Assembly (NCBI GenBank): GCA_963701075.1
Contig: OY969559.1
Span: 160,001-224,000 of the forward strand
DNA length: 64,000 nucleotides
From: an uncultured Nitrososphaerota archaeon
GTDB lineage: Archaea; Thermoproteota; Nitrososphaeria; Nitrososphaerales; Nitrosopumilaceae
Direction: 5' to 3'
Part shown: one piece after another, positions 1 through 64,000 of the stretch
How positions within the stretch are numbered: position 1 is the first letter of the stretch
How the letters are laid out: the number at the start of each line of letters is the position of its first letter
Position numbers and translations under genes: made by a program
The notes under the pieces: model-generated
The model's database searches: none
What the model was told of the DNA's origin: nothing
The model's input: only the letters and a program-made list of their open reading frames with translations

Positions 1-451
1 CTACCGATGCGTCTTTGGTGCAAAATATTGCCTTTTGGCAGCGCACCTCTGGCTCTTGTCTTGATACTTCGGAGCTGTCCAAAAGTTTTATCTCTTCTTT
101 TTTCAGCCCGTTCTGCTCGCCCCATGATAGATACTTTTCAAGTCTCTTTGTTCCCTGCTCGTCAAGTGATACCTCTAGTACTCCATCTTTTTTGAACGGC
201 AAGCTCTTTTGTTTTGCGTACAGATCCCACATCTCAAAGCCAAGCGCTGCTGCCTTTGCAAAGAGCCTCTTTTTTTGCGGGTCATAAAGAAATGGCGCGT
301 GGACCTTTCCTGTGTTTCTTCTGCTGGTATGGAATGCAACTTCTGGCGCTTGCTCTAATACCAGAATTTTTTTGTCTGTAACTTGTGAGAGGAAATATCC
401 AAGTGAGGTTCCTAAAATTCCTGCTCCAATTATTGTAATGTCAGACTCCAT
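1..451 (-). CDS. FAD-dependent oxidoreductase (DAO/LhgO-like), 5' part; runs off window start
   Basis: Not in ORF track; manual translation from ATG at 451 gives MESDITIIGAGILGTSLGYFL...EQAPEVAFHTSRRNTGKVHA (GxGxxG plus S.RN.G..H motif). Confidence 0.8.
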   Translation of the reverse strand, partial: MESDITIIGAGILGTSLGYFLSQVTDKKILVLEQAPEVAFHTSRRNTGKVHAPFLYDPQKKRLFAKAAALGFEMWDLYAKQKSLPFKKDGVLEVSLDEQGTKRLEKYLSWGEQNGLKKEEIKLLDSSEVSRQEPEVRCQKAIFCTKDASV

Positions 452-555
452 AGATATTTTGTCAACAAGGGATCAAATAAGATGTTTTGATTGAGATGAT
501 GTATAACAGGGCTGTGTGGAAAAATTTAATTTGTCTCATGCCATAGGGGGATACA

Positions 556-1005
556 ATGAAGCTTGCCATACTAGGATGTGTTGCACTGCTTGCAGTCTCT
601 TCGAGTCCTGCATGGGCAGCGTTTGATGTTGACGGTAACTATTACTGCAATAGTTCCAATCTTCCACTAGAAGAGACAATCTACAAGTCATCTGTTGTCA
701 AGATAGATAGTGATCTGAATTCATATCTCTCGCTTGACCCAAGTGCGACAGACCAGGAACTACATAGCTATCTAATATCAGACCCTGACGTGGCAGGGCC
801 ATATTCCATCATGGAACAGTCAAAGGCATGTCTGCAGTCAAATGGAATAAATCCTGATTCGGTTACAGCGCCAAGCTCACTATTTCTTGAGGTCTTTGCA
901 GCTCCAGAGTTTGGAATCTTATCAGGTCTTGTGTTTGGCATCACGCTGGCAAGCGTTATTGTGCTTCAAAATAAAATTAATAGGTCAGCTTTGATTCAAG
1001 TCTAG
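556..1005 (+). CDS. Secreted protein with C-terminal PEFG-CTERM sorting signal
   Basis: N-terminal signal peptide; C-terminal APEFG + hydrophobic TM + basic tail. Confidence 0.75.
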   Translation: MKLAILGCVALLAVSSSPAWAAFDVDGNYYCNSSNLPLEETIYKSSVVKIDSDLNSYLSLDPSATDQELHSYLISDPDVAGPYSIMEQSKACLQSNGINPDSVTAPSSLFLEVFAAPEFGILSGLVFGITLASVIVLQNKINRSALIQV

Positions 1006-1589
1006 GCTGCTGCATGCCCCCAGCCTCTTGCCTCAAGCAGTGACGCTGTACTTTGTGTTACACATGCAGGACGAGGGTTAGAGTTGCTTATAACCAAGGA
1101 AAACCCTGACATGCATTTTACATTTGCCGGTTGTGTCCCTGCATTGACTTGAGCATTAGGTGATGGCATACTGCTTGTCATTGGCATGGAATTCATGTTA
1201 CCAGCCATTGCACCATTTGCCATGTTACCTGTCATGGTACCATTTGCCATAGTACCGGTCATGTTGCCATTATGATGCATGTGCATGCCCGTCATATTTC
1301 CTTGCATGGTACCGTTTCCCATGTAACCTGTCATGTTTCCATGGTGGTGCAACATGGCTGTTGCGTTTGCCGATGCACTCAACTGGTTTGTAATGTTTGG
1401 CATTCCTGTCTGGTTTGCGTTGGGAACCATGCCTGGCGTATAGGTCTCGCCTGGCGCACATGGATGGTTTCCACAGATCGGGGCACATGGCTGTGACGCG
1501 GTGCACGGGTTCTGAGCTGATGCCTGCATGCCATATCCTAATGCAGAGCCTGCAAGTAGTATCGATAATATTATGGGGGTAAGATTCAT
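1002..1589 (-). CDS. Secreted Met/His/Gly/Asn-rich low-complexity protein with Cys motifs
   Basis: Signal peptide, CTASQPCAPICGNHPC, GNMTG/NGTM repeats, C-terminal C...PACV...LEARGWG motif. Confidence 0.75.
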   Translation of the reverse strand: MNLTPIILSILLAGSALGYGMQASAQNPCTASQPCAPICGNHPCAPGETYTPGMVPNANQTGMPNITNQLSASANATAMLHHHGNMTGYMGNGTMQGNMTGMHMHHNGNMTGTMANGTMTGNMANGAMAGNMNSMPMTSSMPSPNAQVNAGTQPANVKCMSGFSLVISNSNPRPACVTQSTASLLEARGWGHAAA

Positions 1590-1759
1590 GATTTCTAATT
1601 ATAGAAATGGACAAATAAAGTTTGGCGTCATTTAGCTTTGGTTCCTTGAGCACGATCATTATTTTTTATACGGTTTTATCGCAATACAGTGCAGAACTTG
1701 GCAGTTTGTTCTAGCGTAATTTAGGCACTAGATGTGTTTTTCTGTAAAGATGTAAGATC

Positions 1760-2095
1760 TCAGAACTTGTTTATAGTTACATAGTACATCATTACATCTT
1801 TTTGTTCAAATCTTGCCTTTAGCTTTTTCTTTAATTTATGAAAAAACTCGATATTCTTTTTTGTTTTCTCGCAGACCACCCAGTACGTGCTGTTCTCATC
1901 GCTGATTCGATTTTTCGTATTGGGATCCGTCCACCCGCCTATCAAAGGCGAGTTATCTACGGTACAGCCGCCAAACCTATCAACAATCTCCTCAAAAGTT
2001 TTGGAATACTTTTCACCTTCTATTTTCTTTCGTTTACCAGTGGAACTATCATTATAATAATGGGGAAGTAAAATTTCTACCTTAAGATAAGGCAA
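1760..2095 (-). CDS. Hypothetical protein, possible toxin partner in two-gene module
   Basis: 111-aa ORF 4 nt downstream of 2100..2303; EILLP..YND...RFGG...ARFEQ pattern. Confidence 0.6.
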   Translation of the reverse strand: MPYLKVEILLPHYYNDSSTGKRKKIEGEKYSKTFEEIVDRFGGCTVDNSPLIGGWTDPNTKNRISDENSTYWVVCEKTKKNIEFFHKLKKKLKARFEQKDVMMYYVTINKF

Positions 2096-2099
2096 CTGT

Positions 2100-2303
2100 C
2101 TATTCGACTAGTTCGTACTTTATATTCTTATTTTTGAGCAGCTTGCAATCTTTTTTTTGCACGACAAGGGTGTTTTTTCCAATGCCACTGAATTGTGATT
2201 TGGAATGTATCAATTCATAGAATGCCTTTGCTTTTTCTTCTTCAGTGCGAAAACTTATTGTGCAGGTACCATTGCCTGATGTCATTTTTGACATGTCATA
2301 CAT
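2100..2303 (-). CDS. Small hypothetical protein, possible antitoxin
   Basis: 67-aa ORF tightly coupled to the downstream ORF. Confidence 0.55.
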   Translation of the reverse strand: MYDMSKMTSGNGTCTISFRTEEEKAKAFYELIHSKSQFSGIGKNTLVVQKKDCKLLKNKNIKYELVE

Positions 2304-2385
2304 AACAGCTAATTGTATTTAAAAGAAATGCCGTAAAGTTTGTCGCTCATGCGTTCTTGCCTAGAATTGTAAAGCGATTTTTCTT

Positions 2386-2836
2386 CTATTTCTTTCTGGT
2401 ACGCCTAAGTCTAGTGAGCAGTTCTTTTGGCGATATAGTCTCAAGATGCCGATTGGCTTTCTTTAACTCTTTGTCGTGTGTTACAAGATATTGTGCGCCT
2501 TTTGCAAGTCCGGTAGCAATTATCATAGCATCAGGCAATCTAAGGCCTGTATTAGCACGGACTCTTGCTGCCGCATCAGTCTATCTCCATGTCAAGCTCG
2601 GCAATTACAAAACCCTTGGCAGAAATTAAATGTGCAAGCAGCTCTTCCTTACCACTCTTGTCTCCTTGAGAATAGTATCCCGTACATAATTCTGCAATAG
2701 AGATTACAGATATGACTGCTTGTATGAAGCCATCTTCAACTGCATTCAATACCTGCAAAGAGTATACAGAATGCGGCTCGCTGGCATTCTTGGCATTGAG
2801 TAAGATGTTGGTATCAAGTATTACAGTAATTACCAT
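2386..2836 (-). CDS. vapC: PIN-domain toxin (VapC), apparent +1 frameshift at 2578-2582 (likely sequencing error)
   Basis: ILDTN...SIAEL N-terminus; second frame continues AAARVRANTGLRLPDAMIIATG...LVTHD; removing one base gives 149 aa. Confidence 0.85.
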
Positions 2837-3063
2837 TCTTTACGCATTCTCTTTTGGAACTTGACACTGTGTTCTCTCCATGGTTTCTGTCTGCGTAAAA
2901 TCTCAGAGAGCTTCTCCCTTGAAGCTTTTTTCATTGTCGCCTGCCCGTCCTCAATAGCAAAAATTACTCTATCACCTTCCTTTAGATCAAGTGAAGTCCT
3001 AATCTCCTTTGGAATTGTTATCTGACCCTTGGTGGTAATTGAACCTACGCTCAGCTCTGACAT
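2830..3063 (-). CDS. AbrB/MazE/SpoVT-family antitoxin
   Basis: ITTKGQITIPKEIR..L.L.EGD motif; overlaps vapC start. Confidence 0.9.
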   Translation of the reverse strand: MSELSVGSITTKGQITIPKEIRTSLDLKEGDRVIFAIEDGQATMKKASREKLSEILRRQKPWREHSVKFQKRMRKEW

Positions 3064-3064
3064 T

Positions 3065-3084
3065 TCCTTACTCTATAGTAAGGA
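3065..3084. promoter_or_regulatory. Putative antitoxin operator palindrome
   Basis: TCCTTACT-ctat-AGTAAGGA immediately upstream of the antitoxin start. Confidence 0.55.
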
Positions 3085-3106
3085 TTTCCTTGCTATTAAG
3101 TATATG

Positions 3107-4672
3107 TCAGACAGGCAGTAGTATGTGAATCGCAGTTCCCTTTCCTATTCCTTCTGATTCTGCCCAGATCTTTCCGCCGTGTCCCTCAACTATTCCCTTG
3201 CATATTGACAGGCCAAGCCCTGAGCCCTTGTGTTCTCTTGTACTTGACGTATCTACCTGATAGAACCTTACAAAGATCTTGTCCAGCTTGTCTTTTTGAA
3301 TTCCCGTTCCGTTGTCCTTTACAACTATAGAGCAGAATTTCTCTTTTTTGTCAAGCGTTATGGTTATGCTGCCTTTCTCCTTTGGACAAAAATTCATTGC
3401 ATTAAGTACCAAGTTTGTAACAACCTGAGATATCCTGGTATTGTCACATGTACATGCGGTATCTTGCCTAAGAGATGTTGTTATCTCTATCTTGTTTTTG
3501 TCAGTTAGTGGCTTTATGCCAGATATTGCATTTGAGATAATCTCTGCAAGGTTGTGCGTATTTTTTTCCAGCTTTAGCTGCCCAATCTCAATTTTTTGTG
3601 CGTCAAGCAGATCAGATATCAGTTTTTGCATCGAGTCCGTACTTGTCTTTACTATCTCAAGCCTTTCATGTTGCATTGGAGTAAGCGGGCCGAACCTTTC
3701 TGCAAGTGTCAGGTCAACATAGCCCTGTATTGGCACAAGGGGCGTCTTTAGTTCATGTGTGACCATTGCTAAAAATTCATCCTTTGCAAGCTCTGCATTT
3801 TTTAGCTCGGTATACTGCTGGCTTAGCTTTTCTTGGTCCTCTTCTATCTTTTTTCTCGAGTAATAAATTTCAGTGATATCCCTTAATGCAACTGTTCTTC
3901 CAGTCAGTCTTCCTTTCTCATCGTAAATGTTGGTACCGCTGAGCAGCGTTGGAAATTCAGAGCCGCCCTTTCTTTTCATCCATATTTCCCTGTTCACTAT
4001 CTTGCCAGACTTTTTCCATTCTGCAATGGATTTTGTAAGCTCGTCGAAACTTTTCTCTGCAGTATGGTCTACTGCCCTTGTTTTTCCTATAATCTCCTCT
4101 TTTGTGTATCCAAGATTTTTTGCATATGCGTCATTGCAGTCAATTATTTTTTCATCAGATGTTATGGTACGCAGCATGTCAGGTGAGCTGTCATACAGGT
4201 TACGGTATTTTTTTTCCGTAAGTACAAGGGACTCGTGCGTCTTTTTTAGTTCTGCATACTGGTCTTTTAGCCTGACCTCGCCCTCTTCTGCCTTTTTTAG
4301 CGTATCATGAAGTTTTGATATGTCCTGAATTGCAACGATATATTCTGGTGGTTCTATTTTTCCAAGCCTTGCGCCGCTGCACATGCCGTAAAACTTTGTC
4401 TTGTCTTTTTTTATCAGCAGTATCTCAATTAGCGGGCCTGCCCCTGTCTTTTGCATCTGTGCAAACCCGTCAAGTGCGACCTTTTTGTAATCTTGTTCAA
4501 TAAAGTCAAAGCATGATTTTCCAACCAGCTCCTCTTTTGTGTATCCGATATAGTCAAGTGCACGCCGGTTGATGTCAGTTATTATTCCGTTATTGTCAAG
4601 CGTACACACTAGATTGGGGGATACCTCAAAGAAGAGCCTGAACCTGCTTTCGTCCTGGTTCTGGGAATCCAT
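3107..4672 (-). CDS. PAS-PAS sensor histidine kinase
   Basis: Two PAS domains, H-box THELKTPL, N-box NLVLNA, DNGTG and GSGLGL G-boxes; ATG at 4672 preferred over 4714. Confidence 0.92.
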   Translation of the reverse strand: MDSQNQDESRFRLFFEVSPNLVCTLDNNGIITDINRRALDYIGYTKEELVGKSCFDFIEQDYKKVALDGFAQMQKTGAGPLIEILLIKKDKTKFYGMCSGARLGKIEPPEYIVAIQDISKLHDTLKKAEEGEVRLKDQYAELKKTHESLVLTEKKYRNLYDSSPDMLRTITSDEKIIDCNDAYAKNLGYTKEEIIGKTRAVDHTAEKSFDELTKSIAEWKKSGKIVNREIWMKRKGGSEFPTLLSGTNIYDEKGRLTGRTVALRDITEIYYSRKKIEEDQEKLSQQYTELKNAELAKDEFLAMVTHELKTPLVPIQGYVDLTLAERFGPLTPMQHERLEIVKTSTDSMQKLISDLLDAQKIEIGQLKLEKNTHNLAEIISNAISGIKPLTDKNKIEITTSLRQDTACTCDNTRISQVVTNLVLNAMNFCPKEKGSITITLDKKEKFCSIVVKDNGTGIQKDKLDKIFVRFYQVDTSSTREHKGSGLGLSICKGIVEGHGGKIWAESEGIGKGTAIHILLPV

Positions 4673-4741
4673 GTTCTTATAACAGGTACCGTCCCCTTTT
4701 ATAACCCCAGCCACTGGTTGCCAAATTTTAGAAATTGTAAC

Positions 4742-4843
4742 TTAGATTGTCTCTTTGAAGCACGAGCATTTTTTTGACTTGTGTGTAATACATCCCACAA
4801 GCCTGTGGTCCTTGCAGCCGCAAATTATGCATTTTTTATCCAT
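4742..4843 (-). CDS. 33-aa Cys/His-rich microprotein
   Basis: Manual translation MDKKCIICGCKDHRLVGCITHKSKKCSCFKETI*; below ORF track cutoff. Confidence 0.5.
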   Translation of the reverse strand: MDKKCIICGCKDHRLVGCITHKSKKCSCFKETI

Positions 4844-5032
4844 TTGAGATGATCTTTGGCACCATGATATTAATTGGTTCTAGTCTTTGCAAAAAAAAGA
4901 GATTTTTTAAAAATCAAGGTAAAGAGCGGCGAAAGTTCTGGTATTTTTTTGCAGATGTAACAAAGTACAATCTAAATTGTATAGCAAGAATCTTCCATAG
5001 GTTTTAGTATATCACAAATATACCGCACCTCA

Positions 5033-5935
5033 ATGTCTGGTCAGGAATCTGTCGAGTGGCAAATAATAAACAAAGTTCAGGAGACTGTCAATACATACAC
5101 GTATACATTTTCAACTGGAAAAAAATATGAGCTTGGCATTGGCCAGTTTGTTACAATTGGTGCACATCTGAAAAGGCCCACTATATCTGGCGGAACAGAA
5201 GAGAGTTTTGTAGAGCGTGCATATTCTATTGCGTCATCACCTGACAGGGAGAAAGTCGAGCTGACAATAAAATGCGAAAAGCCCTACGGATACATCAATC
5301 CTGCACTAAAAAAGGCCGACGGTTTTGCCGCCTACTTTTTTGAGCAGGCAAAGATTGGCGACAAGGTAAAGGTAAAGTTTGGCTTGAAAAAAGACCATTT
5401 TCTCTCAAAAATAATCTCTGGAGCAGAAAAAGACATTGCATACTGGTCAGGCGAGAACGGGGCAGAATCTGCAAGAAGCCTGATACAGTACATGCAGGAC
5501 AGGCCGGACCTTGGAATCAAGCTTGTTCTCTTTTACAGTAACCCATACCTGTACCTTGATAAGAGTATCAACGTGATTTACTATAACTGGCTAATTGAGA
5601 TGGCAAAAAAGATGGAAAACTTTAGCGTTGTCTTTACATTTACAAGGGATTCTGAAATCCCTGTATCTGACCATCCGCGTGTGTTTTTCCGAAAGGGTAG
5701 GTTCTTTGTGGATTCTGCAGGAGAAGTGGAGAAGACTTTGTCAAAATATCATGGCACTCCAAAATCTGTGTTCAACCCAATTTGTGGAAGCAGTGGCTTT
5801 ATCATTGGCGTAAGCCAGGGACAAGACGGAAAACTTGTCAAGGGACGCGGCATCATGCACAACCTAATGGAAGTTGAAGGCATACCTGCAGAAAAGATTG
5901 ACAAGGAACAGTTCTATCTTGACCACGCACATTAA
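5033..5935 (+). CDS. FAD/NAD(P)-binding oxidoreductase, ferredoxin-NADP reductase-like
   Basis: GQFVT and RAYSIASSP FAD motifs, ICG motif, C-terminal EQFY. Confidence 0.8.
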   Translation: MSGQESVEWQIINKVQETVNTYTYTFSTGKKYELGIGQFVTIGAHLKRPTISGGTEESFVERAYSIASSPDREKVELTIKCEKPYGYINPALKKADGFAAYFFEQAKIGDKVKVKFGLKKDHFLSKIISGAEKDIAYWSGENGAESARSLIQYMQDRPDLGIKLVLFYSNPYLYLDKSINVIYYNWLIEMAKKMENFSVVFTFTRDSEIPVSDHPRVFFRKGRFFVDSAGEVEKTLSKYHGTPKSVFNPICGSSGFIIGVSQGQDGKLVKGRGIMHNLMEVEGIPAEKIDKEQFYLDHAH

Positions 5936-6001
5936 AAGGAAAACCTGACGTGAGATACTGGTGCAAGGAACTTAAATAAATAAACAAGTGGTTGTTATTA
6001 C

Positions 6002-6193
6002 ATGTCAGTTAAGATAAAAGACATCAAGACTCTGGCGATCAAAGAAGACGATGGTTCCTATTCCATAACATGTTCTGCATTAGGAGTTTATAGTACTGGA
6101 AAAAACATGGCAGAGGCCAGAAAAAACTTTGTCAAAGCCCTTGAGCTTCATCTGTCTGTTTTAAGAGAAAAGGCTACTGAAATAGCGGTTTGA
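6002..6193 (+). CDS. HicB-like antitoxin (orphan)
   Basis: EDDGSY...GVYSTG...EA..N...ALELHL pattern; no adjacent HicA. Confidence 0.7.
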   Translation: MSVKIKDIKTLAIKEDDGSYSITCSALGVYSTGKNMAEARKNFVKALELHLSVLREKATEIAV

Positions 6194-6216
6194 AAAGACT
6201 TGCATTTTGCATCAAA

Positions 6217-6471
6217 TCATTTGTAAACTTTTTTTCTGTGCTCAAATCTTAGCAGATATAGAACTGTTCCCTGATATGCATAGATGAGCCTGTAGGGTTT
6301 TACATAGACCGTCCTTTCACCTTTCAAGTCATATCTTAGCGGCTTTCCTAACTCAGGAGATTCTACTATGTTTTGTATCTGCTTTTGCAGTTTTTCTTTT
6401 AGTTTGCTATCTTTGATTTTTGTAACTTCTTTTTTGAACTTGTCAGACCATATTATTTGGGTAATTACCAT
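6217..6471 (-). CDS. RelE/ParE-family toxin
   Basis: GKPLRYDLKGER..YVKPYRLIY...FEHRKKVY; start at ATG 6471 overlapping the antitoxin stop. Confidence 0.85.
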   Translation of the reverse strand: MVITQIIWSDKFKKEVTKIKDSKLKEKLQKQIQNIVESPELGKPLRYDLKGERTVYVKPYRLIYAYQGTVLYLLRFEHRKKVYK

Positions 6472-6737
6472 TTGGCAAATTCCATAAAGAATTTGGATGT
6501 ATTGGCTTTTCCACCCTTGCCAGTTTCTATTTCCCGCCATGCCTCATGGATTGACTTGAGTGTTTTAATATCGTCCTGACTCAATTTTTGGTCTACCTTT
6601 TTTAGAACGATCAAACCTTTTTTTTCTGTTATGACAAATACGTTTCCATCCTTTATGTCAAGTTTTTTTCTTACCTTGTTTGGTATTACTATCTGTCCCC
6701 TGCTGCTAACTGTGGTGAACATGGTTTCATTTGACAT
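6465..6737 (-). CDS. AbrB/MazE/SpoVT-family antitoxin
   Basis: VSSRGQIVIPNKVRKKL.I.DG motif. Confidence 0.88.
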   Translation of the reverse strand: MSNETMFTTVSSRGQIVIPNKVRKKLDIKDGNVFVITEKKGLIVLKKVDQKLSQDDIKTLKSIHEAWREIETGKGGKANTSKFFMEFAKW

Positions 6738-6740
6738 GAT

Positions 6741-6755
6741 GTAAGATTATCTTAC
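6741..6755. promoter_or_regulatory. Putative antitoxin operator palindrome
   Basis: GTAAGAT-t-ATCTTAC 3 nt upstream of the antitoxin start. Confidence 0.55.
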
Positions 6756-6811
6756 TAAATATTAAATGTGTTTGCCGTAGACAGTAGATTTCTTGTACAA
6801 TCCCTTTAGGT

Positions 6812-7339
6812 CTAGTCCTTCAGATACCCCATATCTTCAAGCTTTTGGATCAAAGCATCAAGGGACTCTTGTGGCGTAGAGTTTTCAGTATCCAAAATTA
6901 TCTCCGGATTTGTTGGCTCTTCGTATGGCGATGATATTCCTGTCATGTTTTTTACCTCGCCTGCCTTGGCTTTCTGGTATAGTCCCTTTGGGTCTCTCTT
7001 GATGCATGTTTCCAGTGATGCCTTGATGTAGACCTCTACAAAGTTTGGGATCTCTTTTCTTGCAAGCTCTCGTGTCTCGCGGTATGGGGAGATTAATGGT
7101 ATGATTGTGGTAATATCGTTTTTTACCAACAGCTTGGCAATTTCTATTACCCGCCTGTTGTGCTCCTTTCTTCCCTGTTCGGTATAATCGCAGTCAGAAC
7201 TTAGCGTCTTTCTTAGCTCGTCTCCATCTAGTATCATTACCGGCATATTCTTTGATTTGAGATAGTTTTTGACTAGTCCTGCAATTGTGCTCTTGCCGGA
7301 GGCCGGAAGACCAGTAATCCACATAGCAGGAACTTCCAT
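6812..7339 (-). CDS. cysC: Adenylyl-sulfate (APS) kinase
   Basis: WITGLPASGKST P-loop, LDGD, RDPKGLY, TGISSPYEEP. Confidence 0.95.
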   Translation of the reverse strand: MEVPAMWITGLPASGKSTIAGLVKNYLKSKNMPVMILDGDELRKTLSSDCDYTEQGRKEHNRRVIEIAKLLVKNDITTIIPLISPYRETRELARKEIPNFVEVYIKASLETCIKRDPKGLYQKAKAGEVKNMTGISSPYEEPTNPEIILDTENSTPQESLDALIQKLEDMGYLKD

Positions 7340-7434
7340 TCAACAATGGGTTCTATTTTTTGCATATATGAATTACGTAACTTTGTTGACGAACTTTGTT
7401 CCCTATGCTCTGCCACGATATTTTTTATGATAAA

Positions 7435-8499
7435 TTAAAGTCTGATTTGTGATCTTTCACCAAGTAAGAACTGGTGCTTTTTTGGATGCGTGTGGTCCTC
7501 AATTTCTGATTCACGGGCTATGATGCTGTCTACTAGGTGCACTCTAGCATCAATCTTTGCGCCTTCCATTATGATTGAATTTTCAATGTCACATTTTTTT
7601 AAAGATACATTGTTTCCAACGCTGGCATAAGGTCCAAGCCTTACTGCAGGCCCTATGGTACAATTATCGCCAATTATTACAGGCCCTGTAACAAACGAGT
7701 CTCTGGATATGGTTGTGTTCTTTCCAATTACTAAATTTCCTCTAACTTCTGAGCCGCTTGATATTACAAACTGGTTCGGCGTTCCAATTGAATCCAGCAC
7801 CAATTGGTTTGCATGCAAGATATCTTCTGGCGTGCCCGTATCCTTCCACCAGCCTGTTACCGTATCATATTCTATTGTACCACCACTGTTCATCAAAAGG
7901 TCCAGCGCATCTGTAATCTCTAGCTCGCCCCGCCATGACGGCTTTAGCTTGTCTATTATACCAAATATCTTGGGGGTGAGAAAATAGATTCCAATTACTG
8001 CCAGGTTTGACTGAGGGTTTTTTGGCTTTTCCATTATCTTTTTTATTTTCTTTCCGTCAAGCTCTGCTATGCCAAACCTTGAAGGGTCGTCGACTTCGCA
8101 GAGAAGTATCATTGCCTCTGCACTGGATACTTTGAATTTTTTTGTATAGTCGACCAGTCCCTTTCGTAAAATGTTGTCGCCAAGATATACGACAAACCTG
8201 TCATTTCCGATAAAGTCTTTGCATAATCTGATTGCATGAGAGATGCCAGCAGGCTTGTCCTGGTAAATGTATGTAATTTTTACGCCAAATTTAGAACCGT
8301 CGCCGTAGAACTCTTTTACCTTTTCCGGATAGACATCTCCTATTATGATTCCAATCTCGGTGATTCCCGCCTCTCTGAAATCTTCGAGTGCATACTGTGA
8401 CATGGGCTTGTTTGCAATTGGTAAAAGTTGCTTAGGTCCTGTATGTGTGAGCGGTCTCAGTCTTGTCCCATGGCCGCCGTGAAGTATGATTCCTTTCAT
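7435..8499 (-). CDS. rfbA: Glucose-1-phosphate thymidylyltransferase, long form
   Basis: GGHGTRLRPLT..GPKQLLP, RGELEITD, C-terminal hexapeptide repeats. Confidence 0.93.
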   Translation of the reverse strand: MKGIILHGGHGTRLRPLTHTGPKQLLPIANKPMSQYALEDFREAGITEIGIIIGDVYPEKVKEFYGDGSKFGVKITYIYQDKPAGISHAIRLCKDFIGNDRFVVYLGDNILRKGLVDYTKKFKVSSAEAMILLCEVDDPSRFGIAELDGKKIKKIMEKPKNPQSNLAVIGIYFLTPKIFGIIDKLKPSWRGELEITDALDLLMNSGGTIEYDTVTGWWKDTGTPEDILHANQLVLDSIGTPNQFVISSGSEVRGNLVIGKNTTISRDSFVTGPVIIGDNCTIGPAVRLGPYASVGNNVSLKKCDIENSIIMEGAKIDARVHLVDSIIARESEIEDHTHPKKHQFLLGERSQIRL

Positions 8500-8581
8500 T
8501 TTGATCCGTGTTATGATATACAGCATATTTCAAGGTGCTGTCAAATTAGATTCATAAAAATAACTATCTGGTGAGATCAAC

Positions 8582-8605
8582 AGGTTCTGTCAACTTGATG
8601 GCTCA
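8582..8605 (+). mobile_element. Solo copy of the left terminal inverted repeat of the TnpB element
   Basis: AGGTTCTGTCAACTTGATGGCTCA identical to 10123-10146. Confidence 0.8.
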
Positions 8606-8634
8606 ATGGTTTGTAGTGACTTGGAGTTAACTAG

Positions 8635-8868
8635 TCATCCAAGAAGCCTTGAAAAATCTTCCACGCTCATTCCAGCATCATCTATTATTCTGCTCAACGT
8701 GCCTTTCTTCAACTCTTTATGCAAGGGAACAGTAAGCTTGATTATTTTATCAGCATGAACTTTTTCTAATCTCACATGACTGCCTTTCTGTCTTATGACC
8801 CTAAAACCAGCCTTACTGAGTGCCTTTATGACATCCTTGCCAGAAGTTATAGGTAGTTTGGTGCTCAA
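8635..8868 (-). CDS. hicA: HicA toxin
   Basis: GF..IRQKGSH...TVPLH.EL.KGTL..I motif. Confidence 0.92.
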   Translation of the reverse strand: MSTKLPITSGKDVIKALSKAGFRVIRQKGSHVRLEKVHADKIIKLTVPLHKELKKGTLSRIIDDAGMSVEDFSRLLG

Positions 8869-9056
8869 ATAGCAACCTCAACAATCTCCTTTCCTTCTGC
8901 TTTCTCAGTATATTCTAGATAAAGCTCTATGGCTTCTCGTATGTTGTGAAGTGTTTCTTCTTTTGTTTCACCTTCACTTATACATCCCGGAAGTGATGGT
9001 ACGTATGCAGTATAACCTCCCTCTTCTTGTGACTCGAGAACTACCTTGATCTTCAA
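8865..9056 (-). CDS. hicB: HicB antitoxin
   Basis: EEGGY.AYVPSLPGCISEGET.EE...NIREAIELYLE. Confidence 0.92.
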   Translation of the reverse strand: MKIKVVLESQEEGGYTAYVPSLPGCISEGETKEETLHNIREAIELYLEYTEKAEGKEIVEVAI

Positions 9057-9145
9057 CTGTTATAATTTTGTCTAGGTGATAAATATTGGTTCTGTTTGAT
9101 ATGTCTTATTGCCCTCAACTGGCAAAGTTACTTGAAATCTGGTCT

Positions 9146-10021
9146 CTACTTTATCTCTTCTATAAACAGATCAAGGCCTTTTTCTATAGTCATTGGCTTT
9201 TCCTTGAGAAGCGATGCTGCTTTTGATATATCAAGTGACGAATCTTTTGGCCTCTTGGCAGTCCAGTTCATGTCTGCCATATTGGTTGGCCTCAATAGTT
9301 TTTTGTCAAGGCCTAGCTTGTCTGCAACCATCTCTGCCATGTCGTATCTTGAGATTCGTGTTGCCCCCGATACGTGAAGTATTCCCTGAATCTTTCTAGA
9401 AGATATCTCAATTAACATTCTTGACAGATTTGGCACATATGTTGGAGATGTGTACTGGTCAGTTATGATATCAAGTGGGGTTTTTGCCCTGAGATTTTCT
9501 GCAATAAATATTGGAAAACTCTTCTTCTTTGGATGTATTCCGTATGGCGTGCTAGTTCTTGCTATACACCACTTTGTTGCAATCTCTTTTACTGCACTCT
9601 CGCCTTCTAGCTTTGATCTTCCATAATGATCAATTGGCTCGGTATTGTCGGATTCTTTTTTCATCCCATTTTCTCCGTCAAAGACGTAATCTGTTGATAC
9701 GTATACAAGAAATGCCCCTAGCTTTGTTGCCTGCTCAGCTATGATTGCAGTTGACTTGGAATTAATCTTTGTAGCAAGATCTTTTTGTGTCTCGCACAGG
9801 TCAACATTTGTCATTGCAGCCAGATGAATTATCACATCGGGCTTGGTTGACTCTACAACCTTGATGATAGCGTCTTGGCTTGTCAGGTCAAGCTGCGTTG
9901 CAATTCCATCTTCTGGCTTTGAATTATTGTAACAGGAATAGACGTGTGTGTATGATTGTAGAAGGTCCTTTACGACCTGCCTTCCTACAAGACCTGCTGA
10001 ACCTGTTACTAGAAATTTCAT
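9146..10021 (-). CDS. rfbD: dTDP-4-dehydrorhamnose reductase
   Basis: TGSAGLVG, STDYVFDG, YGRSK, DQYTSPT, RP.DSSL motifs. Confidence 0.93.
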   Translation of the reverse strand: MKFLVTGSAGLVGRQVVKDLLQSYTHVYSCYNNSKPEDGIATQLDLTSQDAIIKVVESTKPDVIIHLAAMTNVDLCETQKDLATKINSKSTAIIAEQATKLGAFLVYVSTDYVFDGENGMKKESDNTEPIDHYGRSKLEGESAVKEIATKWCIARTSTPYGIHPKKKSFPIFIAENLRAKTPLDIITDQYTSPTYVPNLSRMLIEISSRKIQGILHVSGATRISRYDMAEMVADKLGLDKKLLRPTNMADMNWTAKRPKDSSLDISKAASLLKEKPMTIEKGLDLFIEEIK

Positions 10022-10123
10022 CTTCGATTCACTCCATACCATAATCAAAAAACATGTTTTATTTCTTGTCTACGAGTTGTTTTGATGTGTTATTTCTTGT
10101 GTTTTGTTTGAATGCTAATCTTA

Positions 10124-11403
10124 GGTTCTGTCAACTTGATGGCTCATGGCAGGCATTGTAAACTTCTTGAGATATATCACAATTACCTGCTCTTTTAAGA
10201 AGATCAAAGATATCAAAAGCCTACCGTGTTATCAGTCAAATGTGTAACACAGAACCATCGCTGTGCCGAGATTGTACCAGTGATGAAGGATTTCAGGTCT
10301 GTTGTAAACGATGCAATAAAGCTGGGTATCGAACATAACATTACTTCGAGATTTAAACTACGAAGCCTGGTCTATCCAAGGTTTAACAAGATGATGTATT
10401 CTGGATATGTCTATACCGCAATTTGGAAGGCTTGTGCCATGCTCAAAAACTATCGCAGAACAAAAAAGAAGAATGCTCATGCCAGGATACCTGTCATGAA
10501 AAGTCACATCCTTGTAATTGATAACCAGAGATACGAGATAATCCACAACCATCTCAAGTTTCCAGTCAGGCCTAGGCAGTTTGTATACATTCCTCTCAAT
10601 CACTACGTTTGTAAAATTTTACTGCAACCAGGTCTGAAACTTGGTGAGGTTACATTAACTGAAGAAAAACTCTTCATATCTTATACAAAAGTGATATCCA
10701 AAAAGGAGCCAAAGGGATACATTGGAATTGACATGAACCTTGAGAACGCAACTGGCACAGATGAAAGCGGCACCACTACAATAGTAGACACATCTGATAT
10801 TGTATCAATGAAAGCAAAATACAGAGATGTACTGTCGCACTTTACAAGAAATGATGCCAAGATACAAAAGAGACTCAAACAAAAATATGGCAAGAAACAA
10901 AAAAACAAAGAAGATACATTCCTGCACCAGAAATCAAAGGAGATTGTATCACAAGGCAGGCAGGTCATAATGGAGAATCTCACCGGAATAAGAAGATTGT
11001 ACAGAAAAGGAAATGGTCAGGGAAAAAGGTTTAGGTTCAGACTAAACTCGTGGTCAAGATTCAAGTTGCAAAAGATGATAGAGTACAAGTCAGTTGATTG
11101 TAACGGCCTTGAAGTGATTTACATAAAACCAAATGGGACTTCATCGAGGTGTGCGACATGTGGGTCAAAACTAGTACCCGAAGAGCACCGAATGATGAGA
11201 TGTCCCTCCTGTCGTGTTACCACAGACAGGGACAAAAATGCCAGCAAGAATATTCTGGCTAGAGGCTTGGCAATGCTGGAACAGAAAGAACCAGCACGGT
11301 TCGAGCCTGACGCAGTGCAAGGTGAAGCGATGAAGCAGTTCAAAGATGTGGAGCAGATTGCACCGAGTCTACTTGTTGGACGAGCCATCAAGTTGACAGA
11401 ACC
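10124..11403 (+). mobile_element. Non-autonomous TIR-bounded element carrying only tnpB
   Basis: Perfect 25-bp inverted repeat 10121-10145 / 11382-11406; flanking direct repeat TAATCTT(A/G) at 10116-10123 and 11404-11411; exact ends ambiguous by 1 nt. Confidence 0.85.
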
Positions 11404-11416
11404 TAATCTTGTGTGA
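10226..11416 (+). CDS. tnpB: TnpB RNA-guided endonuclease (IS200/IS605 OrfB family)
   Basis: RuvC-I GIDMN, RuvC-II IMENL, zinc finger CATC..CPSC, RuvC-III DRDKNAS. Confidence 0.93.
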   Translation: MLSVKCVTQNHRCAEIVPVMKDFRSVVNDAIKLGIEHNITSRFKLRSLVYPRFNKMMYSGYVYTAIWKACAMLKNYRRTKKKNAHARIPVMKSHILVIDNQRYEIIHNHLKFPVRPRQFVYIPLNHYVCKILLQPGLKLGEVTLTEEKLFISYTKVISKKEPKGYIGIDMNLENATGTDESGTTTIVDTSDIVSMKAKYRDVLSHFTRNDAKIQKRLKQKYGKKQKNKEDTFLHQKSKEIVSQGRQVIMENLTGIRRLYRKGNGQGKRFRFRLNSWSRFKLQKMIEYKSVDCNGLEVIYIKPNGTSSRCATCGSKLVPEEHRMMRCPSCRVTTDRDKNASKNILARGLAMLEQKEPARFEPDAVQGEAMKQFKDVEQIAPSLLVGRAIKLTEPNLV

Positions 11417-11713
11417 CTCGTCAGCAATCTTTTGCGAGATGTAATCAACATTTTTTCGCATGCCCTGAACTACTGGACTGTCCATATTAATCGAGTAAAG
11501 CTTGGCGTTTGCGATCTTCCGGTTTACCCTAATCATTCCAAATTCAACGAGATTGTCAAAGTACTTGTAAAACGTAGTCTTGCTCATGCCTAGTGCCTCA
11601 ATTATCTCCTTTTGCATAAAGTCATTTTTTGGAAAGTCCATAAGATAAGACAGGATCTTCATCTGGGGCGAGCTGCCATAGGCCCTAAGAAGAAGGGGAG
11701 ATGATTCCGACAT
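11369..11713 (-). CDS. Winged-HTH protein; native C-terminus displaced by the TnpB element
   Basis: wHTH pattern (EIIEALGMSKTTFYKYF..LVEFG); native tail ISIQTKHKK* lies at 10090-10119. Confidence 0.75.
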   Translation of the reverse strand: MSESSPLLLRAYGSSPQMKILSYLMDFPKNDFMQKEIIEALGMSKTTFYKYFDNLVEFGMIRVNRKIANAKLYSINMDSPVVQGMRKNVDYISQKIADESHKIRFCQLDGSSNK

Positions 11714-11777
11714 GGTTTTATCTTCCTCTAAAAAGTATTTAAATCATAACTTTAGAAGGTATCATAAGTGTACCTAG

Positions 11778-12059
11778 TTGAAGGCTACGTTTACTGATGA
11801 CCAGCTACGCGCCCAGATCCTATACTATCTATGGAACCAGGGAAGCTGGTCTGAAATCTATACAAATATTGACAAGATGGTAAGAAGATTGGGAAATGTT
11901 GTAAAGAACAACGGAAAGAATACAATGAAAAAGGTGGAAGACCTTGTCAAATGGAACTGGGTTTTACCGCGCAAAAATTGGGATACGGTTTCATTGAATC
12001 CAATATTCAAGTCTCAAATTAGCCAGTACATAGGGTTACACTTGATTGGACAATCATAA
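11778..12059 (+). CDS. Hypothetical protein, divergent partner of the wHTH gene
   Basis: 93-aa ORF with W..I.T...VSLNP pattern. Confidence 0.6.
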   Translation: MKATFTDDQLRAQILYYLWNQGSWSEIYTNIDKMVRRLGNVVKNNGKNTMKKVEDLVKWNWVLPRKNWDTVSLNPIFKSQISQYIGLHLIGQS

Positions 12060-12072
12060 TGTCGTTTTTTGG

Positions 12073-12117
12073 TTGCCTTCCGACAAGTCCTGCAGAGCCT
12101 GTTACAAGAAATTTCAT
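12073..12117 (-). pseudogene. Displaced rfbD 5' fragment (copy 2)
   Basis: Encodes MKFLVTGSAGLVGRQ, identical in protein to the rfbD start, with synonymous differences. Confidence 0.9.
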
Positions 12118-12161
12118 ATTTGATTACCTGCCTTACCATTTAGAACCAGCGTATTGTATAC

Positions 12162-12485
12162 CTACAGTTTGATAGCCGCATCCCATCTCTTCTTTGCGGT
12201 CGGGCTTGCGTAAATCCATACTATCGAACCATCTTTGTCAAGCAATACCTTATTTGACTTTTCAAGATAACGCAAAATAACATTAAGAACTGGTGGCCTC
12301 ATGGTGACATCTAACTTCTTTACCAATTGTGCTTTAGAGTCAAACTCTTTGTACTCTGCAAGAAGCTGTTCGACTTTTAGAATATTTTTTAACGTAGGGT
12401 TATACTTTTGAATGCTTTTGTGCATGTCGTCTCTTGATTCCAAACCTGGATTGTGTTTTGCTACAAATACTGTCTTTGGTTTCAT
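12162..12485 (-). CDS. Putative wHTH-like antitoxin
   Basis: PTL..IL.VE...ILRYLEKSNKV...IVWI pattern; downstream of a RelE-like gene. Confidence 0.6.
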   Translation of the reverse strand: MKPKTVFVAKHNPGLESRDDMHKSIQKYNPTLKNILKVEQLLAEYKEFDSKAQLVKKLDVTMRPPVLNVILRYLEKSNKVLLDKDGSIVWIYASPTAKKRWDAAIKL

Positions 12486-12536
12486 GGTATACAATGCATT
12501 GCATACTTCTTGTATATATGTACGTACATTTATGTA

Positions 12537-12857
12537 TCAATAGCCAAATCTCTTATTGTATTTTTCATGATCGAATAATTCCATTAAAAGGGCTTTTTTC
12601 TCATTGTGTATTGCAGTTATACCATAAATCAAACGCCAATGGCCGGGCAGGTCTACCTTGAAGACGGCATTAACATCGTGTCTTTTGAGATAGTGTTTTG
12701 GAATCTGTTCTCGTTTTAGGCGAACCCCGACTATTTTATCACTTTTCAAATTACTAATGATCTCTTTTACAACCTTGTACAACGCATCATCTTTGTCAAG
12801 TGCATCATAGACAGGCATAAAGTCATCAGGATCTCCTCCTACTTCCATTCCCATCAC
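12537..12857 (-). CDS. Putative RelE-like toxin
   Basis: IPKHY...VFKVDLPGHWRLIY...ELFDHEKYNKRFGY. Confidence 0.65.
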   Translation of the reverse strand: MMGMEVGGDPDDFMPVYDALDKDDALYKVVKEIISNLKSDKIVGVRLKREQIPKHYLKRHDVNAVFKVDLPGHWRLIYGITAIHNEKKALLMELFDHEKYNKRFGY

Positions 12858-12872
12858 ATAACTTGACAGAGA

Positions 12873-12968
12873 TTAAAACTTGATACTCAGCTGTTTAGAT
12901 CTTGTTTTGAGGTCTTGTATGACCTGCCTTCCGACAAGTCCCGCAGAGCCTGTTACAAGAAATTTCAT
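12873..12968 (-). pseudogene. Displaced rfbD 5' fragment (copy 3)
   Basis: Encodes MKFLVTGSAGLVGRQVIQDL then diverges to a stop after 31 aa; 45/46 nt identical to copy 2. Confidence 0.9.
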
Positions 12969-13026
12969 ATATCATTTACACCAAAGGACTTGTTTTTAAA
13001 ATCAGATCATATACTTGCAACTTTTT

Positions 13027-13483
13027 TTACCTGAATATCTCATCTTTGTTCTTTATTATAGTATGTTCCTCTTTTTCTATGCTGTTAACAAGTTGCCTTG
13101 CCTCATTTCTTGTGACTACATCATCCTTGATTGCAAGCCTCAATATCCTTGGTAGCGAAAAATAATTCATGTTATCTCCCTTGCACAATCTATGCACTAT
13201 CTTTTCATTGCTTGCAAGTGGAATATTTCGGTTCTTTGCTATAACATAGCATTCTTTTTCTCCCTTGTCAAGCTTCACTGTATGCATACTTTAGATCCTT
13301 TAACTCACCGGTTGTTAATTGAACAAACTCAGGACCAAGCTTCTTGATCTCTATTTTTCCTTCCGCAAGTTCAACCTTTACTGATGGTGGTACAATAATA
13401 GCTTCAAAAAGTTTGTTTAATATATCAAGCCTCCCAATTCTTGCAAAAATGCTCAGCATGTCTGTATCGACAACAATCTTCAT
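13027..13483 (-). CDS. PIN-domain toxin (DUF3368-like), apparent +1 frameshift near 13271-13275
   Basis: IVVDTDMLS N-terminus and LDKGE.EC...ASNE C-half in different frames; one-base removal gives 151 aa. Confidence 0.8.
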
Positions 13484-13486
13484 TCA

Positions 13487-13807
13487 TTACCTGCTCTTGA
13501 TCTTTTCAATCACACTGTCCATCTTTGACGCGCTTTCTGCTTCTATTACCCTCTTGATGCCGTACTCTTTTAGTTTCTCCTTGAATTCTATTATGCCAAC
13601 ATCTGCAATCTCGGCTGCCTTGCCAAGGGTGACCTCTCCCTTTTTGTATAGTCCCACTGCAGCTGCAAGTCTTAGGTTCTTTTTATTGCTGAACATGTAT
13701 CTGAGGGCGTCCTTGACAACATCGGACTTGCTTGAATAATACCCTGATTTGACCAGCTCGTCTATTTCCTTCTTGACTATTTCTGGCAGGTTGTAGCTTG
13801 AAGGCAT
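13487..13807 (-). CDS. Ribbon-helix-helix + UPF0175-type antitoxin
   Basis: LVKSGYYSSKSDVVKDALR and LYKKGEVTLGKAAEIA motifs. Confidence 0.8.
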   Translation of the reverse strand: MPSSYNLPEIVKKEIDELVKSGYYSSKSDVVKDALRYMFSNKKNLRLAAAVGLYKKGEVTLGKAAEIADVGIIEFKEKLKEYGIKRVIEAESASKMDSVIEKIKSR

Positions 13808-13913
13808 ACAATGTATTGATAACTATTATCATAAATAACTATCGGTTCTTGTGATCCGGCTTGCGTCATCTGGATCTGCCTATATAACCCTCCCAGGAGT
13901 TAGCGTTCTCTTT

Positions 13914-14912
13914 TTACCAGTTTACAGTCCAGGGTTGGGGATGAAGTGTCTTTTCATCTGCAAGTGGCTCCCACCAAGACTTGTTGTTTTGATACCATGA
14001 TACGGTTTCCTGCAATGCTTGGTCAAACTGGTATCTAGGCTTCCATCCCGTTGCCTTCATTATTTTCGATGCATCAATGGAATACCTCTTGTCGTGTCCC
14101 GGCCTGTCGCCTACGTTTTCTATGATATCAAGTGGTTTTTTCATCTGGTTGAGTATTTTTTCAACTATGATTCTGTTTGTAATCTCGTTCCATGCTGTGA
14201 TGTTATAGACCTCGCCTGACTTGCCCTTTTCTATTAGCTCGTCAATTGCCTGTACATGGTCAAGAACATAGATCCAGCTTCTGATCTGGTTTCCTGAACC
14301 ATAGAGTGGAACTTTGAGGTTCTTGGAAGCTCGAATTATTGTCTTTGGGATTAGCTTCTCTGGAAATTGATTAGGTCCAAAGTTGTTGGTGCATCTTGTA
14401 GTGATGCATTTTATGCCGTATGTCCTATGGTAAGATTCCACTAGGAGATCAGCTGATGCCTTTGTGGCTGAATAGGGATTGCTTGGCTTGAGGATATCGT
14501 GCTCTGTAAATGATTCCTTGTTCTCTGCATCGCCGTAAATCTCGTCAGTTGATACATGTATGAACAGCTTGTCGTGTCTTCTTGCTGCCTCTAGGATGGA
14601 ATATGTTCCCAAGACATTTGTCTCTATGAATGGTTTTGGGTTTGATATGGAACGGTCAACGTGGGTCTCTGCTGCAAAGTTTACTATCACATCTGATTCC
14701 TTTGCAAGTTTGTTTATGTTATCTTGCGATCTGATGTCGTCTTTGATGAAAGAATAATTTGGATTCTTTTCTACCTCTTTTAGGTTTTCTAAATTGGAAC
14801 CAATTGTCAGGCTGTCAAGATTTACTATGGTATCTTTTGGATTATTTTTAAGGTGGTTTCTGATATGCGCACTTCCAATAAAGCCTGCCCCGCCACAAAC
14901 TAGAAGTTTCAC
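13914..14912 (-). CDS. rfbB: dTDP-glucose 4,6-dehydratase
   Basis: GGAGFIGS, AAETHVDRSI, STDE.YG, PYSATK, DRPGHD.RY. Confidence 0.95.
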   Translation of the reverse strand: MKLLVCGGAGFIGSAHIRNHLKNNPKDTIVNLDSLTIGSNLENLKEVEKNPNYSFIKDDIRSQDNINKLAKESDVIVNFAAETHVDRSISNPKPFIETNVLGTYSILEAARRHDKLFIHVSTDEIYGDAENKESFTEHDILKPSNPYSATKASADLLVESYHRTYGIKCITTRCTNNFGPNQFPEKLIPKTIIRASKNLKVPLYGSGNQIRSWIYVLDHVQAIDELIEKGKSGEVYNITAWNEITNRIIVEKILNQMKKPLDIIENVGDRPGHDKRYSIDASKIMKATGWKPRYQFDQALQETVSWYQNNKSWWEPLADEKTLHPQPWTVNW

Positions 14913-15002
14913 ATCTTGGAGAATCCAATCTTATTATTTATTCTAATCTGGCGTTTTATCGGTATACGAAGTTGTTGCCTGTGTTTTTCAAGCTAGTTTG
15001 TA

Positions 15003-16411
15003 TTATTTTTCACTTGATTTTTTCATTTTATCAACGATATCATCATACTTCCTAAGTAATCTCCAAGTAAAACTTTGATGTATATCATCTAACGAGGATT
15101 GCAAGCTGGTGATTTGTAGATCTTTATCTGCAATAGCTTTGTTATAGTTCTCTAACGAGGATTGCAAGCTGGTGATTTGTAGATCTTTATCGGTAATAGC
15201 TTTGTTATAGTTCTCTAACGAGGATTGCAAGCTGGTGATTTGTAGATCTTTATCGGTAATAGACTTTGTTATAGTTCTCTAACGAGGATTGCAAGACTGG
15301 TGATTTGCAGATCTTTATCGGTAATAGCTTTGTTATAGTTCTCTAACGAGGATTGCAGACTGGTGATTTGCAGATCTTTATCGGTAATAGCTTTGTTATA
15401 GTTCTCTAACGAGGATTGCAAGCTGGTGATTTGCAGATAAAGATCTGCAATAGCTTTGTTATAATACATAAGTAGCCTCAGTAAACGTTCTAATGAGTCG
15501 TTTTGTGTGAATTGAATTACCTTTGTCGATAAAAACTCAGATTGCTCTGTGGAATTTGATAGATAGTATTTCTTAACATCATAACCTAATTTTATCATCA
15601 ATTCACCAGTTATCTTGATGATTTCTGAAATCTCCTCCTTTGAGAGGTATTCAGAATATTGATTTAGTGAAGATGTATGAATTGGTAATCTTGGATCAGT
15701 TTTTCCAATTGCGAGTCCCGTTTCATCTAATTCCGGATGAAGAAGTTTTTCATGTTTTAGAACCGCATCTTCCCAAGATACATCCAAGAAATTCAAAATG
15801 GTAGATATGGTAGGAATGGGTTTTGTAACGAGATTCTCGTAAAACACCAGAATTATCTGAGATGTCTTATTTGCATAATTGTAATATGATGATGTTTTTA
15901 TTTTCCAATATATTGCTCCTGCCACAGTTGCCTTAAATTTCGTGTTTTCAAGCAATCGAATCTCTTCGCGATAGATATTATCAAAGTCTGGAATAGTTTT
16001 TCTCCAAAAGTCGATAGTGCTTTCAGCCCATATTTCTAACCAAGATTTACTTCCCTGATCCAATTTTTTCATAGAAGCAATAGTATCCAGTGGATTTCTG
16101 ACCAAGAAGATCATAGGAATATTACTATAATGGTTCACCATTCCCAGAAAATCTGCTCCAGCATCTGCAATAAATGGTTCTAAGAATTGTTCTGTGATTC
16201 TGGGAGTTTTAAACCCCAACCACTTTTTTGCTTGATTAATCTTTAATTCTTTATTCAATAATTCAGTTTCTCTAAGAATAGAATAAGATCTTAATTCATC
16301 AACACATGAAATCATTGAGTGACTTTCCAAAACTAGTCGCATTAATGTAGTGCCACTTCTCTGACAGCCAATAATGAAAAATATTTTGGGAAGATTTTTT
16401 TCTATCAACAT
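15003..16411 (-). CDS. Sulfotransferase with C-terminal tandem-repeat coiled coil (two apparent +1 frameshifts)
   Basis: GCQRSGTT and RNP.D.IAS PAPS-binding motifs; removing inserted bases at ~15263 and ~15296 gives one 468-aa ORF. Confidence 0.85.
15088..15462 (-). repeat. 63-bp coding tandem repeat, about 6 copies (SSLENYNKAITDKDLQITSLQ)
   Basis: Units start at 15088, 15151, 15214, 15278, 15342, 15405. Confidence 0.95.
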
Positions 16412-16568
16412 GCATAATTTTAATTTTATATAATATAAGTCAATTCTGTAAAGATAATGCTTGTATTTAAAATCGTGTTACTAAGAAATTTTGTGAAAAT
16501 TAATCGTAGAATTAATTGAATTTGGTTAGATGGGACATACCTGCGATTTATTTTAATCTAGAAATAAT

Positions 16569-17126
16569 TTATTCATAGACAAAATTGTTGTCTGCATTTT
16601 TTAAGGTAGGTAATTGCAGATCCTTTTTTATCATGATTGGCTTGTCTGTTGGCCACTTGATAGCTATGTCTTGATCGTTCCAGAGTATTCCTCTCTCATG
16701 CTCTGGAGAATATTCAGAGTTTACCTTGTAGAGTACGTCTGCTTTCTCACTTGTCACGCAAAATCCATGTGCAAAGCCCTCTGGGATATACAGTAGGTTA
16801 TGATTTTTGTCTGAAAGTATCTGGCTTACCCATCTTCCATATGTGGGCGAGCCTTTGCGGATATCAACTACAACATCAAATATTTCCCCTCTTGTTACCA
16901 TCACTAGCTTTGCCTGTGCTTTTGGATCCTTTTGATAATGCAGTCCTCGTATGACTCCTTTGACTGAATGGGAATAATTGTCTTGAACGAATTTTGTGTT
17001 TATTCCGTTTGCGCTGAAAATAGACTCTTTGAAGCTCTCCATGAAAAGGCCTCTCTCGTCTGAAAATGCTCTAGATTCCACAAGTATCACTTCAGGAATG
17101 CTTAGTTTTTTGAATCCAAATGGCAT
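16569..17126 (-). CDS. rfbC: dTDP-4-dehydrorhamnose 3,5-epimerase
   Basis: DERG.F.E, FVQDN.S.S..GV.RGLH, PEGFAHGF. Confidence 0.95.
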   Translation of the reverse strand: MPFGFKKLSIPEVILVESRAFSDERGLFMESFKESIFSANGINTKFVQDNYSHSVKGVIRGLHYQKDPKAQAKLVMVTRGEIFDVVVDIRKGSPTYGRWVSQILSDKNHNLLYIPEGFAHGFCVTSEKADVLYKVNSEYSPEHERGILWNDQDIAIKWPTDKPIMIKKDLQLPTLKNADNNFVYE

Positions 17127-17445
17127 AGCTAAAGCTAAAGAGATAAGATAATAGATTTTTCGCCAAAAATTGATCTGTTTAGGGCAATATCTTGGCTGTC
17201 TATCAATTTTTGGGTTGCCAGATTACAGGACATTGCACTGATTCCCTCTTTTACACTTTCAATTAGATTTTATGGTTTTGAAGATAATATGAGACTTTTC
17301 CCAGTAGACCTTCGTGTTCCAACTAGACCGGCAAAAACAAGGGAAGATCATTGTAACCATAAAAACATCCGCTAGACCATAGAGAACAAAGTTAGTCAAC
17401 AAAGTTACTGAATTCCTATATGTAAAAAAATCAATATGTATTATT

Positions 17446-18744
17446 GTGAAGATGCCAACTGTCTGGCTTACAAGACTGGCAGGTGAGGGAAAACCCACCA
17501 GGATGATTTCAAAACAGGAAGGTGTCATAATAAATTCCAAATTAATCAGAGTTACACATAATCAAAAATACATGTTAAAAGCAAACGTGATTTGTAGACA
17601 AGGTATTCCTAATGCTGCATATTTATGTGCAATAATATTAGATAAAGACAAAAAAGAAATTGATCGAAAAATAAGATGGATAAACGATTTTAGCGGTAAT
17701 CCAGTTGACTATACCATAATTTTCAAAACTTTTTTAGGAGCTGCATATGCAACACTAGGTTTTCGAATAAATACTGAAAACCAAGGGATTAAGAATCTGG
17801 AGCCAACAAGGGACACCTTTGAAATAGAATTACCATCAGTATCTCTTTTAGGATTAGACACTATTGACAAAGATGCCGAGGAACAGTATGATCATCTAAT
17901 TGCTCCTCCATCTAATCCATTGACAGAAGAAGAAGAAAATACTTTAGAAAGAAAAACTGTGTGGGTTTTTGGCTCTCCTCGATCTGGCTCAACATGGTTA
18001 GCTGCAGGTTTATTGAATCATGAACAAAATATTTTGTGGGATGAACCTTTGGTGGGATATCATATCATAAATTTATATGAATGGTATGAAGATAGAAGTG
18101 ATTTTTTCTATTCTACAATGCACAAGTACTCTTGGCAACAACTATTGAGAAAAATGATTCTTTCAAGGACATATTCACAAGCTCGTACTTTAACAAAAAA
18201 TGTAATCATCAAAGAACCAAACTCTAGTAGTGGCGCTGATTTTATTATGAACTGTCTTCCAAATTCGAAGTTACTTTTCTTGTTAAGGGATGGCAGAGAT
18301 GTTGTCGACTCTATGATTGATGCACACAATCCAAATTCATGGAATAGGGAATTATCACTAATGCCATTGACTGATGCTGCCCATAGATTAGAATATTTAA
18401 AAAAATATTCAGAGAATTGGAGATTTTTTACCGAGGTTGTCTTGAAAGCATATAACAAACATAATCCTGGTTTACGGCTCTTAGTCAAATATGAAGACTT
18501 GAGAAAAGATACCGTAAACCAATTACAAAGAATTTATGACTTTCTCGGTATTGAAATTAGTAAAGAAGCATTAGAATCAATAGTGGAAAAAAATAGGTTT
18601 GAGAATATAAAGCCAGAATTACGCGGATCTGGTAAGTTCCATAGGTCTGCAACACCAGGAAAATGGAAAGAAAACTTTTCAGATGAAGAAAAATATGCAA
18701 TGGAACAGATAATGGGTAATACTTTACGAAAACTAGGATACTAG
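17446..18744 (+). CDS. Sulfotransferase with N-terminal beta-rich extra domain
   Basis: GSPRSGSTW, RDGRDVVDS, YEDL, GKWK motifs. Confidence 0.85.
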   Translation: MKMPTVWLTRLAGEGKPTRMISKQEGVIINSKLIRVTHNQKYMLKANVICRQGIPNAAYLCAIILDKDKKEIDRKIRWINDFSGNPVDYTIIFKTFLGAAYATLGFRINTENQGIKNLEPTRDTFEIELPSVSLLGLDTIDKDAEEQYDHLIAPPSNPLTEEEENTLERKTVWVFGSPRSGSTWLAAGLLNHEQNILWDEPLVGYHIINLYEWYEDRSDFFYSTMHKYSWQQLLRKMILSRTYSQARTLTKNVIIKEPNSSSGADFIMNCLPNSKLLFLLRDGRDVVDSMIDAHNPNSWNRELSLMPLTDAAHRLEYLKKYSENWRFFTEVVLKAYNKHNPGLRLLVKYEDLRKDTVNQLQRIYDFLGIEISKEALESIVEKNRFENIKPELRGSGKFHRSATPGKWKENFSDEEKYAMEQIMGNTLRKLGY

Positions 18745-18843
18745 TTCAAGAGTTCCATCTTTCTCAGATGTTTCCTTGCTTCAACTAAAGATTGTTATGA
18801 CTGGCAAGTAATGTTTTGATATCATACCACTAAAATCAGTTCA

Positions 18844-19599
18844 TTATGTTCTTATTTGTGATGCAAACTGTCTGTACTTTTCAACTACAGTTTTTGGATC
18901 TCCATATTCCTGAATCCTACCATTGTGTATCCATAGTACATTGTCACAAAGTTTTTCCATCTGTTCTACTGCATGTGATACAAATACAATCGTTTTCCCT
19001 TTCTTTTTAAATTCCATAAATGCGTTAAAGCTCTTCTCCTGGAACGAGATATCACCTACTGATAACACCTCATCTACAAGTAAGATATCTGGGTCTACCT
19101 GAATTGCAGTAGAAAACGCCAATCTGGCGTTCATTCCTGATGAAAAGTTCTTCAATTTTGTATCAAGGAATTTTTCAAGCTCTGCAAATCTGGATATATC
19201 TTCTATCTTTTGTGTGATCTCTTTTTTTGTAAATCCCAGAATTACACCGTATATTATTATGTTGTCCCTTGCAGTAAGTTCTCCATTAAATCCTGTTCCA
19301 AGCTCCAAGAAAGGAATTACTTTACCATTTATGATTACATTTCCTTTGTCAGGACGGTATATTCTTCCTATTATCTTAAGTAGCGTGGTCTTGCCGCTTC
19401 CATTGAATCCTATTATCCCAAGCATCTGGCCTTTTCTTACTGAAAAAGAGATATCTTTTAGAACTGGAAGTTCCTCAAAGGTTCGCTTTTTATCAAAAAA
19501 TGATGTGATGTATTCAAATACAGAGGTTCTTTTTTCATGAAACAGCCTAAATGACTTGGATACGTTTTTCACTATGATGGAATAGCTGTCTTCTTCCAA
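18844..19599 (-). CDS. wzt: Polysaccharide ABC exporter ATPase
   Basis: GFNGSGKTT, FSSGM..RL, LLVDEVL, VSH; TTG start next to the wzm stop. Confidence 0.9.
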   Translation of the reverse strand: MEEDSYSIIVKNVSKSFRLFHEKRTSVFEYITSFFDKKRTFEELPVLKDISFSVRKGQMLGIIGFNGSGKTTLLKIIGRIYRPDKGNVIINGKVIPFLELGTGFNGELTARDNIIIYGVILGFTKKEITQKIEDISRFAELEKFLDTKLKNFSSGMNARLAFSTAIQVDPDILLVDEVLSVGDISFQEKSFNAFMEFKKKGKTIVFVSHAVEQMEKLCDNVLWIHNGRIQEYGDPKTVVEKYRQFASQIRT

Positions 19600-19600
19600 T

Positions 19601-20377
19601 CTAGATCTCCTCGACAAGTCTTTTATCTTTGAGCCTAAAAACAAGGTACCCAACTATGAAAATTACAGCTGTTGAAATTATCATATATGATGTTTCAAGA
19701 GCAGTTGGAAGTGTGCCGTAGAGTACAAGGCCACGAGATGTATCAAGTATTGGTACAAGTGGATTTATTTCAAGTATATTTCTTATATTTTCAGGATAGA
19801 TGCCAAGCGTGTAAAATATTGGAGTAAGAAAAAAGCCAGCTTGTAGTGCAATCTGCCAGATAAACTTGATATCCCTAAAGTATACTGTCAGGGGCGACAA
19901 GATAAGAGAGACCCCAAAGGAGAGTACGAAAAGATCTACAAGTAAGAGGGGCAGCAAAGCAATTGTTACAGGTGGGACGAAATGAAATATCACAACAAAA
20001 AAGGCAAATGCGATAAACTCAAAGCACATCATTATAAATGAGGTAAGAGATGAGCTAAGAACTATAATCTCTCTTCTAAAGTAGACTTTCTTTATTATGC
20101 CTGATTTATCAAGGAGACTTGTCTGTCCCATCGAGGTTGCCCTTGAGAACATGTACCAGATTACAAGTCCCAGAAGAAGATAGAGCGGAAAGTCCGGTAT
20201 TGTATTCTTAAATATATTGGTAAAGACAAAGTAAAGGACTCCAAGCATCAAAAGTGGCTCAAGAAAGGACCACAAAAAACCAAGTACTGAGTTCCTGTAC
20301 CTTATCCTAACATCATTGAAGGCAAGAAGTACGATAAGTGACCTGTGGCTCCATATCTCTTCTAAAAGGCTTGACAT
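19601..20377 (-). CDS. wzm: Polysaccharide ABC exporter permease
   Basis: RYRNSVLGFLWS.LEPL, FRD, TPIFY, NPL motifs. Confidence 0.9.
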   Translation of the reverse strand: MSSLLEEIWSHRSLIVLLAFNDVRIRYRNSVLGFLWSFLEPLLMLGVLYFVFTNIFKNTIPDFPLYLLLGLVIWYMFSRATSMGQTSLLDKSGIIKKVYFRREIIVLSSSLTSFIMMCFEFIAFAFFVVIFHFVPPVTIALLPLLLVDLFVLSFGVSLILSPLTVYFRDIKFIWQIALQAGFFLTPIFYTLGIYPENIRNILEINPLVPILDTSRGLVLYGTLPTALETSYMIISTAVIFIVGYLVFRLKDKRLVEEI

Positions 20378-20542
20378 TGAGCAGAATCTACTCTTGTTAG
20401 TATTATAATGTTAACCTCTAGTCTGAATTTGATTACCATATATTTACTGGATTATTCCCATGTCTCAGATAGTTTGATTTACAACCTTTATGGCCCAAAT
20501 TTATAATAGAACTCAAAAAATGTCTTGTTCTAAATTTATCTA

Positions 20543-21424
20543 CTATAATGATCGTCTTGAAGTCCTAACAATACTGAATAGGACAACCGACATTAACAAC
20601 AACATTAAGCCAATCAAAAGTGCTCCAAAAGCCACTAGGGTCAGCGGTATTGAGAAATATCTTGACTCGTTAAAATAAGATAATACCATAACAGAAGAGA
20701 CTGCACCGACTATAAGAAATCCCAATCCCGGCAACCCCAAGTACTTTAATGGATGTTTCAATGCAATAAGTTCTATCAGGGATGCCAGCACCTCAGTGGT
20801 ATGAGAAACAGGGTTTTTCGTGGATGTTTTTGATCCTGTGTTGTACAGTACCGTTATTTTTTTTTCAGTAATTTTTAATCCCTTTTTGAACGCATCTATC
20901 AAGATCTCTGAATCTGACCCAAAGCCATTAGAAACAAAGTTGATAGTCTCTATGGCCTTTTTTGAGTATGCTCGAAATCCACTCTGAGTATCCCTAAAGG
21001 GTAGGTCTGAAGCAATCTTTGTTACTCTATCGAGCATCTTGTTACCGACCATTCTATATTTTGGCATCTCTTTTGAATTATCAAAACGATAACCAATTAC
21101 TACATCATATTGGTCCTTTTCTATAGGAGCTATCAATTTGTCCATTTCTTCTGGTAAGAATTGTCCATCTCCATCTATTGTAACCATTATGTCTGCATTT
21201 ATCTCTCTTGCATACTTGAACAGAGATTGTAATGCAGCACCCTTGCCCAAGTTTTTTTGATGTTTGATAACAGTTGCGCCTTCCTCTTTAGAAATTTCTG
21301 CTGTTTGATCTGATGAACCATCATCGCACACCACAACAATATCTACATAATTTAATGCTCTTTTAATTACATCCGCTATTTTTTCTTCCACATTGAATGC
21401 AGGTATGGATGCTACTTTTAACAT
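20543..21424 (-). CDS. GT2 glycosyltransferase, dolichol-phosphate sugar synthase-like
   Basis: DDGSSD, DGDGQ, DTQSGFRA, two C-terminal TM helices. Confidence 0.85.
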   Translation of the reverse strand: MLKVASIPAFNVEEKIADVIKRALNYVDIVVVCDDGSSDQTAEISKEEGATVIKHQKNLGKGAALQSLFKYAREINADIMVTIDGDGQFLPEEMDKLIAPIEKDQYDVVIGYRFDNSKEMPKYRMVGNKMLDRVTKIASDLPFRDTQSGFRAYSKKAIETINFVSNGFGSDSEILIDAFKKGLKITEKKITVLYNTGSKTSTKNPVSHTTEVLASLIELIALKHPLKYLGLPGLGFLIVGAVSSVMVLSYFNESRYFSIPLTLVAFGALLIGLMLLLMSVVLFSIVRTSRRSL

Positions 21425-21523
21425 TACAATAAACGGTTGGCTGACTTCAATATATCCTCTTCAATCAGATATTGTTTGCCTTGATTTATAAAAGTCTAAT
21501 ATGGGTACTTTTGTAGTCTGTCC

Positions 21524-22825
21524 ATGAGATTAGGGGTTGCCATAGATTATGGAAAATATGCAAATGCTTCCAGTCTACATCTAATTGCAAGAAAAATATT
21601 TTTAGAACTTGGAAAGTTGATGAACAAAAAAAAGACTTTCACTGTATCAGCTTTACTATATGAAAATATTGGCATTGGAGATGTCAATCAACACTATGAC
21701 TGTATCAGTGTACCAAATATGGGAGGATACAAATTTCCTCACAAGGGTATCCTTACTGCAAATAATGTGGTAATAGGTTTGTCTGGAATAGACGAGGTAG
21801 TTTTGGGTCCTGCCGTCTTCAAAAATAAACTAGATTGGGAGAGAGTAAAACCACTCATAAGCAAAGAAATTTCAAATTGGAAAAAAGATGTCAATAAAAT
21901 AAACTTCATACATGTTCCATCTAATTCAGACAAGAAGCAGATGATAGAATATCTAAAAATCCCAGAGGAGAAGCTGCATGTCATATATCATGGTGTAGAC
22001 GGGGAAAAATTCTTTCCACCCAAAAATAAGAATGAAGTAATGAAAAAAATGGCTAGTGCATTCTATTTCCATCGATATAATCCCTATATCATTCACATAA
22101 GTGAAAGTAATTGGGCAAGAAAAAATGTATTTAGACTGCTAGAGGCGTTCAAGATTGCAAAGGAGCAAGGGATCAGACACAATCTCTTCATAATAGGAAG
22201 AATGGATCCCATAGTATATGAAAAAGCCCAACAGATAACCGATGTTAAAATTCTGGGTTTTGTGTCAGAGGAACACTTGGCAATGTTGCTACAAGGAGCT
22301 GATGCATTGATCCTTCCTTCCCTCCATGAAGGTTTTGGTTTGCCACTAGCTGAAGCCATGGCCTGTGGTGTACCAGTGGTTACGTCAAATGTTTTCAGTC
22401 CTCCCGAGATAGCTGGCAGTGGAGGCCTATTTGTAGACCCGTACAATGTTTCTGACATCGCAGACAAGATAATAGAGATCTCAAAAAATGACTCACTTAG
22501 GGATTCTCTGTCAAGAAATGCCATAGAAGAATCTAGAAAATATTCATGGGAAAATGCAGCAATGACTTTGTTGAGCCTGATCGAAAAGAATACCAAGCCA
22601 AATTCTAAAGATTTTGATTTTTTAGAAAGCTATGACATGGCTGCATACCGAACACTTGTTTCAATTTGTCAGATGAAACATGATTTCTATAATACAGTAG
22701 TGAATGACCTTCTAAAGTGTGATTATAATAGAATAATAAATTGGGCGCTTGAGATTGGTTTGAAAGATCCCGATATAAGAGACTACCTTCTACCATTTGA
22801 GGAATGGTTAGTTTCTCATAGTTAA
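21524..22825 (+). CDS. GT4 glycosyltransferase
   Basis: PSLHEGFGLPLAEAMACG. Confidence 0.85.
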   Translation: MRLGVAIDYGKYANASSLHLIARKIFLELGKLMNKKKTFTVSALLYENIGIGDVNQHYDCISVPNMGGYKFPHKGILTANNVVIGLSGIDEVVLGPAVFKNKLDWERVKPLISKEISNWKKDVNKINFIHVPSNSDKKQMIEYLKIPEEKLHVIYHGVDGEKFFPPKNKNEVMKKMASAFYFHRYNPYIIHISESNWARKNVFRLLEAFKIAKEQGIRHNLFIIGRMDPIVYEKAQQITDVKILGFVSEEHLAMLLQGADALILPSLHEGFGLPLAEAMACGVPVVTSNVFSPPEIAGSGGLFVDPYNVSDIADKIIEISKNDSLRDSLSRNAIEESRKYSWENAAMTLLSLIEKNTKPNSKDFDFLESYDMAAYRTLVSICQMKHDFYNTVVNDLLKCDYNRIINWALEIGLKDPDIRDYLLPFEEWLVSHS

Positions 22826-22859
22826 AGTAGACCATTCTGGAAGGGAAGTTGAGGTTGTA

Positions 22860-24680
22860 ATGCAGCTAAAGTCAAGATATAGAAAGCTCACTAGACTTGC
22901 ACATTCTTCATCAGGTATGATTCGTGAATTTGGTTTCATTTTTTTCTTGAATACTGCATATTTCGAACTAAAGAAAAACAAGTTTTCAGTATTTTCACCA
23001 ATTCGAGAATTTAAAAAGCCGCCAAAGATCGCTTCACAATCTTCCTATAATCAATGGCTGAAAATTCATGAGATCACAGATAAAATGGAACAGGAAATGA
23101 AAGATAAATCGCAGAGATTTTCAAAGTTAAAGATGGCAGTGGTCATTTCACTTTACGATAGCAACAAGAAATTGTTTTCAGAAACCTTGAATTCCACACT
23201 CTCGCAAATCTATGAGAATTGGACAATTTACTTTGATTGTCAGGAATCTATTACAAAAGAAATTAGAGAATTGGCAAAAAAAACTGACCTTGAAGATAAG
23301 AGGATAAACTTTATGGAAAATAATTTCCAAAATTTTGATTTAGAAAATTTTGATTATTGCATTTTTGTAAACGGAGGAAGCGTTTTGACCAAAGATGCGC
23401 TCTATAGGATTGCCAGCCACTTAAATGAAGAACCAGAAGCTGACATAATTTATTCAGATGAGGATTTCATTGATTCTGGAAAGAGAACCACACCATTTTT
23501 TAAACCTGATTGGTCTCCAGAGACTTTTTTGAGCATGGATTATCTATCTAGCTTTTACGCAGTAAGAGCCGAACTTTTGAAGGAGACTTCATTTAGAGAC
23601 AATTACGGAGATGCTAAACATTACGATCTTCTGCTCAGACTTGGTGAAAAGACAAATAAAATAAGCCACATATCAACAGTGCTTGTAAGCATCAGAGAAC
23701 CAAGATGCAAAGAAACAGATGAGTCCATACAAAGCGCCATAAGATGCCTAACCGAAGCACTCAAACGGAGAAATATCAAGGGTGAGGTAGTAAGGGGTAA
23801 GAACAATGCAAAGGATTGGCCAATTTTTAGAATCAAATACGAGGTAGAAAAGGATCAGAAGGTAAGCATAATCATACCTACGAAGGATAACGTATCTCTT
23901 TTAAAGCGCTGCCTTTTAGCTTTAAAGAAAACAACATACAAAAATTATGAGATTGTCATAATAGATAACAACAGTACCAAGCAAGAAACGTTGTCATATC
24001 TCAAATCTTTGCCCTATACAATTGTACGATATCCAAATCAGTTCAACTTCTCAAAAATGAATAATCTTGCAGTAACCAAAACCTCAGGTGAATATTTGCT
24101 CTTCCTAAATGATGATACTGCCCCATTAGAACCAAATTGGCTTTCAGAGATGGTAGGTGCATGTAATCAAGATGGCGTGGGGGCAGTTGGTGCAAAACTT
24201 GTCCATTTAGATAATACCATACAACATGCAGGAATAGTTCTACTAAAGACCGGAGCAGGTTTTCACCCATGGCAGAATGTACCATCAAACGAGCCAGTGA
24301 ATTTTGGGTTCCTCAATTTGAGTAGAAATTGTACTGCGGTAACCGGAGCATGTTTACTGATAAAAAAAACAGTATTTGAAGAAATAGGTGGATATGATGA
24401 TGAATTTGATTTGTATTACGGTGATACTGATCTTTGCATGAAGGTGGTTGATATGGGGTACAGAGTTGTGTATAATCCATATGCAAAATTATTGCATCAA
24501 GGATCTAGCACTATCAAAGAACATTCCTCTGCCTTTTTTGCGGTGGAAAATCACTATCATTTTGTAAAAAAATGGCCGCACATAAAAAAGGGCGATCCCT
24601 TTTACAATCCCAACCTTGAATGGAATTACGAGATTAACTTGAACCCTATTGAAACAGTCACCACCGAATCTACATATTAA
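22860..24680 (+). CDS. Two-domain GT2 glycosyltransferase (possible rhamnan polymerase)
   Basis: YSDED..PFFKPDWS, FNFSKMNN, FLNDD, AVTGACL. Confidence 0.85.
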   Translation: MQLKSRYRKLTRLAHSSSGMIREFGFIFFLNTAYFELKKNKFSVFSPIREFKKPPKIASQSSYNQWLKIHEITDKMEQEMKDKSQRFSKLKMAVVISLYDSNKKLFSETLNSTLSQIYENWTIYFDCQESITKEIRELAKKTDLEDKRINFMENNFQNFDLENFDYCIFVNGGSVLTKDALYRIASHLNEEPEADIIYSDEDFIDSGKRTTPFFKPDWSPETFLSMDYLSSFYAVRAELLKETSFRDNYGDAKHYDLLLRLGEKTNKISHISTVLVSIREPRCKETDESIQSAIRCLTEALKRRNIKGEVVRGKNNAKDWPIFRIKYEVEKDQKVSIIIPTKDNVSLLKRCLLALKKTTYKNYEIVIIDNNSTKQETLSYLKSLPYTIVRYPNQFNFSKMNNLAVTKTSGEYLLFLNDDTAPLEPNWLSEMVGACNQDGVGAVGAKLVHLDNTIQHAGIVLLKTGAGFHPWQNVPSNEPVNFGFLNLSRNCTAVTGACLLIKKTVFEEIGGYDDEFDLYYGDTDLCMKVVDMGYRVVYNPYAKLLHQGSSTIKEHSSAFFAVENHYHFVKKWPHIKKGDPFYNPNLEWNYEINLNPIETVTTESTY

Positions 24681-24708
24681 TTAAGGTTTATCAGGTAAAA
24701 TATTTGAT

Positions 24709-27363
24709 ATGAAATTTTTAGGTAATACAAAATCAGAGATGTTAAAAAAATATACAGAATTTTTGAACGATACATATAATGAGCTATTGCACAGGCCCCC
24801 AGACAAGGCTGGATTGGATCACTACATCTCAGAACTGGCAAACAAAAAAATTACGATGGAAGGTGTGAGAAAGGAGATTTTAGAATCGGAGGAAAGAAAA
24901 CTCGTTCTTGCTGAAGAAAAGCTCGCTCTTGCTGAAGAAAAATACAAAAAACCGTTGGAGGAGCTGTATGATGAGCTATTGCGCAGGCCTCCAGACAAGG
25001 CGGGATTGGATCATTATATCGGGTTACTGGCAAACGAAAAAATTACGATGGAAGGTGTGAGAAAGGAGATTTTAGAATCGGAGGAAGGAAGGAATGTACA
25101 GTCTTTTTCGCATTATTCAGCAAAATACTGGAACGATTTGAAAGAGGTGCAGAGATACAAGAATAGGTTAGCAACCGGAGATGAATCAACGGAGATATGC
25201 CAAACAAAGAAAAGTTATACATTGTTGTGCAACATTTGTGGCTCCAAGAAAGGATTTATCAACAGTCACCATGGTGCTTTGAGAGAAGGACTTTCTTGCA
25301 AAAATTGCGGTTCAACCAGTAGAGATAGAGGATACATTTGGACATTAGGATATGCCATGAAATTAGAAAACATGCCGCTTTGTGATTGGCCAATCAATAA
25401 ATCGATAAAAATACTTGAGACGTCAGGATATAGAAGTTATCCAAAATATTTGACTGAAAAATTCGACTACTATAATCCAAAATTTTCAGATGATCCAAAA
25501 TTACTAGATGAAAATCCCAAGGAATTTGCAGACGTTGAAAATTTACAGTATGAAAAAGATTTCTTCGATTATGTGATCTCTTCTGATGTTTTTGAACACG
25601 TACGAAGAGACAACGTGGCCTTTGAGAATATATATAATGTGTTGAAGCCTGGAGGCCTTTTTGTCCTAACTGCACCATTGGTTTTGGGTTTACCAGAAAA
25701 CCAAAACAGGATCAAAATAGGAGAAACACAAGAACAAGATGTTCCATTACTGAGCAAATTCTATCATTCAGATAACTCGTTGGTATACAGAGTTTATGGG
25801 CTGGAAATTTTACAACAATTAAACCAATTTGGCTTCTTCAGCGTGATAATCAATCTCCAACAGCCGGAATTTAATATAAGTACTCAAGAAGTGGTCTTGA
25901 GCAGAAAGAACAATCCCATACAACTGGACAGGTTGTATGGTGACACCAATGTTTCCATGATCAAAAATATTGCACAAGGTAATGCAATATCAGAGGAGCT
26001 CTTGAAAAAATATACGGAAATTTTGAATGATGCATATAATGAGCTATTGCACAGGCCCCCAGACAAGGCTGGATTGGATCACTACATCTCGGAACTGGCA
26101 AACGATACAATTACTATTGAAGATGTGATAAAGGAGATTTTAGAAACGGAGGAAGGAAAACTCGTTCTTGCTGAAGAAAAATACAAAAAACCGTTGGAGG
26201 AGCTGTATGATGAGCTATTGCGTAGGCCTCCAGACAAGGCTGGATTGGATCACTACATCTCGGAACTGGCAAACGATACAATTACTATTGAAGGTGTAAG
26301 AAAGGAGATTTTAGAATCAGAGGAAGGAAAACTTGCTCTTGCTGAAGAAAAGCTCGCTCTTGCTGAAGAAAAATACAAAAAACCGTTGGAGGAGCTGTAT
26401 AACCAGTTATTGCGCAGGCCTCCAGACAAGGCGGGATTGGATCACTATATCTCAGAACTGGCAAACGAAACAATTACTATTGAAGGTGTGAGAAAGGAGA
26501 TTTTAGAATCAGAGGAAGGAAGGAATGTACAGTCTTTTTCGCATTATTCAGCAAAATACTGGAACGATTTGAAAGAGGTGCAGGAATACAAGAATAGGTT
26601 AGCAACCGGAGATGAATCAAAGGATTGGATCGATGACATATCTTACCGTTTCAACACTTATTTGCCTTTTGAAGACGTTCTAATAGTTGGTTGCGGCAAT
26701 GGATGGCTTGAAAGAAGACTGTATGATCTTGGAATTGGCCTACATTTTGATGCATTTGATATTTCAGAGAAATACTTGAAAATTGCACGGCAAGAAAAGC
26801 ACAACAGGAAAATTAACTATTTTGTTTCTGACATCAATTCCATGGAAAATATAGAAGAAAAAAAATATGATGCCGTCTTCAACTATGCAATACTGCATCA
26901 TGCTGACAATTTAGAGGCTGCTGTGAAAAAACTTGCAAAAGTTCTAAAACCAAATGGTCTAATGTTCAATGAGGAATATGTTGGACCCTCAAGAAATCAA
27001 TATTCTGACCAGCACCTAACAATAATGAGAAATACGATGCTTCAATTGCCTCCTAGATTTAGATCCACATATCCTTTAAGACCCTCCCTAACCAATTTTC
27101 GAGTGGAACCTACTGAGGCAGTTCACTCGGATCTTATTCGTTCCACTTTTAAGAAATATTTTGACACAATCTATGAAAGAAATCTTAATGGAGGCGTGGC
27201 ATATCAAATTTTGTGGAATAACATAGACCCTTTCAAAGACAAGTCAGACATAGAAGCTCAAGATACATTAAAGCACCTCCTAGAAATTGACTATGAATTG
27301 TCTGCAAGTAATCAAGTGCCCATACTATTTTGGTATAGCGTAGGAAAACCAAGAAAAATATAG
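24709..27363 (+). CDS. DUF4214-like repeat protein with two SAM-dependent methyltransferase domains
   Basis: Five LL.RPPD.AGL.HY repeats; CNIC..CKNC plus DVFEHV domain; VGCGNG..ER domain. Confidence 0.8.
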   Translation: MKFLGNTKSEMLKKYTEFLNDTYNELLHRPPDKAGLDHYISELANKKITMEGVRKEILESEERKLVLAEEKLALAEEKYKKPLEELYDELLRRPPDKAGLDHYIGLLANEKITMEGVRKEILESEEGRNVQSFSHYSAKYWNDLKEVQRYKNRLATGDESTEICQTKKSYTLLCNICGSKKGFINSHHGALREGLSCKNCGSTSRDRGYIWTLGYAMKLENMPLCDWPINKSIKILETSGYRSYPKYLTEKFDYYNPKFSDDPKLLDENPKEFADVENLQYEKDFFDYVISSDVFEHVRRDNVAFENIYNVLKPGGLFVLTAPLVLGLPENQNRIKIGETQEQDVPLLSKFYHSDNSLVYRVYGLEILQQLNQFGFFSVIINLQQPEFNISTQEVVLSRKNNPIQLDRLYGDTNVSMIKNIAQGNAISEELLKKYTEILNDAYNELLHRPPDKAGLDHYISELANDTITIEDVIKEILETEEGKLVLAEEKYKKPLEELYDELLRRPPDKAGLDHYISELANDTITIEGVRKEILESEEGKLALAEEKLALAEEKYKKPLEELYNQLLRRPPDKAGLDHYISELANETITIEGVRKEILESEEGRNVQSFSHYSAKYWNDLKEVQEYKNRLATGDESKDWIDDISYRFNTYLPFEDVLIVGCGNGWLERRLYDLGIGLHFDAFDISEKYLKIARQEKHNRKINYFVSDINSMENIEEKKYDAVFNYAILHHADNLEAAVKKLAKVLKPNGLMFNEEYVGPSRNQYSDQHLTIMRNTMLQLPPRFRSTYPLRPSLTNFRVEPTEAVHSDLIRSTFKKYFDTIYERNLNGGVAYQILWNNIDPFKDKSDIEAQDTLKHLLEIDYELSASNQVPILFWYSVGKPRKI

Positions 27364-27379
27364 AATGATGTAGATATAG

Positions 27380-27424
27380 AGACAGATTATTATGAATAAG
27401 ACAGATTATTATGAATAAGACAGA
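27380..27424 (+). repeat. 19-bp tandem duplication spanning a start codon
   Basis: AGACAGATTATTATGAATA x2 plus partial third copy. Confidence 0.9.
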
Positions 27425-28094
27425 AAAGGGAATTCTCATTTTTTATTCAATTCTTGCAATTTCGTATCTAGTGATAAACGTGCAGATGAATCAAACCTAT
27501 GCAAACGTCAGATTCCCTAATGAGACTCCATCTCTTGTGAGTGGATTGACCGACAAGTATGAAAATACTGTAGACCATTTGTACAGAGAAATACTTCACA
27601 GGCCTGCAGATAAAACTGGTTTGATGTACTACAGTGATGCGCTTAGGAGCGGCAAGATGACAGTTGATGACATAAGAAATGCACTTGCCAACTCGTCAGA
27701 GGCAAAGGCAGAAGAATCCTCGGCTATGTTAAATGAAACAACAGAGAAAACCATAACGCAATTATACAGCCAGATACTTCACAGGGGACCAGATATTCAT
27801 GGAATGTCATTTTATGGATCCTCGCTTGAAAACGGTAAGATGACAGTTGGTGACATAAGAAATGCACTTGCCAACTCAGATGAAGCTAAGATGTATATGG
27901 CTCCAAACGAGTTTATGCCCGTTTATGAATTAAGCAATAGTACCAAAGATACCATTACCAACATCTACGTCAAGGTGTTTGATAGAACTCCATTAGCAAA
28001 TGAGATGGCATACTATGGTTCCTATCTTCAGAACGGCAGGATGACCCCAGATCAGATACAAAGTATTCTAATGTCTGAGAAGAGTGGACAGTAG
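27411..28094 (+). CDS. Membrane-anchored protein with three DUF4214-like repeats
   Basis: N-terminal TM; LY..IL.R..D..G..YY...L..G.MT repeats. Confidence 0.8.
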   Translation: MNKTEKGILIFYSILAISYLVINVQMNQTYANVRFPNETPSLVSGLTDKYENTVDHLYREILHRPADKTGLMYYSDALRSGKMTVDDIRNALANSSEAKAEESSAMLNETTEKTITQLYSQILHRGPDIHGMSFYGSSLENGKMTVGDIRNALANSDEAKMYMAPNEFMPVYELSNSTKDTITNIYVKVFDRTPLANEMAYYGSYLQNGRMTPDQIQSILMSEKSGQ

Positions 28095-28134
28095 TTTCCA
28101 TCAAGTACAATGATATTACTGAGAAACTAGCTCG

Positions 28135-28305
28135 TCATGATATGATGTTCTTATTTGCTAGAATCTCTGTCAAATCTTCAGGTTTAATTTTACCCTCCTT
28201 TAATTGAGTCAGATAGTAACTCATTCCAAGTTCGTCTGGTTCTCGTTTCAAAATTTCGGAATAACTTTTACGAATTATATTCCTAATATCGTCATCATTA
28301 GTCAT
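28135..28305 (-). CDS. 56-aa stand-alone DUF4214-like protein
   Basis: Manual translation MTNDDDIRNIIRKSYSEILKREPDELGMSYYLTQLKEGKIKPEDLTEILANKNIIS*. Confidence 0.7.
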   Translation of the reverse strand: MTNDDDIRNIIRKSYSEILKREPDELGMSYYLTQLKEGKIKPEDLTEILANKNIIS

Positions 28306-28385
28306 TGTTATGAATGCGAAGATTATGGTTTTATCCTTTGTTTTTTACGTAAATTGAGTGTTGTTGCATTGTAGGGTTTCAAAAA

Positions 28386-29951
28386 TCAGGCTATAACTTG
28401 ATAATCTCGATTACTAAAGATCTTGTAAAAAAGATAGATTTGGGGAGCAATTATGACTGCAAACGATGCTACAAAAGCCTTCATCCCTAACAATTTGAGC
28501 AAAAAGATATCAGGCTGCAGATGTGTAAAGGCAACCAAGATTGCTTGCGTTAAGGGACTGAACTTGAAGGTCCAAAGAATGGCCGGATTTATCCACAGGT
28601 CATTGTGAACAGTTCCAAGACTAAACAAGCCATGATTACAACTGGGAAGACACCAGACAAAGTAGATGGCATCTTGTATCATATACACGAAATTAAAGAA
28701 AAACCCAAGAGCTGCTAGCCCTAATAACGCAATCTTTAGAGCAGTTTTCTTTCCGATCTCTAGAGTTGCGCCTAAAGGAAGAAGTAGGAACGGGATCACC
28801 TCAAGCAGGTATCTTGGTCCCCATGCAACCAGTCCATGCCATGCATTCAAGTTTCCATAATAAACTAGGAAAATAATTACAAAGGCAAGAAAGAGTAGAG
28901 ACTCTTTTCTGTTTTTCTTGTAAAAAGCAAAAAATGAGAAAAAGGCGGTTACCATAATAGGGCAAAATACAAAGAGCCCCACACCAGGGCTCAGTAACAG
29001 TCCGTAGATCGCTATTGGTAACGGCGTATTATGCGTATGTTGCCATGTTGCGCCAAGTCCCTGCTCAGAGCCTGCAAATGAGGATAATAGTGTAGTTCCA
29101 TCACGAATAAAGTTTGTCAATATGTAAATTCCATAAAAGCCAATAAGCGGAACTATAAAAGAGGTCAATTTCTTCAGTTTGCTAGTCTTTTGTCTCAGGT
29201 CAATCAGGAGGAACAAAAGTAGCGGAATTATAAAGAGAATAGCGTCAGGTCTTACAAGAAATGAGAATCCAAAGGATGATCCAGAATAAACAAGGTTTGG
29301 ACCCCCAAGCTTTTGGTATCTTCTAAAAAACAAAAACCCTAACAAATCAAAAAATGTTCCAGGTACTACATTGAGAGATGTTTTTGAATATGCCCATACA
29401 ATGGTTGTAAAGGCAAAGAGAATCGCAAGAATCGTCGAGTTTTTCTGATTGAAGTCAAACGAACGAGACACTAGAAAGAAAACTCCTACAGAGAGGGCTG
29501 AAAACATAGGACCATAAAAGAATTGTAGGAAATTGAGATCAGGATCCAAACTGTTTCTCCAATATACATAATTTGGATCATCGAAATCATCATTTGTCAA
29601 TACCAAAGTATTATTTGTCATAATGTGAAGATAATGGTTGACAAAAACAAATGGTACCTCAGTAGCACTGTGGCCAACATATGCTACACTACAGATTATT
29701 GCATTTCTGCAAGCAGGACCGGTGCTATCAGGATAAATTAGTGGATATTCAAAGTTGATTTTTGATACACCTGGTATGTATCCAGGAGTCGGTTGACCTG
29801 TCACCATTCTGATTGTCTGCTGCTCTGCAACATCCTCATCAAAGGTAAACCGATGCCCATCTTCAGTAAAAAGGAAAACTGAAAATGAAAAAATACAGAT
29901 CAAGACTACAATCCATCTGTCCATGCTTAATTTGTTTTTTGTAACAATCAT
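28386..29951 (-). CDS. Polytopic membrane GT-C-type glycosyltransferase
   Basis: Many TM helices, early DE motif, RP and WGPRYL motifs. Confidence 0.7.
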   Translation of the reverse strand: MIVTKNKLSMDRWIVVLICIFSFSVFLFTEDGHRFTFDEDVAEQQTIRMVTGQPTPGYIPGVSKINFEYPLIYPDSTGPACRNAIICSVAYVGHSATEVPFVFVNHYLHIMTNNTLVLTNDDFDDPNYVYWRNSLDPDLNFLQFFYGPMFSALSVGVFFLVSRSFDFNQKNSTILAILFAFTTIVWAYSKTSLNVVPGTFFDLLGFLFFRRYQKLGGPNLVYSGSSFGFSFLVRPDAILFIIPLLLFLLIDLRQKTSKLKKLTSFIVPLIGFYGIYILTNFIRDGTTLLSSFAGSEQGLGATWQHTHNTPLPIAIYGLLLSPGVGLFVFCPIMVTAFFSFFAFYKKNRKESLLFLAFVIIFLVYYGNLNAWHGLVAWGPRYLLEVIPFLLLPLGATLEIGKKTALKIALLGLAALGFFFNFVYMIQDAIYFVWCLPSCNHGLFSLGTVHNDLWINPAILWTFKFSPLTQAILVAFTHLQPDIFLLKLLGMKAFVASFAVIIAPQIYLFYKIFSNRDYQVIA

Positions 29952-30117
29952 TGTAACAGATTTTTGGAGAACGTCAATTTAAACTAGTTCGCTGCTCTCT
30001 AAAAAGGTATTTAGTATCTCCTACTTAGATTGAAAAAGTGAACAAATTATTTTTAAGAATATGCTCATCAGGTAAAGAACAAGCAGTTACACATTTTATA
30101 CTTCCATATTTAGATAA

Positions 30118-31338
30118 ATGATCAAAATGCCATCTAAAATGAGACGTGTTTTAATTATCTCGCAGTATTTGCCTCCAGATATCTCAGGTGGAGGTACAAG
30201 AGCATTCAATTATGCTCAGTGCCTTTCACAGCAAAACTTTGATGTGACGGTAATAACAGCACATCCTCACCTACACGCCTCAGTACCAAAAGAGTATAGT
30301 CGTAAATTAATCCATAGAGAACAGGCGAGTGGTTTCAAGGTGATACGGGTATGGATTCCATCGTTGTTACATTCATCTGCCTTGAACAGAATAATATTGC
30401 ATTTTTCGTTCATTGTCTTCTCTTTGCTGCCATTATTTAGTATCAAACCAGACATAATATTTGCATCAGAGCCAAATCTATTTTCCATAATTCCAGCATA
30501 CATCTATGCCAAGCTTAGGGGAGGAAAGGTAATTCGTGTCGTTGACGACTTGTGGCCGGAGGTAATTTATGAAAGAGGATATACAAAATCAAAAGTCTTA
30601 AAAAAGATACTTGATAATCTTGCAAAGTTTTCCTACACATATCCAAAATATATTCTACCATTGACTGAAGAAGCAAAGCAATACATCCATGAACATTATG
30701 GGATAGGAGAAGATAAGATAATAGTAATGGAACATGGTGTTAATACTGAGATCTATACTTATCAAGAAAATAAACGCGAGGACATCTTTTGCCTGATGTA
30801 TTCAGGTGCGTTAGTGGAATCGTATGACTTTGACTTGATTATCGAGGCAGCAAGAAAACTCAGAGATAAGAACATAAAATTTGTGATAAGGGGAAAAGGA
30901 CACCTTTTTTCTTATTTGAGTCAACAAAAAGAAAAATTTCATCTAGACAATCTTTTTACAGATATGAACATAGTTCCTTTGGAAAAATTAGCCAGTATAC
31001 TTGGAACAGCCGATGTTTTTTTGATACCTATGAAGAATGAACATACCTTGAATTTATCCCTGCCAACCAAAATTCTAGAATATCAGGCAATAGGAAGACC
31101 CATTATTTGTTGCTCAAGTGGAGCTCCAGGCAACTATGTGGAAAGAACAAAATCTGGAATAAGAGTGAACTATGGTGACCTGGGGGGTTTTATGGATGCC
31201 ATACTGAAATTAAAATCAGATCCACAATTATGCAAAATGCTAGGTAGTAACAGTAGAAAAAATGTCGAAGCGAATCTTACTTTTGATAAAATTGGCAAGC
31301 GCTTGTCTGAAATAATTGAACAAACTCTTGTTTTATAA
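30118..31338 (+). CDS. GT4 glycosyltransferase (WbuB-like)
   Basis: SQYLPP..SGG, DLWPE, PTKILEY. Confidence 0.85.
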   Translation: MIKMPSKMRRVLIISQYLPPDISGGGTRAFNYAQCLSQQNFDVTVITAHPHLHASVPKEYSRKLIHREQASGFKVIRVWIPSLLHSSALNRIILHFSFIVFSLLPLFSIKPDIIFASEPNLFSIIPAYIYAKLRGGKVIRVVDDLWPEVIYERGYTKSKVLKKILDNLAKFSYTYPKYILPLTEEAKQYIHEHYGIGEDKIIVMEHGVNTEIYTYQENKREDIFCLMYSGALVESYDFDLIIEAARKLRDKNIKFVIRGKGHLFSYLSQQKEKFHLDNLFTDMNIVPLEKLASILGTADVFLIPMKNEHTLNLSLPTKILEYQAIGRPIICCSSGAPGNYVERTKSGIRVNYGDLGGFMDAILKLKSDPQLCKMLGSNSRKNVEANLTFDKIGKRLSEIIEQTLVL

Positions 31339-31398
31339 AATATGGAACATTTTAAGAACCGAAGAACTAATGTACTGACTAATTTTAGGTAGAAATAC

Positions 31399-32448
31399 AT
31401 GGTTAAAGGAAAAACTGCTCTTATAACAGGTATTACTGGTCAGGATGGGGGATATCTAGCCGAGTTCTTGTTAAAAAAAGGATATCATGTTTATGGCACA
31501 TTCAGGCGAATTTCATCACCTAATTTTTGGCGCCTTCTTTCACTTGATCTTGTAGACAAAATAAATCTCATCCCAGCAGATCTAATTGATGATTCATCAT
31601 TAAAGGAGGCAATCAAAATTTCAAAACCTGACGAAGTTTATCACCTAGCTGCACAAAGCTATGTTGGTACCTCATTTGCTCAACCAATAACTAGCGGGGA
31701 ATTTTCTGGGCTTGCAGTTGCAAGAATCCTTGAAAGCATACGACAATATGATCCGTCCATCAAATTCTATCAAGCTTCATCAAGTGAAATGTTTGGGAAT
31801 GTAAAAACATATCCACAAAATGAAAAGACCGAATTTGTTCCTCAAAGCCCATATGCAGCAGCCAAAGTATATGGTTATCACATTACCAAAATTTACAGAG
31901 AAGGATATGATATGTTTGCATGTAATGGAATATTGTTCAACCATGAATCGCCTCTTCGTGGTCTTGAATTTGTTTCAAGGAAAATAACCAATGGTGTAGC
32001 AAAAATTGCTTTGGGAATAGAGAAATATCTCTATCTTGGTAACCTAAATGCCAAAAGGGACTGGGGTTATGCACCGGAATACGTTGAATGTATGTGGAAA
32101 ATGCTTCAACAAAAAAAAGCAGACGATTTTGTAATTGCTACGGGTAAATCACATACCGTACTAGATTTTGTGAAAAAATCTTTTTCTCTTGTTGATTTAG
32201 ACTGGAAAAAACATGTAAAAACAGACAAAAACCTTCTTAGAATTCTAGAAGTTGATATTCTAGAAGGGGATTCAAGTAAAGCAAAAGAAAAATTGGATTG
32301 GAAACCTAAGACAAATTTTGATGAACTCGTAAAGATCATGGTACATGCAGACTTGGAACGATGGAAAAATTGGAAAAATGGCAGGTTGTTTCCTTGGGAT
32401 GCAATGTCTTCTATTGATGAATATAAGACATTGGTCAGAAAAATATGA
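31399..32448 (+). CDS. gmd: GDP-mannose 4,6-dehydratase
   Basis: ITGITGQDG.YL, YQASSSE, GILFNHESP.RG, RDWG. Confidence 0.95.
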   Translation: MVKGKTALITGITGQDGGYLAEFLLKKGYHVYGTFRRISSPNFWRLLSLDLVDKINLIPADLIDDSSLKEAIKISKPDEVYHLAAQSYVGTSFAQPITSGEFSGLAVARILESIRQYDPSIKFYQASSSEMFGNVKTYPQNEKTEFVPQSPYAAAKVYGYHITKIYREGYDMFACNGILFNHESPLRGLEFVSRKITNGVAKIALGIEKYLYLGNLNAKRDWGYAPEYVECMWKMLQQKKADDFVIATGKSHTVLDFVKKSFSLVDLDWKKHVKTDKNLLRILEVDILEGDSSKAKEKLDWKPKTNFDELVKIMVHADLERWKNWKNGRLFPWDAMSSIDEYKTLVRKI

Positions 32449-32605
32449 TCACATCCAGTCTCTTTATGCTTTACCAAATAGCGAAATGATATCACATATT
32501 CTAGTATCTAAAATATTATTGTAAACTATATGGTATTGATTTTTTTGTATTTTAAATTTTGAAAGATCAAAAGCATCAAATAATGACAAATGTGTCTGAT
32601 TTCAA

Positions 32606-33787
32606 ATGAAAATTGCCCTTGTATGTCCTGCATCAATCCCTGCGACTCAATTTGGGGGTCCATTAACTCTTTTTGTTGATCTTGCAAGAGAACTTGTTAA
32701 ATTGGGAAACGAGGTCACCGTATATACGACAGACTTGGATTCTGCCAACAACATTCATACATTTAACAAAAATCTTCCTCGTCTTGAAATGTATGAGGGC
32801 TTTGAGATAAATCGAACTCATGTATGGTTTGCACTCTATACTTTTTTTATAAACTCTGGAATGTATTATCAACTTAAGAAAGATAGACCTGATGTAATTC
32901 ATACAATCGGGGTAAGAAGTTTTCAATCACTAATTTCGGCACTTGTGGCAAAGAGATACAAAATACCGCTAGTTGTATCAGATCAAAGCGGCTTGGCTAC
33001 ACAACCCGAAGAAAAAAAAGGAAATCTAGTAAAAAGAATATTGTATAAAGTACAATCTCCGATGGTAAAATTTATCATAAATCAGGCTACAAAGGTGAGT
33101 ACACCAAATGAATATGAAAAGAAAGTGTTTGCACAATTTTGCAACAGTTCAAAGGTTGTCATAATTCCAAATGGAATTAGCTTGGAGGCTTTGTATTCAA
33201 GGGTTATACCCTTTAAGCAAAAATATGGCATAACAGAAAATTTTATTCTCTTTGTTGGTAGATTCACAAAGATCAAAGGAATAGATACTTTACTGCAAGC
33301 ATTCGCATTGATTAGAGATGAACCTGAGATTAGAAACATAAAACTGGTAATCATGGGGGTTGATTTTGGATTTGAGCACGACATGATGAAAATGATTGAG
33401 GATCTTGAGATAAAAAACCAGGTATTGGTAATTAAAAAGCCTCCAAGGGAGGATGTCATATCAGCTTATGGTGAATCAGAGTTCTTGGTACTCCCTTCTA
33501 GATGGGAGCTTTCTCCAATAACTCCTCTTGAGGGTCTAGCCTTTAAGAAGGCGGTAGTCAGTACTAATGCCCATGGCATACCATACACAATAAAAAATAA
33601 AGAGTGCTGCACATTGGTAGACGCAGAAAACTACCAACAACTGTCCCAAGCAATACTTGATCTATTAAGAGATGAAAAGAAAAGAATCCAATATGGCCTG
33701 TCTGGATACAAATTAGTAAATGAAATTGCCAATTCAAAGACCATGGCCGCAAAGACTTTGGAACTTTATCAAGGATTATTGAAATAG
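32606..33787 (+). CDS. GT4 glycosyltransferase
   Basis: FVGR...KG, PSRWE...LEG. Confidence 0.85.
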   Translation: MKIALVCPASIPATQFGGPLTLFVDLARELVKLGNEVTVYTTDLDSANNIHTFNKNLPRLEMYEGFEINRTHVWFALYTFFINSGMYYQLKKDRPDVIHTIGVRSFQSLISALVAKRYKIPLVVSDQSGLATQPEEKKGNLVKRILYKVQSPMVKFIINQATKVSTPNEYEKKVFAQFCNSSKVVIIPNGISLEALYSRVIPFKQKYGITENFILFVGRFTKIKGIDTLLQAFALIRDEPEIRNIKLVIMGVDFGFEHDMMKMIEDLEIKNQVLVIKKPPREDVISAYGESEFLVLPSRWELSPITPLEGLAFKKAVVSTNAHGIPYTIKNKECCTLVDAENYQQLSQAILDLLRDEKKRIQYGLSGYKLVNEIANSKTMAAKTLELYQGLLK

Positions 33788-33835
33788 AATGTTAATTAAA
33801 TCACATTTTCTACATATCACAATAGATGAAGACTA

Positions 33836-35005
33836 ATGGATAAAAATAATGTATTTGGTAAAAAGTCAATCAAAGTACCCTTCTTTTCTCATCACATAAC
33901 AAAAGGCGACAAAAAAGCCATGATGAAGGCGTTGGATTCAATGTTACTTACTGATGGTCCCATACTTCGTCAATTTGAATCTGAATTTGCAAAATTTACG
34001 GGAGCAAAGTATGCCATAGGCATCTCAAATGCTACTGCAGCACTTCACTTATCATTGAAATCTATTGGAGTTGGAAAAGGAGATGAGGTCATTGTTCCTG
34101 ACATGACTTTTGTTGCCACCGCAAACGCTGTAAGGCTTTGTGGTGCAACTCCAGTCTTTGCAGATGTGGAAAAAGATGACATGAATATTTCTATAAATTC
34201 CATAAAAGAAAACCTGAGTTCTAGGACAAAGGCAATTTTACCAGTGCATTTTGCTGGCAAAGTTTGTAAAATTGATAAAATAAAAAAAATTGCTCAATCA
34301 AACAACCTCAAGATAATAGAGGATTGTGCTCATGCTATTGGTGCAAAATACAATGGTAAACATGTAGGAAATTTTGGGAGTGCAGGATGTTTTAGCTTCT
34401 ATCCGACAAAAAACATAACAACCATTGAAGGCGGAATGGTAATAACAAATAGTAAAGAAATTGGGGATTATGTCAGATCTGCAAGAAACCACGGTATAAC
34501 CAAATCGTTATCTCAGAGATACTCACATGGAAAGCCTTGGGAATACGATATACTCGAGTCTGGTTATAATTATAGGCTGGACGAAATCCGTGCTGCATTG
34601 GGCATAAATCAATTAAAGAGAATCCAGCGGTTGAATTTGTCAAGAAAAAAGGCATTTGAATATTATAATAAAAACCTAGAGACAATTCCTGGCATAATTA
34701 CTCCTGTCATTTCGGCAAAATATGACAATGTATATCACTTGTATATAGTTAGAATACAAAAAAATTTCGGAATTCCAAGAGATGTTTTATTTGAAAAATT
34801 GCGTGAACAGGGGATTAGTACGTCTGTACATTACAAACCTCTACATCTGTTTACAACATTTCGCAAATTGAAACGACATAACAAAAGTTTGAAAAATACA
34901 CAGGATCTGTATAATGAAATTATTTCGTTACCACTGTATCCTAACATATCTAGAAAAGAACAAGATATGGTTATCAAATGTATTAAGAATGCAATAGGCA
35001 AGTAA
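33836..35005 (+). CDS. DegT/DnrJ/EryC1/StrS sugar aminotransferase
   Basis: EDCAHA, FSFYPTKNITTIEGG. Confidence 0.92.
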   Translation: MDKNNVFGKKSIKVPFFSHHITKGDKKAMMKALDSMLLTDGPILRQFESEFAKFTGAKYAIGISNATAALHLSLKSIGVGKGDEVIVPDMTFVATANAVRLCGATPVFADVEKDDMNISINSIKENLSSRTKAILPVHFAGKVCKIDKIKKIAQSNNLKIIEDCAHAIGAKYNGKHVGNFGSAGCFSFYPTKNITTIEGGMVITNSKEIGDYVRSARNHGITKSLSQRYSHGKPWEYDILESGYNYRLDEIRAALGINQLKRIQRLNLSRKKAFEYYNKNLETIPGIITPVISAKYDNVYHLYIVRIQKNFGIPRDVLFEKLREQGISTSVHYKPLHLFTTFRKLKRHNKSLKNTQDLYNEIISLPLYPNISRKEQDMVIKCIKNAIGK

Positions 35006-35012
35006 AGGATAT

Positions 35013-36152
35013 TTGCCCAAAATGAGAAGAATCAAAATCCTCTTCTTTGAACAAATTTATACAAAATATGTTGTTCATCTAAGTAAGACAATTTCCTCTG
35101 ATGAGTTTAATGTTAATTATATTGCATGTCTATCCACCCAATATTGGGAGCAATCCAATGTTGCAGGTAAAAATCATAGAGAAAGTAAAATCAAAGCACT
35201 TTCAATTCCAATAAAGACTGGATCACGTGGTACACATTTTGAAGTTATCAGTCTTCATTTTCTGTGGTATTTGATAAAAGACAAACCCGACTTGGTTGTA
35301 ATAGATCCCAATCCTGCTTTTTCAGTGTTTTATCTCTTGCTTACAAAAATTCTTGGAGCAAAAATTCTCGGATTTACAACCCATATTCCAGACAAATCTT
35401 CGTTATGGGGCAAAATTTCTGATTTCATTTTAAAGTTTAATGATTTTCTTATTGATTCCTATGTAGTACCTAGCTCGGTTAAGAAGCAACTTATGATCAA
35501 ATTAGGAATAGATTCTAATAAAATCAATGTAATAGGGCATGCAATAGATGTTGAAAAATTCCAGATTGCTGAAAATGCAATTAAGAATAAAATTTCAACC
35601 CAAAAAAAAATTATTTTATTTGTAGGACGTTTTGTCTGCTATAAGGGAATTAAATATCTGGTTGAAAGTTTTCAGCTAGTAAATGAGAAAATAAATGGCG
35701 TATGTCTAGTTCTTATTGGAGATGGGCCAGAAAAACCATCAATTAACCAATTAATAAAAAATTTGAAATTGTCTGATGATGTTTTACAAATTGATAATAT
35801 TGCAAACTCTGAAATACCTGAATATTATGCAGAGGCTGATATTCTGGTTGTTCCTTCTATAGAACCAGAACCTTTTGGTTTGGTCTACATTGAGGGAATG
35901 TCTGCAGGAAAACCAATTATTACGTTTAATGTAGGCGGCGGAGAGCAAGATTTGATCTACAATCAAAAGAATGGGTTACTTGTGAATTCAAAAGATGTCA
36001 ATGGGCTTGCTAATGCTATCATAGATCTTTTAGAGGATGATAAAAAACGAAAACAAATGGGAATGAATGCAAGAAAATTTGTTGAAGAAAATTATGATAT
36101 TCACATTATTGCAGAAAAATGGAGAAAAATAATCAGGGACCTAGTCCAATAG
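35013..36152 (+). CDS. GT4 glycosyltransferase
   Basis: FVGR...KG, EPFGLVYIEGM. Confidence 0.88.
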   Translation: MPKMRRIKILFFEQIYTKYVVHLSKTISSDEFNVNYIACLSTQYWEQSNVAGKNHRESKIKALSIPIKTGSRGTHFEVISLHFLWYLIKDKPDLVVIDPNPAFSVFYLLLTKILGAKILGFTTHIPDKSSLWGKISDFILKFNDFLIDSYVVPSSVKKQLMIKLGIDSNKINVIGHAIDVEKFQIAENAIKNKISTQKKIILFVGRFVCYKGIKYLVESFQLVNEKINGVCLVLIGDGPEKPSINQLIKNLKLSDDVLQIDNIANSEIPEYYAEADILVVPSIEPEPFGLVYIEGMSAGKPIITFNVGGGEQDLIYNQKNGLLVNSKDVNGLANAIIDLLEDDKKRKQMGMNARKFVEENYDIHIIAEKWRKIIRDLVQ

Positions 36153-36162
36153 CATGGAAATT
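36112..36162 (+). repeat. 51-bp direct repeat, copy 1
   Basis: Identical to 37579-37629. Confidence 0.95.
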
Positions 36163-36253
36163 TACCATACATGGATTTTTCAAGAAAATACAATCTAGTG
36201 AGGTTTTTGTATATCTTGATGATATTCAATATGAAAGAAATGATTGGGATAAT
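36162..36253 (+). pseudogene. WbqC-family N-terminal relic
   Basis: KKIQSSEVFVYLDDIQYERNDWDN resembles IIKNSDVFVFLDNVKFEKRSWQMRN of the intact gene at 53381. Confidence 0.6.
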
Positions 36254-36314
36254 GTACTTCTTACGCAGTATTAAACTGAATTATCAAATTTTGATTATTT
36301 TGTGAATCGGCAAC

Positions 36315-36463
36315 AATATCATCAAAATCTTTTGGTTTGAATTCCATTGGAGGATAAATTCCCCACGAACCAAAATATTCGTCATTTACCATCCAAGGAT
36401 CACATAGAATTTTTACCCTATTGTCTTCTACGATCACACATGCAGAATTTAAGTTAATTTCAT
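36315..36463 (-). pseudogene. Metallo-beta-lactamase-fold hydrolase N-terminal relic
   Basis: NSACVIVEDNRVKILCDPWMVNDEYFGSWGIYPP, broken start, no HxHxDH follows. Confidence 0.55.
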
Positions 36464-36979
36464 TTACCGTTCACTTTTAATCCCTTAAAAATTCTTGAAA
36501 TACTTAAGGGTATGCCCTGAAAATCATTACTGAAATAATGATCTTAAACAATTTCCAACAAATTCGACTACATCGTTATTCTAGTCATAATGGAAGGTAT
36601 GATTTGTTCGAGTCCTTATAAAACAACTGTAAAACAGGGTTTGCACGGCAGTGCAGACTAACTAATTTATCATTAGGATATCCTAATCTTGTTTCATGAG
36701 AGACATTGAATTTCCAAAATTGCCCAAATTCGTATGGGGAACTATATGTGAAAAAAACTCGGGTCATACCAAGAATGAATGGGGAATATCCAATGGGGAT
36801 GAGAAGGAATCTAATATCAAATTCATTGTTGCATATGCGATCAAGGGAAAGTTGGCAACTGTAGATACTCGAGGGTTTTTATCTTCTCATTTACCAACAA
36901 AAATTTCCACTGACTAGATAATAACAAACAGTATGATTTGTTGAAAAGTCTTTAAGATCATAATCTAAATAATGATTTC

Positions 36980-37420
36980 GTGAAAAAACAATTCAAAATA
37001 ACTCCATTGAAAGTATACAAGGAATTTGGAAGATATTTTCCATTCTCAACTGTAGATGTCATAATTAGAAATAGTGACGGTTCGTTCATTCTCACCAAGA
37101 GAATCATTCCTCCTTATGTTAACAAATGGCATCTACCTGGAGGGTTAATCCGAAAGGGTGAAAAATTAAGCGATGCTGCAAAAAGGGCAGTAAAAAAGGA
37201 ACTAAATTTAGAAATAAAGATAGAAAAATTTCTAGGCACATATGAAAATCCTATTTCTACAAGACATGACATCTCTCATGTTTTTATTGCCTCTGTAGTA
37301 AAGGGGGAAATAAGAAACGATTTTCAAAGTAAAGGAATAAAATTCTTTAAAAAACCGCCTAAGAATACAATTCTATATCATATCAGAATATTACAAGATG
37401 CTAAACCGTTCTTGAAATGA
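36980..37420 (+). CDS. NUDIX hydrolase, GDP-mannose mannosyl hydrolase-like
   Basis: W.LPGG.IRKGE....A.R....EL Nudix-like box. Confidence 0.8.
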   Translation: MKKQFKITPLKVYKEFGRYFPFSTVDVIIRNSDGSFILTKRIIPPYVNKWHLPGGLIRKGEKLSDAAKRAVKKELNLEIKIEKFLGTYENPISTRHDISHVFIASVVKGEIRNDFQSKGIKFFKKPPKNTILYHIRILQDAKPFLK

Positions 37421-37578
37421 CAATAAAAGGCAGAACAAATCATTATTCTAGTCATAACCAACTTTTTAGACACGGAAAAGGGAGGGTATCTTTTTTATCA
37501 GACAGAATAAAAATAGAATACCGTCATCATCCGTTCCAAATGCGAATCACTGCAAATGTGGAAGGCGAGGGAATTGTA

Positions 37579-37629
37579 CAGAAAAATGGAGAAAAATAAT
37601 CAGGGACCTAGTCCAATAGCATGGAAATT
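37579..37629 (+). repeat. 51-bp direct repeat, copy 2
   Basis: Identical to 36112-36162; overlaps the ugd stop. Confidence 0.95.
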
Positions 37630-38958
37630 AAGGTCTTTTTTGAATTCATCTGGTTCAAAAATTCTTCTTGCATCAATAACATTAGGCTTTCTCATAGATT
37701 TTAGGAAATCTACTGGCTTTAGGTTCTTGTATTCATCCCATTCAGTTAAAATGATGGATAGATCAGAATTGTGAAGACAGTCTCTAATTGAATTAGCATA
37801 TGATATTTTTTGACCAAAAATATCTCTCACTTTAATTATTGCCATAGGGTCGTGAACTACAATTTTTGCTCCAAGTCTCAGTAGGTGTTCTATAACTTTC
37901 AATGATACAGCATTTCTAATATCATCCGTATCTTTCTTAAAGGCAAGACCTAAAATTGAAATTTTTTTATTTTTAATTGTTTGAAGTATGTCTTTTGCAA
38001 ATTCGATTATTTCTTTGGATTGATTTTCATTAACCTCATTAACAGCAGATAGTACTGAGAGCGGTACGCCTATTTTTTCTCCATAACTCAAAAATGCAGA
38101 TACATCCTTGGGTAAACAAGACCCGCCAAATCCAGGTCCAGCATTCAGAAATTCTTTTCCTATCCTTTTGTCTTCTCCGATTGCCTCTGCAACTAAATTG
38201 ATATCTGCACCAGGGATTTTTTGGCAAAGATTTGCTATGCTGTTAATAAAACTGATTTTAGTTGCAAGAAATGCATTGTTTGAATATTTTATTACTTCTG
38301 CAGTAGATTCATTACAATAGATAATTTTTGGAATCTTCTTTTTGTATAGGTCTTTATAAAAACTGGTGAGTATTTTCCTTGCCTTTTCAAATTTGCTTCC
38401 AATTACAATCAAATGCGGATTCTCTGTATCATAAATAGATCTTCCCTCTCTAAGAAATTCAGGATTTGTAGCTATGAATATACTCTTACCCATTTTTGAC
38501 ATCGAGTTGGATTCCACAATGCTAGATAAAGAATTAGTTGTTCCTGGGACTACTGTACTTTTAATGACTATTATTTTTTCTTCGTTGCTCTTTATCAACG
38601 CACTTCCAATCTGTTTACAAGCTTCATTTATGTAAGTGAGGTTGATCTCTCCATTACTATTTTGAGGAGTTCCCACAGTTACAAAAATTATAGTAGAATT
38701 TAATACAGCTTTTGCAAGATCAGTTGTAAAAATTAAATTTTTTCTGGCATCTTTAAGATCTCTCTTCAAATTTGGTTCATAAAATGGAGGGATTCCTCTT
38801 TTTAGATTATCTATTTTTTTGATATCATTATCTACTCCATAAACAACAATACCTCTTTTAGCACAAACTACTGAAAGAGACAATCCAACATAACCACAGC
38901 CAATTACTGAAATTTTATAATTCATGTTCGTATTTTGATTGTGTTGTATAATAACCAA
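37600..38958 (-). CDS. ugd: UDP-glucose/GDP-mannose 6-dehydrogenase
   Basis: GCGYVG, NPEFLREG, GFGGSCLPKD, GLAFK..TDD.R; start may be a few codons downstream. Confidence 0.92.
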   Translation of the reverse strand: MVIIQHNQNTNMNYKISVIGCGYVGLSLSVVCAKRGIVVYGVDNDIKKIDNLKRGIPPFYEPNLKRDLKDARKNLIFTTDLAKAVLNSTIIFVTVGTPQNSNGEINLTYINEACKQIGSALIKSNEEKIIVIKSTVVPGTTNSLSSIVESNSMSKMGKSIFIATNPEFLREGRSIYDTENPHLIVIGSKFEKARKILTSFYKDLYKKKIPKIIYCNESTAEVIKYSNNAFLATKISFINSIANLCQKIPGADINLVAEAIGEDKRIGKEFLNAGPGFGGSCLPKDVSAFLSYGEKIGVPLSVLSAVNEVNENQSKEIIEFAKDILQTIKNKKISILGLAFKKDTDDIRNAVSLKVIEHLLRLGAKIVVHDPMAIIKVRDIFGQKISYANSIRDCLHNSDLSIILTEWDEYKNLKPVDFLKSMRKPNVIDARRIFEPDEFKKDLNFHAIGLGP

Positions 38959-38969
38959 TCAGTAAAAAA

Positions 38970-39824
38970 CTATTTTTTATTTTTGGCAATATTGTGTGAT
39001 TTTATGTTTTTATTCTTTAATTCATTGTTATGGATCTTCACCAGTGAATCAAAGTATCGTTCTGGTGTTCCTAAATCATATCTTCTACCCGCAAACTCTG
39101 TTGCATAGATTTTACTTCTTTCAAGTTTGTGTTTTAATGCATTTGTAAGCTGAACCTCTCCTCCGAAATCTTTTGACGTGTTTCTTATACTGTCAAAAAT
39201 ATCTGATGTTAAGATGTATCTACCCGAAACGATGTATTTCCATTTTGATGATTTCTTTTTTGGTTTTTCCATTAGATCTACAACTTCATATGAATTACCA
39301 TATTTTTTTACAGAAGCAATTCCATATGAGAGATAATCTTCTGATTTTTCTATGGCTATGACAGATTCATTTACTCTATCAAAAGTATTTAGTAACTGTT
39401 TTGTACATGGCACCGAAGAAAAAAATACATCGTCTCCTAAAAGTACTGCAAACGGTTCATTTCCTATGTGTTTTTCAGTTTTGAGAATTGCGTCACCTAA
39501 TCCTAGTGGATTATACTGGCGCACATAGTGAATTGTAACTTTATTTAAAAGAGAGTTAATTTCCTCTAGCAAGTTTTCTTTTTTAGATTTTTTAAGATGA
39601 GTTTCAAGCTCTGGTGAAAAATCAAAATAATCTTCTATAGCTCTTTTGCCTCTTCCAGTTACAATGATGATGTCTTCTATGCCTGATTGAATAGCCTCTA
39701 TTACCACATAATGTATGATTGGCTTGTTAATTATGGGCAACATTTCTTTTGGCTGGGATTTGGTAAGTGGTAGAAATCTAGTTCCAAGACCGGCTGCTGG
39801 TATTACTGCCTTTTTTACATGCAT
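38970..39824 (-). CDS. galU: UTP-glucose-1-phosphate uridylyltransferase
   Basis: KAVIPAAGLGTRFLP.TK..PKEMLP, GEVQLT. Confidence 0.93.
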   Translation of the reverse strand: MHVKKAVIPAAGLGTRFLPLTKSQPKEMLPIINKPIIHYVVIEAIQSGIEDIIIVTGRGKRAIEDYFDFSPELETHLKKSKKENLLEEINSLLNKVTIHYVRQYNPLGLGDAILKTEKHIGNEPFAVLLGDDVFFSSVPCTKQLLNTFDRVNESVIAIEKSEDYLSYGIASVKKYGNSYEVVDLMEKPKKKSSKWKYIVSGRYILTSDIFDSIRNTSKDFGGEVQLTNALKHKLERSKIYATEFAGRRYDLGTPERYFDSLVKIHNNELKNKNIKSHNIAKNKK

Positions 39825-39889
39825 GTTAATTTTGTCTTAAATTTTATATCTTAAAAAGAATTTGAATGCGATATTGAACGTTATTTGTT

Positions 39890-40657
39890 CTATTTTTTCA
39901 TTATGAATCCGAATTGACCTATTTTAAGTGAAATTACTTTGTCCTTGTGATTATTTACAAAGTCATCAAAAGCAGTGTTTCTATTTACATCATCTGCAAG
40001 TATTATTCCTCCATTGGTAATATGTGGCCATGCTGTATTGAATTCAAACATCATGTTGTCAAAGGAATGTTCACTGTCATGAAAAAATACCTCGCATTTC
40101 TTTGTCTTGTTAAAGACTTCTGGCAATATCTCTCTTGATTTGCCAAGACTAAGAATCCATCTTTTTCGAAGCTTTAATGGGACTAGCCAGCCAACTTCAT
40201 CATTTTTCACTTCCACCTTGTCTACTTTTCTGTATGCAGTATTTTTCCAATATGGGACTGGTAGATCGACTGAATAAAGAGTACCAGTGTTATTCAAATC
40301 AAGTGCTTGAAGTATAAGAGTTGATGAAACACCATTTGCTACTCCTGTTTCTACTACATACTCCGGTTTTAGATGTCTAATGATAGAGTAAACTATTGTT
40401 TGAAAGGTAGGATTGAATGCTCCAGTATTGGTAAGATTTTCCAAAGATCTTGAGATGTAATCAATCAAGTCATGATTGTCCTTAATTTCTCTGTGAAATT
40501 TTAATAAAGATCCTTTTTCAAAACTGCACCCCTGCTCAATCTTTTCAATTATTGTTAGTGTAATTTGCTCCCGTTGGGATTTTGTAAGGTTCTTTCTTAA
40601 TAAAACTCTTAATGCAATATCAGGATGGGAAATGGCAAAAGATACAAATTTTTTCAA
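39890..40657 (-). CDS. Class I SAM methyltransferase (Methyltransf_24-like)
   Basis: VETGVANGVS, FHDSEHS, GG...ADD. Confidence 0.85.
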   Translation of the reverse strand: MKKFVSFAISHPDIALRVLLRKNLTKSQREQITLTIIEKIEQGCSFEKGSLLKFHREIKDNHDLIDYISRSLENLTNTGAFNPTFQTIVYSIIRHLKPEYVVETGVANGVSSTLILQALDLNNTGTLYSVDLPVPYWKNTAYRKVDKVEVKNDEVGWLVPLKLRKRWILSLGKSREILPEVFNKTKKCEVFFHDSEHSFDNMMFEFNTAWPHITNGGIILADDVNRNTAFDDFVNNHKDKVISLKIGQFGFIMKK

Positions 40658-40718
40658 CTTCTTTAGGTATTTAACCCTGCTATTTTAATCATCATAAATT
40701 TCTGTATGAACAAGTAAA

Positions 40719-41510
40719 TTAATTTCTCAGAATTTTTTCAAATGCTTTACCTGTTCTGGCACATCTAAAGTATACCTGTTTGTAAACTATTTCATCATTA
40801 CTCCAGACATATACTTTATCAAAATATTTTAAAAGGAATTTTTCCATGTCATAATTTGAATAAAATTTTTGAAGTTTCTCTTTTTCAGTATTTTCCAATG
40901 GCTGCATTGTAACAGAACCTACAAAAAGAGAATCATCATCCATGCAAGAAGCAATCTTGCTCATTAAAATTTCAGCTTCACTCTCTTTTAGATACATTAT
41001 TGATGAATCCATTATTATTACATTGTATCGATCTCTTGGAAATGAATCCTTTGTTACATCTAATTTGTAATAGAAAATATTTTTAGATGAATATTTTTTT
41101 TTTGCAATTCTAAGTGCATCTTCATTTGCATCTATTGCATCTATACTGGAGGCAATATCTGAAAAAAGGAAATAATCAAAAAAACCATTACCGCAACCAA
41201 TATCCATAACTATGTCCCCTTTTCGTATTGCTTGTCTTGAGTAAAAACCGCGGTTAAGCCAACCGGGGAATTTGTTTTTATAAAATAATAAATGAGCTGG
41301 CCTCAAATCTGAAAAATGAGGCTCTTTATTAGATAACCAGAAATCTCTGATCAATTTTACATGTAATGTAAATCGTAGAAAATCTTCTGATAAATTTATG
41401 ACGCTGCAACTTGATATTGGTAAAAAGAGAACCCTTAGAAAAATTTTGAGCATTTTGATAATTCTCTTATTCTTATTCTTTCTAAGATAATTAATGATTG
41501 ATTCTTTCAT
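40719..41510 (-). CDS. Class I SAM methyltransferase
   Basis: MDIGCGNG motif I. Confidence 0.8.
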   Translation of the reverse strand: MKESIINYLRKNKNKRIIKMLKIFLRVLFLPISSCSVINLSEDFLRFTLHVKLIRDFWLSNKEPHFSDLRPAHLLFYKNKFPGWLNRGFYSRQAIRKGDIVMDIGCGNGFFDYFLFSDIASSIDAIDANEDALRIAKKKYSSKNIFYYKLDVTKDSFPRDRYNVIIMDSSIMYLKESEAEILMSKIASCMDDDSLFVGSVTMQPLENTEKEKLQKFYSNYDMEKFLLKYFDKVYVWSNDEIVYKQVYFRCARTGKAFEKILRN

Positions 41511-41680
41511 TTAATTAATAACCTGTTTTCATTTATTTTAACAATTCATGAACATAAACATGTTCTTTAGCATGTTATTTATAGGCATAATATTTGTTTG
41601 ATTTTTTAATATCTTAAATATGTAAGTATTACTAATTGATTTCCTGAATCTTTTAATATGCTAAACCCGAAAAAATTTCT

Positions 41681-42613
41681 GTGGACTGGACAGATAAAAA
41701 AATTGTTGTAACTGGCGGTAGTGGTTTTTTAGGATCCCGCGTTGTAGATGCCTTACAGAAAAGAGGAGCAAGAAATATTTTTATTCCTAGATCTAAAGAT
41801 TGCGATTTACGTTTACAAGATAACTGTGCTATTATTACAAAAAATGCAGACATTGTTTTTCATTTAGCCGCTAAAGTAGGAGGAATTGGATTAAATCAGC
41901 AAAAACCAGGGGAATTGTTCTATGACAATCTGGTAATGGGAGTAAATTTAATGGAGGAAGCAAGAAAAAATAGAGTCACAAAATTTGTTGCACTTGGAAC
42001 TATTTGCAGTTATCCAAAATTCACACCTGTACCATTTTTGGAAGAATCTATTTGGAATGGTTATCCTGAAGAAACAAACGCACCTTACGGTTTGGCAAAA
42101 AAAATGTTACTGGTTCAATCTCAGGCATATAGACAACAATATGATTTTAGATCAATTGTGGTTTTTCCAACAAATCTATATGGCCCAAATGATAACTTTG
42201 AGGAAAATAAATCTCATGTCATTCCAGCACTAATTAAAAAGATTTATCTAGCGAAAAAGGAAAATGCGAGTTCTATTAATTTATGGGGAGATGGCAGCCC
42301 AACACGAGATTTTCTCTATGTTGATGATGCAGCAGAAGGAATAGTATTGGCTGCTGAAAAGTACGATAAAACTGATCCAGTCAACCTTGGCACGGGGGAA
42401 GAAATTTCAATAAAGTATTTAGCAGAGATGTTATTGAAGTTAATGAATGCCAACCTTTCAATAACATGGCAAACAGACAAGCCAAACGGTCAACCCAGAA
42501 GATGTGTTGATTCAAAACGAGCATTACAAGAATTTGGTTTTAAGCCAAAAATTAGTTTTGAGGAAGGATTGAAAAGAACCATAGCATGGTTTGAAAAAAC
42601 TCAAAGTGGTTAA
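41681..42613 (+). CDS. fcl: GDP-L-fucose synthase
   Basis: HLAAKVGGI, PYGLAKK, NLYGP.DNF, SHVIPAL, WGDGSPTRDF. Confidence 0.92.
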   Translation: MDWTDKKIVVTGGSGFLGSRVVDALQKRGARNIFIPRSKDCDLRLQDNCAIITKNADIVFHLAAKVGGIGLNQQKPGELFYDNLVMGVNLMEEARKNRVTKFVALGTICSYPKFTPVPFLEESIWNGYPEETNAPYGLAKKMLLVQSQAYRQQYDFRSIVVFPTNLYGPNDNFEENKSHVIPALIKKIYLAKKENASSINLWGDGSPTRDFLYVDDAAEGIVLAAEKYDKTDPVNLGTGEEISIKYLAEMLLKLMNANLSITWQTDKPNGQPRRCVDSKRALQEFGFKPKISFEEGLKRTIAWFEKTQSG

Positions 42614-42739
42614 AATTACACACTATCAAATCTCGGCAATTAGGAAATTAACCTACAATATCAAGATTAGTCATTAGATTGTTAGGATCGTTTGTGATTT
42701 TAAAAATTTTCCATTGTTAAAACACGATGACTGGATTTA

Positions 42740-44230
42740 TTATTTTATTTTGTGTATAATGCTAGAAAGGACTGGATAAATCTTCTCAGCAGTATTCTTT
42801 GGAAAACCAGAGTATATCACGTCATGAATATCTCCATCTGTGAATAAATTCAAGCGGATATACACTATTAAAGAACCAAAGAAGATAGCAATTGAAGCAA
42901 TTATAAATTCAATATGAAATATCCACAAAATAAAACCCAATGCCATTGGGATAACTGTAAATATTGCATATTTTCTATATTCCAGCACCAAATTATGTTT
43001 TGAAGCAAATTTACTTATGAAGATGAATGTTACAATTGAACCAGCAATGTAAGCAAGAGCAGCACCATTACCTCCAAAAGAAGGAATTAGCACAAAATAA
43101 AGAATAGTACGTAGAATGCTTCCAATAAGTCCGAAATAAAATACAGATTTGTGATCACCTCTTCCATAAATAAAATGGTAAACTATTCCAGTTACGATAT
43201 CAAATGGAACTGCAATCATTAAGATGACTAGAATGCTTTGTCCAATGCTAAAGGTCTTGCCAAAGATTCCAAGGAAGTCATTTGAAAAGAAAAGAAGTGA
43301 AAGTGATATTGGAATAGTAAAAATAAAGCCTAGTTTTAATGTGTGTAATAAATACAAAACACGTTGTTCTGCACTGATCATGCCAGCAACTAAAGGTTGA
43401 GTAATTCTTTCAATTCCATTTACAATAAAAAGTGATAATGAATAAATTGACATAGGGATATAAAATAGTCCTGCGTCAGTAGGGCTCTTGTTTGCAAAAA
43501 TAATTATAACTCCAAGTTGTGATCCTATTTGACCCATTACATAAGGAAGCCAACTCGCAAGACTTGCATTAAAAAGTTGTTTGAAATTCGAAACTATATT
43601 ATGTGTAGACTTTAGAGGGGTTCCTTTTACAATTTTTAATACATAAAAAGCATAAAATGCTGTAGATACAAATAACATTGAAGCGTATGAAAGTATTGTT
43701 CCCATGCCAGGAGAATTCAGGAAATAAACAAAACCAAAAAGTAAAGGAAATCTAATCAAAGATCCAATGATTGACGGCAATAAAAGTTTCTTTGCATTGA
43801 GTGATGATACCAACGGTTCATACAAAATAAAGTTAAATGTAGTTGCAGCAATCATTGCAACAATTATCCATACATATTCATAGCCAATACCCATTAATCT
43901 TAAGATTTGTAGTTGTGGAATAAGGATCAATACAGATATGATAATAGTTCCTACTGACACAAACAATATCGACGAAGTGACAAACTGTTTGAATTCTCCC
44001 ATGTTTCCCAAAGAAAATGAGATTCCCAGGTATCGTCTGATTCCTGCTGATGCATTTACACTACTTATCGAGGTGACTAGTGTTACAAATGATGCTATTG
44101 CAGCAACTAAACCAATAGTATCTACATTAACTACTTTTGTTGCAAAAAGTAAAAAAGCATAGGCAAGTATGGCGGGTAACATATAACCCATAGAAGCATA
44201 TCCAATATTCTTTCCAACTTTATCATCCAA
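42740..44230 (-). CDS. Oligosaccharide flippase (Wzx/MATE-like)
   Basis: About 12-14 TM helices; LIP.FG..GAA motif. Confidence 0.8.
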   Translation of the reverse strand: MDDKVGKNIGYASMGYMLPAILAYAFLLFATKVVNVDTIGLVAAIASFVTLVTSISSVNASAGIRRYLGISFSLGNMGEFKQFVTSSILFVSVGTIIISVLILIPQLQILRLMGIGYEYVWIIVAMIAATTFNFILYEPLVSSLNAKKLLLPSIIGSLIRFPLLFGFVYFLNSPGMGTILSYASMLFVSTAFYAFYVLKIVKGTPLKSTHNIVSNFKQLFNASLASWLPYVMGQIGSQLGVIIIFANKSPTDAGLFYIPMSIYSLSLFIVNGIERITQPLVAGMISAEQRVLYLLHTLKLGFIFTIPISLSLLFFSNDFLGIFGKTFSIGQSILVILMIAVPFDIVTGIVYHFIYGRGDHKSVFYFGLIGSILRTILYFVLIPSFGGNGAALAYIAGSIVTFIFISKFASKHNLVLEYRKYAIFTVIPMALGFILWIFHIEFIIASIAIFFGSLIVYIRLNLFTDGDIHDVIYSGFPKNTAEKIYPVLSSIIHKIK

Positions 44231-44570
44231 TTACAATCATCAACTTCTATAGCATATTTGGCTAGCAATTTATGTCATACAGCATTAATAACATTCTAAT
44301 CAGATATTTTACAGATTTTATTTAAGAAATTTTAGTTTGTTTACCAACTCGTTCCAAACCGCAATTTTGGCATAAATATTGGACATCTTTCTCATGCAAA
44401 GATCTAAAAATAGATCAAAATGATATTGAAAAATAACGAATTTCGGAGTTAGTCAACAAAGCAAAAAATTTCCTAGTTTCATATACTGGTATAACTAAAA
44501 TTTAACTCCCAAATACCTTGGCATACATGAGAGTGAAAATACAGATGATTGGTTTATAGTATCTAAATGA

Positions 44571-46103
44571 ATGATAAAATTCATGAGAGATAAGATCCTG
44601 TTTTGGATAGATGAAGATTTTATACATTATGGAATTTCAAAATATTTACAAGATAACTATGATTGTGATCTTTTTTCTGTAGTAGATTTACTTGATAAAC
44701 CTAAAAAATTCTTTGAGAAACAACAACTGGTTAAATTTCAAAAAGCATGGTATTACGATGAACATCTTCCATCAGATAATGAAAAACCTGATCTTGCATA
44801 TTTAAAATCCTTTGAAGAAAAATATGGAATAAGTTTATCACGCATGATTTATCTTGATAGGATGTTTTCATTACATAACAAATTTTATAAAGTAAAAAAT
44901 GATCAAATATTGTCACTGATTGAAAGAGCGTGTAGATTCTGTGAAGATGTACTTGATGAATTAAAACCTAATTTCTTTATAACAAAAATGACTAATATGC
45001 ATCACAATCATCTATTTTATGAGACTTGTAAAGCTCGAGGTATTCATGTACTGATGCTTGTACCAGATAAATTTGAACGTAGATGCATGATATCAAAAGA
45101 ATCAAATAAATTTGATTTAAATCCTAACAGTACAGATATTTCAAAAACAAGAACAATTTCAGAATTGCAAGATTTTGTGAAAAAATATAGTTCACAAAAA
45201 CAAACAAAAAAAGGAATTACAAATTTTCAAGCATATACGAAGAAAAAAATTTTAACATGGATTTTAAAATTTTTATTTTCTAAAAGTGAAAATTTCACTG
45301 ATCATTTTAATCGCTATGGTCAAACGAAAATTAGAATTCTCATGAATGCAGCCTCTAATATACTTCAGAGAAAAATCAGAAGTTCCTTCATAGATAGAAA
45401 TTTTATAACAAAAATAGATGAAACAACTCCTTTCATATATTATCCATTACACTATGAACCTGAAAGATTGTATCTCATAGATGTTCCACATTATGACAAT
45501 CAGATTTATGAGATTAAGAATATTGCAAAATCATTACCTATTGGTTATAAATTATTAGTCAAGGAACACCCGGCAATGGTTCTACTTAACTGGAGAGATG
45601 TACAATATTATAAACAAATCATGGATTTGCCTAATGTTCAGTTGGTTCACCCATCTATATCTACAGATGAGATTATAGCGAAATGCTCTCTGGTAATATC
45701 AATTGCAGGTTCTGCGGGTTTGGAATCTGCTTTTTATAAGAAACCGTCAATTGTGTTTTCTGATGTAATTTATTCAACTTTTCCATTTACATACCGTTTA
45801 AAATCAATAGAAGAACTCTCGCAAGCTATACGTCTATCTTTAGAAAGAGAGGTAAATCTCTCTGATCTTGATAGATACTTGAACATTCTTGAACAGAATT
45901 CATTTGAATTCGATATTGTAGAGATTCAATCTGGGTTCAATAATTGGTTCTATGGTGGCGGCGTGTTGACAGATGTGGAAATAGCAATACCAAAAATGAT
46001 ATCCTTTTTAGAGAATTATAAATCATCGTTTGACAAATTGGGCTTTGAACATGTGAAAAAAATCAAGCAATATAATGAAACCAATCAAAAAAATACTCTT
46101 TGA
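44571..46103 (+). CDS. Capsule-biosynthesis (KpsS-like) glycosyltransferase
   Basis: YPLH.EPE, VKEHP, GSAGLES motifs. Confidence 0.7.
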   Translation: MIKFMRDKILFWIDEDFIHYGISKYLQDNYDCDLFSVVDLLDKPKKFFEKQQLVKFQKAWYYDEHLPSDNEKPDLAYLKSFEEKYGISLSRMIYLDRMFSLHNKFYKVKNDQILSLIERACRFCEDVLDELKPNFFITKMTNMHHNHLFYETCKARGIHVLMLVPDKFERRCMISKESNKFDLNPNSTDISKTRTISELQDFVKKYSSQKQTKKGITNFQAYTKKKILTWILKFLFSKSENFTDHFNRYGQTKIRILMNAASNILQRKIRSSFIDRNFITKIDETTPFIYYPLHYEPERLYLIDVPHYDNQIYEIKNIAKSLPIGYKLLVKEHPAMVLLNWRDVQYYKQIMDLPNVQLVHPSISTDEIIAKCSLVISIAGSAGLESAFYKKPSIVFSDVIYSTFPFTYRLKSIEELSQAIRLSLEREVNLSDLDRYLNILEQNSFEFDIVEIQSGFNNWFYGGGVLTDVEIAIPKMISFLENYKSSFDKLGFEHVKKIKQYNETNQKNTL

Positions 46104-46370
46104 TTTTGTTTGTTACAACACACCACATCAATTAAATAAAAAGAGATGATTGAAGATCTATTATTCATCTTCTTTCTGGTTATTCAATTGTCAAATTCAG
46201 GTTAGAACGCCTACCACAAGTCGTTAAACTATACAGAGTCTTACGGAAGAACTAAACTGTTAAAGTATTTCAAACACAGATTATTATCATCACCATTTTG
46301 GCCTATCAAACGTAAAATGATTGCGAATGTTTAAAATAATGAAGACAAAACATTTCCAAGCTTTTGCTAA

Positions 46371-47000
46371 TCACTTTAATGCTATTCCTAAAGCACGTCT
46401 TGTTACATCCTTTGTGATATATCTAGTACCATGCCAAGATCCTAGAGTTTCTTCAAAACAGACCATGCTATTATCCAAATTATAGGGTTCGAATATTATT
46501 GATGATTCATCTTCATTTTTACAAATGTAAGTGCCACCGGGATCACCTTTTTGCCAGTTTTTAGAAAAGTATAGCATGATTTGTATCTTATGGGGGTAAT
46601 TTCCATCATAATCTATATGTGGAAGTTGGAATCCTCCTTTTGTATTTACTACGAAGGCAGAATGTAATGTCTTCGCTACTTTAATGCCTATAAAATTACT
46701 AAAGTTCTCAAGAAATTCCTTCGAACACATATATGTTTTAAAATCATTCCATTCTTTGCTCAAATGCAGTTCCTCTTTTAGTTCATCACTTCCATCCAAA
46801 AGAGGTTTCATTTTTGAAACACGTCTAAATTGATTTTGCTCCCATGAATTGTCTGGATTTGGAAATGTTTCGTATAATTTTTCGTAAAAAGGGCGGTGAA
46901 AAACCTCTTCAACAAAAGCAAATCTAAAGGGTTTATTGTTTTTAAAGGTCTCGGAATTCTTATACAGATTTTCCCAATTTATTATCTTTTGAGTGCTCAA
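46371..47000 (-). CDS. 2OG-Fe(II) oxygenase family protein
   Basis: PHID...SWHG...RR metal/2OG motif. Confidence 0.75.
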   Translation of the reverse strand: MSTQKIINWENLYKNSETFKNNKPFRFAFVEEVFHRPFYEKLYETFPNPDNSWEQNQFRRVSKMKPLLDGSDELKEELHLSKEWNDFKTYMCSKEFLENFSNFIGIKVAKTLHSAFVVNTKGGFQLPHIDYDGNYPHKIQIMLYFSKNWQKGDPGGTYICKNEDESSIIFEPYNLDNSMVCFEETLGSWHGTRYITKDVTRRALGIALK

Positions 47001-47056
47001 TAGCTAGCAGTCATCTCTGGACTTAATAAAAACTTTACATATGTTATCAAAAATGA

Positions 47057-47503
47057 TTATGACAATTCCATCGCAGCTGTATTCATTTTGTAAAGAACTG
47101 CAGTAAGAAATGTCTTGTACTTTGTTTTTATTAGTGGAGTCAATATTTTATATTTTAATGTTAATTTTAAATTCGCTTTAATGGTAATCGTTGTTCCAGA
47201 ATCATTTTTTCCCAAAGTTAATTGAACTGATGTACCCTTAAGCGGTCCTTTAATTATATCACTTTGTATAATGTTCTTGTCTATCAATTTATGTGATGTA
47301 CGTTGCAATATTTCTTGAAATTTAATTGCTTCAAAAGTCAAGATCTCTTCAGTAATTGTTTCGTTTCCTTTTCTTTCTACAACTTTAATGCTTTTGACTT
47401 GATATGGTGGCAAATATTTTATTGCATTATCATAGTCTGTTGCTATTTTGTAAATCTTACTAGGATCAGCAGGCAAATTCATGGAGAATTCAATTAAAGT
47501 CAT
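47057..47503 (-). CDS. SRPBCC/polyketide cyclase-like protein
   Basis: ATDYDN...LP and I.GPLKG pattern. Confidence 0.6.
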   Translation of the reverse strand: MTLIEFSMNLPADPSKIYKIATDYDNAIKYLPPYQVKSIKVVERKGNETITEEILTFEAIKFQEILQRTSHKLIDKNIIQSDIIKGPLKGTSVQLTLGKNDSGTTITIKANLKLTLKYKILTPLIKTKYKTFLTAVLYKMNTAAMELS

Positions 47504-47595
47504 CAGGTACTACTTAAATGAGAATCATATAAATTTAGTCTTGATTATCGTTTGTGGAATCCACAAATTTTTTATCCATTGGTTTGGGTTTTTCA

Positions 47596-48585
47596 TTATA
47601 ACACATTTTCATTTAGAATAATTTGTTCTAGTTCTTCCTTAGTTAATTTTTTAACCTTGTCTGATGAATATTCTTGTTTTAGGTCTGATTTTTTTGCATC
47701 TATCATTTTTTCAAAATCATGGTTTTGGGTTTGTTGTTCGAATAGTATGTAATCATGTTCAGTTTCAAAGGTATTTCTCAGTTCTTCTTTACTTATGAGA
47801 CATTCATGATATTTTTCTCCAGGTCTGACTGGAATTCTTTCCACTTCGTTTTTCTTTTTCATTAATTCTACTATTGCATCCTTGATATCACCAACGGTGT
47901 AAGCTTTGAGTTTAGGAATAAATACCTCACCACCAGTACCTGTTTTCAGAGCACGCATGATCAAGTCCAGAGCTTGACTCATTGTTATATTAAATCGTGT
48001 CATTGTAGGATCAGTAATAGTAATTTTTCTGCCTTCTCTGATCTGATTGGAAAATACTTGAATGATAGAGCCACGACTTCCTAACACATTGCCGTATCTA
48101 ACACAGGAGAATTTGGTTTTATGATTCCCTTTGTAATAATTTGCCGATATGAATAATCTTTCCATTAACAATTTTGTTGCTCCATAAGTATTAAAAGGAG
48201 AAACTGCCTTGTCTGTTCCAATAGCTAAGGCATGTTCTACATTATTATCTAAACATGCTTCAATCAAGTTTTGTGCTCCGTATACATTTGTTTTTACTGC
48301 TTCAAACGGGTTATATTCTGCCACAGGAACATGTTTGAGTGCGGCTGCATGAATTACTATATTGATGTCTTCTAATGCCCTATGCAGTCTATTTTTGTCT
48401 CTAATATCTCCAATTAAAAATCGCAATCTATGATCCTTGAATTCTGAGTCCATCTTAACTTGTTTTAGTTCATCTCTGCTAAAAATTCTAATTGTATCAA
48501 CATTGTTTTCTAGTAATCTTCTTGTCAGTGCAGTACCTAATGAACCAGTGCCGCCTGTTATGAGAATCTTCTTTCCTTCAAACAT
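47596..48585 (-). CDS. UDP-GlcNAc 4,6-dehydratase (PseB/FlaA1-like)
   Basis: TGGTGS.G, SRDE.KQ, HAAALKHVP, TDKA, YGATK, RYGNV.GSRGS, RPGEK. Confidence 0.9.
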   Translation of the reverse strand: MFEGKKILITGGTGSLGTALTRRLLENNVDTIRIFSRDELKQVKMDSEFKDHRLRFLIGDIRDKNRLHRALEDINIVIHAAALKHVPVAEYNPFEAVKTNVYGAQNLIEACLDNNVEHALAIGTDKAVSPFNTYGATKLLMERLFISANYYKGNHKTKFSCVRYGNVLGSRGSIIQVFSNQIREGRKITITDPTMTRFNITMSQALDLIMRALKTGTGGEVFIPKLKAYTVGDIKDAIVELMKKKNEVERIPVRPGEKYHECLISKEELRNTFETEHDYILFEQQTQNHDFEKMIDAKKSDLKQEYSSDKVKKLTKEELEQIILNENVL

Positions 48586-48725
48586 AGTAGGTTCATTTAA
48601 AATGCAATACAATAATCTTCCGTTTTCTTGTCTCTAACGTTACTAATTATTCACTAACTAACCAAACGATTTACATGATTAGAAAATTACATACTGCATA
48701 TCATTTGAAAATCTATATTGTAGAT

Positions 48726-49047
48726 GGTACGGACCCCTCTAGAATAAGATCATCTCATTACATACACTTTTTGAACATTATTGGAGGAATCATACATGGT
48801 AAGAAGCAAATTCATGCCCCAGAAAAAGGCAAGAATAATCTTGGAGTCATTGAACACAAACATCAGTGCTGCAGAGCTGTGCCGCAAGCAAAATATCAGC
48901 CCGCCGACATTTTACCAGTGGAAAGAAAAATTCGTAGAAGGTACAGTACACTGTCAGAATTCTACCGTTTGTGGGAGATGAGAAATAAATGAGAGTAATT
49001 GTATGTAAAATCATGCCAAAAGCGTTCTCCAAGACAGGGTCCACTCC
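48726..49047 (+). mobile_element. Internally deleted IS3-family-like element, copy 1
   Basis: Ends GGTACGGACCCC / GGGTCCACTCC, flanked by GAT/GAT; orfA HTH (ELCRK..IS..TFYQWK) fused to an orfB-like tail. Confidence 0.75.
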
Positions 49048-49193
49048 GATCATTATTATAAAATTTAAATTTTGAATCTGTAAAACAGTAGTTATTGAAC
49101 TGCACATTACATCCATGTCATGTCTGATAATGTGAAAAAACTTTTTATCTAGGGGTTAGTAAAATTGGGATTACTAGGAAAACATAGCAGAAT

Positions 49194-49992
49194 ATGACTC
49201 AATTAAACTCTGATTTAATAAAAATGCATTTAGAAGAAATTAATCTTAAGGGCTATAGCATTATTGAAAATGTTATTACTTCAGATGAATGTAAAAAAAT
49301 TTCAGATAAACTTGATGCGTTTGAAGAAGATCAGCAAAAGGAATTTGGTCTTGAGCGTCTAAAAAAATTAACCGAAATTGGAATTATAAGAACTCTAATA
49401 GAAAAAGATGAATATTTCATGAATATTATTCTCAACCGAACCGTTTTGTCCATAATGAATACAATATTGGGTGATAAACGTATTTTACATCTTCAGAATG
49501 GTCTAGTCCTAGAACCACAGCTTGCACAAAATCAAATAGCTCGCTATCATAGAGATATGCCATTTTCAAATTATGCTGGAAATCCTATAGCAGTAAATGC
49601 CTTTTGGATGATTGATGATTTTACAAAAGAGAATGGTGCAACGTGGATATTGCCATATAGTCATAAGATGTTGGAAATTCCCAGTACTCAATTTATAGAA
49701 AAGCATAGCATACAAGCAGAAACCAAAAAAGGATCAGTAATGATTTTTGATAGTAGGTTACTTCACAAAGTCTGGATTTAACAATACAAAGAATAGAAGA
49801 AGAGCTATAAATCACTTGTACACAAAATCTTTTGTAAAACAACAGCTTGATTTTCCTAAAATAATGGCTGGAAAATATGATTTAGAAAGTGAGATGAGCC
49901 AGATTTTGGGATTCTGGTCAGTTCCTCCAAAATCTATTCATGAGTTTAGAAGTGATCCAGAGAAAAGAACATACCGAAGTGGTCAACAATAG
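49194..49992 (+). CDS. Phytanoyl-CoA dioxygenase (PhyH) family, apparent +1 frameshift at 49769-49773
   Basis: YHRD, DDFTKENGAT...SH, LH(K)AG.N...RRA; one-base removal gives 265 aa. Confidence 0.85.
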
Positions 49993-50161
49993 TAAATATT
50001 GGAATGTCATTAAATTTGATTTTAATCTATCTTTGTGATTATAAAACCTCTCTCAATAACTAATTGTTAACTTGCTTCTTATAATTTTCATATAGTGTGA
50101 TTTAAACAAGATAATACAATTTTTATACTAATCAAGTCTTAGATAAATATCCCTCAGATAA

Positions 50162-50257
50162 ATTCTTAAGGAATTAATCTATGGTTAGCTTAAGACCATC
50201 TCTGAACGTAATTACAGATTCAAATCCTAATTTTTCATTGGCGTTCGTTATTGACAG
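50162..50257 (-). pseudogene. 3' relic of an NAD-dependent epimerase/dehydratase
   Basis: LSITNANEKLGFESVITFRDGLKLTID*FLKN matches the typical LG..P...F.EGL..TI.W tail. Confidence 0.55.
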
Positions 50258-50386
50258 CTTGTGTATTACAGTGAGATTTTTTGATAATACCTAATGATTA
50301 TTTGTAGATTTGAAGGTATTATTATTGTATTGTGATGCCTACAGCAATCTATAAGACTATCTAGAACTTCACTTAAGAAGATTAAT

Positions 50387-51331
50387 GTGCTGTATAGTTA
50401 TATTGGTAATAAGAGAATTTCCAAAATCACCTTGGGAACGGTCCAGATTGGAGTTAGGTATGGAATTGCTAACAAATCTGGAAAACCAAACTTTCAATCT
50501 GCACAAAATATTTTGCAGTCATCTGTTCTTATGGGAATAAATGCTTTTGATACTGCCGCCACTTACGGTAATAGTGAAGAAATTATTGGATCTTTTCTTA
50601 AAAAAATATCATTAGAAGAATATCCAATAATAATTACCAAGATTCCAAAAATTCAAGCTAAAAACGTCTCATTTGAAAATATCTATCAGCAGGTAAAATC
50701 ATCAGTGGTTAGTTCTGCTACAAGACTAAATTTGGACCAGATTCCAATTTGTTTGCTTCATGAAGCTGGTGATATGATATCTTATGATGGATTAGTTACT
50801 AAGAGTCTAGTAAAGCTTAAAGAAGAAGGATTTGTCAAAATGATTGGAGCGTCAATATATAGCCCTACAGAAGCAAAAAAATTTCTTGAGATAGATGAAT
50901 TTGAAGTAATACAGATTCCAATTAACATATTTGATACTCGTTTATTAAAACAAGGAATCCTTGATGAATTTAATCAAAGAAAAACTATTGTTTTTGCACG
51001 TAGCATTTTTCTTCAAGGACTTATTTTTCTCAAACTTGAAAAGCTGCCTTCTTTCCTTGCATCTGCAAGAATTCCTCTTGAACAATTTTATGATCTTTCA
51101 TCCGATTTGGGTATGAATCCTGCACAACTCGCGTTAACCTTTGTAAGAGACACACCGGGAATTACAAGCATGGTGCTAGGAGTTGAGACTGTAAATCAGT
51201 TAAATGAGAATGTTAAATTAATAGATTCGCCACATCTGTCTGACGGTGTGAGGTGTAAGATAATAGATATGTTTTGTGATACTCCTGAGGAAATAGTTAA
51301 TCCAAGTAAATGGAACATAAAGGAAGAATAG
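50387..51331 (+). CDS. Aldo/keto reductase
   Basis: LGTVQ.G..YG, DTA..YG.SE, ARS.FLQG. Confidence 0.88.
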   Translation: MLYSYIGNKRISKITLGTVQIGVRYGIANKSGKPNFQSAQNILQSSVLMGINAFDTAATYGNSEEIIGSFLKKISLEEYPIIITKIPKIQAKNVSFENIYQQVKSSVVSSATRLNLDQIPICLLHEAGDMISYDGLVTKSLVKLKEEGFVKMIGASIYSPTEAKKFLEIDEFEVIQIPINIFDTRLLKQGILDEFNQRKTIVFARSIFLQGLIFLKLEKLPSFLASARIPLEQFYDLSSDLGMNPAQLALTFVRDTPGITSMVLGVETVNQLNENVKLIDSPHLSDGVRCKIIDMFCDTPEEIVNPSKWNIKEE

Positions 51332-51333
51332 AA

Positions 51334-52124
51334 TTGAATGTTAAAGATCTCTTTAATTTAAAAAATAATGTTTCCGTTGTGACTGGTGGTGCTGGTCACT
51401 TGGGCCTTGCTCTCTCAGAAGCTTTACTGAAGCAGGTTCTGATGTTTACATTGTTAGTAGGAATGAAGAAAAATGTAAAAAAGCAGCAAAATCTATACAA
51501 AAATGTACTGGAGCAAATGTAAAAGGATTATCAGTAGACATTTCTTCCATGATATCAATCATAAAATGTTTCAATGAAATAGTAAAGAAATCAGGAAGAA
51601 TAGATGTACTTGTAAATAATGCTGCATTTGCTCCACTTAAAAAATTTGAGAAAATGTCTGATGAAGATTGGATTAGAGGAATAGATGGAACCATAAATGG
51701 TGTGTACAGGACAACAAAAGCAGCAATACCAATCATGGAAAAAAACAAGGGTGGTTCTATCATTAATATTTCATCGATGTATGGAACTGTCTCACCTGAT
51801 CCATCAATTTATGGAAATTCTGGATTCGATAATCCTCCAAATTATGGTGCAGGAAAAGCAGCTATTGTTCAATTTACCCGCTATTTGGCATGTCATATGG
51901 CAAAAAAAGGAATACGAGCAAATGCTGTTTCACCTGGACCATTTCCAAATCTAAAGGTACAAAAGAATAAAACATTCATTTCTAACTTGGAAAAAAAAAC
52001 TCCCTTGGGTAGAATCGGCTTACCTTATGAACTCAAAGGAATAACTGTGTTCTTAGCATCAAAGGCATCAAGTTATGTCACTGGACAAAACATACATGTA
52101 GATGGTGGATGGACTGCATGGTAA
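51334..52124 (+). CDS. SDR oxidoreductase, apparent -1 frameshift at 51426/51427
   Basis: TGGAGHLG, NNA, YGAGK, PLGR.G, VDGG; adding one base gives 263 aa. Confidence 0.88.
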
Positions 52125-52265
52125 ACAAATTTTTGATTTGTTCCATTTTTTCTATCCGAGATTTATTCAAATATGTATGATTGGTCTGGCTCTTACTCAC
52201 ATATCTATTAACAAAGATTCTTTATTACTTAGAAGATGATTTTTTATTTCTTATTAGTATTTTTT

Positions 52266-52589
52266 GGTGCGGACCCCCTGTTTTTAGTACCACTTTTTGA
52301 ATAATTTTACATACAATTACTCTCATTTATTTCTCATCTCCCACAAACGGTAGAATTCTGACAGTGTACTGTACCTTCTACGAATTTTTCTTTCCACTGG
52401 TAAAATGTCGGCGGGCTGATATTTTGCTTGCGGCACAGCTCTGCAGCACTGATGTTTGTGTTCAATGACTCCAAGATTATTCTTGCCTTTTTCTGGGGCA
52501 TGAATTTGCTTCTTACCATGTATGATTCCTCCAATAATGTTCAAAAAGTGTATGTAATGAGATGATCTTATTCTAGAGGGGTCCGTACT
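52266..52589 (-). mobile_element. Internally deleted IS3-family-like element, copy 2 (inverted)
   Basis: 52304-52588 is the reverse complement of 48727-49011; IRs GTACGGACCCC / GTGCGGACCCC. Confidence 0.8.
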
Positions 52590-52661
52590 AATAAATAGGT
52601 AATAAACTAATCTGCATTATCCTAAAAACCAATAGTTTTATTTCTCATTTTTCTTCAATAT

Positions 52662-53348
52662 GTGATGAAGAAAAATATTGCAGATTCTATCATTGTATAC
52701 TATTCTAATCTGTTTAAAAAATATGGATTGAGTAACAAAGCACTTGGTTGGCTAACTGGAAAACAATCTATTCGATTCAACATACTTACTCAAATTGGTA
52801 GCATGGATAATTCATCTGTTCTGGATGTAGGTTGTGGATTTGGTGATTTTTATGGTTATCTCAAGTATAAAAAAATACGTGCAAAATATCACGGTGTGGA
52901 TATTAATAATGATTTTTTAGAATTAACAAGAAAAAGATATCCGGGTACTATTTTTGAGTTAAGAGATATTCAAAAAGATCATTTTAAAAGAAAATTTGAT
53001 TGGGTTGTAGCAACGGGAATTACAAACCATGCTAGTACATATCCGCATCTAAAAAGTATCATAAAAGAAATGTTTAGTATTTGTAGAAAAGGAGTCGTTA
53101 TGGATTTTATAAGTAATTATGTAGACTATAAAGATAAAGATATTTTTTACACATCCCCCGAAATAATATTCAAATTTGCAAAGAGCTTGACACGTCGTGT
53201 TGTTTTAAGACATGACTATATGCCCTTTGAATTTTGTTTATATATATACAAAAATGATGTTAAAAATAAAAGAAATGTTTTTGACGAATATTATAGAAGT
53301 TTGCCAAAAACAATACAAAATGATTCATGGCTGAAATATCCTAAATAA
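52662..53348 (+). CDS. Class I SAM methyltransferase
   Basis: VLDVGCGFG, Q..RF, RHDY.PFEF. Confidence 0.85.
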   Translation: MMKKNIADSIIVYYSNLFKKYGLSNKALGWLTGKQSIRFNILTQIGSMDNSSVLDVGCGFGDFYGYLKYKKIRAKYHGVDINNDFLELTRKRYPGTIFELRDIQKDHFKRKFDWVVATGITNHASTYPHLKSIIKEMFSICRKGVVMDFISNYVDYKDKDIFYTSPEIIFKFAKSLTRRVVLRHDYMPFEFCLYIYKNDVKNKRNVFDEYYRSLPKTIQNDSWLKYPK

Positions 53349-53380
53349 GGCCATATGAAAAAGTTAAATTCGCATCATAA

Positions 53381-54076
53381 GTGAAAATGTTAAAAATGAT
53401 AGTCAGTATATCTCAACCAACCTTATTTCCATGGTTAGGATATTTTAGTATCATAAAAAATTCTGATGTTTTTGTTTTTTTGGATAATGTCAAATTTGAA
53501 AAAAGAAGTTGGCAGATGCGAAATAAATTAAAAGCAATATCTGGTGATCAAGAATCTGAAGTATGGATAAGAATACCAACTAGATTAGAAAAAACTGATA
53601 CGATGATAAAAGATGTACTCATTGACAACACGCAAGATTGGAAACGTAAACACATCAATGCATTTAGAAGTAATTATGGTAAAGACTATGCCGAAATAGA
53701 TTTTTTACAGAAAATGTATGAAAAGGATTGGGAAAAATTAGCAGAATTTAACATCACTTTTATTCGTGAATGTTGCCAATTTTTGGGAATCAGAACTAAA
53801 TTAGTCAGGGCATCGGATTTATCAGTGGAAGGAAAAAAAAGCCAATTATTGTTAAATATATGTAAGAATTTTTCTGCAACTGAATATCTAAGTACTGTAG
53901 GTTCAAAAGAATATCTAGAAAATGACAAGAATATGTTTGAAATAGAAAATATTAAAATCTCATATCATGAATATGTACATCCAATTTATAGACAGAAAGG
54001 AAATACATTCATAGAAAAGATGAGTATCCTCGATTTGTTGTTTAATGAAAAAGAAAACTCTATGAAATTTATCTAA
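53381..54076 (+). CDS. wbqC: WbqC-family protein
   Basis: QP..FPWLGYF, FVFLD.V, RN, HP.Y.Q, SILDLLFN. Confidence 0.88.
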   Translation: MKMLKMIVSISQPTLFPWLGYFSIIKNSDVFVFLDNVKFEKRSWQMRNKLKAISGDQESEVWIRIPTRLEKTDTMIKDVLIDNTQDWKRKHINAFRSNYGKDYAEIDFLQKMYEKDWEKLAEFNITFIRECCQFLGIRTKLVRASDLSVEGKKSQLLLNICKNFSATEYLSTVGSKEYLENDKNMFEIENIKISYHEYVHPIYRQKGNTFIEKMSILDLLFNEKENSMKFI

Positions 54077-54088
54077 ATATTTGGTAGA

Positions 54089-55003
54089 TTATTCCATGAC
54101 AGCATAACCAAAACCTGTTTTTCCATACTCATTACCATTGTATAACATGTATTTTGTTCCATTATGTTTAAACACAAATGAGTATTCCATCATTTCTGAA
54201 TCCCACTCTGTTGAAGAAACATCTATTCCTACCTGCTCATCCTTTCTTTCCCAATGTATTCCATCCCTTGATTCTGAATATCCTATTCTATACTGCTTTG
54301 TCGCATGTGAGTACCACATTTTGTAAATTCCATCTTCTTTCAATATACATGCTTTTCCAATTCTTGTTTCATTTTCTTTAAAGTCGACACAAATTACACC
54401 ATTTCTTTCCCAATGTATTCCATCCCTTGATTCTGCATATCTAATATGATAAGGAATCTTAAACTCCCCGTTATTTCTTTCCCAATGTGTACCGGAAATA
54501 TACCACATTCTCCATAAATTATCTTCACGAATTACCCATGGCGATGCTGCAAAATATGGATCTATTGTATTACGATCAATAATGGGACCATCACTATACT
54601 TTTTGAAACTTACTCCATTATCATGACTGATGGCAAGTCCAATTGACCATCTAAAAGGAACTGTCCCACCCAAGTTCCAACCTACGTAATAAAGATATTT
54701 TTTATCCTCATAAGTTACTAAACTACCTGTCATTGCCCCGTTATCATCAAAAGTTCCCAATTTTCCTAATGGTACAACAGGCTCCTCACTTATCTTCAAA
54801 ATTTTTCTAGGATCCTTAATGTCTATTTCCAAATATCCTATAGAAGCTCTATTTTCTGAATCACGTCCACTAAAATATATTCGGTATAAATCATCTTTTA
54901 TTCTATCAGCTATTGGTAAACTTGCATATGATTTCATCCATTCAAATTCTCCCTTTGACTCAAAAATTAGACCTTTTTTAACCCACTTCATACAACACCC
55001 CAA
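54089..55003 (-). CDS. Five-bladed beta-propeller glycoside hydrolase-like protein
   Basis: Repeated Y.ES.DG.HW blades, MWY motifs. Confidence 0.75.
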   Translation of the reverse strand: MGCCMKWVKKGLIFESKGEFEWMKSYASLPIADRIKDDLYRIYFSGRDSENRASIGYLEIDIKDPRKILKISEEPVVPLGKLGTFDDNGAMTGSLVTYEDKKYLYYVGWNLGGTVPFRWSIGLAISHDNGVSFKKYSDGPIIDRNTIDPYFAASPWVIREDNLWRMWYISGTHWERNNGEFKIPYHIRYAESRDGIHWERNGVICVDFKENETRIGKACILKEDGIYKMWYSHATKQYRIGYSESRDGIHWERKDEQVGIDVSSTEWDSEMMEYSFVFKHNGTKYMLYNGNEYGKTGFGYAVME

Positions 55004-55006
55004 CTA

Positions 55007-55678
55007 TTAGATATTTTTCAACTTATCGCTTGTGATTGGAAGTAATTTGGTACTGTCTGTAGTATATACTTCCTTTTCTTTAGTGTCTTTCAAAATAACT
55101 GCACCTGCACCAATAACGCATTCTCTTGCTATACTAATTCCATCTCTAATAGTAGAATTAACTCCTAAAAAACAAAATGGGCCGATCTTAACATTTCCTG
55201 ATATAACTACATGTGATGCAATAAAACAATGATCTCCAATAGTAGAATGATGACCTATGTGATTTCCACTCCAAATTATTACATCGTCACCTATTTTTAC
55301 AAAAGGCTGAATGACATTATTTTCCAATATGAAACAATTCTGCCCTATATCTAATTTGCCCCAAGTAATTGCCTTTGAATTAACATAACTCAATAAGTTA
55401 TAACCCTTGGATTTTACATCATCAAATATTTTTGCTCTCAGTTTATTGATTTTCGAATATACAACAGCTATGAACATCAAATATTGGTCTGGTGGATATT
55501 TTTCTTCTATATTTTCAAAAGGTATTATAGGTAAACCAAATAATTCTTTTTTATCGATAAACTCTTTGTTTGCAGTAAATGCAACAATCTCATATTGGCT
55601 ATCATGTGTAAGATAAAAATGTACTACCTCTGCAAAACCTGAAGTTCCAAATATGATTACTTTTCTCATAAATCTCAA
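55007..55678 (-). CDS. Sugar acetyltransferase (NeuD/PglD-like)
   Basis: Hexapeptide repeats, IGHH, IGAGAVI.KD. Confidence 0.88.
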   Translation of the reverse strand: MRFMRKVIIFGTSGFAEVVHFYLTHDSQYEIVAFTANKEFIDKKELFGLPIIPFENIEEKYPPDQYLMFIAVVYSKINKLRAKIFDDVKSKGYNLLSYVNSKAITWGKLDIGQNCFILENNVIQPFVKIGDDVIIWSGNHIGHHSTIGDHCFIASHVVISGNVKIGPFCFLGVNSTIRDGISIARECVIGAGAVILKDTKEKEVYTTDSTKLLPITSDKLKNI

Positions 55679-55802
55679 TAATCCATTGTTATGTATTTAA
55701 TATTGTCCTTTTACATAAAATAACTTCCAAACCTAACTGAATCGAAAAAGTGACTTGTACAAGAAATATAAAACAAGTTTATTATTAACCCAGTGTTCAA
55801 AT

Positions 55803-56966
55803 GTGACTATTAGAATTTTAGGAATAGAAAAATCTGAAAAACTAATCTATGATTTAGGAAGATATTTAACAAGGTCAAAAATCATGCAGATGAATATTCC
55901 AACTGGTTACAGAAATTTTCTTATATCTCATAATGATATAGAGTTTTTTAAATCACAAAAGACAGCTGATCAAGTTAAAAAAATAAATCAAATTAAAGAT
56001 AATTTTGATCTATGTATTGTTTCAGGATGGGATGCTGCAACAATTGCATATCTGTCAGGATTGAAATACATTATTTTCTTCATGGGTGATGATATTAAAA
56101 TACCTCCATTTGTAAAAAACTCTAAACCTGATTTTCTTAATGAGCCTGTTAACAAATACAACTTTCTCCAAAGAAAATTCTATAAACATATTCTTAATAA
56201 CGCACTAGCCTGTGTTACTGGCTCCGAAGAGATGATCAGTTATTTAAAAAAATATAGAAAAGATGCATATAGGATCGATGGATTTGTAGCAAATACCTCT
56301 TTGTTTAATCCTACAGTTAAACCGATAGATCTTAAAAAAAATACATTTACATTTTTTAGTCCGCAAAGAATTGGACTTGAGAAAGGTACGGATGTTCTAT
56401 GGAAGGCCATCTCTTTATGTAAATCTGACTTTGAAGTCATTCAGGTTGAATGGTTTGACGAAAAATCTCCAGAAGCAAAGAGAACAAGCAATGAATTATT
56501 AAAAATAAAACCTTCTAAAGTTCGTCTAATACCGTTGATAAAACTTGTGGATATGCCAAAATACTATGCATTTGCAGATGCAGTACTTGGAGAAATGAAA
56601 ACAGGGCATTTGAATTACACAGAATGTGAAGCAATATTATGTAAAAAACCAGTTATAACCTATAATGATCCTAAGTGGAAACATCTTGCTGCTGGAAAAG
56701 AAATTTCTTCTCCTTTTCTACCTACATCCCAAGATCCTTTGCAAATAGCTGAATTGATAGACAAAGTAGTTGAATCTAGAGATTTTCGCGAAAAATTAAT
56801 TGAAACAGAATATGATTTTATAATGAAAATGGCAGATCCTGTGAAGAAAGCAGAAGAATGGGATGATTTTTTTGAAATTGTATATAAACAACAAAAATCA
56901 ACTAAAAAAAATATACCTTTTTTTATAAGATGGTTTCGAATGATCTTTTTCTATATCTGTCAATAA
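55803..56966 (+). CDS. GT-B glycosyltransferase (GT4-like)
   Basis: PQR...KG, E.EA..CKKPVI; GTG start at 55803 preferred. Confidence 0.7.
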   Translation: MTIRILGIEKSEKLIYDLGRYLTRSKIMQMNIPTGYRNFLISHNDIEFFKSQKTADQVKKINQIKDNFDLCIVSGWDAATIAYLSGLKYIIFFMGDDIKIPPFVKNSKPDFLNEPVNKYNFLQRKFYKHILNNALACVTGSEEMISYLKKYRKDAYRIDGFVANTSLFNPTVKPIDLKKNTFTFFSPQRIGLEKGTDVLWKAISLCKSDFEVIQVEWFDEKSPEAKRTSNELLKIKPSKVRLIPLIKLVDMPKYYAFADAVLGEMKTGHLNYTECEAILCKKPVITYNDPKWKHLAAGKEISSPFLPTSQDPLQIAELIDKVVESRDFREKLIETEYDFIMKMADPVKKAEEWDDFFEIVYKQQKSTKKNIPFFIRWFRMIFFYICQ

Positions 56967-57016
56967 ATTCAACTGATTGTAAATAAAACCTGATAAAATA
57001 ATAATTAAATTACAGG

Positions 57017-57712
57017 TTATCTATTTTTCATTAAATAAGGTTTTTTTCTTAAAAGCTCGAGAATGTCATCAGTATAAAATATGCCATTTTTATATAATTC
57101 AGCAAAAATTCCTCTAATGAATTCTAAATCATAAGGAACCTCTACAGTCCAATGAAATTTTCCTAAATCATATCCTGTTTGGATTTCTAAAATTCTGAAT
57201 CCATTTTCAGGATTTATGATATATGGTGTTACATGTTCTCTCTCTGCTGGTGATTTTGCATTTAACCACGCTTTCTCTAATGCTTCAAATGTAAATCCTT
57301 CCATTCCAATACCGAGTACTGTATTAGCAGCAGGTCTAACATAATCCACCTCTGATGTTTCAAATGATTTTACTATCTGAGAGCACAAATGAGGATCTAT
57401 AAGTGGAGAATCAGCAGTTATTCTAAATATCTCATTTAATTTGTATTCTTTTGATGCCTGATAATATCTATCTAGCACATCATTAGTCGATCCCCTATAA
57501 TATTTAACATCACATTCATTCGAAATTTCTATAATCTTATCATCAATGTCTCGTTGAGTAGTTGCTACTATGATTGGAATACCAATCTTCTTTGAACGCT
57601 CTATTACGTGCCATAACAATGGTTTTCCTTCTATTATTTGTAATACCTTAGAGGGAAAACGTGAAGAATCAGTTCTAGCTTGAATTATTCCAGCTTTCTC
57701 ATTGATAGTCAA
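57017..57712 (-). CDS. SpsF-like cytidylyltransferase
   Basis: IIQAR..SSR.P.KV, RGS..DVL.RY, RITAD.P, REHVT. Confidence 0.88.
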   Translation of the reverse strand: MTINEKAGIIQARTDSSRFPSKVLQIIEGKPLLWHVIERSKKIGIPIIVATTQRDIDDKIIEISNECDVKYYRGSTNDVLDRYYQASKEYKLNEIFRITADSPLIDPHLCSQIVKSFETSEVDYVRPAANTVLGIGMEGFTFEALEKAWLNAKSPAEREHVTPYIINPENGFRILEIQTGYDLGKFHWTVEVPYDLEFIRGIFAELYKNGIFYTDDILELLRKKPYLMKNR

Positions 57713-57855
57713 ATATCTACTCTTTTATTGTATCGTATTAGAATTTTTTGAATATGTCATGAAAATGGGCTTTTGGATTTTTTTATTATTAGAAATTAGT
57801 TATATAACACATACACGTTTTGTTGTTAATTCCTTAATGTAATATCTTTATTATT

Positions 57856-58947
57856 CTATTTTGAAAGCAAATTAACAGTCTTTATGATAAAATCAACATC
57901 ATGATCAGTTAAATTTGGATGAACTGGTATTGTAACTATCTCATTTGCAGATTTCTCAGTATTGGGCAGAGATATTTTCGAATTATAAAAACTCATGGAA
58001 TGAACAGGCCTATAATGTAATCCAATTTCAATTCCATGTGAATTTATTTTTTTAATAAATTGATTTCTATTTTTTACTCTTATCCAATACAAATGATAGC
58101 TACATTCCTTACTTAGTGGAATTTTTTCCGAAGTTTTTAATTCAGAATCATATCGTTGAGTGATGTGGAATCTTTTTAAATTTAATGAATCTAGTTTTTT
58201 TAACTGTTCTATTCCTATTGCTGCAGAAATTTCATCCGAGTAGTAATTATACCCAAGAGAAGTTACATCATAACTTGTACCTTTTCTGTTGTCTATACCG
58301 CACCATCTAAGAGAATTCAATTTTTTTCGTAGAGTGTGACTATTTCTAGAATTGATTGTTATTGCTCCACCTTTGGGCATTGAAAGATTTTTCACAGGGT
58401 GAAAACTAAAACAAGTTAATTCACTTATTGCACCAATCTTTTTGGAATTATAACTACTGCCACAGGCATGTGCCGCATCTTCTATTATGTGTACATCTCT
58501 CTCTTTTGATATATTTATTATTTTATTCATATCACATGGATATCCACCAAAATGAACAGGAACTATTGCTTTCGTATTTTTTGTAATTTTTGTCTCAATG
58601 TCTGCCGGATCCAAACATAATGTATCTGGATCTACATCAACAAAAATTGGAATTCCGCCATTATATAATATTGAATGGACAGTAGTAACAAAAGTTAGAG
58701 AAGGAACTAAAACTTCTTTTTCATTAATATCTAGAATTTTTAATGCTAAGTGAAGTGCCGCCGTTCCACTGTCAACAGCTACGCATTCTCTCGAATGTGT
58801 GTATTTTCTAAAATTATTCTCAAACTCTAAAACTTTTCCTAGTCCTGCACCTGAAGCCCAATTATGACTTTTCAGAGTTTTTACTGCAGCGTTAATTTCT
58901 TTATTGTTAAATGAAGGAGAAAAAAGTTTTATTGCATAATTTTTCAT
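57856..58947 (-). CDS. DegT/DnrJ/EryC1/StrS sugar aminotransferase
   Basis: SGTAALH, EDAAHA, FSFHPVKNL. Confidence 0.92.
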   Translation of the reverse strand: MKNYAIKLFSPSFNNKEINAAVKTLKSHNWASGAGLGKVLEFENNFRKYTHSRECVAVDSGTAALHLALKILDINEKEVLVPSLTFVTTVHSILYNGGIPIFVDVDPDTLCLDPADIETKITKNTKAIVPVHFGGYPCDMNKIINISKERDVHIIEDAAHACGSSYNSKKIGAISELTCFSFHPVKNLSMPKGGAITINSRNSHTLRKKLNSLRWCGIDNRKGTSYDVTSLGYNYYSDEISAAIGIEQLKKLDSLNLKRFHITQRYDSELKTSEKIPLSKECSYHLYWIRVKNRNQFIKKINSHGIEIGLHYRPVHSMSFYNSKISLPNTEKSANEIVTIPVHPNLTDHDVDFIIKTVNLLSK

Positions 58948-58973
58948 GTGTTAATCTCCTAATATTGTATTAG

Positions 58974-59717
58974 TTATTTCTCTTTTGATATTATTAAAGA
59001 TTCAATTCTTTTTGCATGTTTAACTAATAATGAGAGTTCATCAAAGGATATTGAAAATGGCGCATCGGGGCCTTTAGATATGTCTAATTTTACATGTTTT
59101 TCTACAAATAATTCATGTGCATTAAGATATTTTTTTATGGCTAAATATACCAAAGGAATTGTAATTCCTAATGTGTGATCTGAAAAAAAATCATGTTTCA
59201 AATTTTCTTTCCAATCAATTTCATTATCTGTAGCAGGATATTCCGCTACACAATAACAAAATTGATAATTTTGCCCTTGAAATAATCCCTGAATTTTCTG
59301 ATAATCAATTCCATATCCGGTACTGATAAAAACACGTTTTTTTGTTTCCGCCACTTTCTTAATTGTTTCATATGCAAATTTGTGTTTTAACGCTGCGGTG
59401 TAAGAGGCAATTTTATACACTTCGGTATTTATTGATTCTAAAACATCAACAGCTTCTGGATTGAATACGCTACAAAACCACTTTATCCCAATCTTATCAG
59501 CATATTTCTTTAACTCTCTTGCATTGTCTTCAGTTAGTTCTGCTTTTTTAACAAAATCCCAATGTTCAAATGATGGATTATAGAGATCAGCTGCTCGCCA
59601 CATTTGGAATTTAATATAGGACGCACCACTTTCTTTTGCTTTTTCAATACAAAGTTTCGCTAGTTCTACATCTCCTTCCCAATTAGATCCAATTTCAGGA
59701 ATTATATTTATTGACAA
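58974..59717 (-). CDS. N-acetylneuraminate synthase (NeuB) family, no C-terminal SAF domain
   Basis: EIGSN..G, KFQ, YKIAS, SDHT, EKH, GPD. Confidence 0.88.
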   Translation of the reverse strand: MSINIIPEIGSNWEGDVELAKLCIEKAKESGASYIKFQMWRAADLYNPSFEHWDFVKKAELTEDNARELKKYADKIGIKWFCSVFNPEAVDVLESINTEVYKIASYTAALKHKFAYETIKKVAETKKRVFISTGYGIDYQKIQGLFQGQNYQFCYCVAEYPATDNEIDWKENLKHDFFSDHTLGITIPLVYLAIKKYLNAHELFVEKHVKLDISKGPDAPFSISFDELSLLVKHAKRIESLIISKEK

Positions 59718-60032
59718 TAATTTACATCAGAACTGAATCTAGCATATATTAATTCATTGCTGATTTCTGCACTGGATAGTTAGAGAGATAAATCATTGAC
59801 TAAAACAAATTGTAAAGAAACGGTTGATTTTTGGATGTCAGAAAATACGTGCCTACTGCACCACGATTCATAGATGTCATAGCCTATCCCCTTAGAGTTA
59901 TCTCCGCCTACTGGACAGGTCTGCTGGTGCTTATTTTGCTTGTAGGATTCAGCTCCTACTTTGATCTATAGTGATAAGTTCTAAATGGAGAGATGAGATG
60001 GTAGTAGAAAAAATCTTGGTTATGTGATCATT

Positions 60033-60083
60033 ACCATATGGTATCGTCATAAGCAGTAGATTAGACAGAACTCTTCCTATTTC
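60033..60083 (-). pseudogene. Possible methyltransferase relic
   Basis: EIGRVLSNLLLMTIPYG resembles E..RVLK.GG.L..T.PYG; short and degenerate. Confidence 0.3.
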
Positions 60084-60141
60084 TATGAAATTACTTAAAA
60101 AGATGAAAATTTAACATGTAGTGATTTTGTTGTCTTTTGAG

Positions 60142-60507
60142 TCAATTCTTAATTTTTGATTCTACAACGTAGCGATATTCTGGAAAATTTGTATCCTCGT
60201 ACTCTTTTTCAAATACTTCCAAAAATAAGCTATCTTCTAACGCAGTAAGTAGATGTGCTTCCTTAGATGGCGTATCAATGATTTCATTTGCTAAAAAAAC
60301 TTGAATTCTCTCACGTCCTGTATTGATATCCTTGCCTCTGTATTCGATTTTTCCTAAGATAACAATATGCTTAGTGGGGATCTTGTGATAATGCCCTCCC
60401 CTTGAATATCCCTTTCTTAATTCAAGTAGATGTACTTTCTTATTATTAGAAGATAAAAAGAAAATCTTTCCCCTTACATCTTCAACTTCTTTTTCTATTT
60501 TCATCAA
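60142..60507 (-). CDS. Cupin-fold protein (sugar isomerase-like)
   Basis: DVRG, RGGHYH, AH...A.EDS.F.E. Confidence 0.7.
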   Translation of the reverse strand: MMKIEKEVEDVRGKIFFLSSNNKKVHLLELRKGYSRGGHYHKIPTKHIVILGKIEYRGKDINTGRERIQVFLANEIIDTPSKEAHLLTALEDSLFLEVFEKEYEDTNFPEYRYVVESKIKN

Positions 60508-60755
60508 ATACTGATTTTGTTATTACTATTTTAACACTCTAATAAAGATTCTCAAGGAATTGCTGCACATGAAAGTAATTTCTACATCATTAAATTCCAG
60601 AATAAAAAACGAGATTATGGAATACATTGAAAGGAATTTGAATCCATGACAGTGTCTGAATTTTCATTAATTATAATAACTAAACTTGCAGCGCATATTT
60701 ACTGGCTTGTTTCAAATAAAATCATTTGGTTGTTTAACAAATTCCACTACATATT

Positions 60756-62228
60756 TTAAAACTTGAAGTAAATGAATTGTTCTGGATTTCCATCATAGAA
60801 GAAGAGAATTAAAAGCATTATTCCTACCAAGAAAAACATCCAGTAATGAAGTTTGTAGTTGGATATTCTTTCAGTTAGATTTCCTTTTTTATATGATATA
60901 AAATGTAAAATCAGAAATACTGACAATACAGCTATTGGGAATTTATTTAATGTGATAAATTGCATTGTTTCCGAAATGTGGAAGTCCAATAGAAGATATT
61001 TTCCCATAGCATATGTCATGTAGTTAAAATTTCCAACTCTAAACGCAATCCATGCGAGGAAGACAAAATATTGTGTTATCAATATGGAAATTATAATTCC
61101 AATCTTTGTTTGGAAAAATGAATGATTCCTAAGACTAGGAAACCTGTTTGACACGAACTTGTGAATTGCAAGATATGACCCATGTAATAGGCCCCAGATC
61201 ACGAAATTCCAGGCAACTCCATGCCATAGACCACCCAAGAACATAACTGCGATTAAATTGAGATATGTTCTTGCTTTTGATTTCTTATTTCCGCCTAAAG
61301 GTATGTAGAGATAGTCTCTAAGCCAAGATGACAATGAAATGTGCCATCTTCTCCAAAAATCTGATGGGGATATAGCAAAGTATGGTTTGTTAAAATTAAT
61401 TGGTATCTTAAAGCCCATTATTAAAGAAGCTCCGATTGCAATGTCAGTATAACCTGAAAAGTCAGAATAAATTTGAATTCCAAAGGCTATCGTACCCAAA
61501 ATAATTGTAAATGAATCATGACCCACGGGGTTTCTAAAAATGTCGTTTACCATCGGTGCTATGTTATCTGCAAAAAACATTTTCTTGAAAAAACCCATGG
61601 CCATTATTGTAATTCCCAACTTGAGGTTGGTTTTTTCTATTAAGATCTGTCGAAGTTTTGTTCCTGATTGGTAATTTTCCATTTTCTCTCTTAGTTGAGG
61701 CAAAAAGTCTTTTGCCCTTAAAATAGGGCCTGCAACTAATTGTGGAAAAAATGAAACAAAGATGGCATATTCTCTAAAGGACTTGACAGGTTCTAGTTGA
61801 CCTCGAAAAATCCCAACGGTATATGTTATTGAATGAAATGTGTAAAAGGATATGCCAATAGGTAGTGCCAGATTCAGAAGTGGAATTTGAGTCTCCAAGT
61901 TAAGGTGTTGCCCCAAAATATTGAATTGGGTTACAGCAAAATCATAGTACTTGAAGAAGCCTAAAAGACCTAGATTACCAGCCAGGCTAAGAACCAGCCA
62001 GATCTTCTTTTTTCTTGTACTATCAGCTTTCCAAATTGCCTTGCCAAAATAAAAGTCCCAAATTGTAGTAAATATTAAAAGTGTGATCAAATAATTACTA
62101 GAATAATAAAAAAAGAAATAACTTGCAATTAAAATAAAAGTATGTTGGAATTGTCTGTTCTTTATCATTACAAGAACGCTTAATACCGTTATGAAAAAAA
62201 TTATGAAATCGATTGTATTGAAAAGCAT
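60756..62228 (-). CDS. MBOAT O-acyltransferase (AlgI/DltB-like)
   Basis: LPIGISFYTF, FFPQLVAGPI, FWRRWHISLS.W.RDY.YIPLGG, GLWHG. Confidence 0.93.
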   Translation of the reverse strand: MLFNTIDFIIFFITVLSVLVMIKNRQFQHTFILIASYFFFYYSSNYLITLLIFTTIWDFYFGKAIWKADSTRKKKIWLVLSLAGNLGLLGFFKYYDFAVTQFNILGQHLNLETQIPLLNLALPIGISFYTFHSITYTVGIFRGQLEPVKSFREYAIFVSFFPQLVAGPILRAKDFLPQLREKMENYQSGTKLRQILIEKTNLKLGITIMAMGFFKKMFFADNIAPMVNDIFRNPVGHDSFTIILGTIAFGIQIYSDFSGYTDIAIGASLIMGFKIPINFNKPYFAISPSDFWRRWHISLSSWLRDYLYIPLGGNKKSKARTYLNLIAVMFLGGLWHGVAWNFVIWGLLHGSYLAIHKFVSNRFPSLRNHSFFQTKIGIIISILITQYFVFLAWIAFRVGNFNYMTYAMGKYLLLDFHISETMQFITLNKFPIAVLSVFLILHFISYKKGNLTERISNYKLHYWMFFLVGIMLLILFFYDGNPEQFIYFKF

Positions 62229-63301
62229 TATGGATACGTCTCGGCTTCAATCATTTTAGTGACATCTTTACAGTACATTGTATCATTATCATTGAATGCT
62301 ATGTGGTTAAGATCATGCCAGACATTCAGATTTTCATACTTGTCAAAGAGTGAATAAAATTCTATATCATGATTGTCGGCTAATCTGTTCACGATGACAT
62401 CAAAAGACTTTCTATATTGCGCTGGCATGGCATCCAAATAAATCTCGTTTTGCGGCGTGGTAAACACAATTACTTTTATGTTGTTTTGATGTAATTTTGT
62501 AATAATCTCCTCTAATGCGATAAAGTTCTCATTTTTGTCTGGCGGCGGAATTTCCCTAAATTGTGATGCAACTTGGTTAAACTGGACTTGATTTATGGAT
62601 GCTTCCTGATTCTCTAGTTCATTCTTACTTGCAGTGATCGTATCGCCTTTTCCAATTGAAAAGAACGGAGAGTTTGGATAATGCGGGCCTTGGAGTTTTT
62701 CTTCCAAATTATGAGTTAAAAAAATATCTTGTATTGAACTTAGGGTTAATATTTTCGGTGATTGTAGAAAATCCAGATCATACTGAAGTGGAGACATCAA
62801 TTCTGAAAAAATTCCTGCAAAGAATTCATGTGGATCAGGCAGTATGCTTGTTGGCGTGTTTAGTGAAGAATCTGTGGCTGGATTAAGACTTACAAAATCT
62901 CTGTCTGCTACACCGTAGATCACTATTGTTGGATGTTCTGAAATAATCATGTTTATCGTATCTAGTCTTTCTATTGGATGATCGCTGCCTACAGCTAGAT
63001 TGTAAATCGTATAATTTTGATTTGCCTCTAGCAGATATTCCTGAATTGTAGTGGTATTTAATGGCATTACATGACTAGAACCTAGTATGAAAATTTTTTT
63101 TTCAGCAGTACTAATTTTTTCAGAGTAAAAATTCTTTTCCATTAAATAAGTATCAGGATCTGTTATTATCAGATGACCGTCTACTGTTTTGTATTGGATA
63201 CTAAAAAGTACAATAAAAAATATCGAAAAAGCAATCACAAATGCAGAAAATGTCGCAAGAATTATTTTTTTATTCTTAACTTGTTCTGAGGGCAAATACA
63301 T
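62228..63301 (-). CDS. Membrane-anchored SGNH-hydrolase-like protein (AlgJ/DltD-like partner)
   Basis: N-terminal TM, GSS nucleophile motif, D.NH motif; 1-nt overlap with MBOAT gene. Confidence 0.7.
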   Translation of the reverse strand: MYLPSEQVKNKKIILATFSAFVIAFSIFFIVLFSIQYKTVDGHLIITDPDTYLMEKNFYSEKISTAEKKIFILGSSHVMPLNTTTIQEYLLEANQNYTIYNLAVGSDHPIERLDTINMIISEHPTIVIYGVADRDFVSLNPATDSSLNTPTSILPDPHEFFAGIFSELMSPLQYDLDFLQSPKILTLSSIQDIFLTHNLEEKLQGPHYPNSPFFSIGKGDTITASKNELENQEASINQVQFNQVASQFREIPPPDKNENFIALEEIITKLHQNNIKVIVFTTPQNEIYLDAMPAQYRKSFDVIVNRLADNHDIEFYSLFDKYENLNVWHDLNHIAFNDNDTMYCKDVTKMIEAETYP

Positions 63302-63515
63302 GAGTGAATTTTCATAATCTGCTACTCTTCAAATAGTTTTTCGTTAATGTAGTTTTTATCACCTATTCCTAAGATGTAAGTGTAGCCTCAATAGATAAGA
63401 CATCTTGGCATCTAAAAAGGCTGGAATTTCAACAATCAAAATGGAAACAGACGGTAGCTTGCTAGAGATTGTAAATAAAATCGTAGATCGTTCCTAAAGT
63501 GTGGGAATGATTTTC

Positions 63516-64000
63516 TTATGTTAATTTTTTCTTTATAAAATCTATAGAATTGGTGGGAGTTGGATCCGTTCTTTTTAATATGGCATGATATATGCTGGCA
63601 TAATCTAAGAGATACACCAGATTGATTATCTTTGAAAATATGCTTCCAGAAACAGAATGTATTTCTTTATAGTCAATATGGTTAATATCAAAATAACACT
63701 TGATTACTCTCCACAGGTTCTTGGTCTTTACATAATCATCTTTTCCCTGTATCAATATTGGTTGCACATTAGATGGTCTCTCCCACGAAACTATTCCATT
63801 ATGGCACGCTTCTATAACGTCTTCGGCAAATGCATGCATCTTGGAATTTTCCTGCAAAGAGTTTTTAAATCTAATAGCTACGGCCTGCAACCCGGCCGGA
63901 TAGTAAATCAAAGGTATTTCAGACAACCACAAGGCAAGCTCAATTGATGGGTTGGTTTTGTTCAGGTTGGATGAGGATATCTGTCTATGAGTTTTCTTTA
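63516..64000 (-). CDS. Bifunctional phosphoglucose/phosphomannose isomerase-like SIS protein, 3' part
   Basis: RFKN.L.EN.K, EACHN, DP.P...IDF.K; frame open to window end. Confidence 0.82.
   Translation of the reverse strand, partial: KKTHRQISSSNLNKTNPSIELALWLSEIPLIYYPAGLQAVAIRFKNSLQENSKMHAFAEDVIEACHNGIVSWERPSNVQPILIQGKDDYVKTKNLWRVIKCYFDINHIDYKEIHSVSGSIFSKIINLVYLLDYASIYHAILKRTDPTPTNSIDFIKKKLT

Follow-up and report, generated by a model that had tools for sequence, protein, structure and literature searches.

N4-methylation of the cytosine in the tetramer AGCT (m4C) has been listed for Nitrosomarinus catalina SPOT01, Nitrosoarchaeum BD3 and Thaumarchaeota MY3 (PMC11033074). In BD3, 5974 of 6224 AGCT sites (96%) are methylated, and the AGCT methyltransferase is listed as lying outside any restriction–modification system (PMC6329791); in both Thaumarchaeota MAGs of a further study, AGCT is 82–91% modified (PMC8919816). 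The available portions of two other papers contain nothing on AGCT (PMC12477608, PMC11649196), and our literature search returned no report of a Nitrosotalea methylome.

Methylated motifs are also a documented source of nanopore consensus errors, about 70% of which fell in Dcm motifs in one study (PMC6591954). With current nanopore chemistry, modification-linked errors are described as substitutions for the most part, C-to-T and G-to-A, and indels as about as numerous as in short-read-polished assemblies (PMC11610603). Among the papers examined, none reported indels at 4mC or at AGCT. The initial annotation of the DNA discussed here had named both phenomena, and both proved to be on record in the papers cited above – thaumarchaeal AGCT cytosine methylation as m4C in relatives, and motif-specific nanopore errors for Dcm motifs.

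Single-base indels in one motif

The window – the whole 64,000-nt stretch that was analysed – belongs to a Nitrosotalea-like ammonia-oxidising archaeon. Within it, six single-base indels interrupt five genes that are otherwise intact:

2386–2836, minus strand: vapC (PIN-domain) gene; break AGTCT at 2578..2582 (plus)
13027–13483, minus strand: PIN/DUF3368 gene; AAGCTT with one extra base at 13270..13275
15003–16411, minus strand: sulfotransferase gene, with a repeat array at its 3' end
15088..15463, minus strand: tandem repeat of a 63-nt unit (21-aa coiled-coil), 5.9 copies, with 12 AGCT positions
15261..15265, plus strand: AGACT, +1 insertion where sibling repeat copies read AGCT; the array's first frame break by plus-strand coordinates
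15294..15298, plus strand: AGACT, +1 insertion; AGCT in sibling repeat copies
15357..15361, plus strand: AGACT for AAGCT, length-neutral
49194–49992: PhyH dioxygenase gene; break AGTCT at 49769..49773 (plus), extra base T49771
49538..49541, plus strand: intact AGCT in the PhyH gene
51334–52124: SDR gene; TTACTGAA at 51424..51431 (plus), G missing after 51426

Five of the six indels lie inside AGCT, and the sixth (13270–13275) touches AAGCTT. Four share a single signature, AGTCT for AGCT on one strand (at 2578, 15261, 15294 and 49769), with the same base inserted each time exactly between the G and the C, and the fifth, at 51426, turns AGCT into ACT; both +1 and –1 changes are thus present. No tetramer other than AGCT is common to all five resolved sites, the runner-up being shared by three, and the joint chance that these five would fall in it is p ~9e-12 (~1e-11), which excludes chance as the cause of so marked a concentration of indels in one short motif. 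No extended motif emerged in the bases flanking the affected sites. The strings quoted in the initial annotation (AGTCT, AGACT, TTACTGAA and AAGCTT) are all present at the positions given above, including 15357; its broader claim that all frameshifts fall at AGCT holds for five of the six, the PIN break perhaps not lying at a true AGCT.

Frameshifts away from AGCT were found neither in Pfam scans (85 and 94 ORFs) nor in alignments with syntenic relatives over 515–14925; the survey covered Pfam-matching ORFs, and beyond 15 kb only ORFs with a Pfam match could be judged. None of the 86 homopolymers of at least 7 nt in the window, 77 of which lie within genes, coincides with a break. AGCT itself is not avoided (observed/expected 1.13; ~2.9 sites per kb), and some six of its 184 occurrences (~3%) are affected. 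The altered sites comprise three of the 12 positions in the tandem repeat versus three of ~172 elsewhere, a difference that fits weaker consensus calling in repeats.

Intact counterparts of the broken genes

For three of the five genes, other public Nitrosotalea assemblies encode intact proteins; compared at protein level, these agree with the window's genes on either side of the break. The matches extend over 262 of 263 residues for SDR, 264 of 265 for PhyH and 151 of 151 for PIN, and the sole SDR mismatch is a TTG start read as Leu. These counterparts fix the affected base at two breaks. The SDR counterpart P0001, whose source NCBI names as a Nitrosotalea sp. MAG, reads AL-A-EAG, from which it follows that the G of TTA-GCT-GAA is missing from the window's SDR gene; the PhyH counterpart P0121 reads HK-A-GF, and the window supplies this Ala only after removal of T49771. 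The only PhyH residue differing from P0121 is Ala116 (Thr in P0121), encoded by the GCT codon of the intact AGCT at 49538..49541, so that across the 679 residues of SDR, PhyH and PIN compared with intact copies the sole substitution falls in AGCT.

In vapC, stop codons in both frames confine the shift to 2576–2583. Among 22 full-length homologues, the residue at the break is Ala in 18, Gly in two, Val in one and Ser in one, and a GCT codon is obtained only by removing T2580; judged from these homologues, the extra base is T2580, and without it the gene forms a single ORF of 149 aa. One syntenic relative (L003) has Ser (TCT) here, which favours neither Ala nor Thr; the 22 representatives settle the point.

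The PIN break is narrowed to two readings. The intact protein P0127 matches at 151 of 151 residues once either C13273 or a T at 13274/13275 is removed, so the extra base is one of these, and the true coding-strand sequence could be GAGCTT or GAACTT. Three Nitrosotalea-group loci, L001 to L003, were obtained from a genome-contig search with P0127; since the sequence is GAGCTA in L001 and L002 but GAACTT in L003, the relatives leave both readings standing. P0127 was seen on seven contigs, and the broken form (P0126) on a single one, the 1,915,938-nt contig of the window itself.

The initial annotation had held that a single-base correction at each site restores a full ORF and that the five genes are intact. 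The corrections behave as described: vapC becomes one ORF, the sulfotransferase gene yields one of 468 aa once both extra bases (15261 and 15294) are removed, and the corrected PIN gene fits P0127 throughout. As to intactness, SDR, PhyH and PIN are well supported by their identical counterparts, vapC is supported by its homologues and the sulfotransferase by its own repeat copies.

True pseudogenes would be expected to have decayed further or to share their lesion with relatives. Here, each break consists of one lesion, the flanks match intact copies exactly – which argues against further decay – and L001–L003 lack these indels. Broken toxin–antitoxin and glycan-modifying genes in a variable island do resemble the true pseudogenes of genomic islands; the difference lies in the single lesions without other decay, the one motif and the identical intact copies elsewhere. 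All the broken genes are accessory, as real pseudogenes tend to be, yet so is the whole window.

Real mutations of very recent date, directed at AGCT for instance by an AluI-like cut followed by a repair that gains or loses one base, would make these genes true pseudogenes after all. AluI cuts AGCT between G and C (AG^CT), precisely where all four insertions lie, and every affected gene is dispensable. Even so, we regard this as very unlikely: besides the identical proteins on both sides of the breaks and their lack of further decay, the intact form P0127 was seen on seven contigs against one for the broken form, all four insertions add one and the same base, the window shows no avoidance of AGCT and the BD3 AGCT methyltransferase, at least as listed in PMC6329791, stands outside restriction–modification. 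A related version, in which the cell's own AGCT-specific machinery produced real indels, through an AG^CT cut with faulty rejoining or through a faulty methyltransferase reaction, seems more improbable still; if true, it would amount to motif-directed mutation in an archaeon, switching off accessory genes of a variable island.

The tandem repeat as an internal reference

Nine of the 12 AGCT positions in the sulfotransferase repeat array are intact and three are altered; in sibling copies, this 63-nt context has been read without error. The third alteration, at 15357, had been cited as a length-neutral swap of the same kind; AGACT does stand at that coordinate, and because both codons keep their amino acid (AGC TTG to AGT CTG) it could be either a real variant or an artefact.

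Programmed frameshifting, or some other recoding at AGCT-containing sites, would account for the recurrence of one motif and for nothing else, and we consider it scarcely credible. P0001, P0121, P0127 and the L003 vapC are all single-frame orthologues, so that a shift conserved at a slippery site is not what is found; moreover, two shifts would have to occur within one repeat whose other copies stay in frame, and the changes run in both directions.

An artefact at AGCT that involves no base modification, arising from a context bias in base calling, assembly or polishing, is unlikely, if less so than the readings above. It would suit the low share of affected sites (~3%), the correct reading of identical contexts in neighbouring repeat copies and the predominance of substitutions among published methylation errors (PMC11610603). 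Against it, the tetramer coincides exactly with the conserved m4C motif of related genera, and no bias at unmodified AGCT is reported in the available portions of PMC6591954 and PMC11610603.

Probable consensus errors at a presumably modified AGCT

The breaks are probably assembly artefacts at modified AGCT rather than pseudogenes. By analogy with its relatives, the genome is most likely methylated at the AGCT cytosine on both strands (N4-methylcytosine), presumably through a methyltransferase that has no partner nuclease. We infer further that native DNA was read on a long-read, signal-based platform, most likely nanopore, to which the sole pointer is the length of the window's contig. On such a platform the modification would alter the signal at AGCT, and the base caller would either place an extra T ahead of the modified C, turning AGCT into AGTCT, or lose the G; the error would then persist into the consensus at a few per cent of sites, more often within a tandem repeat.

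The closest described counterparts share much with this picture. As in the Dcm-motif errors of PMC6591954, a single short methylated motif – there unseen in base-caller training – would be the seat of errors that survive into the consensus, polishing removing only part of them; the difference is that the motif here is AGCT with presumed m4C and the errors are single-base indels, whereas the study concerned 5mC at CCWGG. The R10.4.1 assemblies of PMC11610603 likewise have residual errors at modified sites and otherwise clean homopolymers, and their errors within repeats were the hardest to correct. Those errors are C-to-T and G-to-A substitutions, in contrast to the inserted T or lost G seen here, although any substitutions would come to light only against a reference; a G-to-A change of that kind would be consistent with the PhyH Ala116/Thr difference.

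M.Nca01I, M.NspBD3I and M.TarMY3I, the AGCT N4-cytosine methyltransferases, recognise this tetramer too, and they come from the same archaeal group; no such gene lies in the window, and no paper showing this methylation in Nitrosotalea was found. No DNA methyltransferase domain scored above threshold in the Pfam scans of the 85 and 94 window ORFs. One N6_Mtase match, below threshold at 16.2 bits (cut-off 20.4), falls on a MazE-type antitoxin ORF at 6468–6746.

Consequences for assembly quality

The pattern is most likely a sequencing artefact and a quality warning, as opposed to new biology, and the finding is an ordinary one. If the rate in the window holds genome-wide, the 1.9-Mb assembly would carry ~150–200 false frameshifts, which would appear as false pseudogenes, as split proteins in databases and as inflated estimates of gene decay. 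From sequence alone, the pattern also hints that the AGCT modification known in relatives from the sea and from fresh water is present in the acid-soil genus Nitrosotalea as well. Neither the false frameshifts nor this hint is new in kind; the observation is of value for quality control and as a prediction of the methylome that can be tested cheaply.

Other features of the window

Between the PhyH and SDR genes lies an aldo-keto reductase gene, for which the genome-contig search returned no relatives. Inverted-repeat arms at 48727 and 52276 are identical over ~286 nt, one AGCT included, and because of this identity they give no internal estimate of error.

Three further candidates for single-base breaks proved to be truncated remnants and were set aside: a WbqC N-terminus (36098–36271), a weak Polysacc_synt_C match (60145–60519) and a DUF4214 piece (28138–28344). 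Rejected as window errors were also six 1-nt indels relative to L003, at ~4218, 5000, 5407, 14502, 14793 and 14892; since the window's genes are intact at these positions and L001 agrees with the window where the two overlap, the six belong to L003.

Five interrupted genes and their correction

Frameshifts in five otherwise intact genes had been read by the initial annotation as falling at AGCT, the footprint of a host DNA modification. The strings that it quoted were all found at their positions, and a single-base correction at each break restores a full ORF (two bases in the sulfotransferase). The genes, with six single-base indels among them, are:

2386-2836, minus strand: vapC
13027-13483, minus strand: PIN/DUF3368 gene (intact counterpart P0127)
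15003-16411, minus strand: sulfotransferase, whose 3' end is a 63-nt repeat of 5.9 copies
49194-49992: PhyH gene (intact counterpart P0121)
51334-52124: SDR gene (intact counterpart P0001)

In vapC, the positions of stop codons in both frames leave 2576-2583 as the only place for the shift, and the N-terminal piece aligns to positions 1-75 of 120 of the PIN profile (Pfam). The 41 hits included 22 representatives of at least 130 aa; in their alignment, Ala occupies the break position in 18, Gly in two, and Val and Ser in one each; the closest representative, P0141 (74% identical), reads EI-A-DAAA. Deletion of T2580 is the sole fix yielding GCT, and it restores both AGCT and a single ORF of 149 aa. 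Similarly, P0121 (265 aa, on a 1,475,060-nt contig) reads LLHK-A-GFNN at the PhyH break, where only deletion of T49771 yields Ala, giving a protein identical to P0121 at 264 of 265 residues. In the SDR gene, a GCT codon is reduced to CT where P0001 (263 aa; NCBI name, Nitrosotalea sp. MAG) reads SEAL-A-EAGS; adding a G gives a 262/263 match, the sole mismatch being a TTG start translated as Leu by the script.

The sulfotransferase repeat encodes a 21-aa coiled-coil unit at the end of the protein. Two copies carry plus-strand AGACT where sibling copies carry AGCT, each shifting the frame; with both extra bases removed, the gene is a single ORF of 468 aa. A third copy has AGACT for AAGCT at 15357, changing the coding strand from AGC TTG to AGT CTG. 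The swap is present as described but, because it is synonymous in both codons, it could be a real variant as well as an artefact.

The PIN break is less clear-cut. P0127 (151 aa, junction YSE-LDKGE) was found on 7 contigs, whereas the broken form (P0126) was found only on the window's own contig of 1,915,938 nt. A 151/151 match to P0127 results whether C13273 is taken out or one T at 13274/13275; the true coding strand is therefore either GAGCTT, an AGCT with the extra base beside it, or GAACTT, in which AGCT is absent and the G is spurious. The relatives are split and do not decide the choice: two Nitrosotalea-group loci (L001 and L002) read GAGCTA, and the Candidatus Nitrosotalea sp. TS draft (L003) reads GAACTT. 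The assertion that every break lies at AGCT thus holds for the five resolved sites, while the PIN site may lack the motif.

Motif enrichment

AGCT is the only tetramer common to all five resolved sites, the next, GCTG, being shared by three. It occurs 179 times in the window (observed/expected 1.13), and AGTCT or AGACT 97 times. Under uniform placement, the joint probability of five resolved sites in AGCT is ~9e-12, or ~2e-9 after correction for the 256 possible tetramers. Four of the five are also alike in that one strand carries an extra T between its G and C.

Artefact or mutation

On either side of each break, P0001, P0121 and P0127 are identical to the window's translation, and therefore the SDR, PhyH and PIN genes show no further decay. 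Apart from the breaks, their 679 residues differ at one position alone, PhyH residue 116, where P0121 has Thr and the window Ala; as the window's GCT codon lies within an AGCT (49538-49541), either assembly may be in error, possibly by substitution. In-frame orthologues rule out programmed frameshifting. Altered AGCT positions make up 3 of 12 in the tandem repeat against 3 of ~172 elsewhere, which is expected from weak consensus calling in repeats and not from a mutational process; we regard real mutation targeted at AGCT as very improbable. Most likely, the five genes are intact and their breaks are consensus errors at a putatively modified AGCT.

The AGCT cytosine methylation named by the initial annotation proved correct for this archaeal group, its type being m4C (PMC11033074, PMC6329791, PMC8919816). 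A table in a review credits Nitrosomarinus catalina SPOT01, Nitrosoarchaeum BD3 and Thaumarchaeota MY3 with m4C methyltransferases acting on AGCT (PMC11033074). In BD3, m4C is reported at 5974 of 6224 AGCT sites, the enzyme is listed outside any restriction-modification system, and the authors think it likely that this motif is conserved across the group (PMC6329791); a marine survey gives 82-91% modification of AGCT in both its Thaumarchaeota MAGs (PMC8919816). Nanopore consensus errors are described as clustering in methylation motifs missing from training data, ~70% of them in Dcm sites (PMC6591954), and with newer chemistry modification-linked errors are said to remain, hard to correct inside repeats (PMC11610603).

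Some points count against errors at a modified AGCT: only ~3% of the window's sites are affected, identical contexts nearby are read correctly, and errors of the newer chemistry are reported as substitutions rather than indels (PMC11610603). We consider a context bias at AGCT independent of modification unlikely. Our limited look through the literature brought up no published indels at AGCT or 4mC, nor a Nitrosotalea methylome, and Pfam revealed no DNA methyltransferase among 85 + 94 ORFs of the window. Error at a modified AGCT is not new biology, both the mechanism and the motif in this group being already known; its use is as a warning about assembly quality and a cheap prediction on the Nitrosotalea methylome.

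Search for further breaks

Across the window's 85 main ORFs and 94 small gap ORFs, Pfam found no further domains split between adjacent frames; beyond 15 kb, where there is no syntenic relative, this survey covers ORFs with a Pfam match. L003 is syntenic with 515-14925 (75-86% nucleotide identity), and block alignments there with L001-L003 contain several 1-nt indels. Two of them, at 2580 and 13273, interrupt an ORF of the window; all others are intergenic or inside genes intact in the window. Homopolymers of at least 7 nt (86 in the window) coincide with a break in none of the 77 cases inside genes.

Three candidates proved to be truncated remnants: a WbqC N-terminus (36098-36271; tblastn with the window's intact WbqC gave no more pieces), a weak Polysacc_synt_C match (60145-60519) and a DUF4214 piece (28138-28344). 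At 13487, where the antitoxin stop meets the PIN start, L001, L002 and L003 all have one base fewer than the window, which reads TAA-TGA-ATG in place of an overlapping ATGA; the site is outside AGCT and no gene is broken. L003 has 1-nt indels of its own opposite ~4218, 13121, 14502, 14793 and 14892, none at AGCT, in genes intact in the window, the PIN gene included.

Genomic setting

Nitrosotalea is the source of the closest named proteins and loci. At 64 kb and 35.0% G+C, the window is, judging by Pfam (85 ORFs), a glycan-biosynthesis island rich in toxin-antitoxin pairs. Toxin-antitoxin-like pairs crowd together at 2386-13807 (MazE/PIN, MazE/ParE, HicB/HicA, ParE-like, UPF0175/PIN-DUF3368). 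Other Pfam-assigned genes are:

6812-7339: APS kinase
10226-11416: TnpB-like gene
17446-18744: second sulfotransferase

The APS kinase and two sulfotransferases suggest a sulfated surface glycan. Repeats of 419 nt (24775-25193 and 26206-26624, 92% identical) lie inside one 884-aa protein with DUF4214 repeats and two methyltransferase domains. A direct repeat of 51 nt, identical in its two copies (36112-36162 and 37579-37629), bounds the WbqC remnant, a NUDIX gene and several small ORFs of unknown function. Finally, a 313-nt inverted repeat (48727-49039 and 52276-52588; 97% complementary, identical over ~286 nt), both arms of which encode a 68-aa HTH_Tnp_1 transposase fragment, encloses the PhyH, aldo-keto reductase and SDR genes and resembles a small composite mobile unit.

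Follow-up and report, generated by a model that had tools for sequence, protein, structure and literature searches.

Two gene cassettes separate successive copies of the rfbD start in a rhamnose-nucleotide operon of a Nitrosotalea-like archaeon

The DNA analysed here (the window; a 64,000-nucleotide stretch, GCA_963701075.1 OY969559.1:160001-224000) derives from a soil ammonia-oxidising, Nitrosotalea-like archaeon and contains a rhamnose-nucleotide operon with the gene order rfbC-rfbB-rfbD-rfbA-cysC. Pfam scans place the upstream anchor of the region, rfbB (dTDP-glucose 4,6-dehydratase), at 13914..14912 and the downstream anchor, rfbA (glucose-1-phosphate thymidylyltransferase), at 7435..8526, both on the minus strand. 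The live rfbD gene (dTDP-4-dehydrorhamnose reductase; 9146..10021, minus strand) encodes a full RmlD protein of 291 aa (PF04321, E 2.4e-73), with amino acid identities of 88, 87 and 84% to its counterparts in the loci L001, L002 and L003, respectively. In 10 of the 12 related loci used for comparison rfbB directly adjoins rfbD. The extra DNA in the window is made up of two separate cassettes of two genes apiece; a copy of the rfbD start follows each of them, and the native upstream DNA is retained by the copy that lies furthest upstream.

Three rfbD starts lie in series on the minus strand with ATGs at 12968, 12117 and 10021, just where the original prediction had placed them. The first of these, stub1 (12909..12968, minus strand), corresponds to rfbD nt 1-60 (20 codons), continues into a dead 31-codon ORF, and is assigned to the native site by its collinearity with L001 and its L001-like allele. 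The second, stub2 (12074..12117, minus strand), corresponds to nt 1-44, where its likeness to rfbD ends, and matches stub1 at 43 of 44 positions over the coding sequence and the live start at 39 of 44; for this single-mismatch 44-mer match the expected number from 100 shuffles is 0.00. By self-BLAST the stubs are identical at 45 of 46 positions (12074-12119 against 12925-12970), and each of them is 87.5-88.6% identical to the live start (38-39 of 44 over nt 1-44). All of the stub/live differences in nt 1-44 are at third codon positions and synonymous, and all three starts encode the same peptide (MKFLVTGSAGLVGRQ), so that self-BLAST and site comparison both bear out the earlier description of these copies. 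The longest runs identical across all three are 11 nt (ATGAAATTTCT) and 8 nt (GGAAGGCA). The shared sequence starts at about -2 relative to the ATG, and the sequences upstream of the three copies are mutually unrelated; only that of stub1 is homologous to the rfbD upstream regions of relatives (score 237 for L001 and 43 for L002, with a shuffle maximum of at most 28). This native upstream region (12969..13010, minus strand) contains an AT-rich box and a GGTG motif before the ATG, and the position of stub1 beside it supports the reading that the upstream stub marks the native promoter region.

Cassette 1 (12118..12908, minus strand) is co-oriented with rfbD and contains a putative toxin gene (12537-12857, start probably at 12848; minus strand), preceded by 51-60 nt and followed by a partner gene (12162-12494, minus strand). 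The AF2 model of the toxin (pLDDT 89.7) has a RelE/ParE fold, with RelE, YoeB, ParE and HigB as the top Foldseek matches in the PDB (best E 1.5e-3, probability 1.0, TM at most 0.74), and a Pfam ParE_like match lies under the cut-off (17.5 bits vs 24.4). The two genes have adjacent locus tags in three public MAGs, and a model of the toxin-partner complex scores 0.84 (best control 0.02), with 100% of contacts agreeing between runs and a partner pLDDT of at least 78. Of 157 solved complexes 116 attain the mark applied to such models, as do 2 of 215 mismatched pairs; these counts are rough because own alignments were used, and the cassette 1 score may partly mirror likeness to RelE-family complexes that have already been solved. 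Fold, modelled complex and adjacency together support the RelE-like pair that had been proposed here, a RelE/ParE-type toxin-antitoxin (TA) pair in which the partner is predicted to bind the toxin. Identity within the two families is 65-92% among MAGs of Nitrosotalea, Nitrosotenuis, Nitrosarchaeum and Nitrososphaera; RfbD, for contrast, is 58-65% identical between Nitrosotalea and Nitrosopumilus. With conservation across genera that exceeds RfbD's, the cassette genes look horizontally mobile, judging from these sequence comparisons.

Cassette 2 (10022..12073, minus strand; ~766 nt without an inserted element) carries a divergent pair of predicted winged-helix genes, recognised from HTH matches, AF2 and Foldseek, and a homologous pair in the related locus L004. 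An AF2 model with Foldseek matches points to a small winged-helix protein encoded at 11778-12059 (plus strand), and the divergent wHTH gene (11369-11713, minus strand) has weak Pfam/NCBIfam HTH matches. Only 14 nt lie beyond the cassette's last gene, and its last ~99 nt form the upstream region of live rfbD. The pair had been taken for a second TA cassette, an assignment that the tests run here do not support: both proteins are predicted winged-helix DNA binders, the genes are divergent with no recognisable toxin, and no test run identified a toxin or a co-directional operon. A 1286-bp TnpB element (10121..11406, plus strand) sits in the 3' end of the wHTH gene, where the homology to L004 reaches the element's inverted repeat; the element struck cassette 2 later. 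Its ends are perfect 25-nt terminal inverted repeats and not the subterminal hairpins of the IS200/IS605 type. TnpB elements in locus L006 have palindromic ends. The TnpB ORF (10226-11416, plus strand), with a RuvC/zinc-ribbon region, matches NF040570 (E 2.9e-27) and PF07282 (E 9e-16) and is the only mobile-element gene among the 79 window ORFs scanned.

L001, from a sister Nitrosotalea species, provides an empty site, in which rfbB, a UPF0175/PIN pair, the native upstream region and rfbD nt 1-60 are collinear with the window and lead directly into the rest of rfbD. Window positions 14925-12909 align with L001 1-2012 (86%), stopping at rfbD nt 60, and positions 10021-9136 align with L001 1953-2838; the window therefore holds 2947 extra bases inside the first 60 nt of rfbD, supporting the predicted insertions into the gene start. 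Two cassettes are present at the rfbD start in the window and none in L001 or the 11 other related loci, and neither a second rfbD start nor cassette 1 or 2 next to rfbD was found at any of these 12 loci (one genome per species, four with less than 2.2 kb of upstream sequence). Six sites in nt 1-49 discriminate both stub1 from the live start and L001 from L002; stub1 has the L001 state at all six, and the live start has the L002 state at five and a state of its own at site 30. Over its first 60 nt the live gene is identical to L002 at 57 positions and to L001 at 49. An L001-like stub1 and an L002-like live start indicate that the new rfbD start came with incoming DNA. The proposal that the cassettes brought a new rfbD start and promoter thus gains from the different live allele and its own upstream signals, but the dedicated attachment site that went with it is not supported (see below). 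The array is a real recombination scar at the rfbD start.

Further cassettes lie on either side. An older one at the rfbB/rfbD junction (12969..13910, minus strand), identified by Pfam scan and collinear with L001, with which it is common, comprises a UPF0175-type antitoxin gene (13487-13807, minus strand) and a PIN-like gene broken into two ORFs (13027-13483, minus strand), both from the Pfam scan. A HicB/HicA cassette (8534..9135, minus strand; Pfam scan and L001 comparison) lies between rfbD and rfbA, where the TnpB-element repeat also occurs as a solo copy (8582-8604). A degenerate relic of an old rfbD 3' end is present just upstream of rfbA and is also kept in L003, and in L001 a stretch of ~33 nt from the rfbD 3' end is repeated on both sides of a VapBC pair (30/33). 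L003 has AbiE, MNT, VapBC, MazE-like and Fic/DOC genes interleaved with operon-gene fragments (rfbA 3', 506 nt; cysC 5' and 3'; two rfbB 3'), and L012 has a 356-nt cysC duplication. Gene-end relics around cassettes recur in this Nitrosotalea operon. Elsewhere in the window two convergent genes overlap at their 3' ends, and a perfect 51-nt repeat (36112/37579) spans those ends; a 51-nt repeat in L011 (12967/14683) is 98% identical. In L004 the copy of the cassette-2 family lies between perfect 44-nt repeats derived from the start of an unrelated gene (-30 to +14), and its orientation is opposite to that of the target gene. The gene-end duplications in these islands are about 33, 44, 51, 51, 60, 74, 356 and 506 nt long, those of about 33, 74, 356 and 506 nt being at other gene ends of related loci; 44 nt and 51 nt are each seen twice, a counter-point to arbitrary stub lengths. 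Pairs of 35-80-nt repeats at spacings of 400-4000 nt number four in 247 kb of thaumarchaeal DNA vs three in 1055 kb of other loci.

The original prediction interpreted the array as integron-like, with a gene start as attachment site. Integron arrays resemble it in their serial small cassettes, one here being a TA pair, and in a recurring sequence beside a fixed genomic point; chromosomal integron arrays in Vibrio hold TA cassettes, and integrons are reported from archaea as well (Ghaly et al. 2022). Integron arrays also have intI, attI and attC hairpins, none of which is found here, and at rfbD, unlike in integrons, the recurring sequence is a coding gene start and one cassette has divergent genes with their own promoters. 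The earlier remark that the window lacks an integrase holds for the 79 ORFs of the 64-kb window scanned against Pfam, none of which has an integrase, recombinase or DDE domain. Folding of the repeats (six sequences, single-stranded) is no more attC-like than that of shuffles (z -1.36 to +0.83), and no motif is shared among the 10 cassette ends. With no integrase, attC folding or common end motif, the integron-like interpretation is not upheld. Nor does the rfbD start look like a dedicated attachment site: the unrelated repeat and opposite orientation of the cassette-2 family in L004 indicate that the insertion site is not specified by the cassette.

We tentatively favour, at somewhat less than an even chance, a process in which the array grew by homology-anchored displacement through host recombination, with the rfbD start as a conserved foothold and not a specialised att site. 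Each cassette would have come on DNA of another lineage in which it already lay directly before rfbD. Donor DNA with its own rfbD start and translation signals would have paired with the resident gene through rfbD homology, the other donor end joining illegitimately 44 or 60 nt into the resident rfbD, by homology-facilitated illegitimate recombination (HFIR) or, equivalently, by one crossover with a circular molecule that bears a short rfbD piece. The resident start would thereby be shoved upstream as a dead stub, and only such insertions would survive because rfbD stays whole; the addictive TA content of cassette 1 would aid persistence of the insert. HFIR without a dedicated recombinase has been proposed for the displacement arrays of Rhs/CDI toxin loci and of T6SS orphan immunity genes, in which, as described in the available excerpt of Kirchberger et al. 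2017 (PMC5361080), serial modules carry conserved-gene stubs and the newcomer's own conserved segment displaces the old one, much as here. Those arrays are bacterial, consist of effector/immunity modules and have the toxin-gene 3' end displaced downstream (same excerpt, PMC5361080), whereas in this archaeon the modules are a RelE-type TA pair and a winged-helix pair, and what moves upstream is the 5' end of a housekeeping gene for sugar-nucleotide synthesis. As displacement predicts, a stub is kept beside the displaced positions and the live copy is a different allele. Both rfbD repeats begin at the ATG, which would be the expected start of homology for a donor with an rfbB-rfbD junction cassette, and junction cassettes exist, UPF0175/PIN at rfbB-rfbD in the window and L001 and others at rfbD-rfbA. 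The repeats end differently, at 44 and 60 nt, and the wide range of repeat lengths fits arbitrary illegitimate joints. Against displacement, none of the 12 related loci is a donor with cassette 1 or 2 directly before an intact, stub-less rfbD, and the live rfbD body shows no clearly placeable recombination breakpoint. Tight units with intact genes (margins of 51-60 nt and 14 nt) are improbable from random joints three times, counting L004, where a repeat of exactly 44 nt, as in stub2, at an unrelated gene start would have to be coincidence. A donor context also cannot yield the perfect 51-nt repeat at 36112/37579 without prior duplication; as this repeat spans convergent gene ends, some process here makes ~50-nt duplications at insertion. 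Neither DNA uptake nor HFIR is known from these archaea.

In the classical form of the original prediction, each cassette would be an integrative element, whole or decayed, that a tyrosine-type site-specific recombinase acting from another locus inserted by re-using an att site in the rfbD start, together with a replacement start, a possibility that we consider real but rather unlikely; TA genes, being addictive, would outlast decay of the element. Direct repeats over a gene end, a gene left intact and a relative with an unoccupied site together form the usual signature of integration, and the tight cassette boundaries, the density of repeat pairs in thaumarchaeal DNA and the perfect 51-nt repeat, which requires a duplication-making or att-type event, point the same way. 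In CIME-type accretion tandem integrative elements re-use one att site, and integrase-less, att-flanked remnants exist. Tandem att-site arrays share with rfbD the gene-end repeats, element-borne gene restoration, empty sites in relatives and serial units; unlike in them, no integrase is in view here, the units are ~0.8 kb, the target is a protein-gene 5' end, the longest run identical in all copies is 11 nt and one cassette type uses an unrelated repeat elsewhere. Indeed, no integrase or fragment of one is present in the window or within any of the five repeat-flanked inserts, a shared run of at most 11 bases is poor for a common att core, the L004 copy argues against a cassette-specified site, and the rfbD-start array is found in none of the 12 relatives. 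The available excerpt of PMC6563490 cuts both ways: crenarchaeal att sites are given there as 29-69 bp, a span that takes in the ~33-60 nt repeats, elements with tyrosine recombinases are known to use one site repeatedly in tandem, and the 3' ends of protein genes house 14 of the 68 thaumarchaeal elements, one of which replaces the stop codon, all of which favours site-specific integration; but most thaumarchaeal att sites are short, with a median of 17 bp, and no element among the 68 in the catalogue of that excerpt targets a protein-gene 5' end.

The matching repeat lengths could also reflect a transposition-like, trans-acting enzyme that duplicates long stretches of target, 44 nt with the double winged-helix cassette and 51-60 nt with the rest, through widely staggered cuts and fill-in, followed by gene conversion of the live start. 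Insertion sequences of the IS1634/IS1549 type make long, variable target duplications, flanking the insert, as here, with direct repeats of tens to hundreds of bases; they encode a transposase and have terminal inverted repeats, and the cassettes have neither, nor conserved ends. The cassette-2 family occurs twice with 44-nt repeats at unrelated targets, one of them perfect, in either orientation relative to the target gene, two unrelated inserts have 51-nt repeats (100% in the window, 98% in L011), and the repeat across convergent gene ends must date from insertion. Yet n is 2 per repeat length, the two rfbD duplications share one starting base, at the ATG, which random staggered cuts would not give, and it is left unexplained that stub2 and the live start differ at 5 of 44 sites and the two neutral stubs at one, so that this explanation appears quite improbable. 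Least probable is a local event in which the rfbD start was duplicated in tandem, after which the copies decayed and unrelated insertions occurred, with no cassette mobility. It would account for the near-identity of the stubs (45/46) and for an array unique among 12 relatives, but the intervening DNA is unrelated and is occupied by foreign gene pairs that are intact and conserved, the live allele differs from the stubs, and a homologous cassette is repeat-flanked in L004. A broader proposal, which we regard as unlikely, is that ammonia-oxidising archaea own an uncatalogued cassette-mobilising system, in which an enzyme encoded elsewhere inserts 0.8-1.7 kb self-promoted cassettes at gene ends and duplicates ~33-60 nt. 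Under such a system genes would stay intact and serial insertions would build arrays bounded by copies of gene ends, giving a functional analogue of integrons without intI or attC.

The empty-site control shows TA and regulator cassettes accumulating in an essential-looking archaeal sugar-nucleotide operon that remains unbroken. If host recombination is responsible, the displacement logic of bacterial Rhs/CDI/T6SS loci would also apply in archaea and at housekeeping-gene 5' ends, and would account for the gene-end relics that litter the glycosylation islands of ammonia oxidisers. The elements catalogued so far in this archaeal group are only integrase-bearing, and a trans-acting enzyme making 44-60-nt duplications would represent an undescribed class of mobile cassette in a globally important group. 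Either way, gene-start stubs are useful annotation markers of past insertions in these genomes.

The window comes from a Nitrosotalea-like ammonia-oxidising archaeon, in which it forms a cell-surface glycosylation island; its GC content drops from ~40% to ~31% along its length. Read along the minus strand, the features are rfbC (16569-17126), a sulfotransferase gene, rfbB (13914-14912), a UPF0175-type antitoxin gene with a split PIN-like gene, a first stub of rfbD (stub1, 12968-12909), a RelE-like gene and its partner (cassette 1), a second stub (stub2, 12117-12074), a divergent winged-helix pair carrying a TnpB element (cassette 2), the live rfbD (10021-9146), hicB/hicA, rfbA and cysC. Identity of RfbD, the dTDP-4-dehydrorhamnose reductase, is 88, 87 and 84% with three Nitrosotalea/Nitrosopumilaceae records and 58-65% with its Nitrosopumilus relatives. 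The PIN-like toxin gene beside the UPF0175 antitoxin gene (13027-13483) is split into two overlapping open reading frames of 71 and 86 aa and is therefore probably inactivated; its copy in Nitrosotalea sp. TS is likewise read in two frames. Six tandem 63-nt units (21-aa repeats, LQITSLQSSLENYNKAI...) lie at and past the 3' end of a sulfotransferase gene (15043-15516). A 52-nt element occurs in inverted copies, 88% identical, just upstream of cysC (APS kinase; 7356-7407) and of a sulfotransferase gene (17378-17429), is also present in a second relative, L002, and may be a promoter or operator that sulfation genes share. A perfect 285-nt inverted repeat (48727-49011 and 52304-52588) surrounds ~3.3 kbp encoding a PhyH-type dioxygenase, an aldo-keto reductase and a short-chain dehydrogenase, and resembles an inverted duplication of recent date or a composite element.

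The three copies of the rfbD start described in the original prediction are real. The 44-mer of stub2 is found again at stub1 with one mismatch and nowhere in shuffled sequence; the stubs are identical to each other at 45/46 positions and to the live start at 87.5-88.6%. All three encode the peptide MKFLVTGSAGLVGRQ, with every difference in nucleotides 1-44 at a third codon position, and the repeat begins at the ATG and extends over 60 nt (stub1) or 44 nt (stub2). A search of genomes with the RfbD protein yielded 80 loci with 10-kbp flanks, twelve of them thaumarchaeal (L001-L012). One of these, L001 (Nitrosotalea sp. TS), has an empty site: it is collinear with the window at 86% identity (window 14925-12909, L001 1-2012) through rfbB, the UPF0175/PIN pair, the region upstream of stub1 and rfbD nucleotides 1-60, beyond which it runs straight on as uninterrupted rfbD (L001 1953-2838, window 10021-9136), so that the window holds 2947 extra bases. 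Only the region upstream of stub1 is homologous to that upstream of rfbD in relatives (scores of 237 with L001 and 43 with L002, shuffle maxima ≤28), no significant similarity being found for the regions upstream of stub2 and the live gene; stub1 is thus the old gene start at its old promoter. A six-frame search for the start peptide, allowing four mismatches, found three copies in the window and one in each of the twelve related loci, none of which has an array; four of these include less than 2.2 kbp upstream.

The live start differs from the stubs in its affinities. At six sites in nucleotides 1-49 where stub1 differs from the live gene and L001 from L002, stub1 has the L001 state at all six, and the live gene agrees with L002 at five, with a state of its own at the sixth. 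Over its first 60 nt the live gene matches L002 at 57/60 positions and L001 at 49/60; over its full length it is 85% identical to each. The stubs represent one rfbD allele and the live start a second. Because the non-functional stubs differ from each other at only 1/44 sites and the live start differs from them at 5-6, the difference did not build up in place, which supports the earlier proposal that incoming DNA brought its own gene start. The first eight informative sites of the live gene are L002-like, but a run of equal length occurs mid-gene, so that no recombination breakpoint can be claimed.

Cassette 1 (12908-12118) is, according to structural models, a toxin-antitoxin pair, as had been proposed. 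The RelE-like protein has only a sub-threshold match to ParE_like, but its model is confident (pLDDT 89.7) and every one of its best structural matches is a RelE/YoeB/ParE/HigB toxin. No family was found for the partner, for which the ESM Atlas gave only unnamed archaeal clusters; it is encoded beside the RelE-like gene in three public MAGs (adjacent locus tags). A model of the complex scored 0.84 against 0.02 for the best control, with 100% contact agreement between runs and partner pLDDT of at least 78; of 157 solved complexes 116 attained this mark, as did 2 of 215 mismatched pairs, counts that are rough since our own alignments were used. The model supports partner binding, and likeness to solved RelE-family complexes may contribute to it. 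Between genera, and even between orders, identity of the pair is 65-92%, higher than that of RfbD itself, suggesting that it spread horizontally, and a 92% homologue lies on the contig of another relative, L003 (JBOGRD010000011.1), beyond position 19076.

Cassette 2 (12073-10022) was also predicted to be a toxin-antitoxin cassette, and here the prediction is not supported: the cassette encodes a generic winged-helix protein and a divergently transcribed small protein, modelled as a winged helix, and has no feature marking such a pair. A TnpB element of 1286 bp (10121-11406) with perfect 25-nt terminal inverted repeats lies in the 3' end of the wHTH gene; without it, and counting one repeat, the cassette is ~810 bp, near the 851 bp of cassette 1. 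Perfect terminal inverted repeats around a TnpB gene are unusual for IS200/IS605-type elements, and the element ends show a possible TA duplication. A solo third copy of the repeat (23-24 nt) lies between hicA and rfbA (8582-8604), and none of the 80 fetched loci has the motif. Import of the live rfbD as a block, from the direct 24-nt copies at 8582 and 10123 around hicAB-rfbD, was rejected: with a wHTH reading frame and a spacing to the ATG that match those of a related cassette in L004, the element has the look of a simple insertion in cassette 2.

The three cassette protein families that were searched occur in ammonia-oxidising archaea only, under the name 'hypothetical' (candidates passing: RelE-like, 57/58; small winged helix, 39/39; partner, 147/148). 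By sequence the cassette proteins have no meaningful match among solved structures, NCBIfam and PHROGs gave only generic HTH matches, and two of the proteins had no match in a phage collection.

A homologous double winged-helix cassette of two divergent genes is present in a different thaumarchaeon (L004, 13934-14942), with 39% identity for the wHTH protein (E 6e-18) and 28% for the small protein (E 1e-7); the 382 of 1071 aligned columns in common are essentially coding. It is bracketed by a perfect 44-nt direct repeat corresponding to -30 to +14 of an unrelated 477-aa cyclase-like gene, to which the cassette is opposite in orientation. This repeat has the length of stub2 but an unrelated sequence; it is therefore derived from the target and is a property of neither rfbD nor the cassette. 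The L004 cassette is the most telling point against the original prediction of an integron-like array with the rfbD start as its attachment site, for which no integrase, hairpins, shared ends or array in relatives was found. The repeats fold no better than shuffles as attC-like hairpins, and the cassettes have neither terminal inverted repeats nor an end motif in common: ten cassette ends, paired in all combinations on both strands, gave only two marginal low-complexity matches. Scanning the window for tRNAs and against Rfam at its gathering threshold gave nothing, hence no tRNA-type attachment site. As had been noted previously, the window lacks an integrase: 0 of 79 scanned open reading frames has an integrase or recombinase domain. 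A bacterial promoter and terminator scan was set aside as not meaningful for an archaeon. Among the open-access papers searched we found no earlier description of archaeal cassettes delimited by stubs of a gene start.

Repeats of gene ends recur in these islands. The rfbD/rfbA junction, empty in 8 of 11 loci holding both genes, is a cassette slot (L001 2810-2845 and 3615-3650; window 8534-8575 and 9135-9165). It holds VapBC in L001, a 203-aa protein in L005 and divergent HicAB pairs in both L003 and the window. On either side of the L001 VapBC lies a ~33-nt repeat of the rfbD 3' end (30/33); before rfbA, L003 and the window retain the old rfbD 3' end as a degenerate relic. The window rfbD ends five codons early (EEIK*), and the bases beyond still resemble the ancestral tail. 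L003 has a long defence and toxin-antitoxin run (12500-19076; AbiEi/AbiEii, MNT, VapB/PIN (VapBC), MazE-like and Fic/DOC) in which lie a 506-nt copy of the rfbA 3' end (96%), 5' (aa 1-52) and 3' (aa 145-174) fragments of cysC, and two permuted rfbB 3' fragments (aa 307-332, then aa 253-309 1.4 kbp later); L012 has a 356-nt cysC duplication. Repeat pairs of 35-80 nt spaced 0.4-4 kbp apart number four in 247 kbp of thaumarchaeal loci and three in 1055 kbp of others, a roughly six-fold excess on small numbers. The window also contains a perfect 51-nt direct repeat (36112-36162 and 37579-37629) corresponding to the overlapping 3' ends of convergent genes for a GT1 glycosyltransferase (35013-36152) and UDP-glucose dehydrogenase (ugd; 37600-38958); the 1416-bp insert contains a WbqC 5' fragment (36119-36274), small open reading frames and a NUDIX gene (36980-37420), and no recombinase. 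L011 has a 51-nt repeat (98%) of a GT2 3' end (12967-13017 and 14683-14733) around a single glucose/sorbosone dehydrogenase gene, with no duplication at the orthologous GT2 ends in L007 and L008.

We tentatively favour homology-anchored displacement. A donor lineage would already have had a cassette in its rfbB/rfbD junction; its DNA would pair with the resident through rfbD, and an illegitimate joint a few dozen bases into the resident gene would strand the old start. This would account for the difference between alleles, for copies that share a left boundary, the ATG, but not a right one, for the wide spread of relic lengths at many gene ends and for the lack of a recombinase. It would be the mirror image of Rhs/CDI/T6SS orphan arrays, for which passages of PMC5361080 propose this mechanism. 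Four points count against it here: a donor arrangement was not found, both cassettes are tight units with nothing broken, a length of 44 nt is seen twice with the double winged-helix family, and the 51-nt repeat that spans the ends of two convergent genes must have arisen at insertion.

These same four points keep two other explanations alive. One, a recombinase that acts in trans or integrative elements that have decayed, is possible if rather unlikely. Passages of PMC6563490 report 68 thaumarchaeal integrated elements with targets in tRNA genes (39), intergenic regions (15) and protein-gene 3' ends (14) and a median attachment site of 17 bp, and include no 5'-end target and no integrase-less cassette. 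The other, a process of another kind that makes long duplications, is improbable, and purely local duplication is very unlikely.

The junction with rfbB, which directly abuts rfbD in 10 of the 12 related loci, offers no more than a hint. The 45 nt upstream of stub2 (12118-12160) contain a stretch that weakly resembles the 3'-terminal 29 nt of rfbB, stop codon included (22/29 columns to L004; p ~0.006, uncorrected for 25 comparisons). An rfbB 3' relic upstream of each copy was the candidate tried; none was seen upstream of the live rfbD, and stricter scoring gave nothing significant. If the likeness at stub2 is real, cassette 1 would have travelled with a whole rfbB-rfbD junction.

Follow-up and report, generated by a model that had tools for sequence, protein, structure and literature searches.

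A clade of archaeal TnpB-only elements bounded by terminal inverted repeats and 8-bp target-site duplications

What TnpB does for its transposon, namely restoring it after scarless excision, has been worked out for IS605 and IS607 elements, which make no duplications and insert beside a fixed motif acting as the TAM. In the passages cited here, IS200/IS605 elements are described as carrying neither terminal inverted repeats (TIRs) nor target duplications, IS607 elements are likewise described as devoid of both (PMC13565253, PMC3119063), and elements that encode TnpB only are assigned to the IS1341 group (PMC13565253). For IS6/IS26 elements, the sections cited give GGTTCTGTTGCAAA as the bacterial end consensus, in which GG and a G at position 7 are nearly universal, and report 8-bp duplications for bacterial as well as archaeal members (PMC6807381). 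Prokaryotic TnpBs linked to DDE transposases are described as having inverted ends, with the 3' end of TnpB near the transposon end, and movement in trans is assumed for solo TnpBs whose ends are nearly identical to theirs (PMC10691335, in the part cited). The DDE partners of TnpB named in the corresponding part of a 2026 review are ISL2, IS630 and IS1031, and the same review ties the rarity of OMEGA in DDE-type transposons to the duplication-free homing of the IS605/IS607 style (PMC13565253). Fanzor, according to the passages cited, is a TnpB homologue in transposons of eukaryotes and giant viruses that have TIRs and duplications and often no transposase of their own (PMC3627910, PMC13565253); its TAM includes the 5' duplication, and the 3' duplication lies in the RNA scaffold (PMC13565253).

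Here we describe a tnpB locus within a window of 64 kb, i.e. the whole stretch of archaeal DNA that was analysed, and compare it with these systems. An initial annotation, made from the letters of the window, had read the locus as an intact tnpB captured by a non-autonomous element that is mobilised by a DDE enzyme. Its premises, that IS200/IS605 and IS607 elements lack TIRs and duplications and that IS6 ends come with 8-bp duplications, agree with the cited parts of PMC13565253, PMC3119063 and PMC6807381. As for the further proposal of a prokaryotic parallel to Fanzor, its general form was already published in 2023 (PMC10691335, in the part cited); DDE-linked TnpBs with inverted ends, solo copies included, are already known since that year.

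The unit extends from 10124 to 11403 and contains tnpB as its single gene. An inverted-repeat search identified a perfect repeat of 25 nt (100% complementary) with arms at 10121-10145 and 11382-11406, of which three nucleotides are due to the flanking 8-mer, since it starts with TAA and finishes with TTA. The register of the element was set from the GG at 10124 to the CC at 11403, as in the whole family. With up to three mismatches allowed, the 22-nt core of the repeat is present in three copies in the window (8583 and 10124 on the plus strand, 11382-11403 on the minus strand), whereas the number expected by chance is 0 (100 shuffles). Indeed, we could confirm the 1.28-kb unit with perfect inverted ends that had been noticed initially, which measures 1,280 bp and has identical 22-nt arms, and the flanking duplication of 8 bp was found with the single mismatch reported for it (Table 1). 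An A/T-rich, TATA-like stretch (10193-10198) is located about 30 nt upstream of the start codon, and the left part of the element is a putative promoter region.

Table 1 Features of the TnpB element and its surroundings in the window.
Feature	Position	Strand	Basis and remarks
Solo repeat copy, left-end orientation	8583..8604	+	30 nt from the hicA stop codon
ATG, TAM-like motif	10112..10114	+	Separated from the duplication by 1 nt, whereas the family motif abuts it
Left target-site duplication, 8 bp	10116..10123	.	7/8 identical to 11404-11411
Left terminal inverted repeat	10124..10145	+	Family consensus extends 3 nt more, to 10148
Untranslated left part, 80 nt	10146..10225	+	Sequence only; no conserved hairpin
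tnpB, 396 aa, GTG start	10226..11416	+	Pfam match, alignment, structure matches
Presumed omega-RNA scaffold	11264..11403	+	Covarying helices 11264-11269/11302-11307 and 11313-11320/11358-11365
Terminal hairpin	11367..11397	+	Right repeat supplies the 3' arm (its inner 16 nt); loop 11380-11384 holds the stop position
Small host ORF	11369..11713	-	Last codons replaced by the insertion
Right terminal inverted repeat	11382..11403	-	Inverted-repeat search and family end motif
Right target-site duplication, 8 bp	11404..11411	.	Predicted guide nt 1-8
Predicted guide segment of the omega-RNA	11404..11423	+	Placed by inference from the end of conservation at 11403; length assumed

The unit is not confined to the window. 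An alignment-seeded genome scan returned at least 80 loci, the best among the matches listed being 57% identical, and in Nitrosopumilaceae and Bathyarchaeia the same ends flank tnpB relatives whose proteins share 36-57% identity with that of the window, including loci at 36-48%. With six mismatches or fewer allowed, the 22-mer is found beside tnpB in many of the 80 loci retrieved, and a 12-nt end motif is matched at 10 or more positions at the right end of 26 and at the left end of 18 of the 37 full-length copies. The ends of the clade begin with GGTTCTG, and the consensus of their first 16 nt is GGTTCTGTTAACTTGT; the repeats comprise 22-25 bp, and the termini are symmetric (GG...CC). The elements are 1.2-1.3 kb long, the full-length one encoding a conserved protein of 385 aa and a structured RNA, and two deletion derivatives of 690 bp (L041) and 894 bp (L032), from which most of tnpB is missing, still have the two ends and short repeats in their flanks. 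The genes next to the related elements vary by locus and are ordinary housekeeping genes. The unit, which carries neither a Y1 nor a serine transposase, belongs to an old clade of TnpB-only elements in Nitrososphaeria and Bathyarchaeia.

Both ends could be placed for 21 elements, the window copy among them. L003, which has a weak repeat and a duplication of 2-4/8, and L025, which has an ambiguous left end, were excluded from this set, and for L002, L009, L031 and L035 the left boundary was picked within +/-3 nt to maximise the match of the duplication. The flanking 8-mers agree at 8/8 positions in eight elements, at 7/8 in five, at 6/8 in one and at 5/8 or fewer in seven, i.e. a convincing duplication is absent in 7 of the 21 elements. 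For 19 elements, the mean match in register is 5.68/8 compared to 1.74-2.58 at 12 other offsets. Three pairs of related copies (L013/L016, 85% nucleotide identity; L017/L024, 88%; L007/L009, 84%, both on one contig) have flanks that are about 50% identical, which is random-like for a global alignment, and their 8-mers differ. Because related copies differ in their 8-mers as well as in their flanks, the 8-mers do not belong to the element itself. From this we conclude that they are true 8-bp target duplications and that the unit is a mobile TnpB-only element with TIRs and duplications. Copies with the same TIRs at new sites and with new duplications, which had been named initially as a check, were thus observed.

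The protein encoded by the window element matches the Pfam family Cas12f1-like_TNB (PF07282) with 58.2 bits at a cut-off of 26.3, and sequence matches to solved TnpB and Cas12f structures reach E values down to 3e-11. In an alignment of 21 sequences, the RuvC-like triad D169, E250 and D336 (codons at 10730, 10973 and 11231) and the zinc-finger cysteines C309, C312, C326 and C329 (CxxC...CxxC) are invariant, so that the earlier description of a TnpB with all three RuvC acidic residues and the zinc finger is borne out. The GTG start is backed by relatives that begin at the same alignment position. We also considered a frameshifted N-terminus, for which an out-of-frame ATG within the left repeat, the start of a frame of 33 codons, would provide the start, and rejected it, since the relatives start at the position of the GTG. 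The closest protein relatives carry Nitrosotalea names, which points to a Nitrosotalea-like archaeon as the source of the window, and relatives at 83-89% identity exist. The best TnpB matches in collections of plasmids and phages are less than 30% identical over most of the query and reach up to 36.6% over short stretches, and a close relative with a useful annotation was not found there.

The 3' end of the gene is informative with regard to the repeat. Twelve of 19 aligned relatives (51-89% identity) finish with ...SLLVG followed by the stop codon, and most of the others go on for only 2-4 residues past SLLVG. The other loci and the reversed left repeat imply a TGA at 11381-11383, where the window copy reads CGA, which is the reason why its open reading frame continues for 11 further codons through the right repeat into the flank. 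Judging from this alignment, the stop codon of the family coincides with the inner edge of the right repeat, and it is mutated in the window copy. Apart from the missing family stop codon, the tnpB of the window looks intact, and this loss may be detrimental to the copy. As a side observation, the ends of the window copy are perfect, but its stop codon is lost and one position of its duplication is mismatched.

The right repeat also appears to be part of an RNA. We aligned the 3'-terminal 200 nt of 25 elements and derived a structure with RNAalifold, which placed two helices in the 3' end of tnpB (Table 1) with 97.8% of the cells paired and 91 cells doubly changed. Ten of the 13 helix pairs are changed on both sides, values that were reached in none of 500 shuffles, and in a control in which the partners were slid by 1-3 columns the pairing falls to 32-43%. 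The helices are followed by the terminal hairpin and by six unpaired nucleotides, which are the last nucleotides of the element; this architecture of the terminal hairpin recurs in most of the 14 right ends that were folded (last 60 nt). At the left ends, only one of 10 folds shows a hairpin and an IS605-type hairpin is not conserved, from which it follows that the ends are not of the IS605 type. Conservation within the family stops at 11403, i.e. at the end of the right repeat. The RNA of the window folded alone is unremarkable (z = -1.23), and an Rfam search of 9800-11800 gave no match at E values up to 1. The case for an RNA is based on covariation and not on stability. We presume that this structured RNA at the 3' end of tnpB, which reaches the end of the transposon, is the omega-RNA. 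A recent capture of tnpB does not agree with these data, because the ends are common to the whole TnpB clade and both the stop codon and the RNA incorporate the right repeat; the association of the TIRs with tnpB is ancient, in contrast to the capture suggested initially.

Which enzyme moves the elements was addressed by a search of the window and of the related loci. Apart from tnpB, none of the 65 ORFs of the window matches a transposase family, the unit itself being free of a transposase as had been stated initially. Among 96 ORFs that neighbour 20 related elements at a distance of up to 3 kb, no transposase domain was found other than that of a second tnpB. A Y1 (HUH) TnpA is absent from both sets of ORFs. 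In an all-against-all BLAST of 1,157 ORFs, no neighbour family was found to recur at the archaeal loci. A position-weight scan of the window and of L001-L045 recovered the known ends, the two deletion derivatives, a second tnpB in L026 and solo ends. For the 18 additional repeat-like hits, a partner arm within 3.5 kb was found in no case (best 14/20 matches), and the ORFs near these hits are not transposases. An autonomous partner with the same ends, the identification of which had been proposed, was found neither in the window nor in the approximately 6 kb on either side of the related loci. Of the DDE-mobilised element postulated initially, the mobile unit with TIRs and duplications is confirmed, but the DDE enzyme was found neither in the window nor beside the 20 related elements.

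A DDE partner of the clade is nevertheless what we infer from the ends. As in IS6/IS26 elements, the ends start with GG and have a G at position 7, the first 9 nt being GGTTCTGTTGCAAA, and the duplications have a length of 8 bp; unlike IS6/IS26 elements, the clade has no gene for a DDE/H-HTH transposase but only tnpB, and its repeat is longer (22-25 nt). The clade also resembles the DDE-associated TnpBs in that its TnpB is located within inverted repeats, is accompanied by duplications and has its 3' end near the transposon end. However, a DDE gene accompanies the clade at none of the loci examined, and its ends are similar to those of IS6/IS26, whereas IS6 is not among the partners ISL2, IS630 and IS1031 named in the cited part of the review. 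In the literature we found no account of the clade or of IS6-like ends around tnpB, a search in which 'IS6' is inseparable from IS605/IS607, and, in the parts of the sources cited, no TAM next to a variable duplication with TnpB; the supplements of PMC10691335 may list or cover the clade.

The positions in front of the left duplication revealed a further regularity. In 12 of the 21 elements, a TG terminates exactly 8 nt upstream of the left repeat, directly abutting the duplication, compared to 0-3 elements at 15 other offsets and a background frequency of 0.063 (binomial tail 7e-10). At position -3, 20 of the 21 elements have an A or a T; the motif is written here as WTG. Among the 14 elements with a duplication of at least 6/8, eight have the abutting TG. 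The mirror image, a CA that follows the right duplication, was seen in 4 of 21 elements (P = 0.05), and the asymmetry of 12 vs 4 has a Fisher p of 0.025. That WTG could be the start codon of a host gene was considered and rejected, as only 3 of the 12 motifs open an ORF longer than 90 codons.

The location of WTG suggests that it is the TAM, and the guide would most likely consist of the duplication and the right flank. Two guides had been proposed initially, the flank beyond the right repeat and the right repeat itself; the former is favoured and the latter disfavoured by the end of conservation at 11403 and by the WTG that abuts the duplication. Like Fanzor, the TnpB of the clade is carried by an element with TIRs and duplications and no transposase of its own. 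However, the duplications of the clade vary, and the guide would begin with these 8 nt; since they vary, they cannot be the TAM, and the arrangement must differ from that of Fanzor.

We consider it probable, with moderate confidence, that the clade comprises TnpB-only elements that are moved in trans, make 8-bp duplications, use the duplication and the flank as guide and WTG as TAM. The element would be moved by a transposase encoded elsewhere, which makes an 8-bp staggered cut and which, judged by the ends, is most likely an IS6/IS26-like DDE enzyme. tnpB would be transcribed from the left part, and the 3' end of the transcript would fold into the omega-RNA, with the right repeat as its last hairpin and its final 6 nt, so that the sequence beyond the repeat, i.e. 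the 8-bp duplication and the right flank, would act as the guide. In the empty allele, WTG would be contiguous with the 8-mer and the right flank and TnpB could cut, whereupon repair from the occupied copy would restore the element. Where the element is present, the right 8-mer would be preceded by the repeat, which is not a TAM, and the left copy would match the guide for 8 nt only. Owing to the missing TAM and the match of only 8 nt, the element would be spared from cutting.

This reading has to be weighed against several others. WTG could represent the target preference of the DDE enzyme that moves the element, in which case the guide might, for instance, be the right repeat, aimed at sibling elements or solo ends. 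We regard this as unlikely on balance: the weak enrichment of the mirror CA on the right is in line with it, as are the solo repeats in the window and the 18 repeat-like hits in related loci that have no partner arm within 3.5 kb, and part of the WTG signal may indeed reflect a palindromic target preference of the transposase rather than a TAM. The motif is, however, asymmetric, the repeat is conserved throughout the clade like a scaffold, and a guide derived from the repeat would match the element's own two ends. In known TnpBs, by contrast, each insertion site brings its own guide. A reading without any separate transposase, in which TnpB itself acts on the ends or helps to choose a site adjacent to WTG, appears very unlikely to us. 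It would be in agreement with the lack of a transposase in cis or near the 21 elements, with ends that were kept while the proteins diverged to 36% identity, and with an insertion point anchored exactly 0 and 8 nt from the TAM-like motif; on the other hand, the sampled flanks comprise about 6 kb per locus, which is compatible with a partner elsewhere in the genome, and the deletion derivatives L041 and L032, which retain both ends and flanking repeats, fit a supply in trans. To our knowledge, no TnpB is known to transpose DNA, and the active site of TnpB has the RNase H/RuvC fold. That TnpB, alone or together with an RNA ending in the repeat, takes part in integration without a separate transposase, by anchoring the insertion beside its own TAM or by a direct action on the repeats, is, in our estimation, likewise very unlikely; if so, it would explain the asymmetric WTG at one duplication length from the left end as well as the absent partner gene and the conservation of the ends despite a protein identity of 36%.

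The clade could also be regarded as an ordinary IS1341-type (IS200/IS605) element that is served by a Y1 TnpA in trans, the repeat being nothing but two similar subterminal hairpins viewed on opposite strands. Similar to that group, to which TnpB-only elements are assigned in the cited part of PMC13565253, the clade encodes tnpB only, has a similar size and has an RNA structure that overlaps the 3' end of the gene, and its right end carries a subterminal hairpin followed by 6 nt. We nevertheless judge this reading to be highly improbable: 14 of the 21 elements have 8-bp duplications, whereas IS200/IS605 elements make none according to the passages cited (PMC13565253, PMC3119063), a left-end hairpin was seen in only 1 of 10 folds, and the termini are symmetric (GG...CC). 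Compared to IS1341 elements, which are described in the parts cited as having hairpin ends, no TIRs or duplications and a fixed target of 4-5 nt adjoining the insertion, the clade has TIRs as well as duplications, and its hairpin is conserved at the right end only. The probability that a plain TnpB element fell by chance into an unrelated MITE is, in our view, close to negligible. A solo repeat at a distance of 1.5 kb in the window would fit such an event, and, like MITEs, the clade is non-autonomous, has inverted ends and duplications and includes derivatives of 690 and 894 bp. But a full-length copy differs from a MITE in having a conserved protein and a structured RNA, and it is within the right repeat that the stop codon of the family and the last hairpin of the RNA are found. 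The initial annotation had considered an insertion into a MITE for the case that the unit occurred only here; this case does not apply, because the unit recurs at 20 or more other loci in several genera and two archaeal lineages.

The interest of the clade lies in the dual use of the repeat, in the duplication as guide and in the question of what moves the elements. The clade suggests that an element that makes duplications uses the duplication as the start of its guide and persists only where WTG abuts it. If this is true, RNA-guided homing would serve a second major class of prokaryotic transposons, and the clade would offer a compact archaeal nuclease with a short TAM as well as a clean system to ask whether TnpB influences the landing site of a transposon.

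Regarding the surroundings, the identity of the solo repeat at 8583 halts at the inner edge of the repeat, and no partner arm is located nearby. A composite element of 2.8 kb, ranging from 8583 to 11403, was considered and rejected, as its outer 8-mers do not match. At the right end, the insertion affects a small ORF of the host (Table 1), which has no Pfam match; after removal of the element in silico, this ORF comprises 110 codons before the junction and 11 after it. The wider surroundings in the window consist of a rhamnose, glycosyltransferase and sulfotransferase island together with several toxin-antitoxin pairs.

When its right end was aligned with 24 others, the window copy of the tnpB element was found to carry a 27-nt insertion, which is positioned between both strands of the first helix of the presumed omega-RNA scaffold and is predicted to fold into a hairpin extension of its own. 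Through the same insertion, the window TnpB gains nine residues.

L001, a Nitrosotalea relative whose protein shares 57% identity with the window TnpB, is bounded by a near-perfect inverted repeat of variant sequence, and this repeat is not accompanied by a flanking duplication. Despite the absent duplication, an ATG is still located 8 nt before the left end, and the same pattern was seen at two further loci, L018 and L026, which suggests that the right flank was altered after insertion at all three. At L026, the element adjoins an ORF for a 3-hydroxyacyl-CoA dehydrogenase, the start ATG of which lies inside the right repeat of the element. In the reconstructed empty site, a 290-codon frame is opened by the WTG preceding the duplication, and the gene's own start codon may have been swapped for one supplied by the element.

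Copies of the terminal repeat that lack a partner arm are present in the window and at the related loci L012 and L037. The window solo copy ceases to match the tnpB element precisely at the repeat's inner boundary, an endpoint that would be unexpected for a random deletion.

Coordinates of repeats and neighboring features.
Feature	Sequence	Position
27-nt insertion	window	11270-11297
Inverted repeat, 34 nt, 1 mismatch	L001	5908-5941 and 7117-7150
3-hydroxyacyl-CoA dehydrogenase ORF	L026	7157-8047
Solo repeat	window	8583-8604
Solo repeat	L012	about 5443
Solo repeat	L037	about 11681
rmlD-like gene (minus strand)	window	9146-10048
Family D1, 74-nt copies	window	9963-10036, 12059-12132, 12910-12983
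Small gene pairs	window	6220-6737, 8635-9056, 12162-12857, 13027-13807
CRISPR-associated genes	L002	5653-8235

The window element is located within a patch of crowded small gene pairs, which are interspersed with sugar-nucleotide genes. Among the pairs are a ParE-like and a MazE-like protein, HicA and HicB, and a small protein partnered with one of the UPF0175/RHH type. Several other small ORFs had no match in Pfam. A repeat search of the window further identified family D1, a 74-nt stretch in three copies (74-80% identical). The first copy spans the start of the rmlD-like gene, and the other two are, judged by sequence, orphan copies of the first ~14 codons of this gene; each is located at the edge of a small-ORF block. 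From the family D1 copies, it looks as if small cassettes had been inserted repeatedly at the rmlD 5' end.

At L002, a Nitrosotalea MAG locus, CRISPR-associated genes encoding Cas6 and a TM1802-family protein are located 2-5 kb from a tnpB element.
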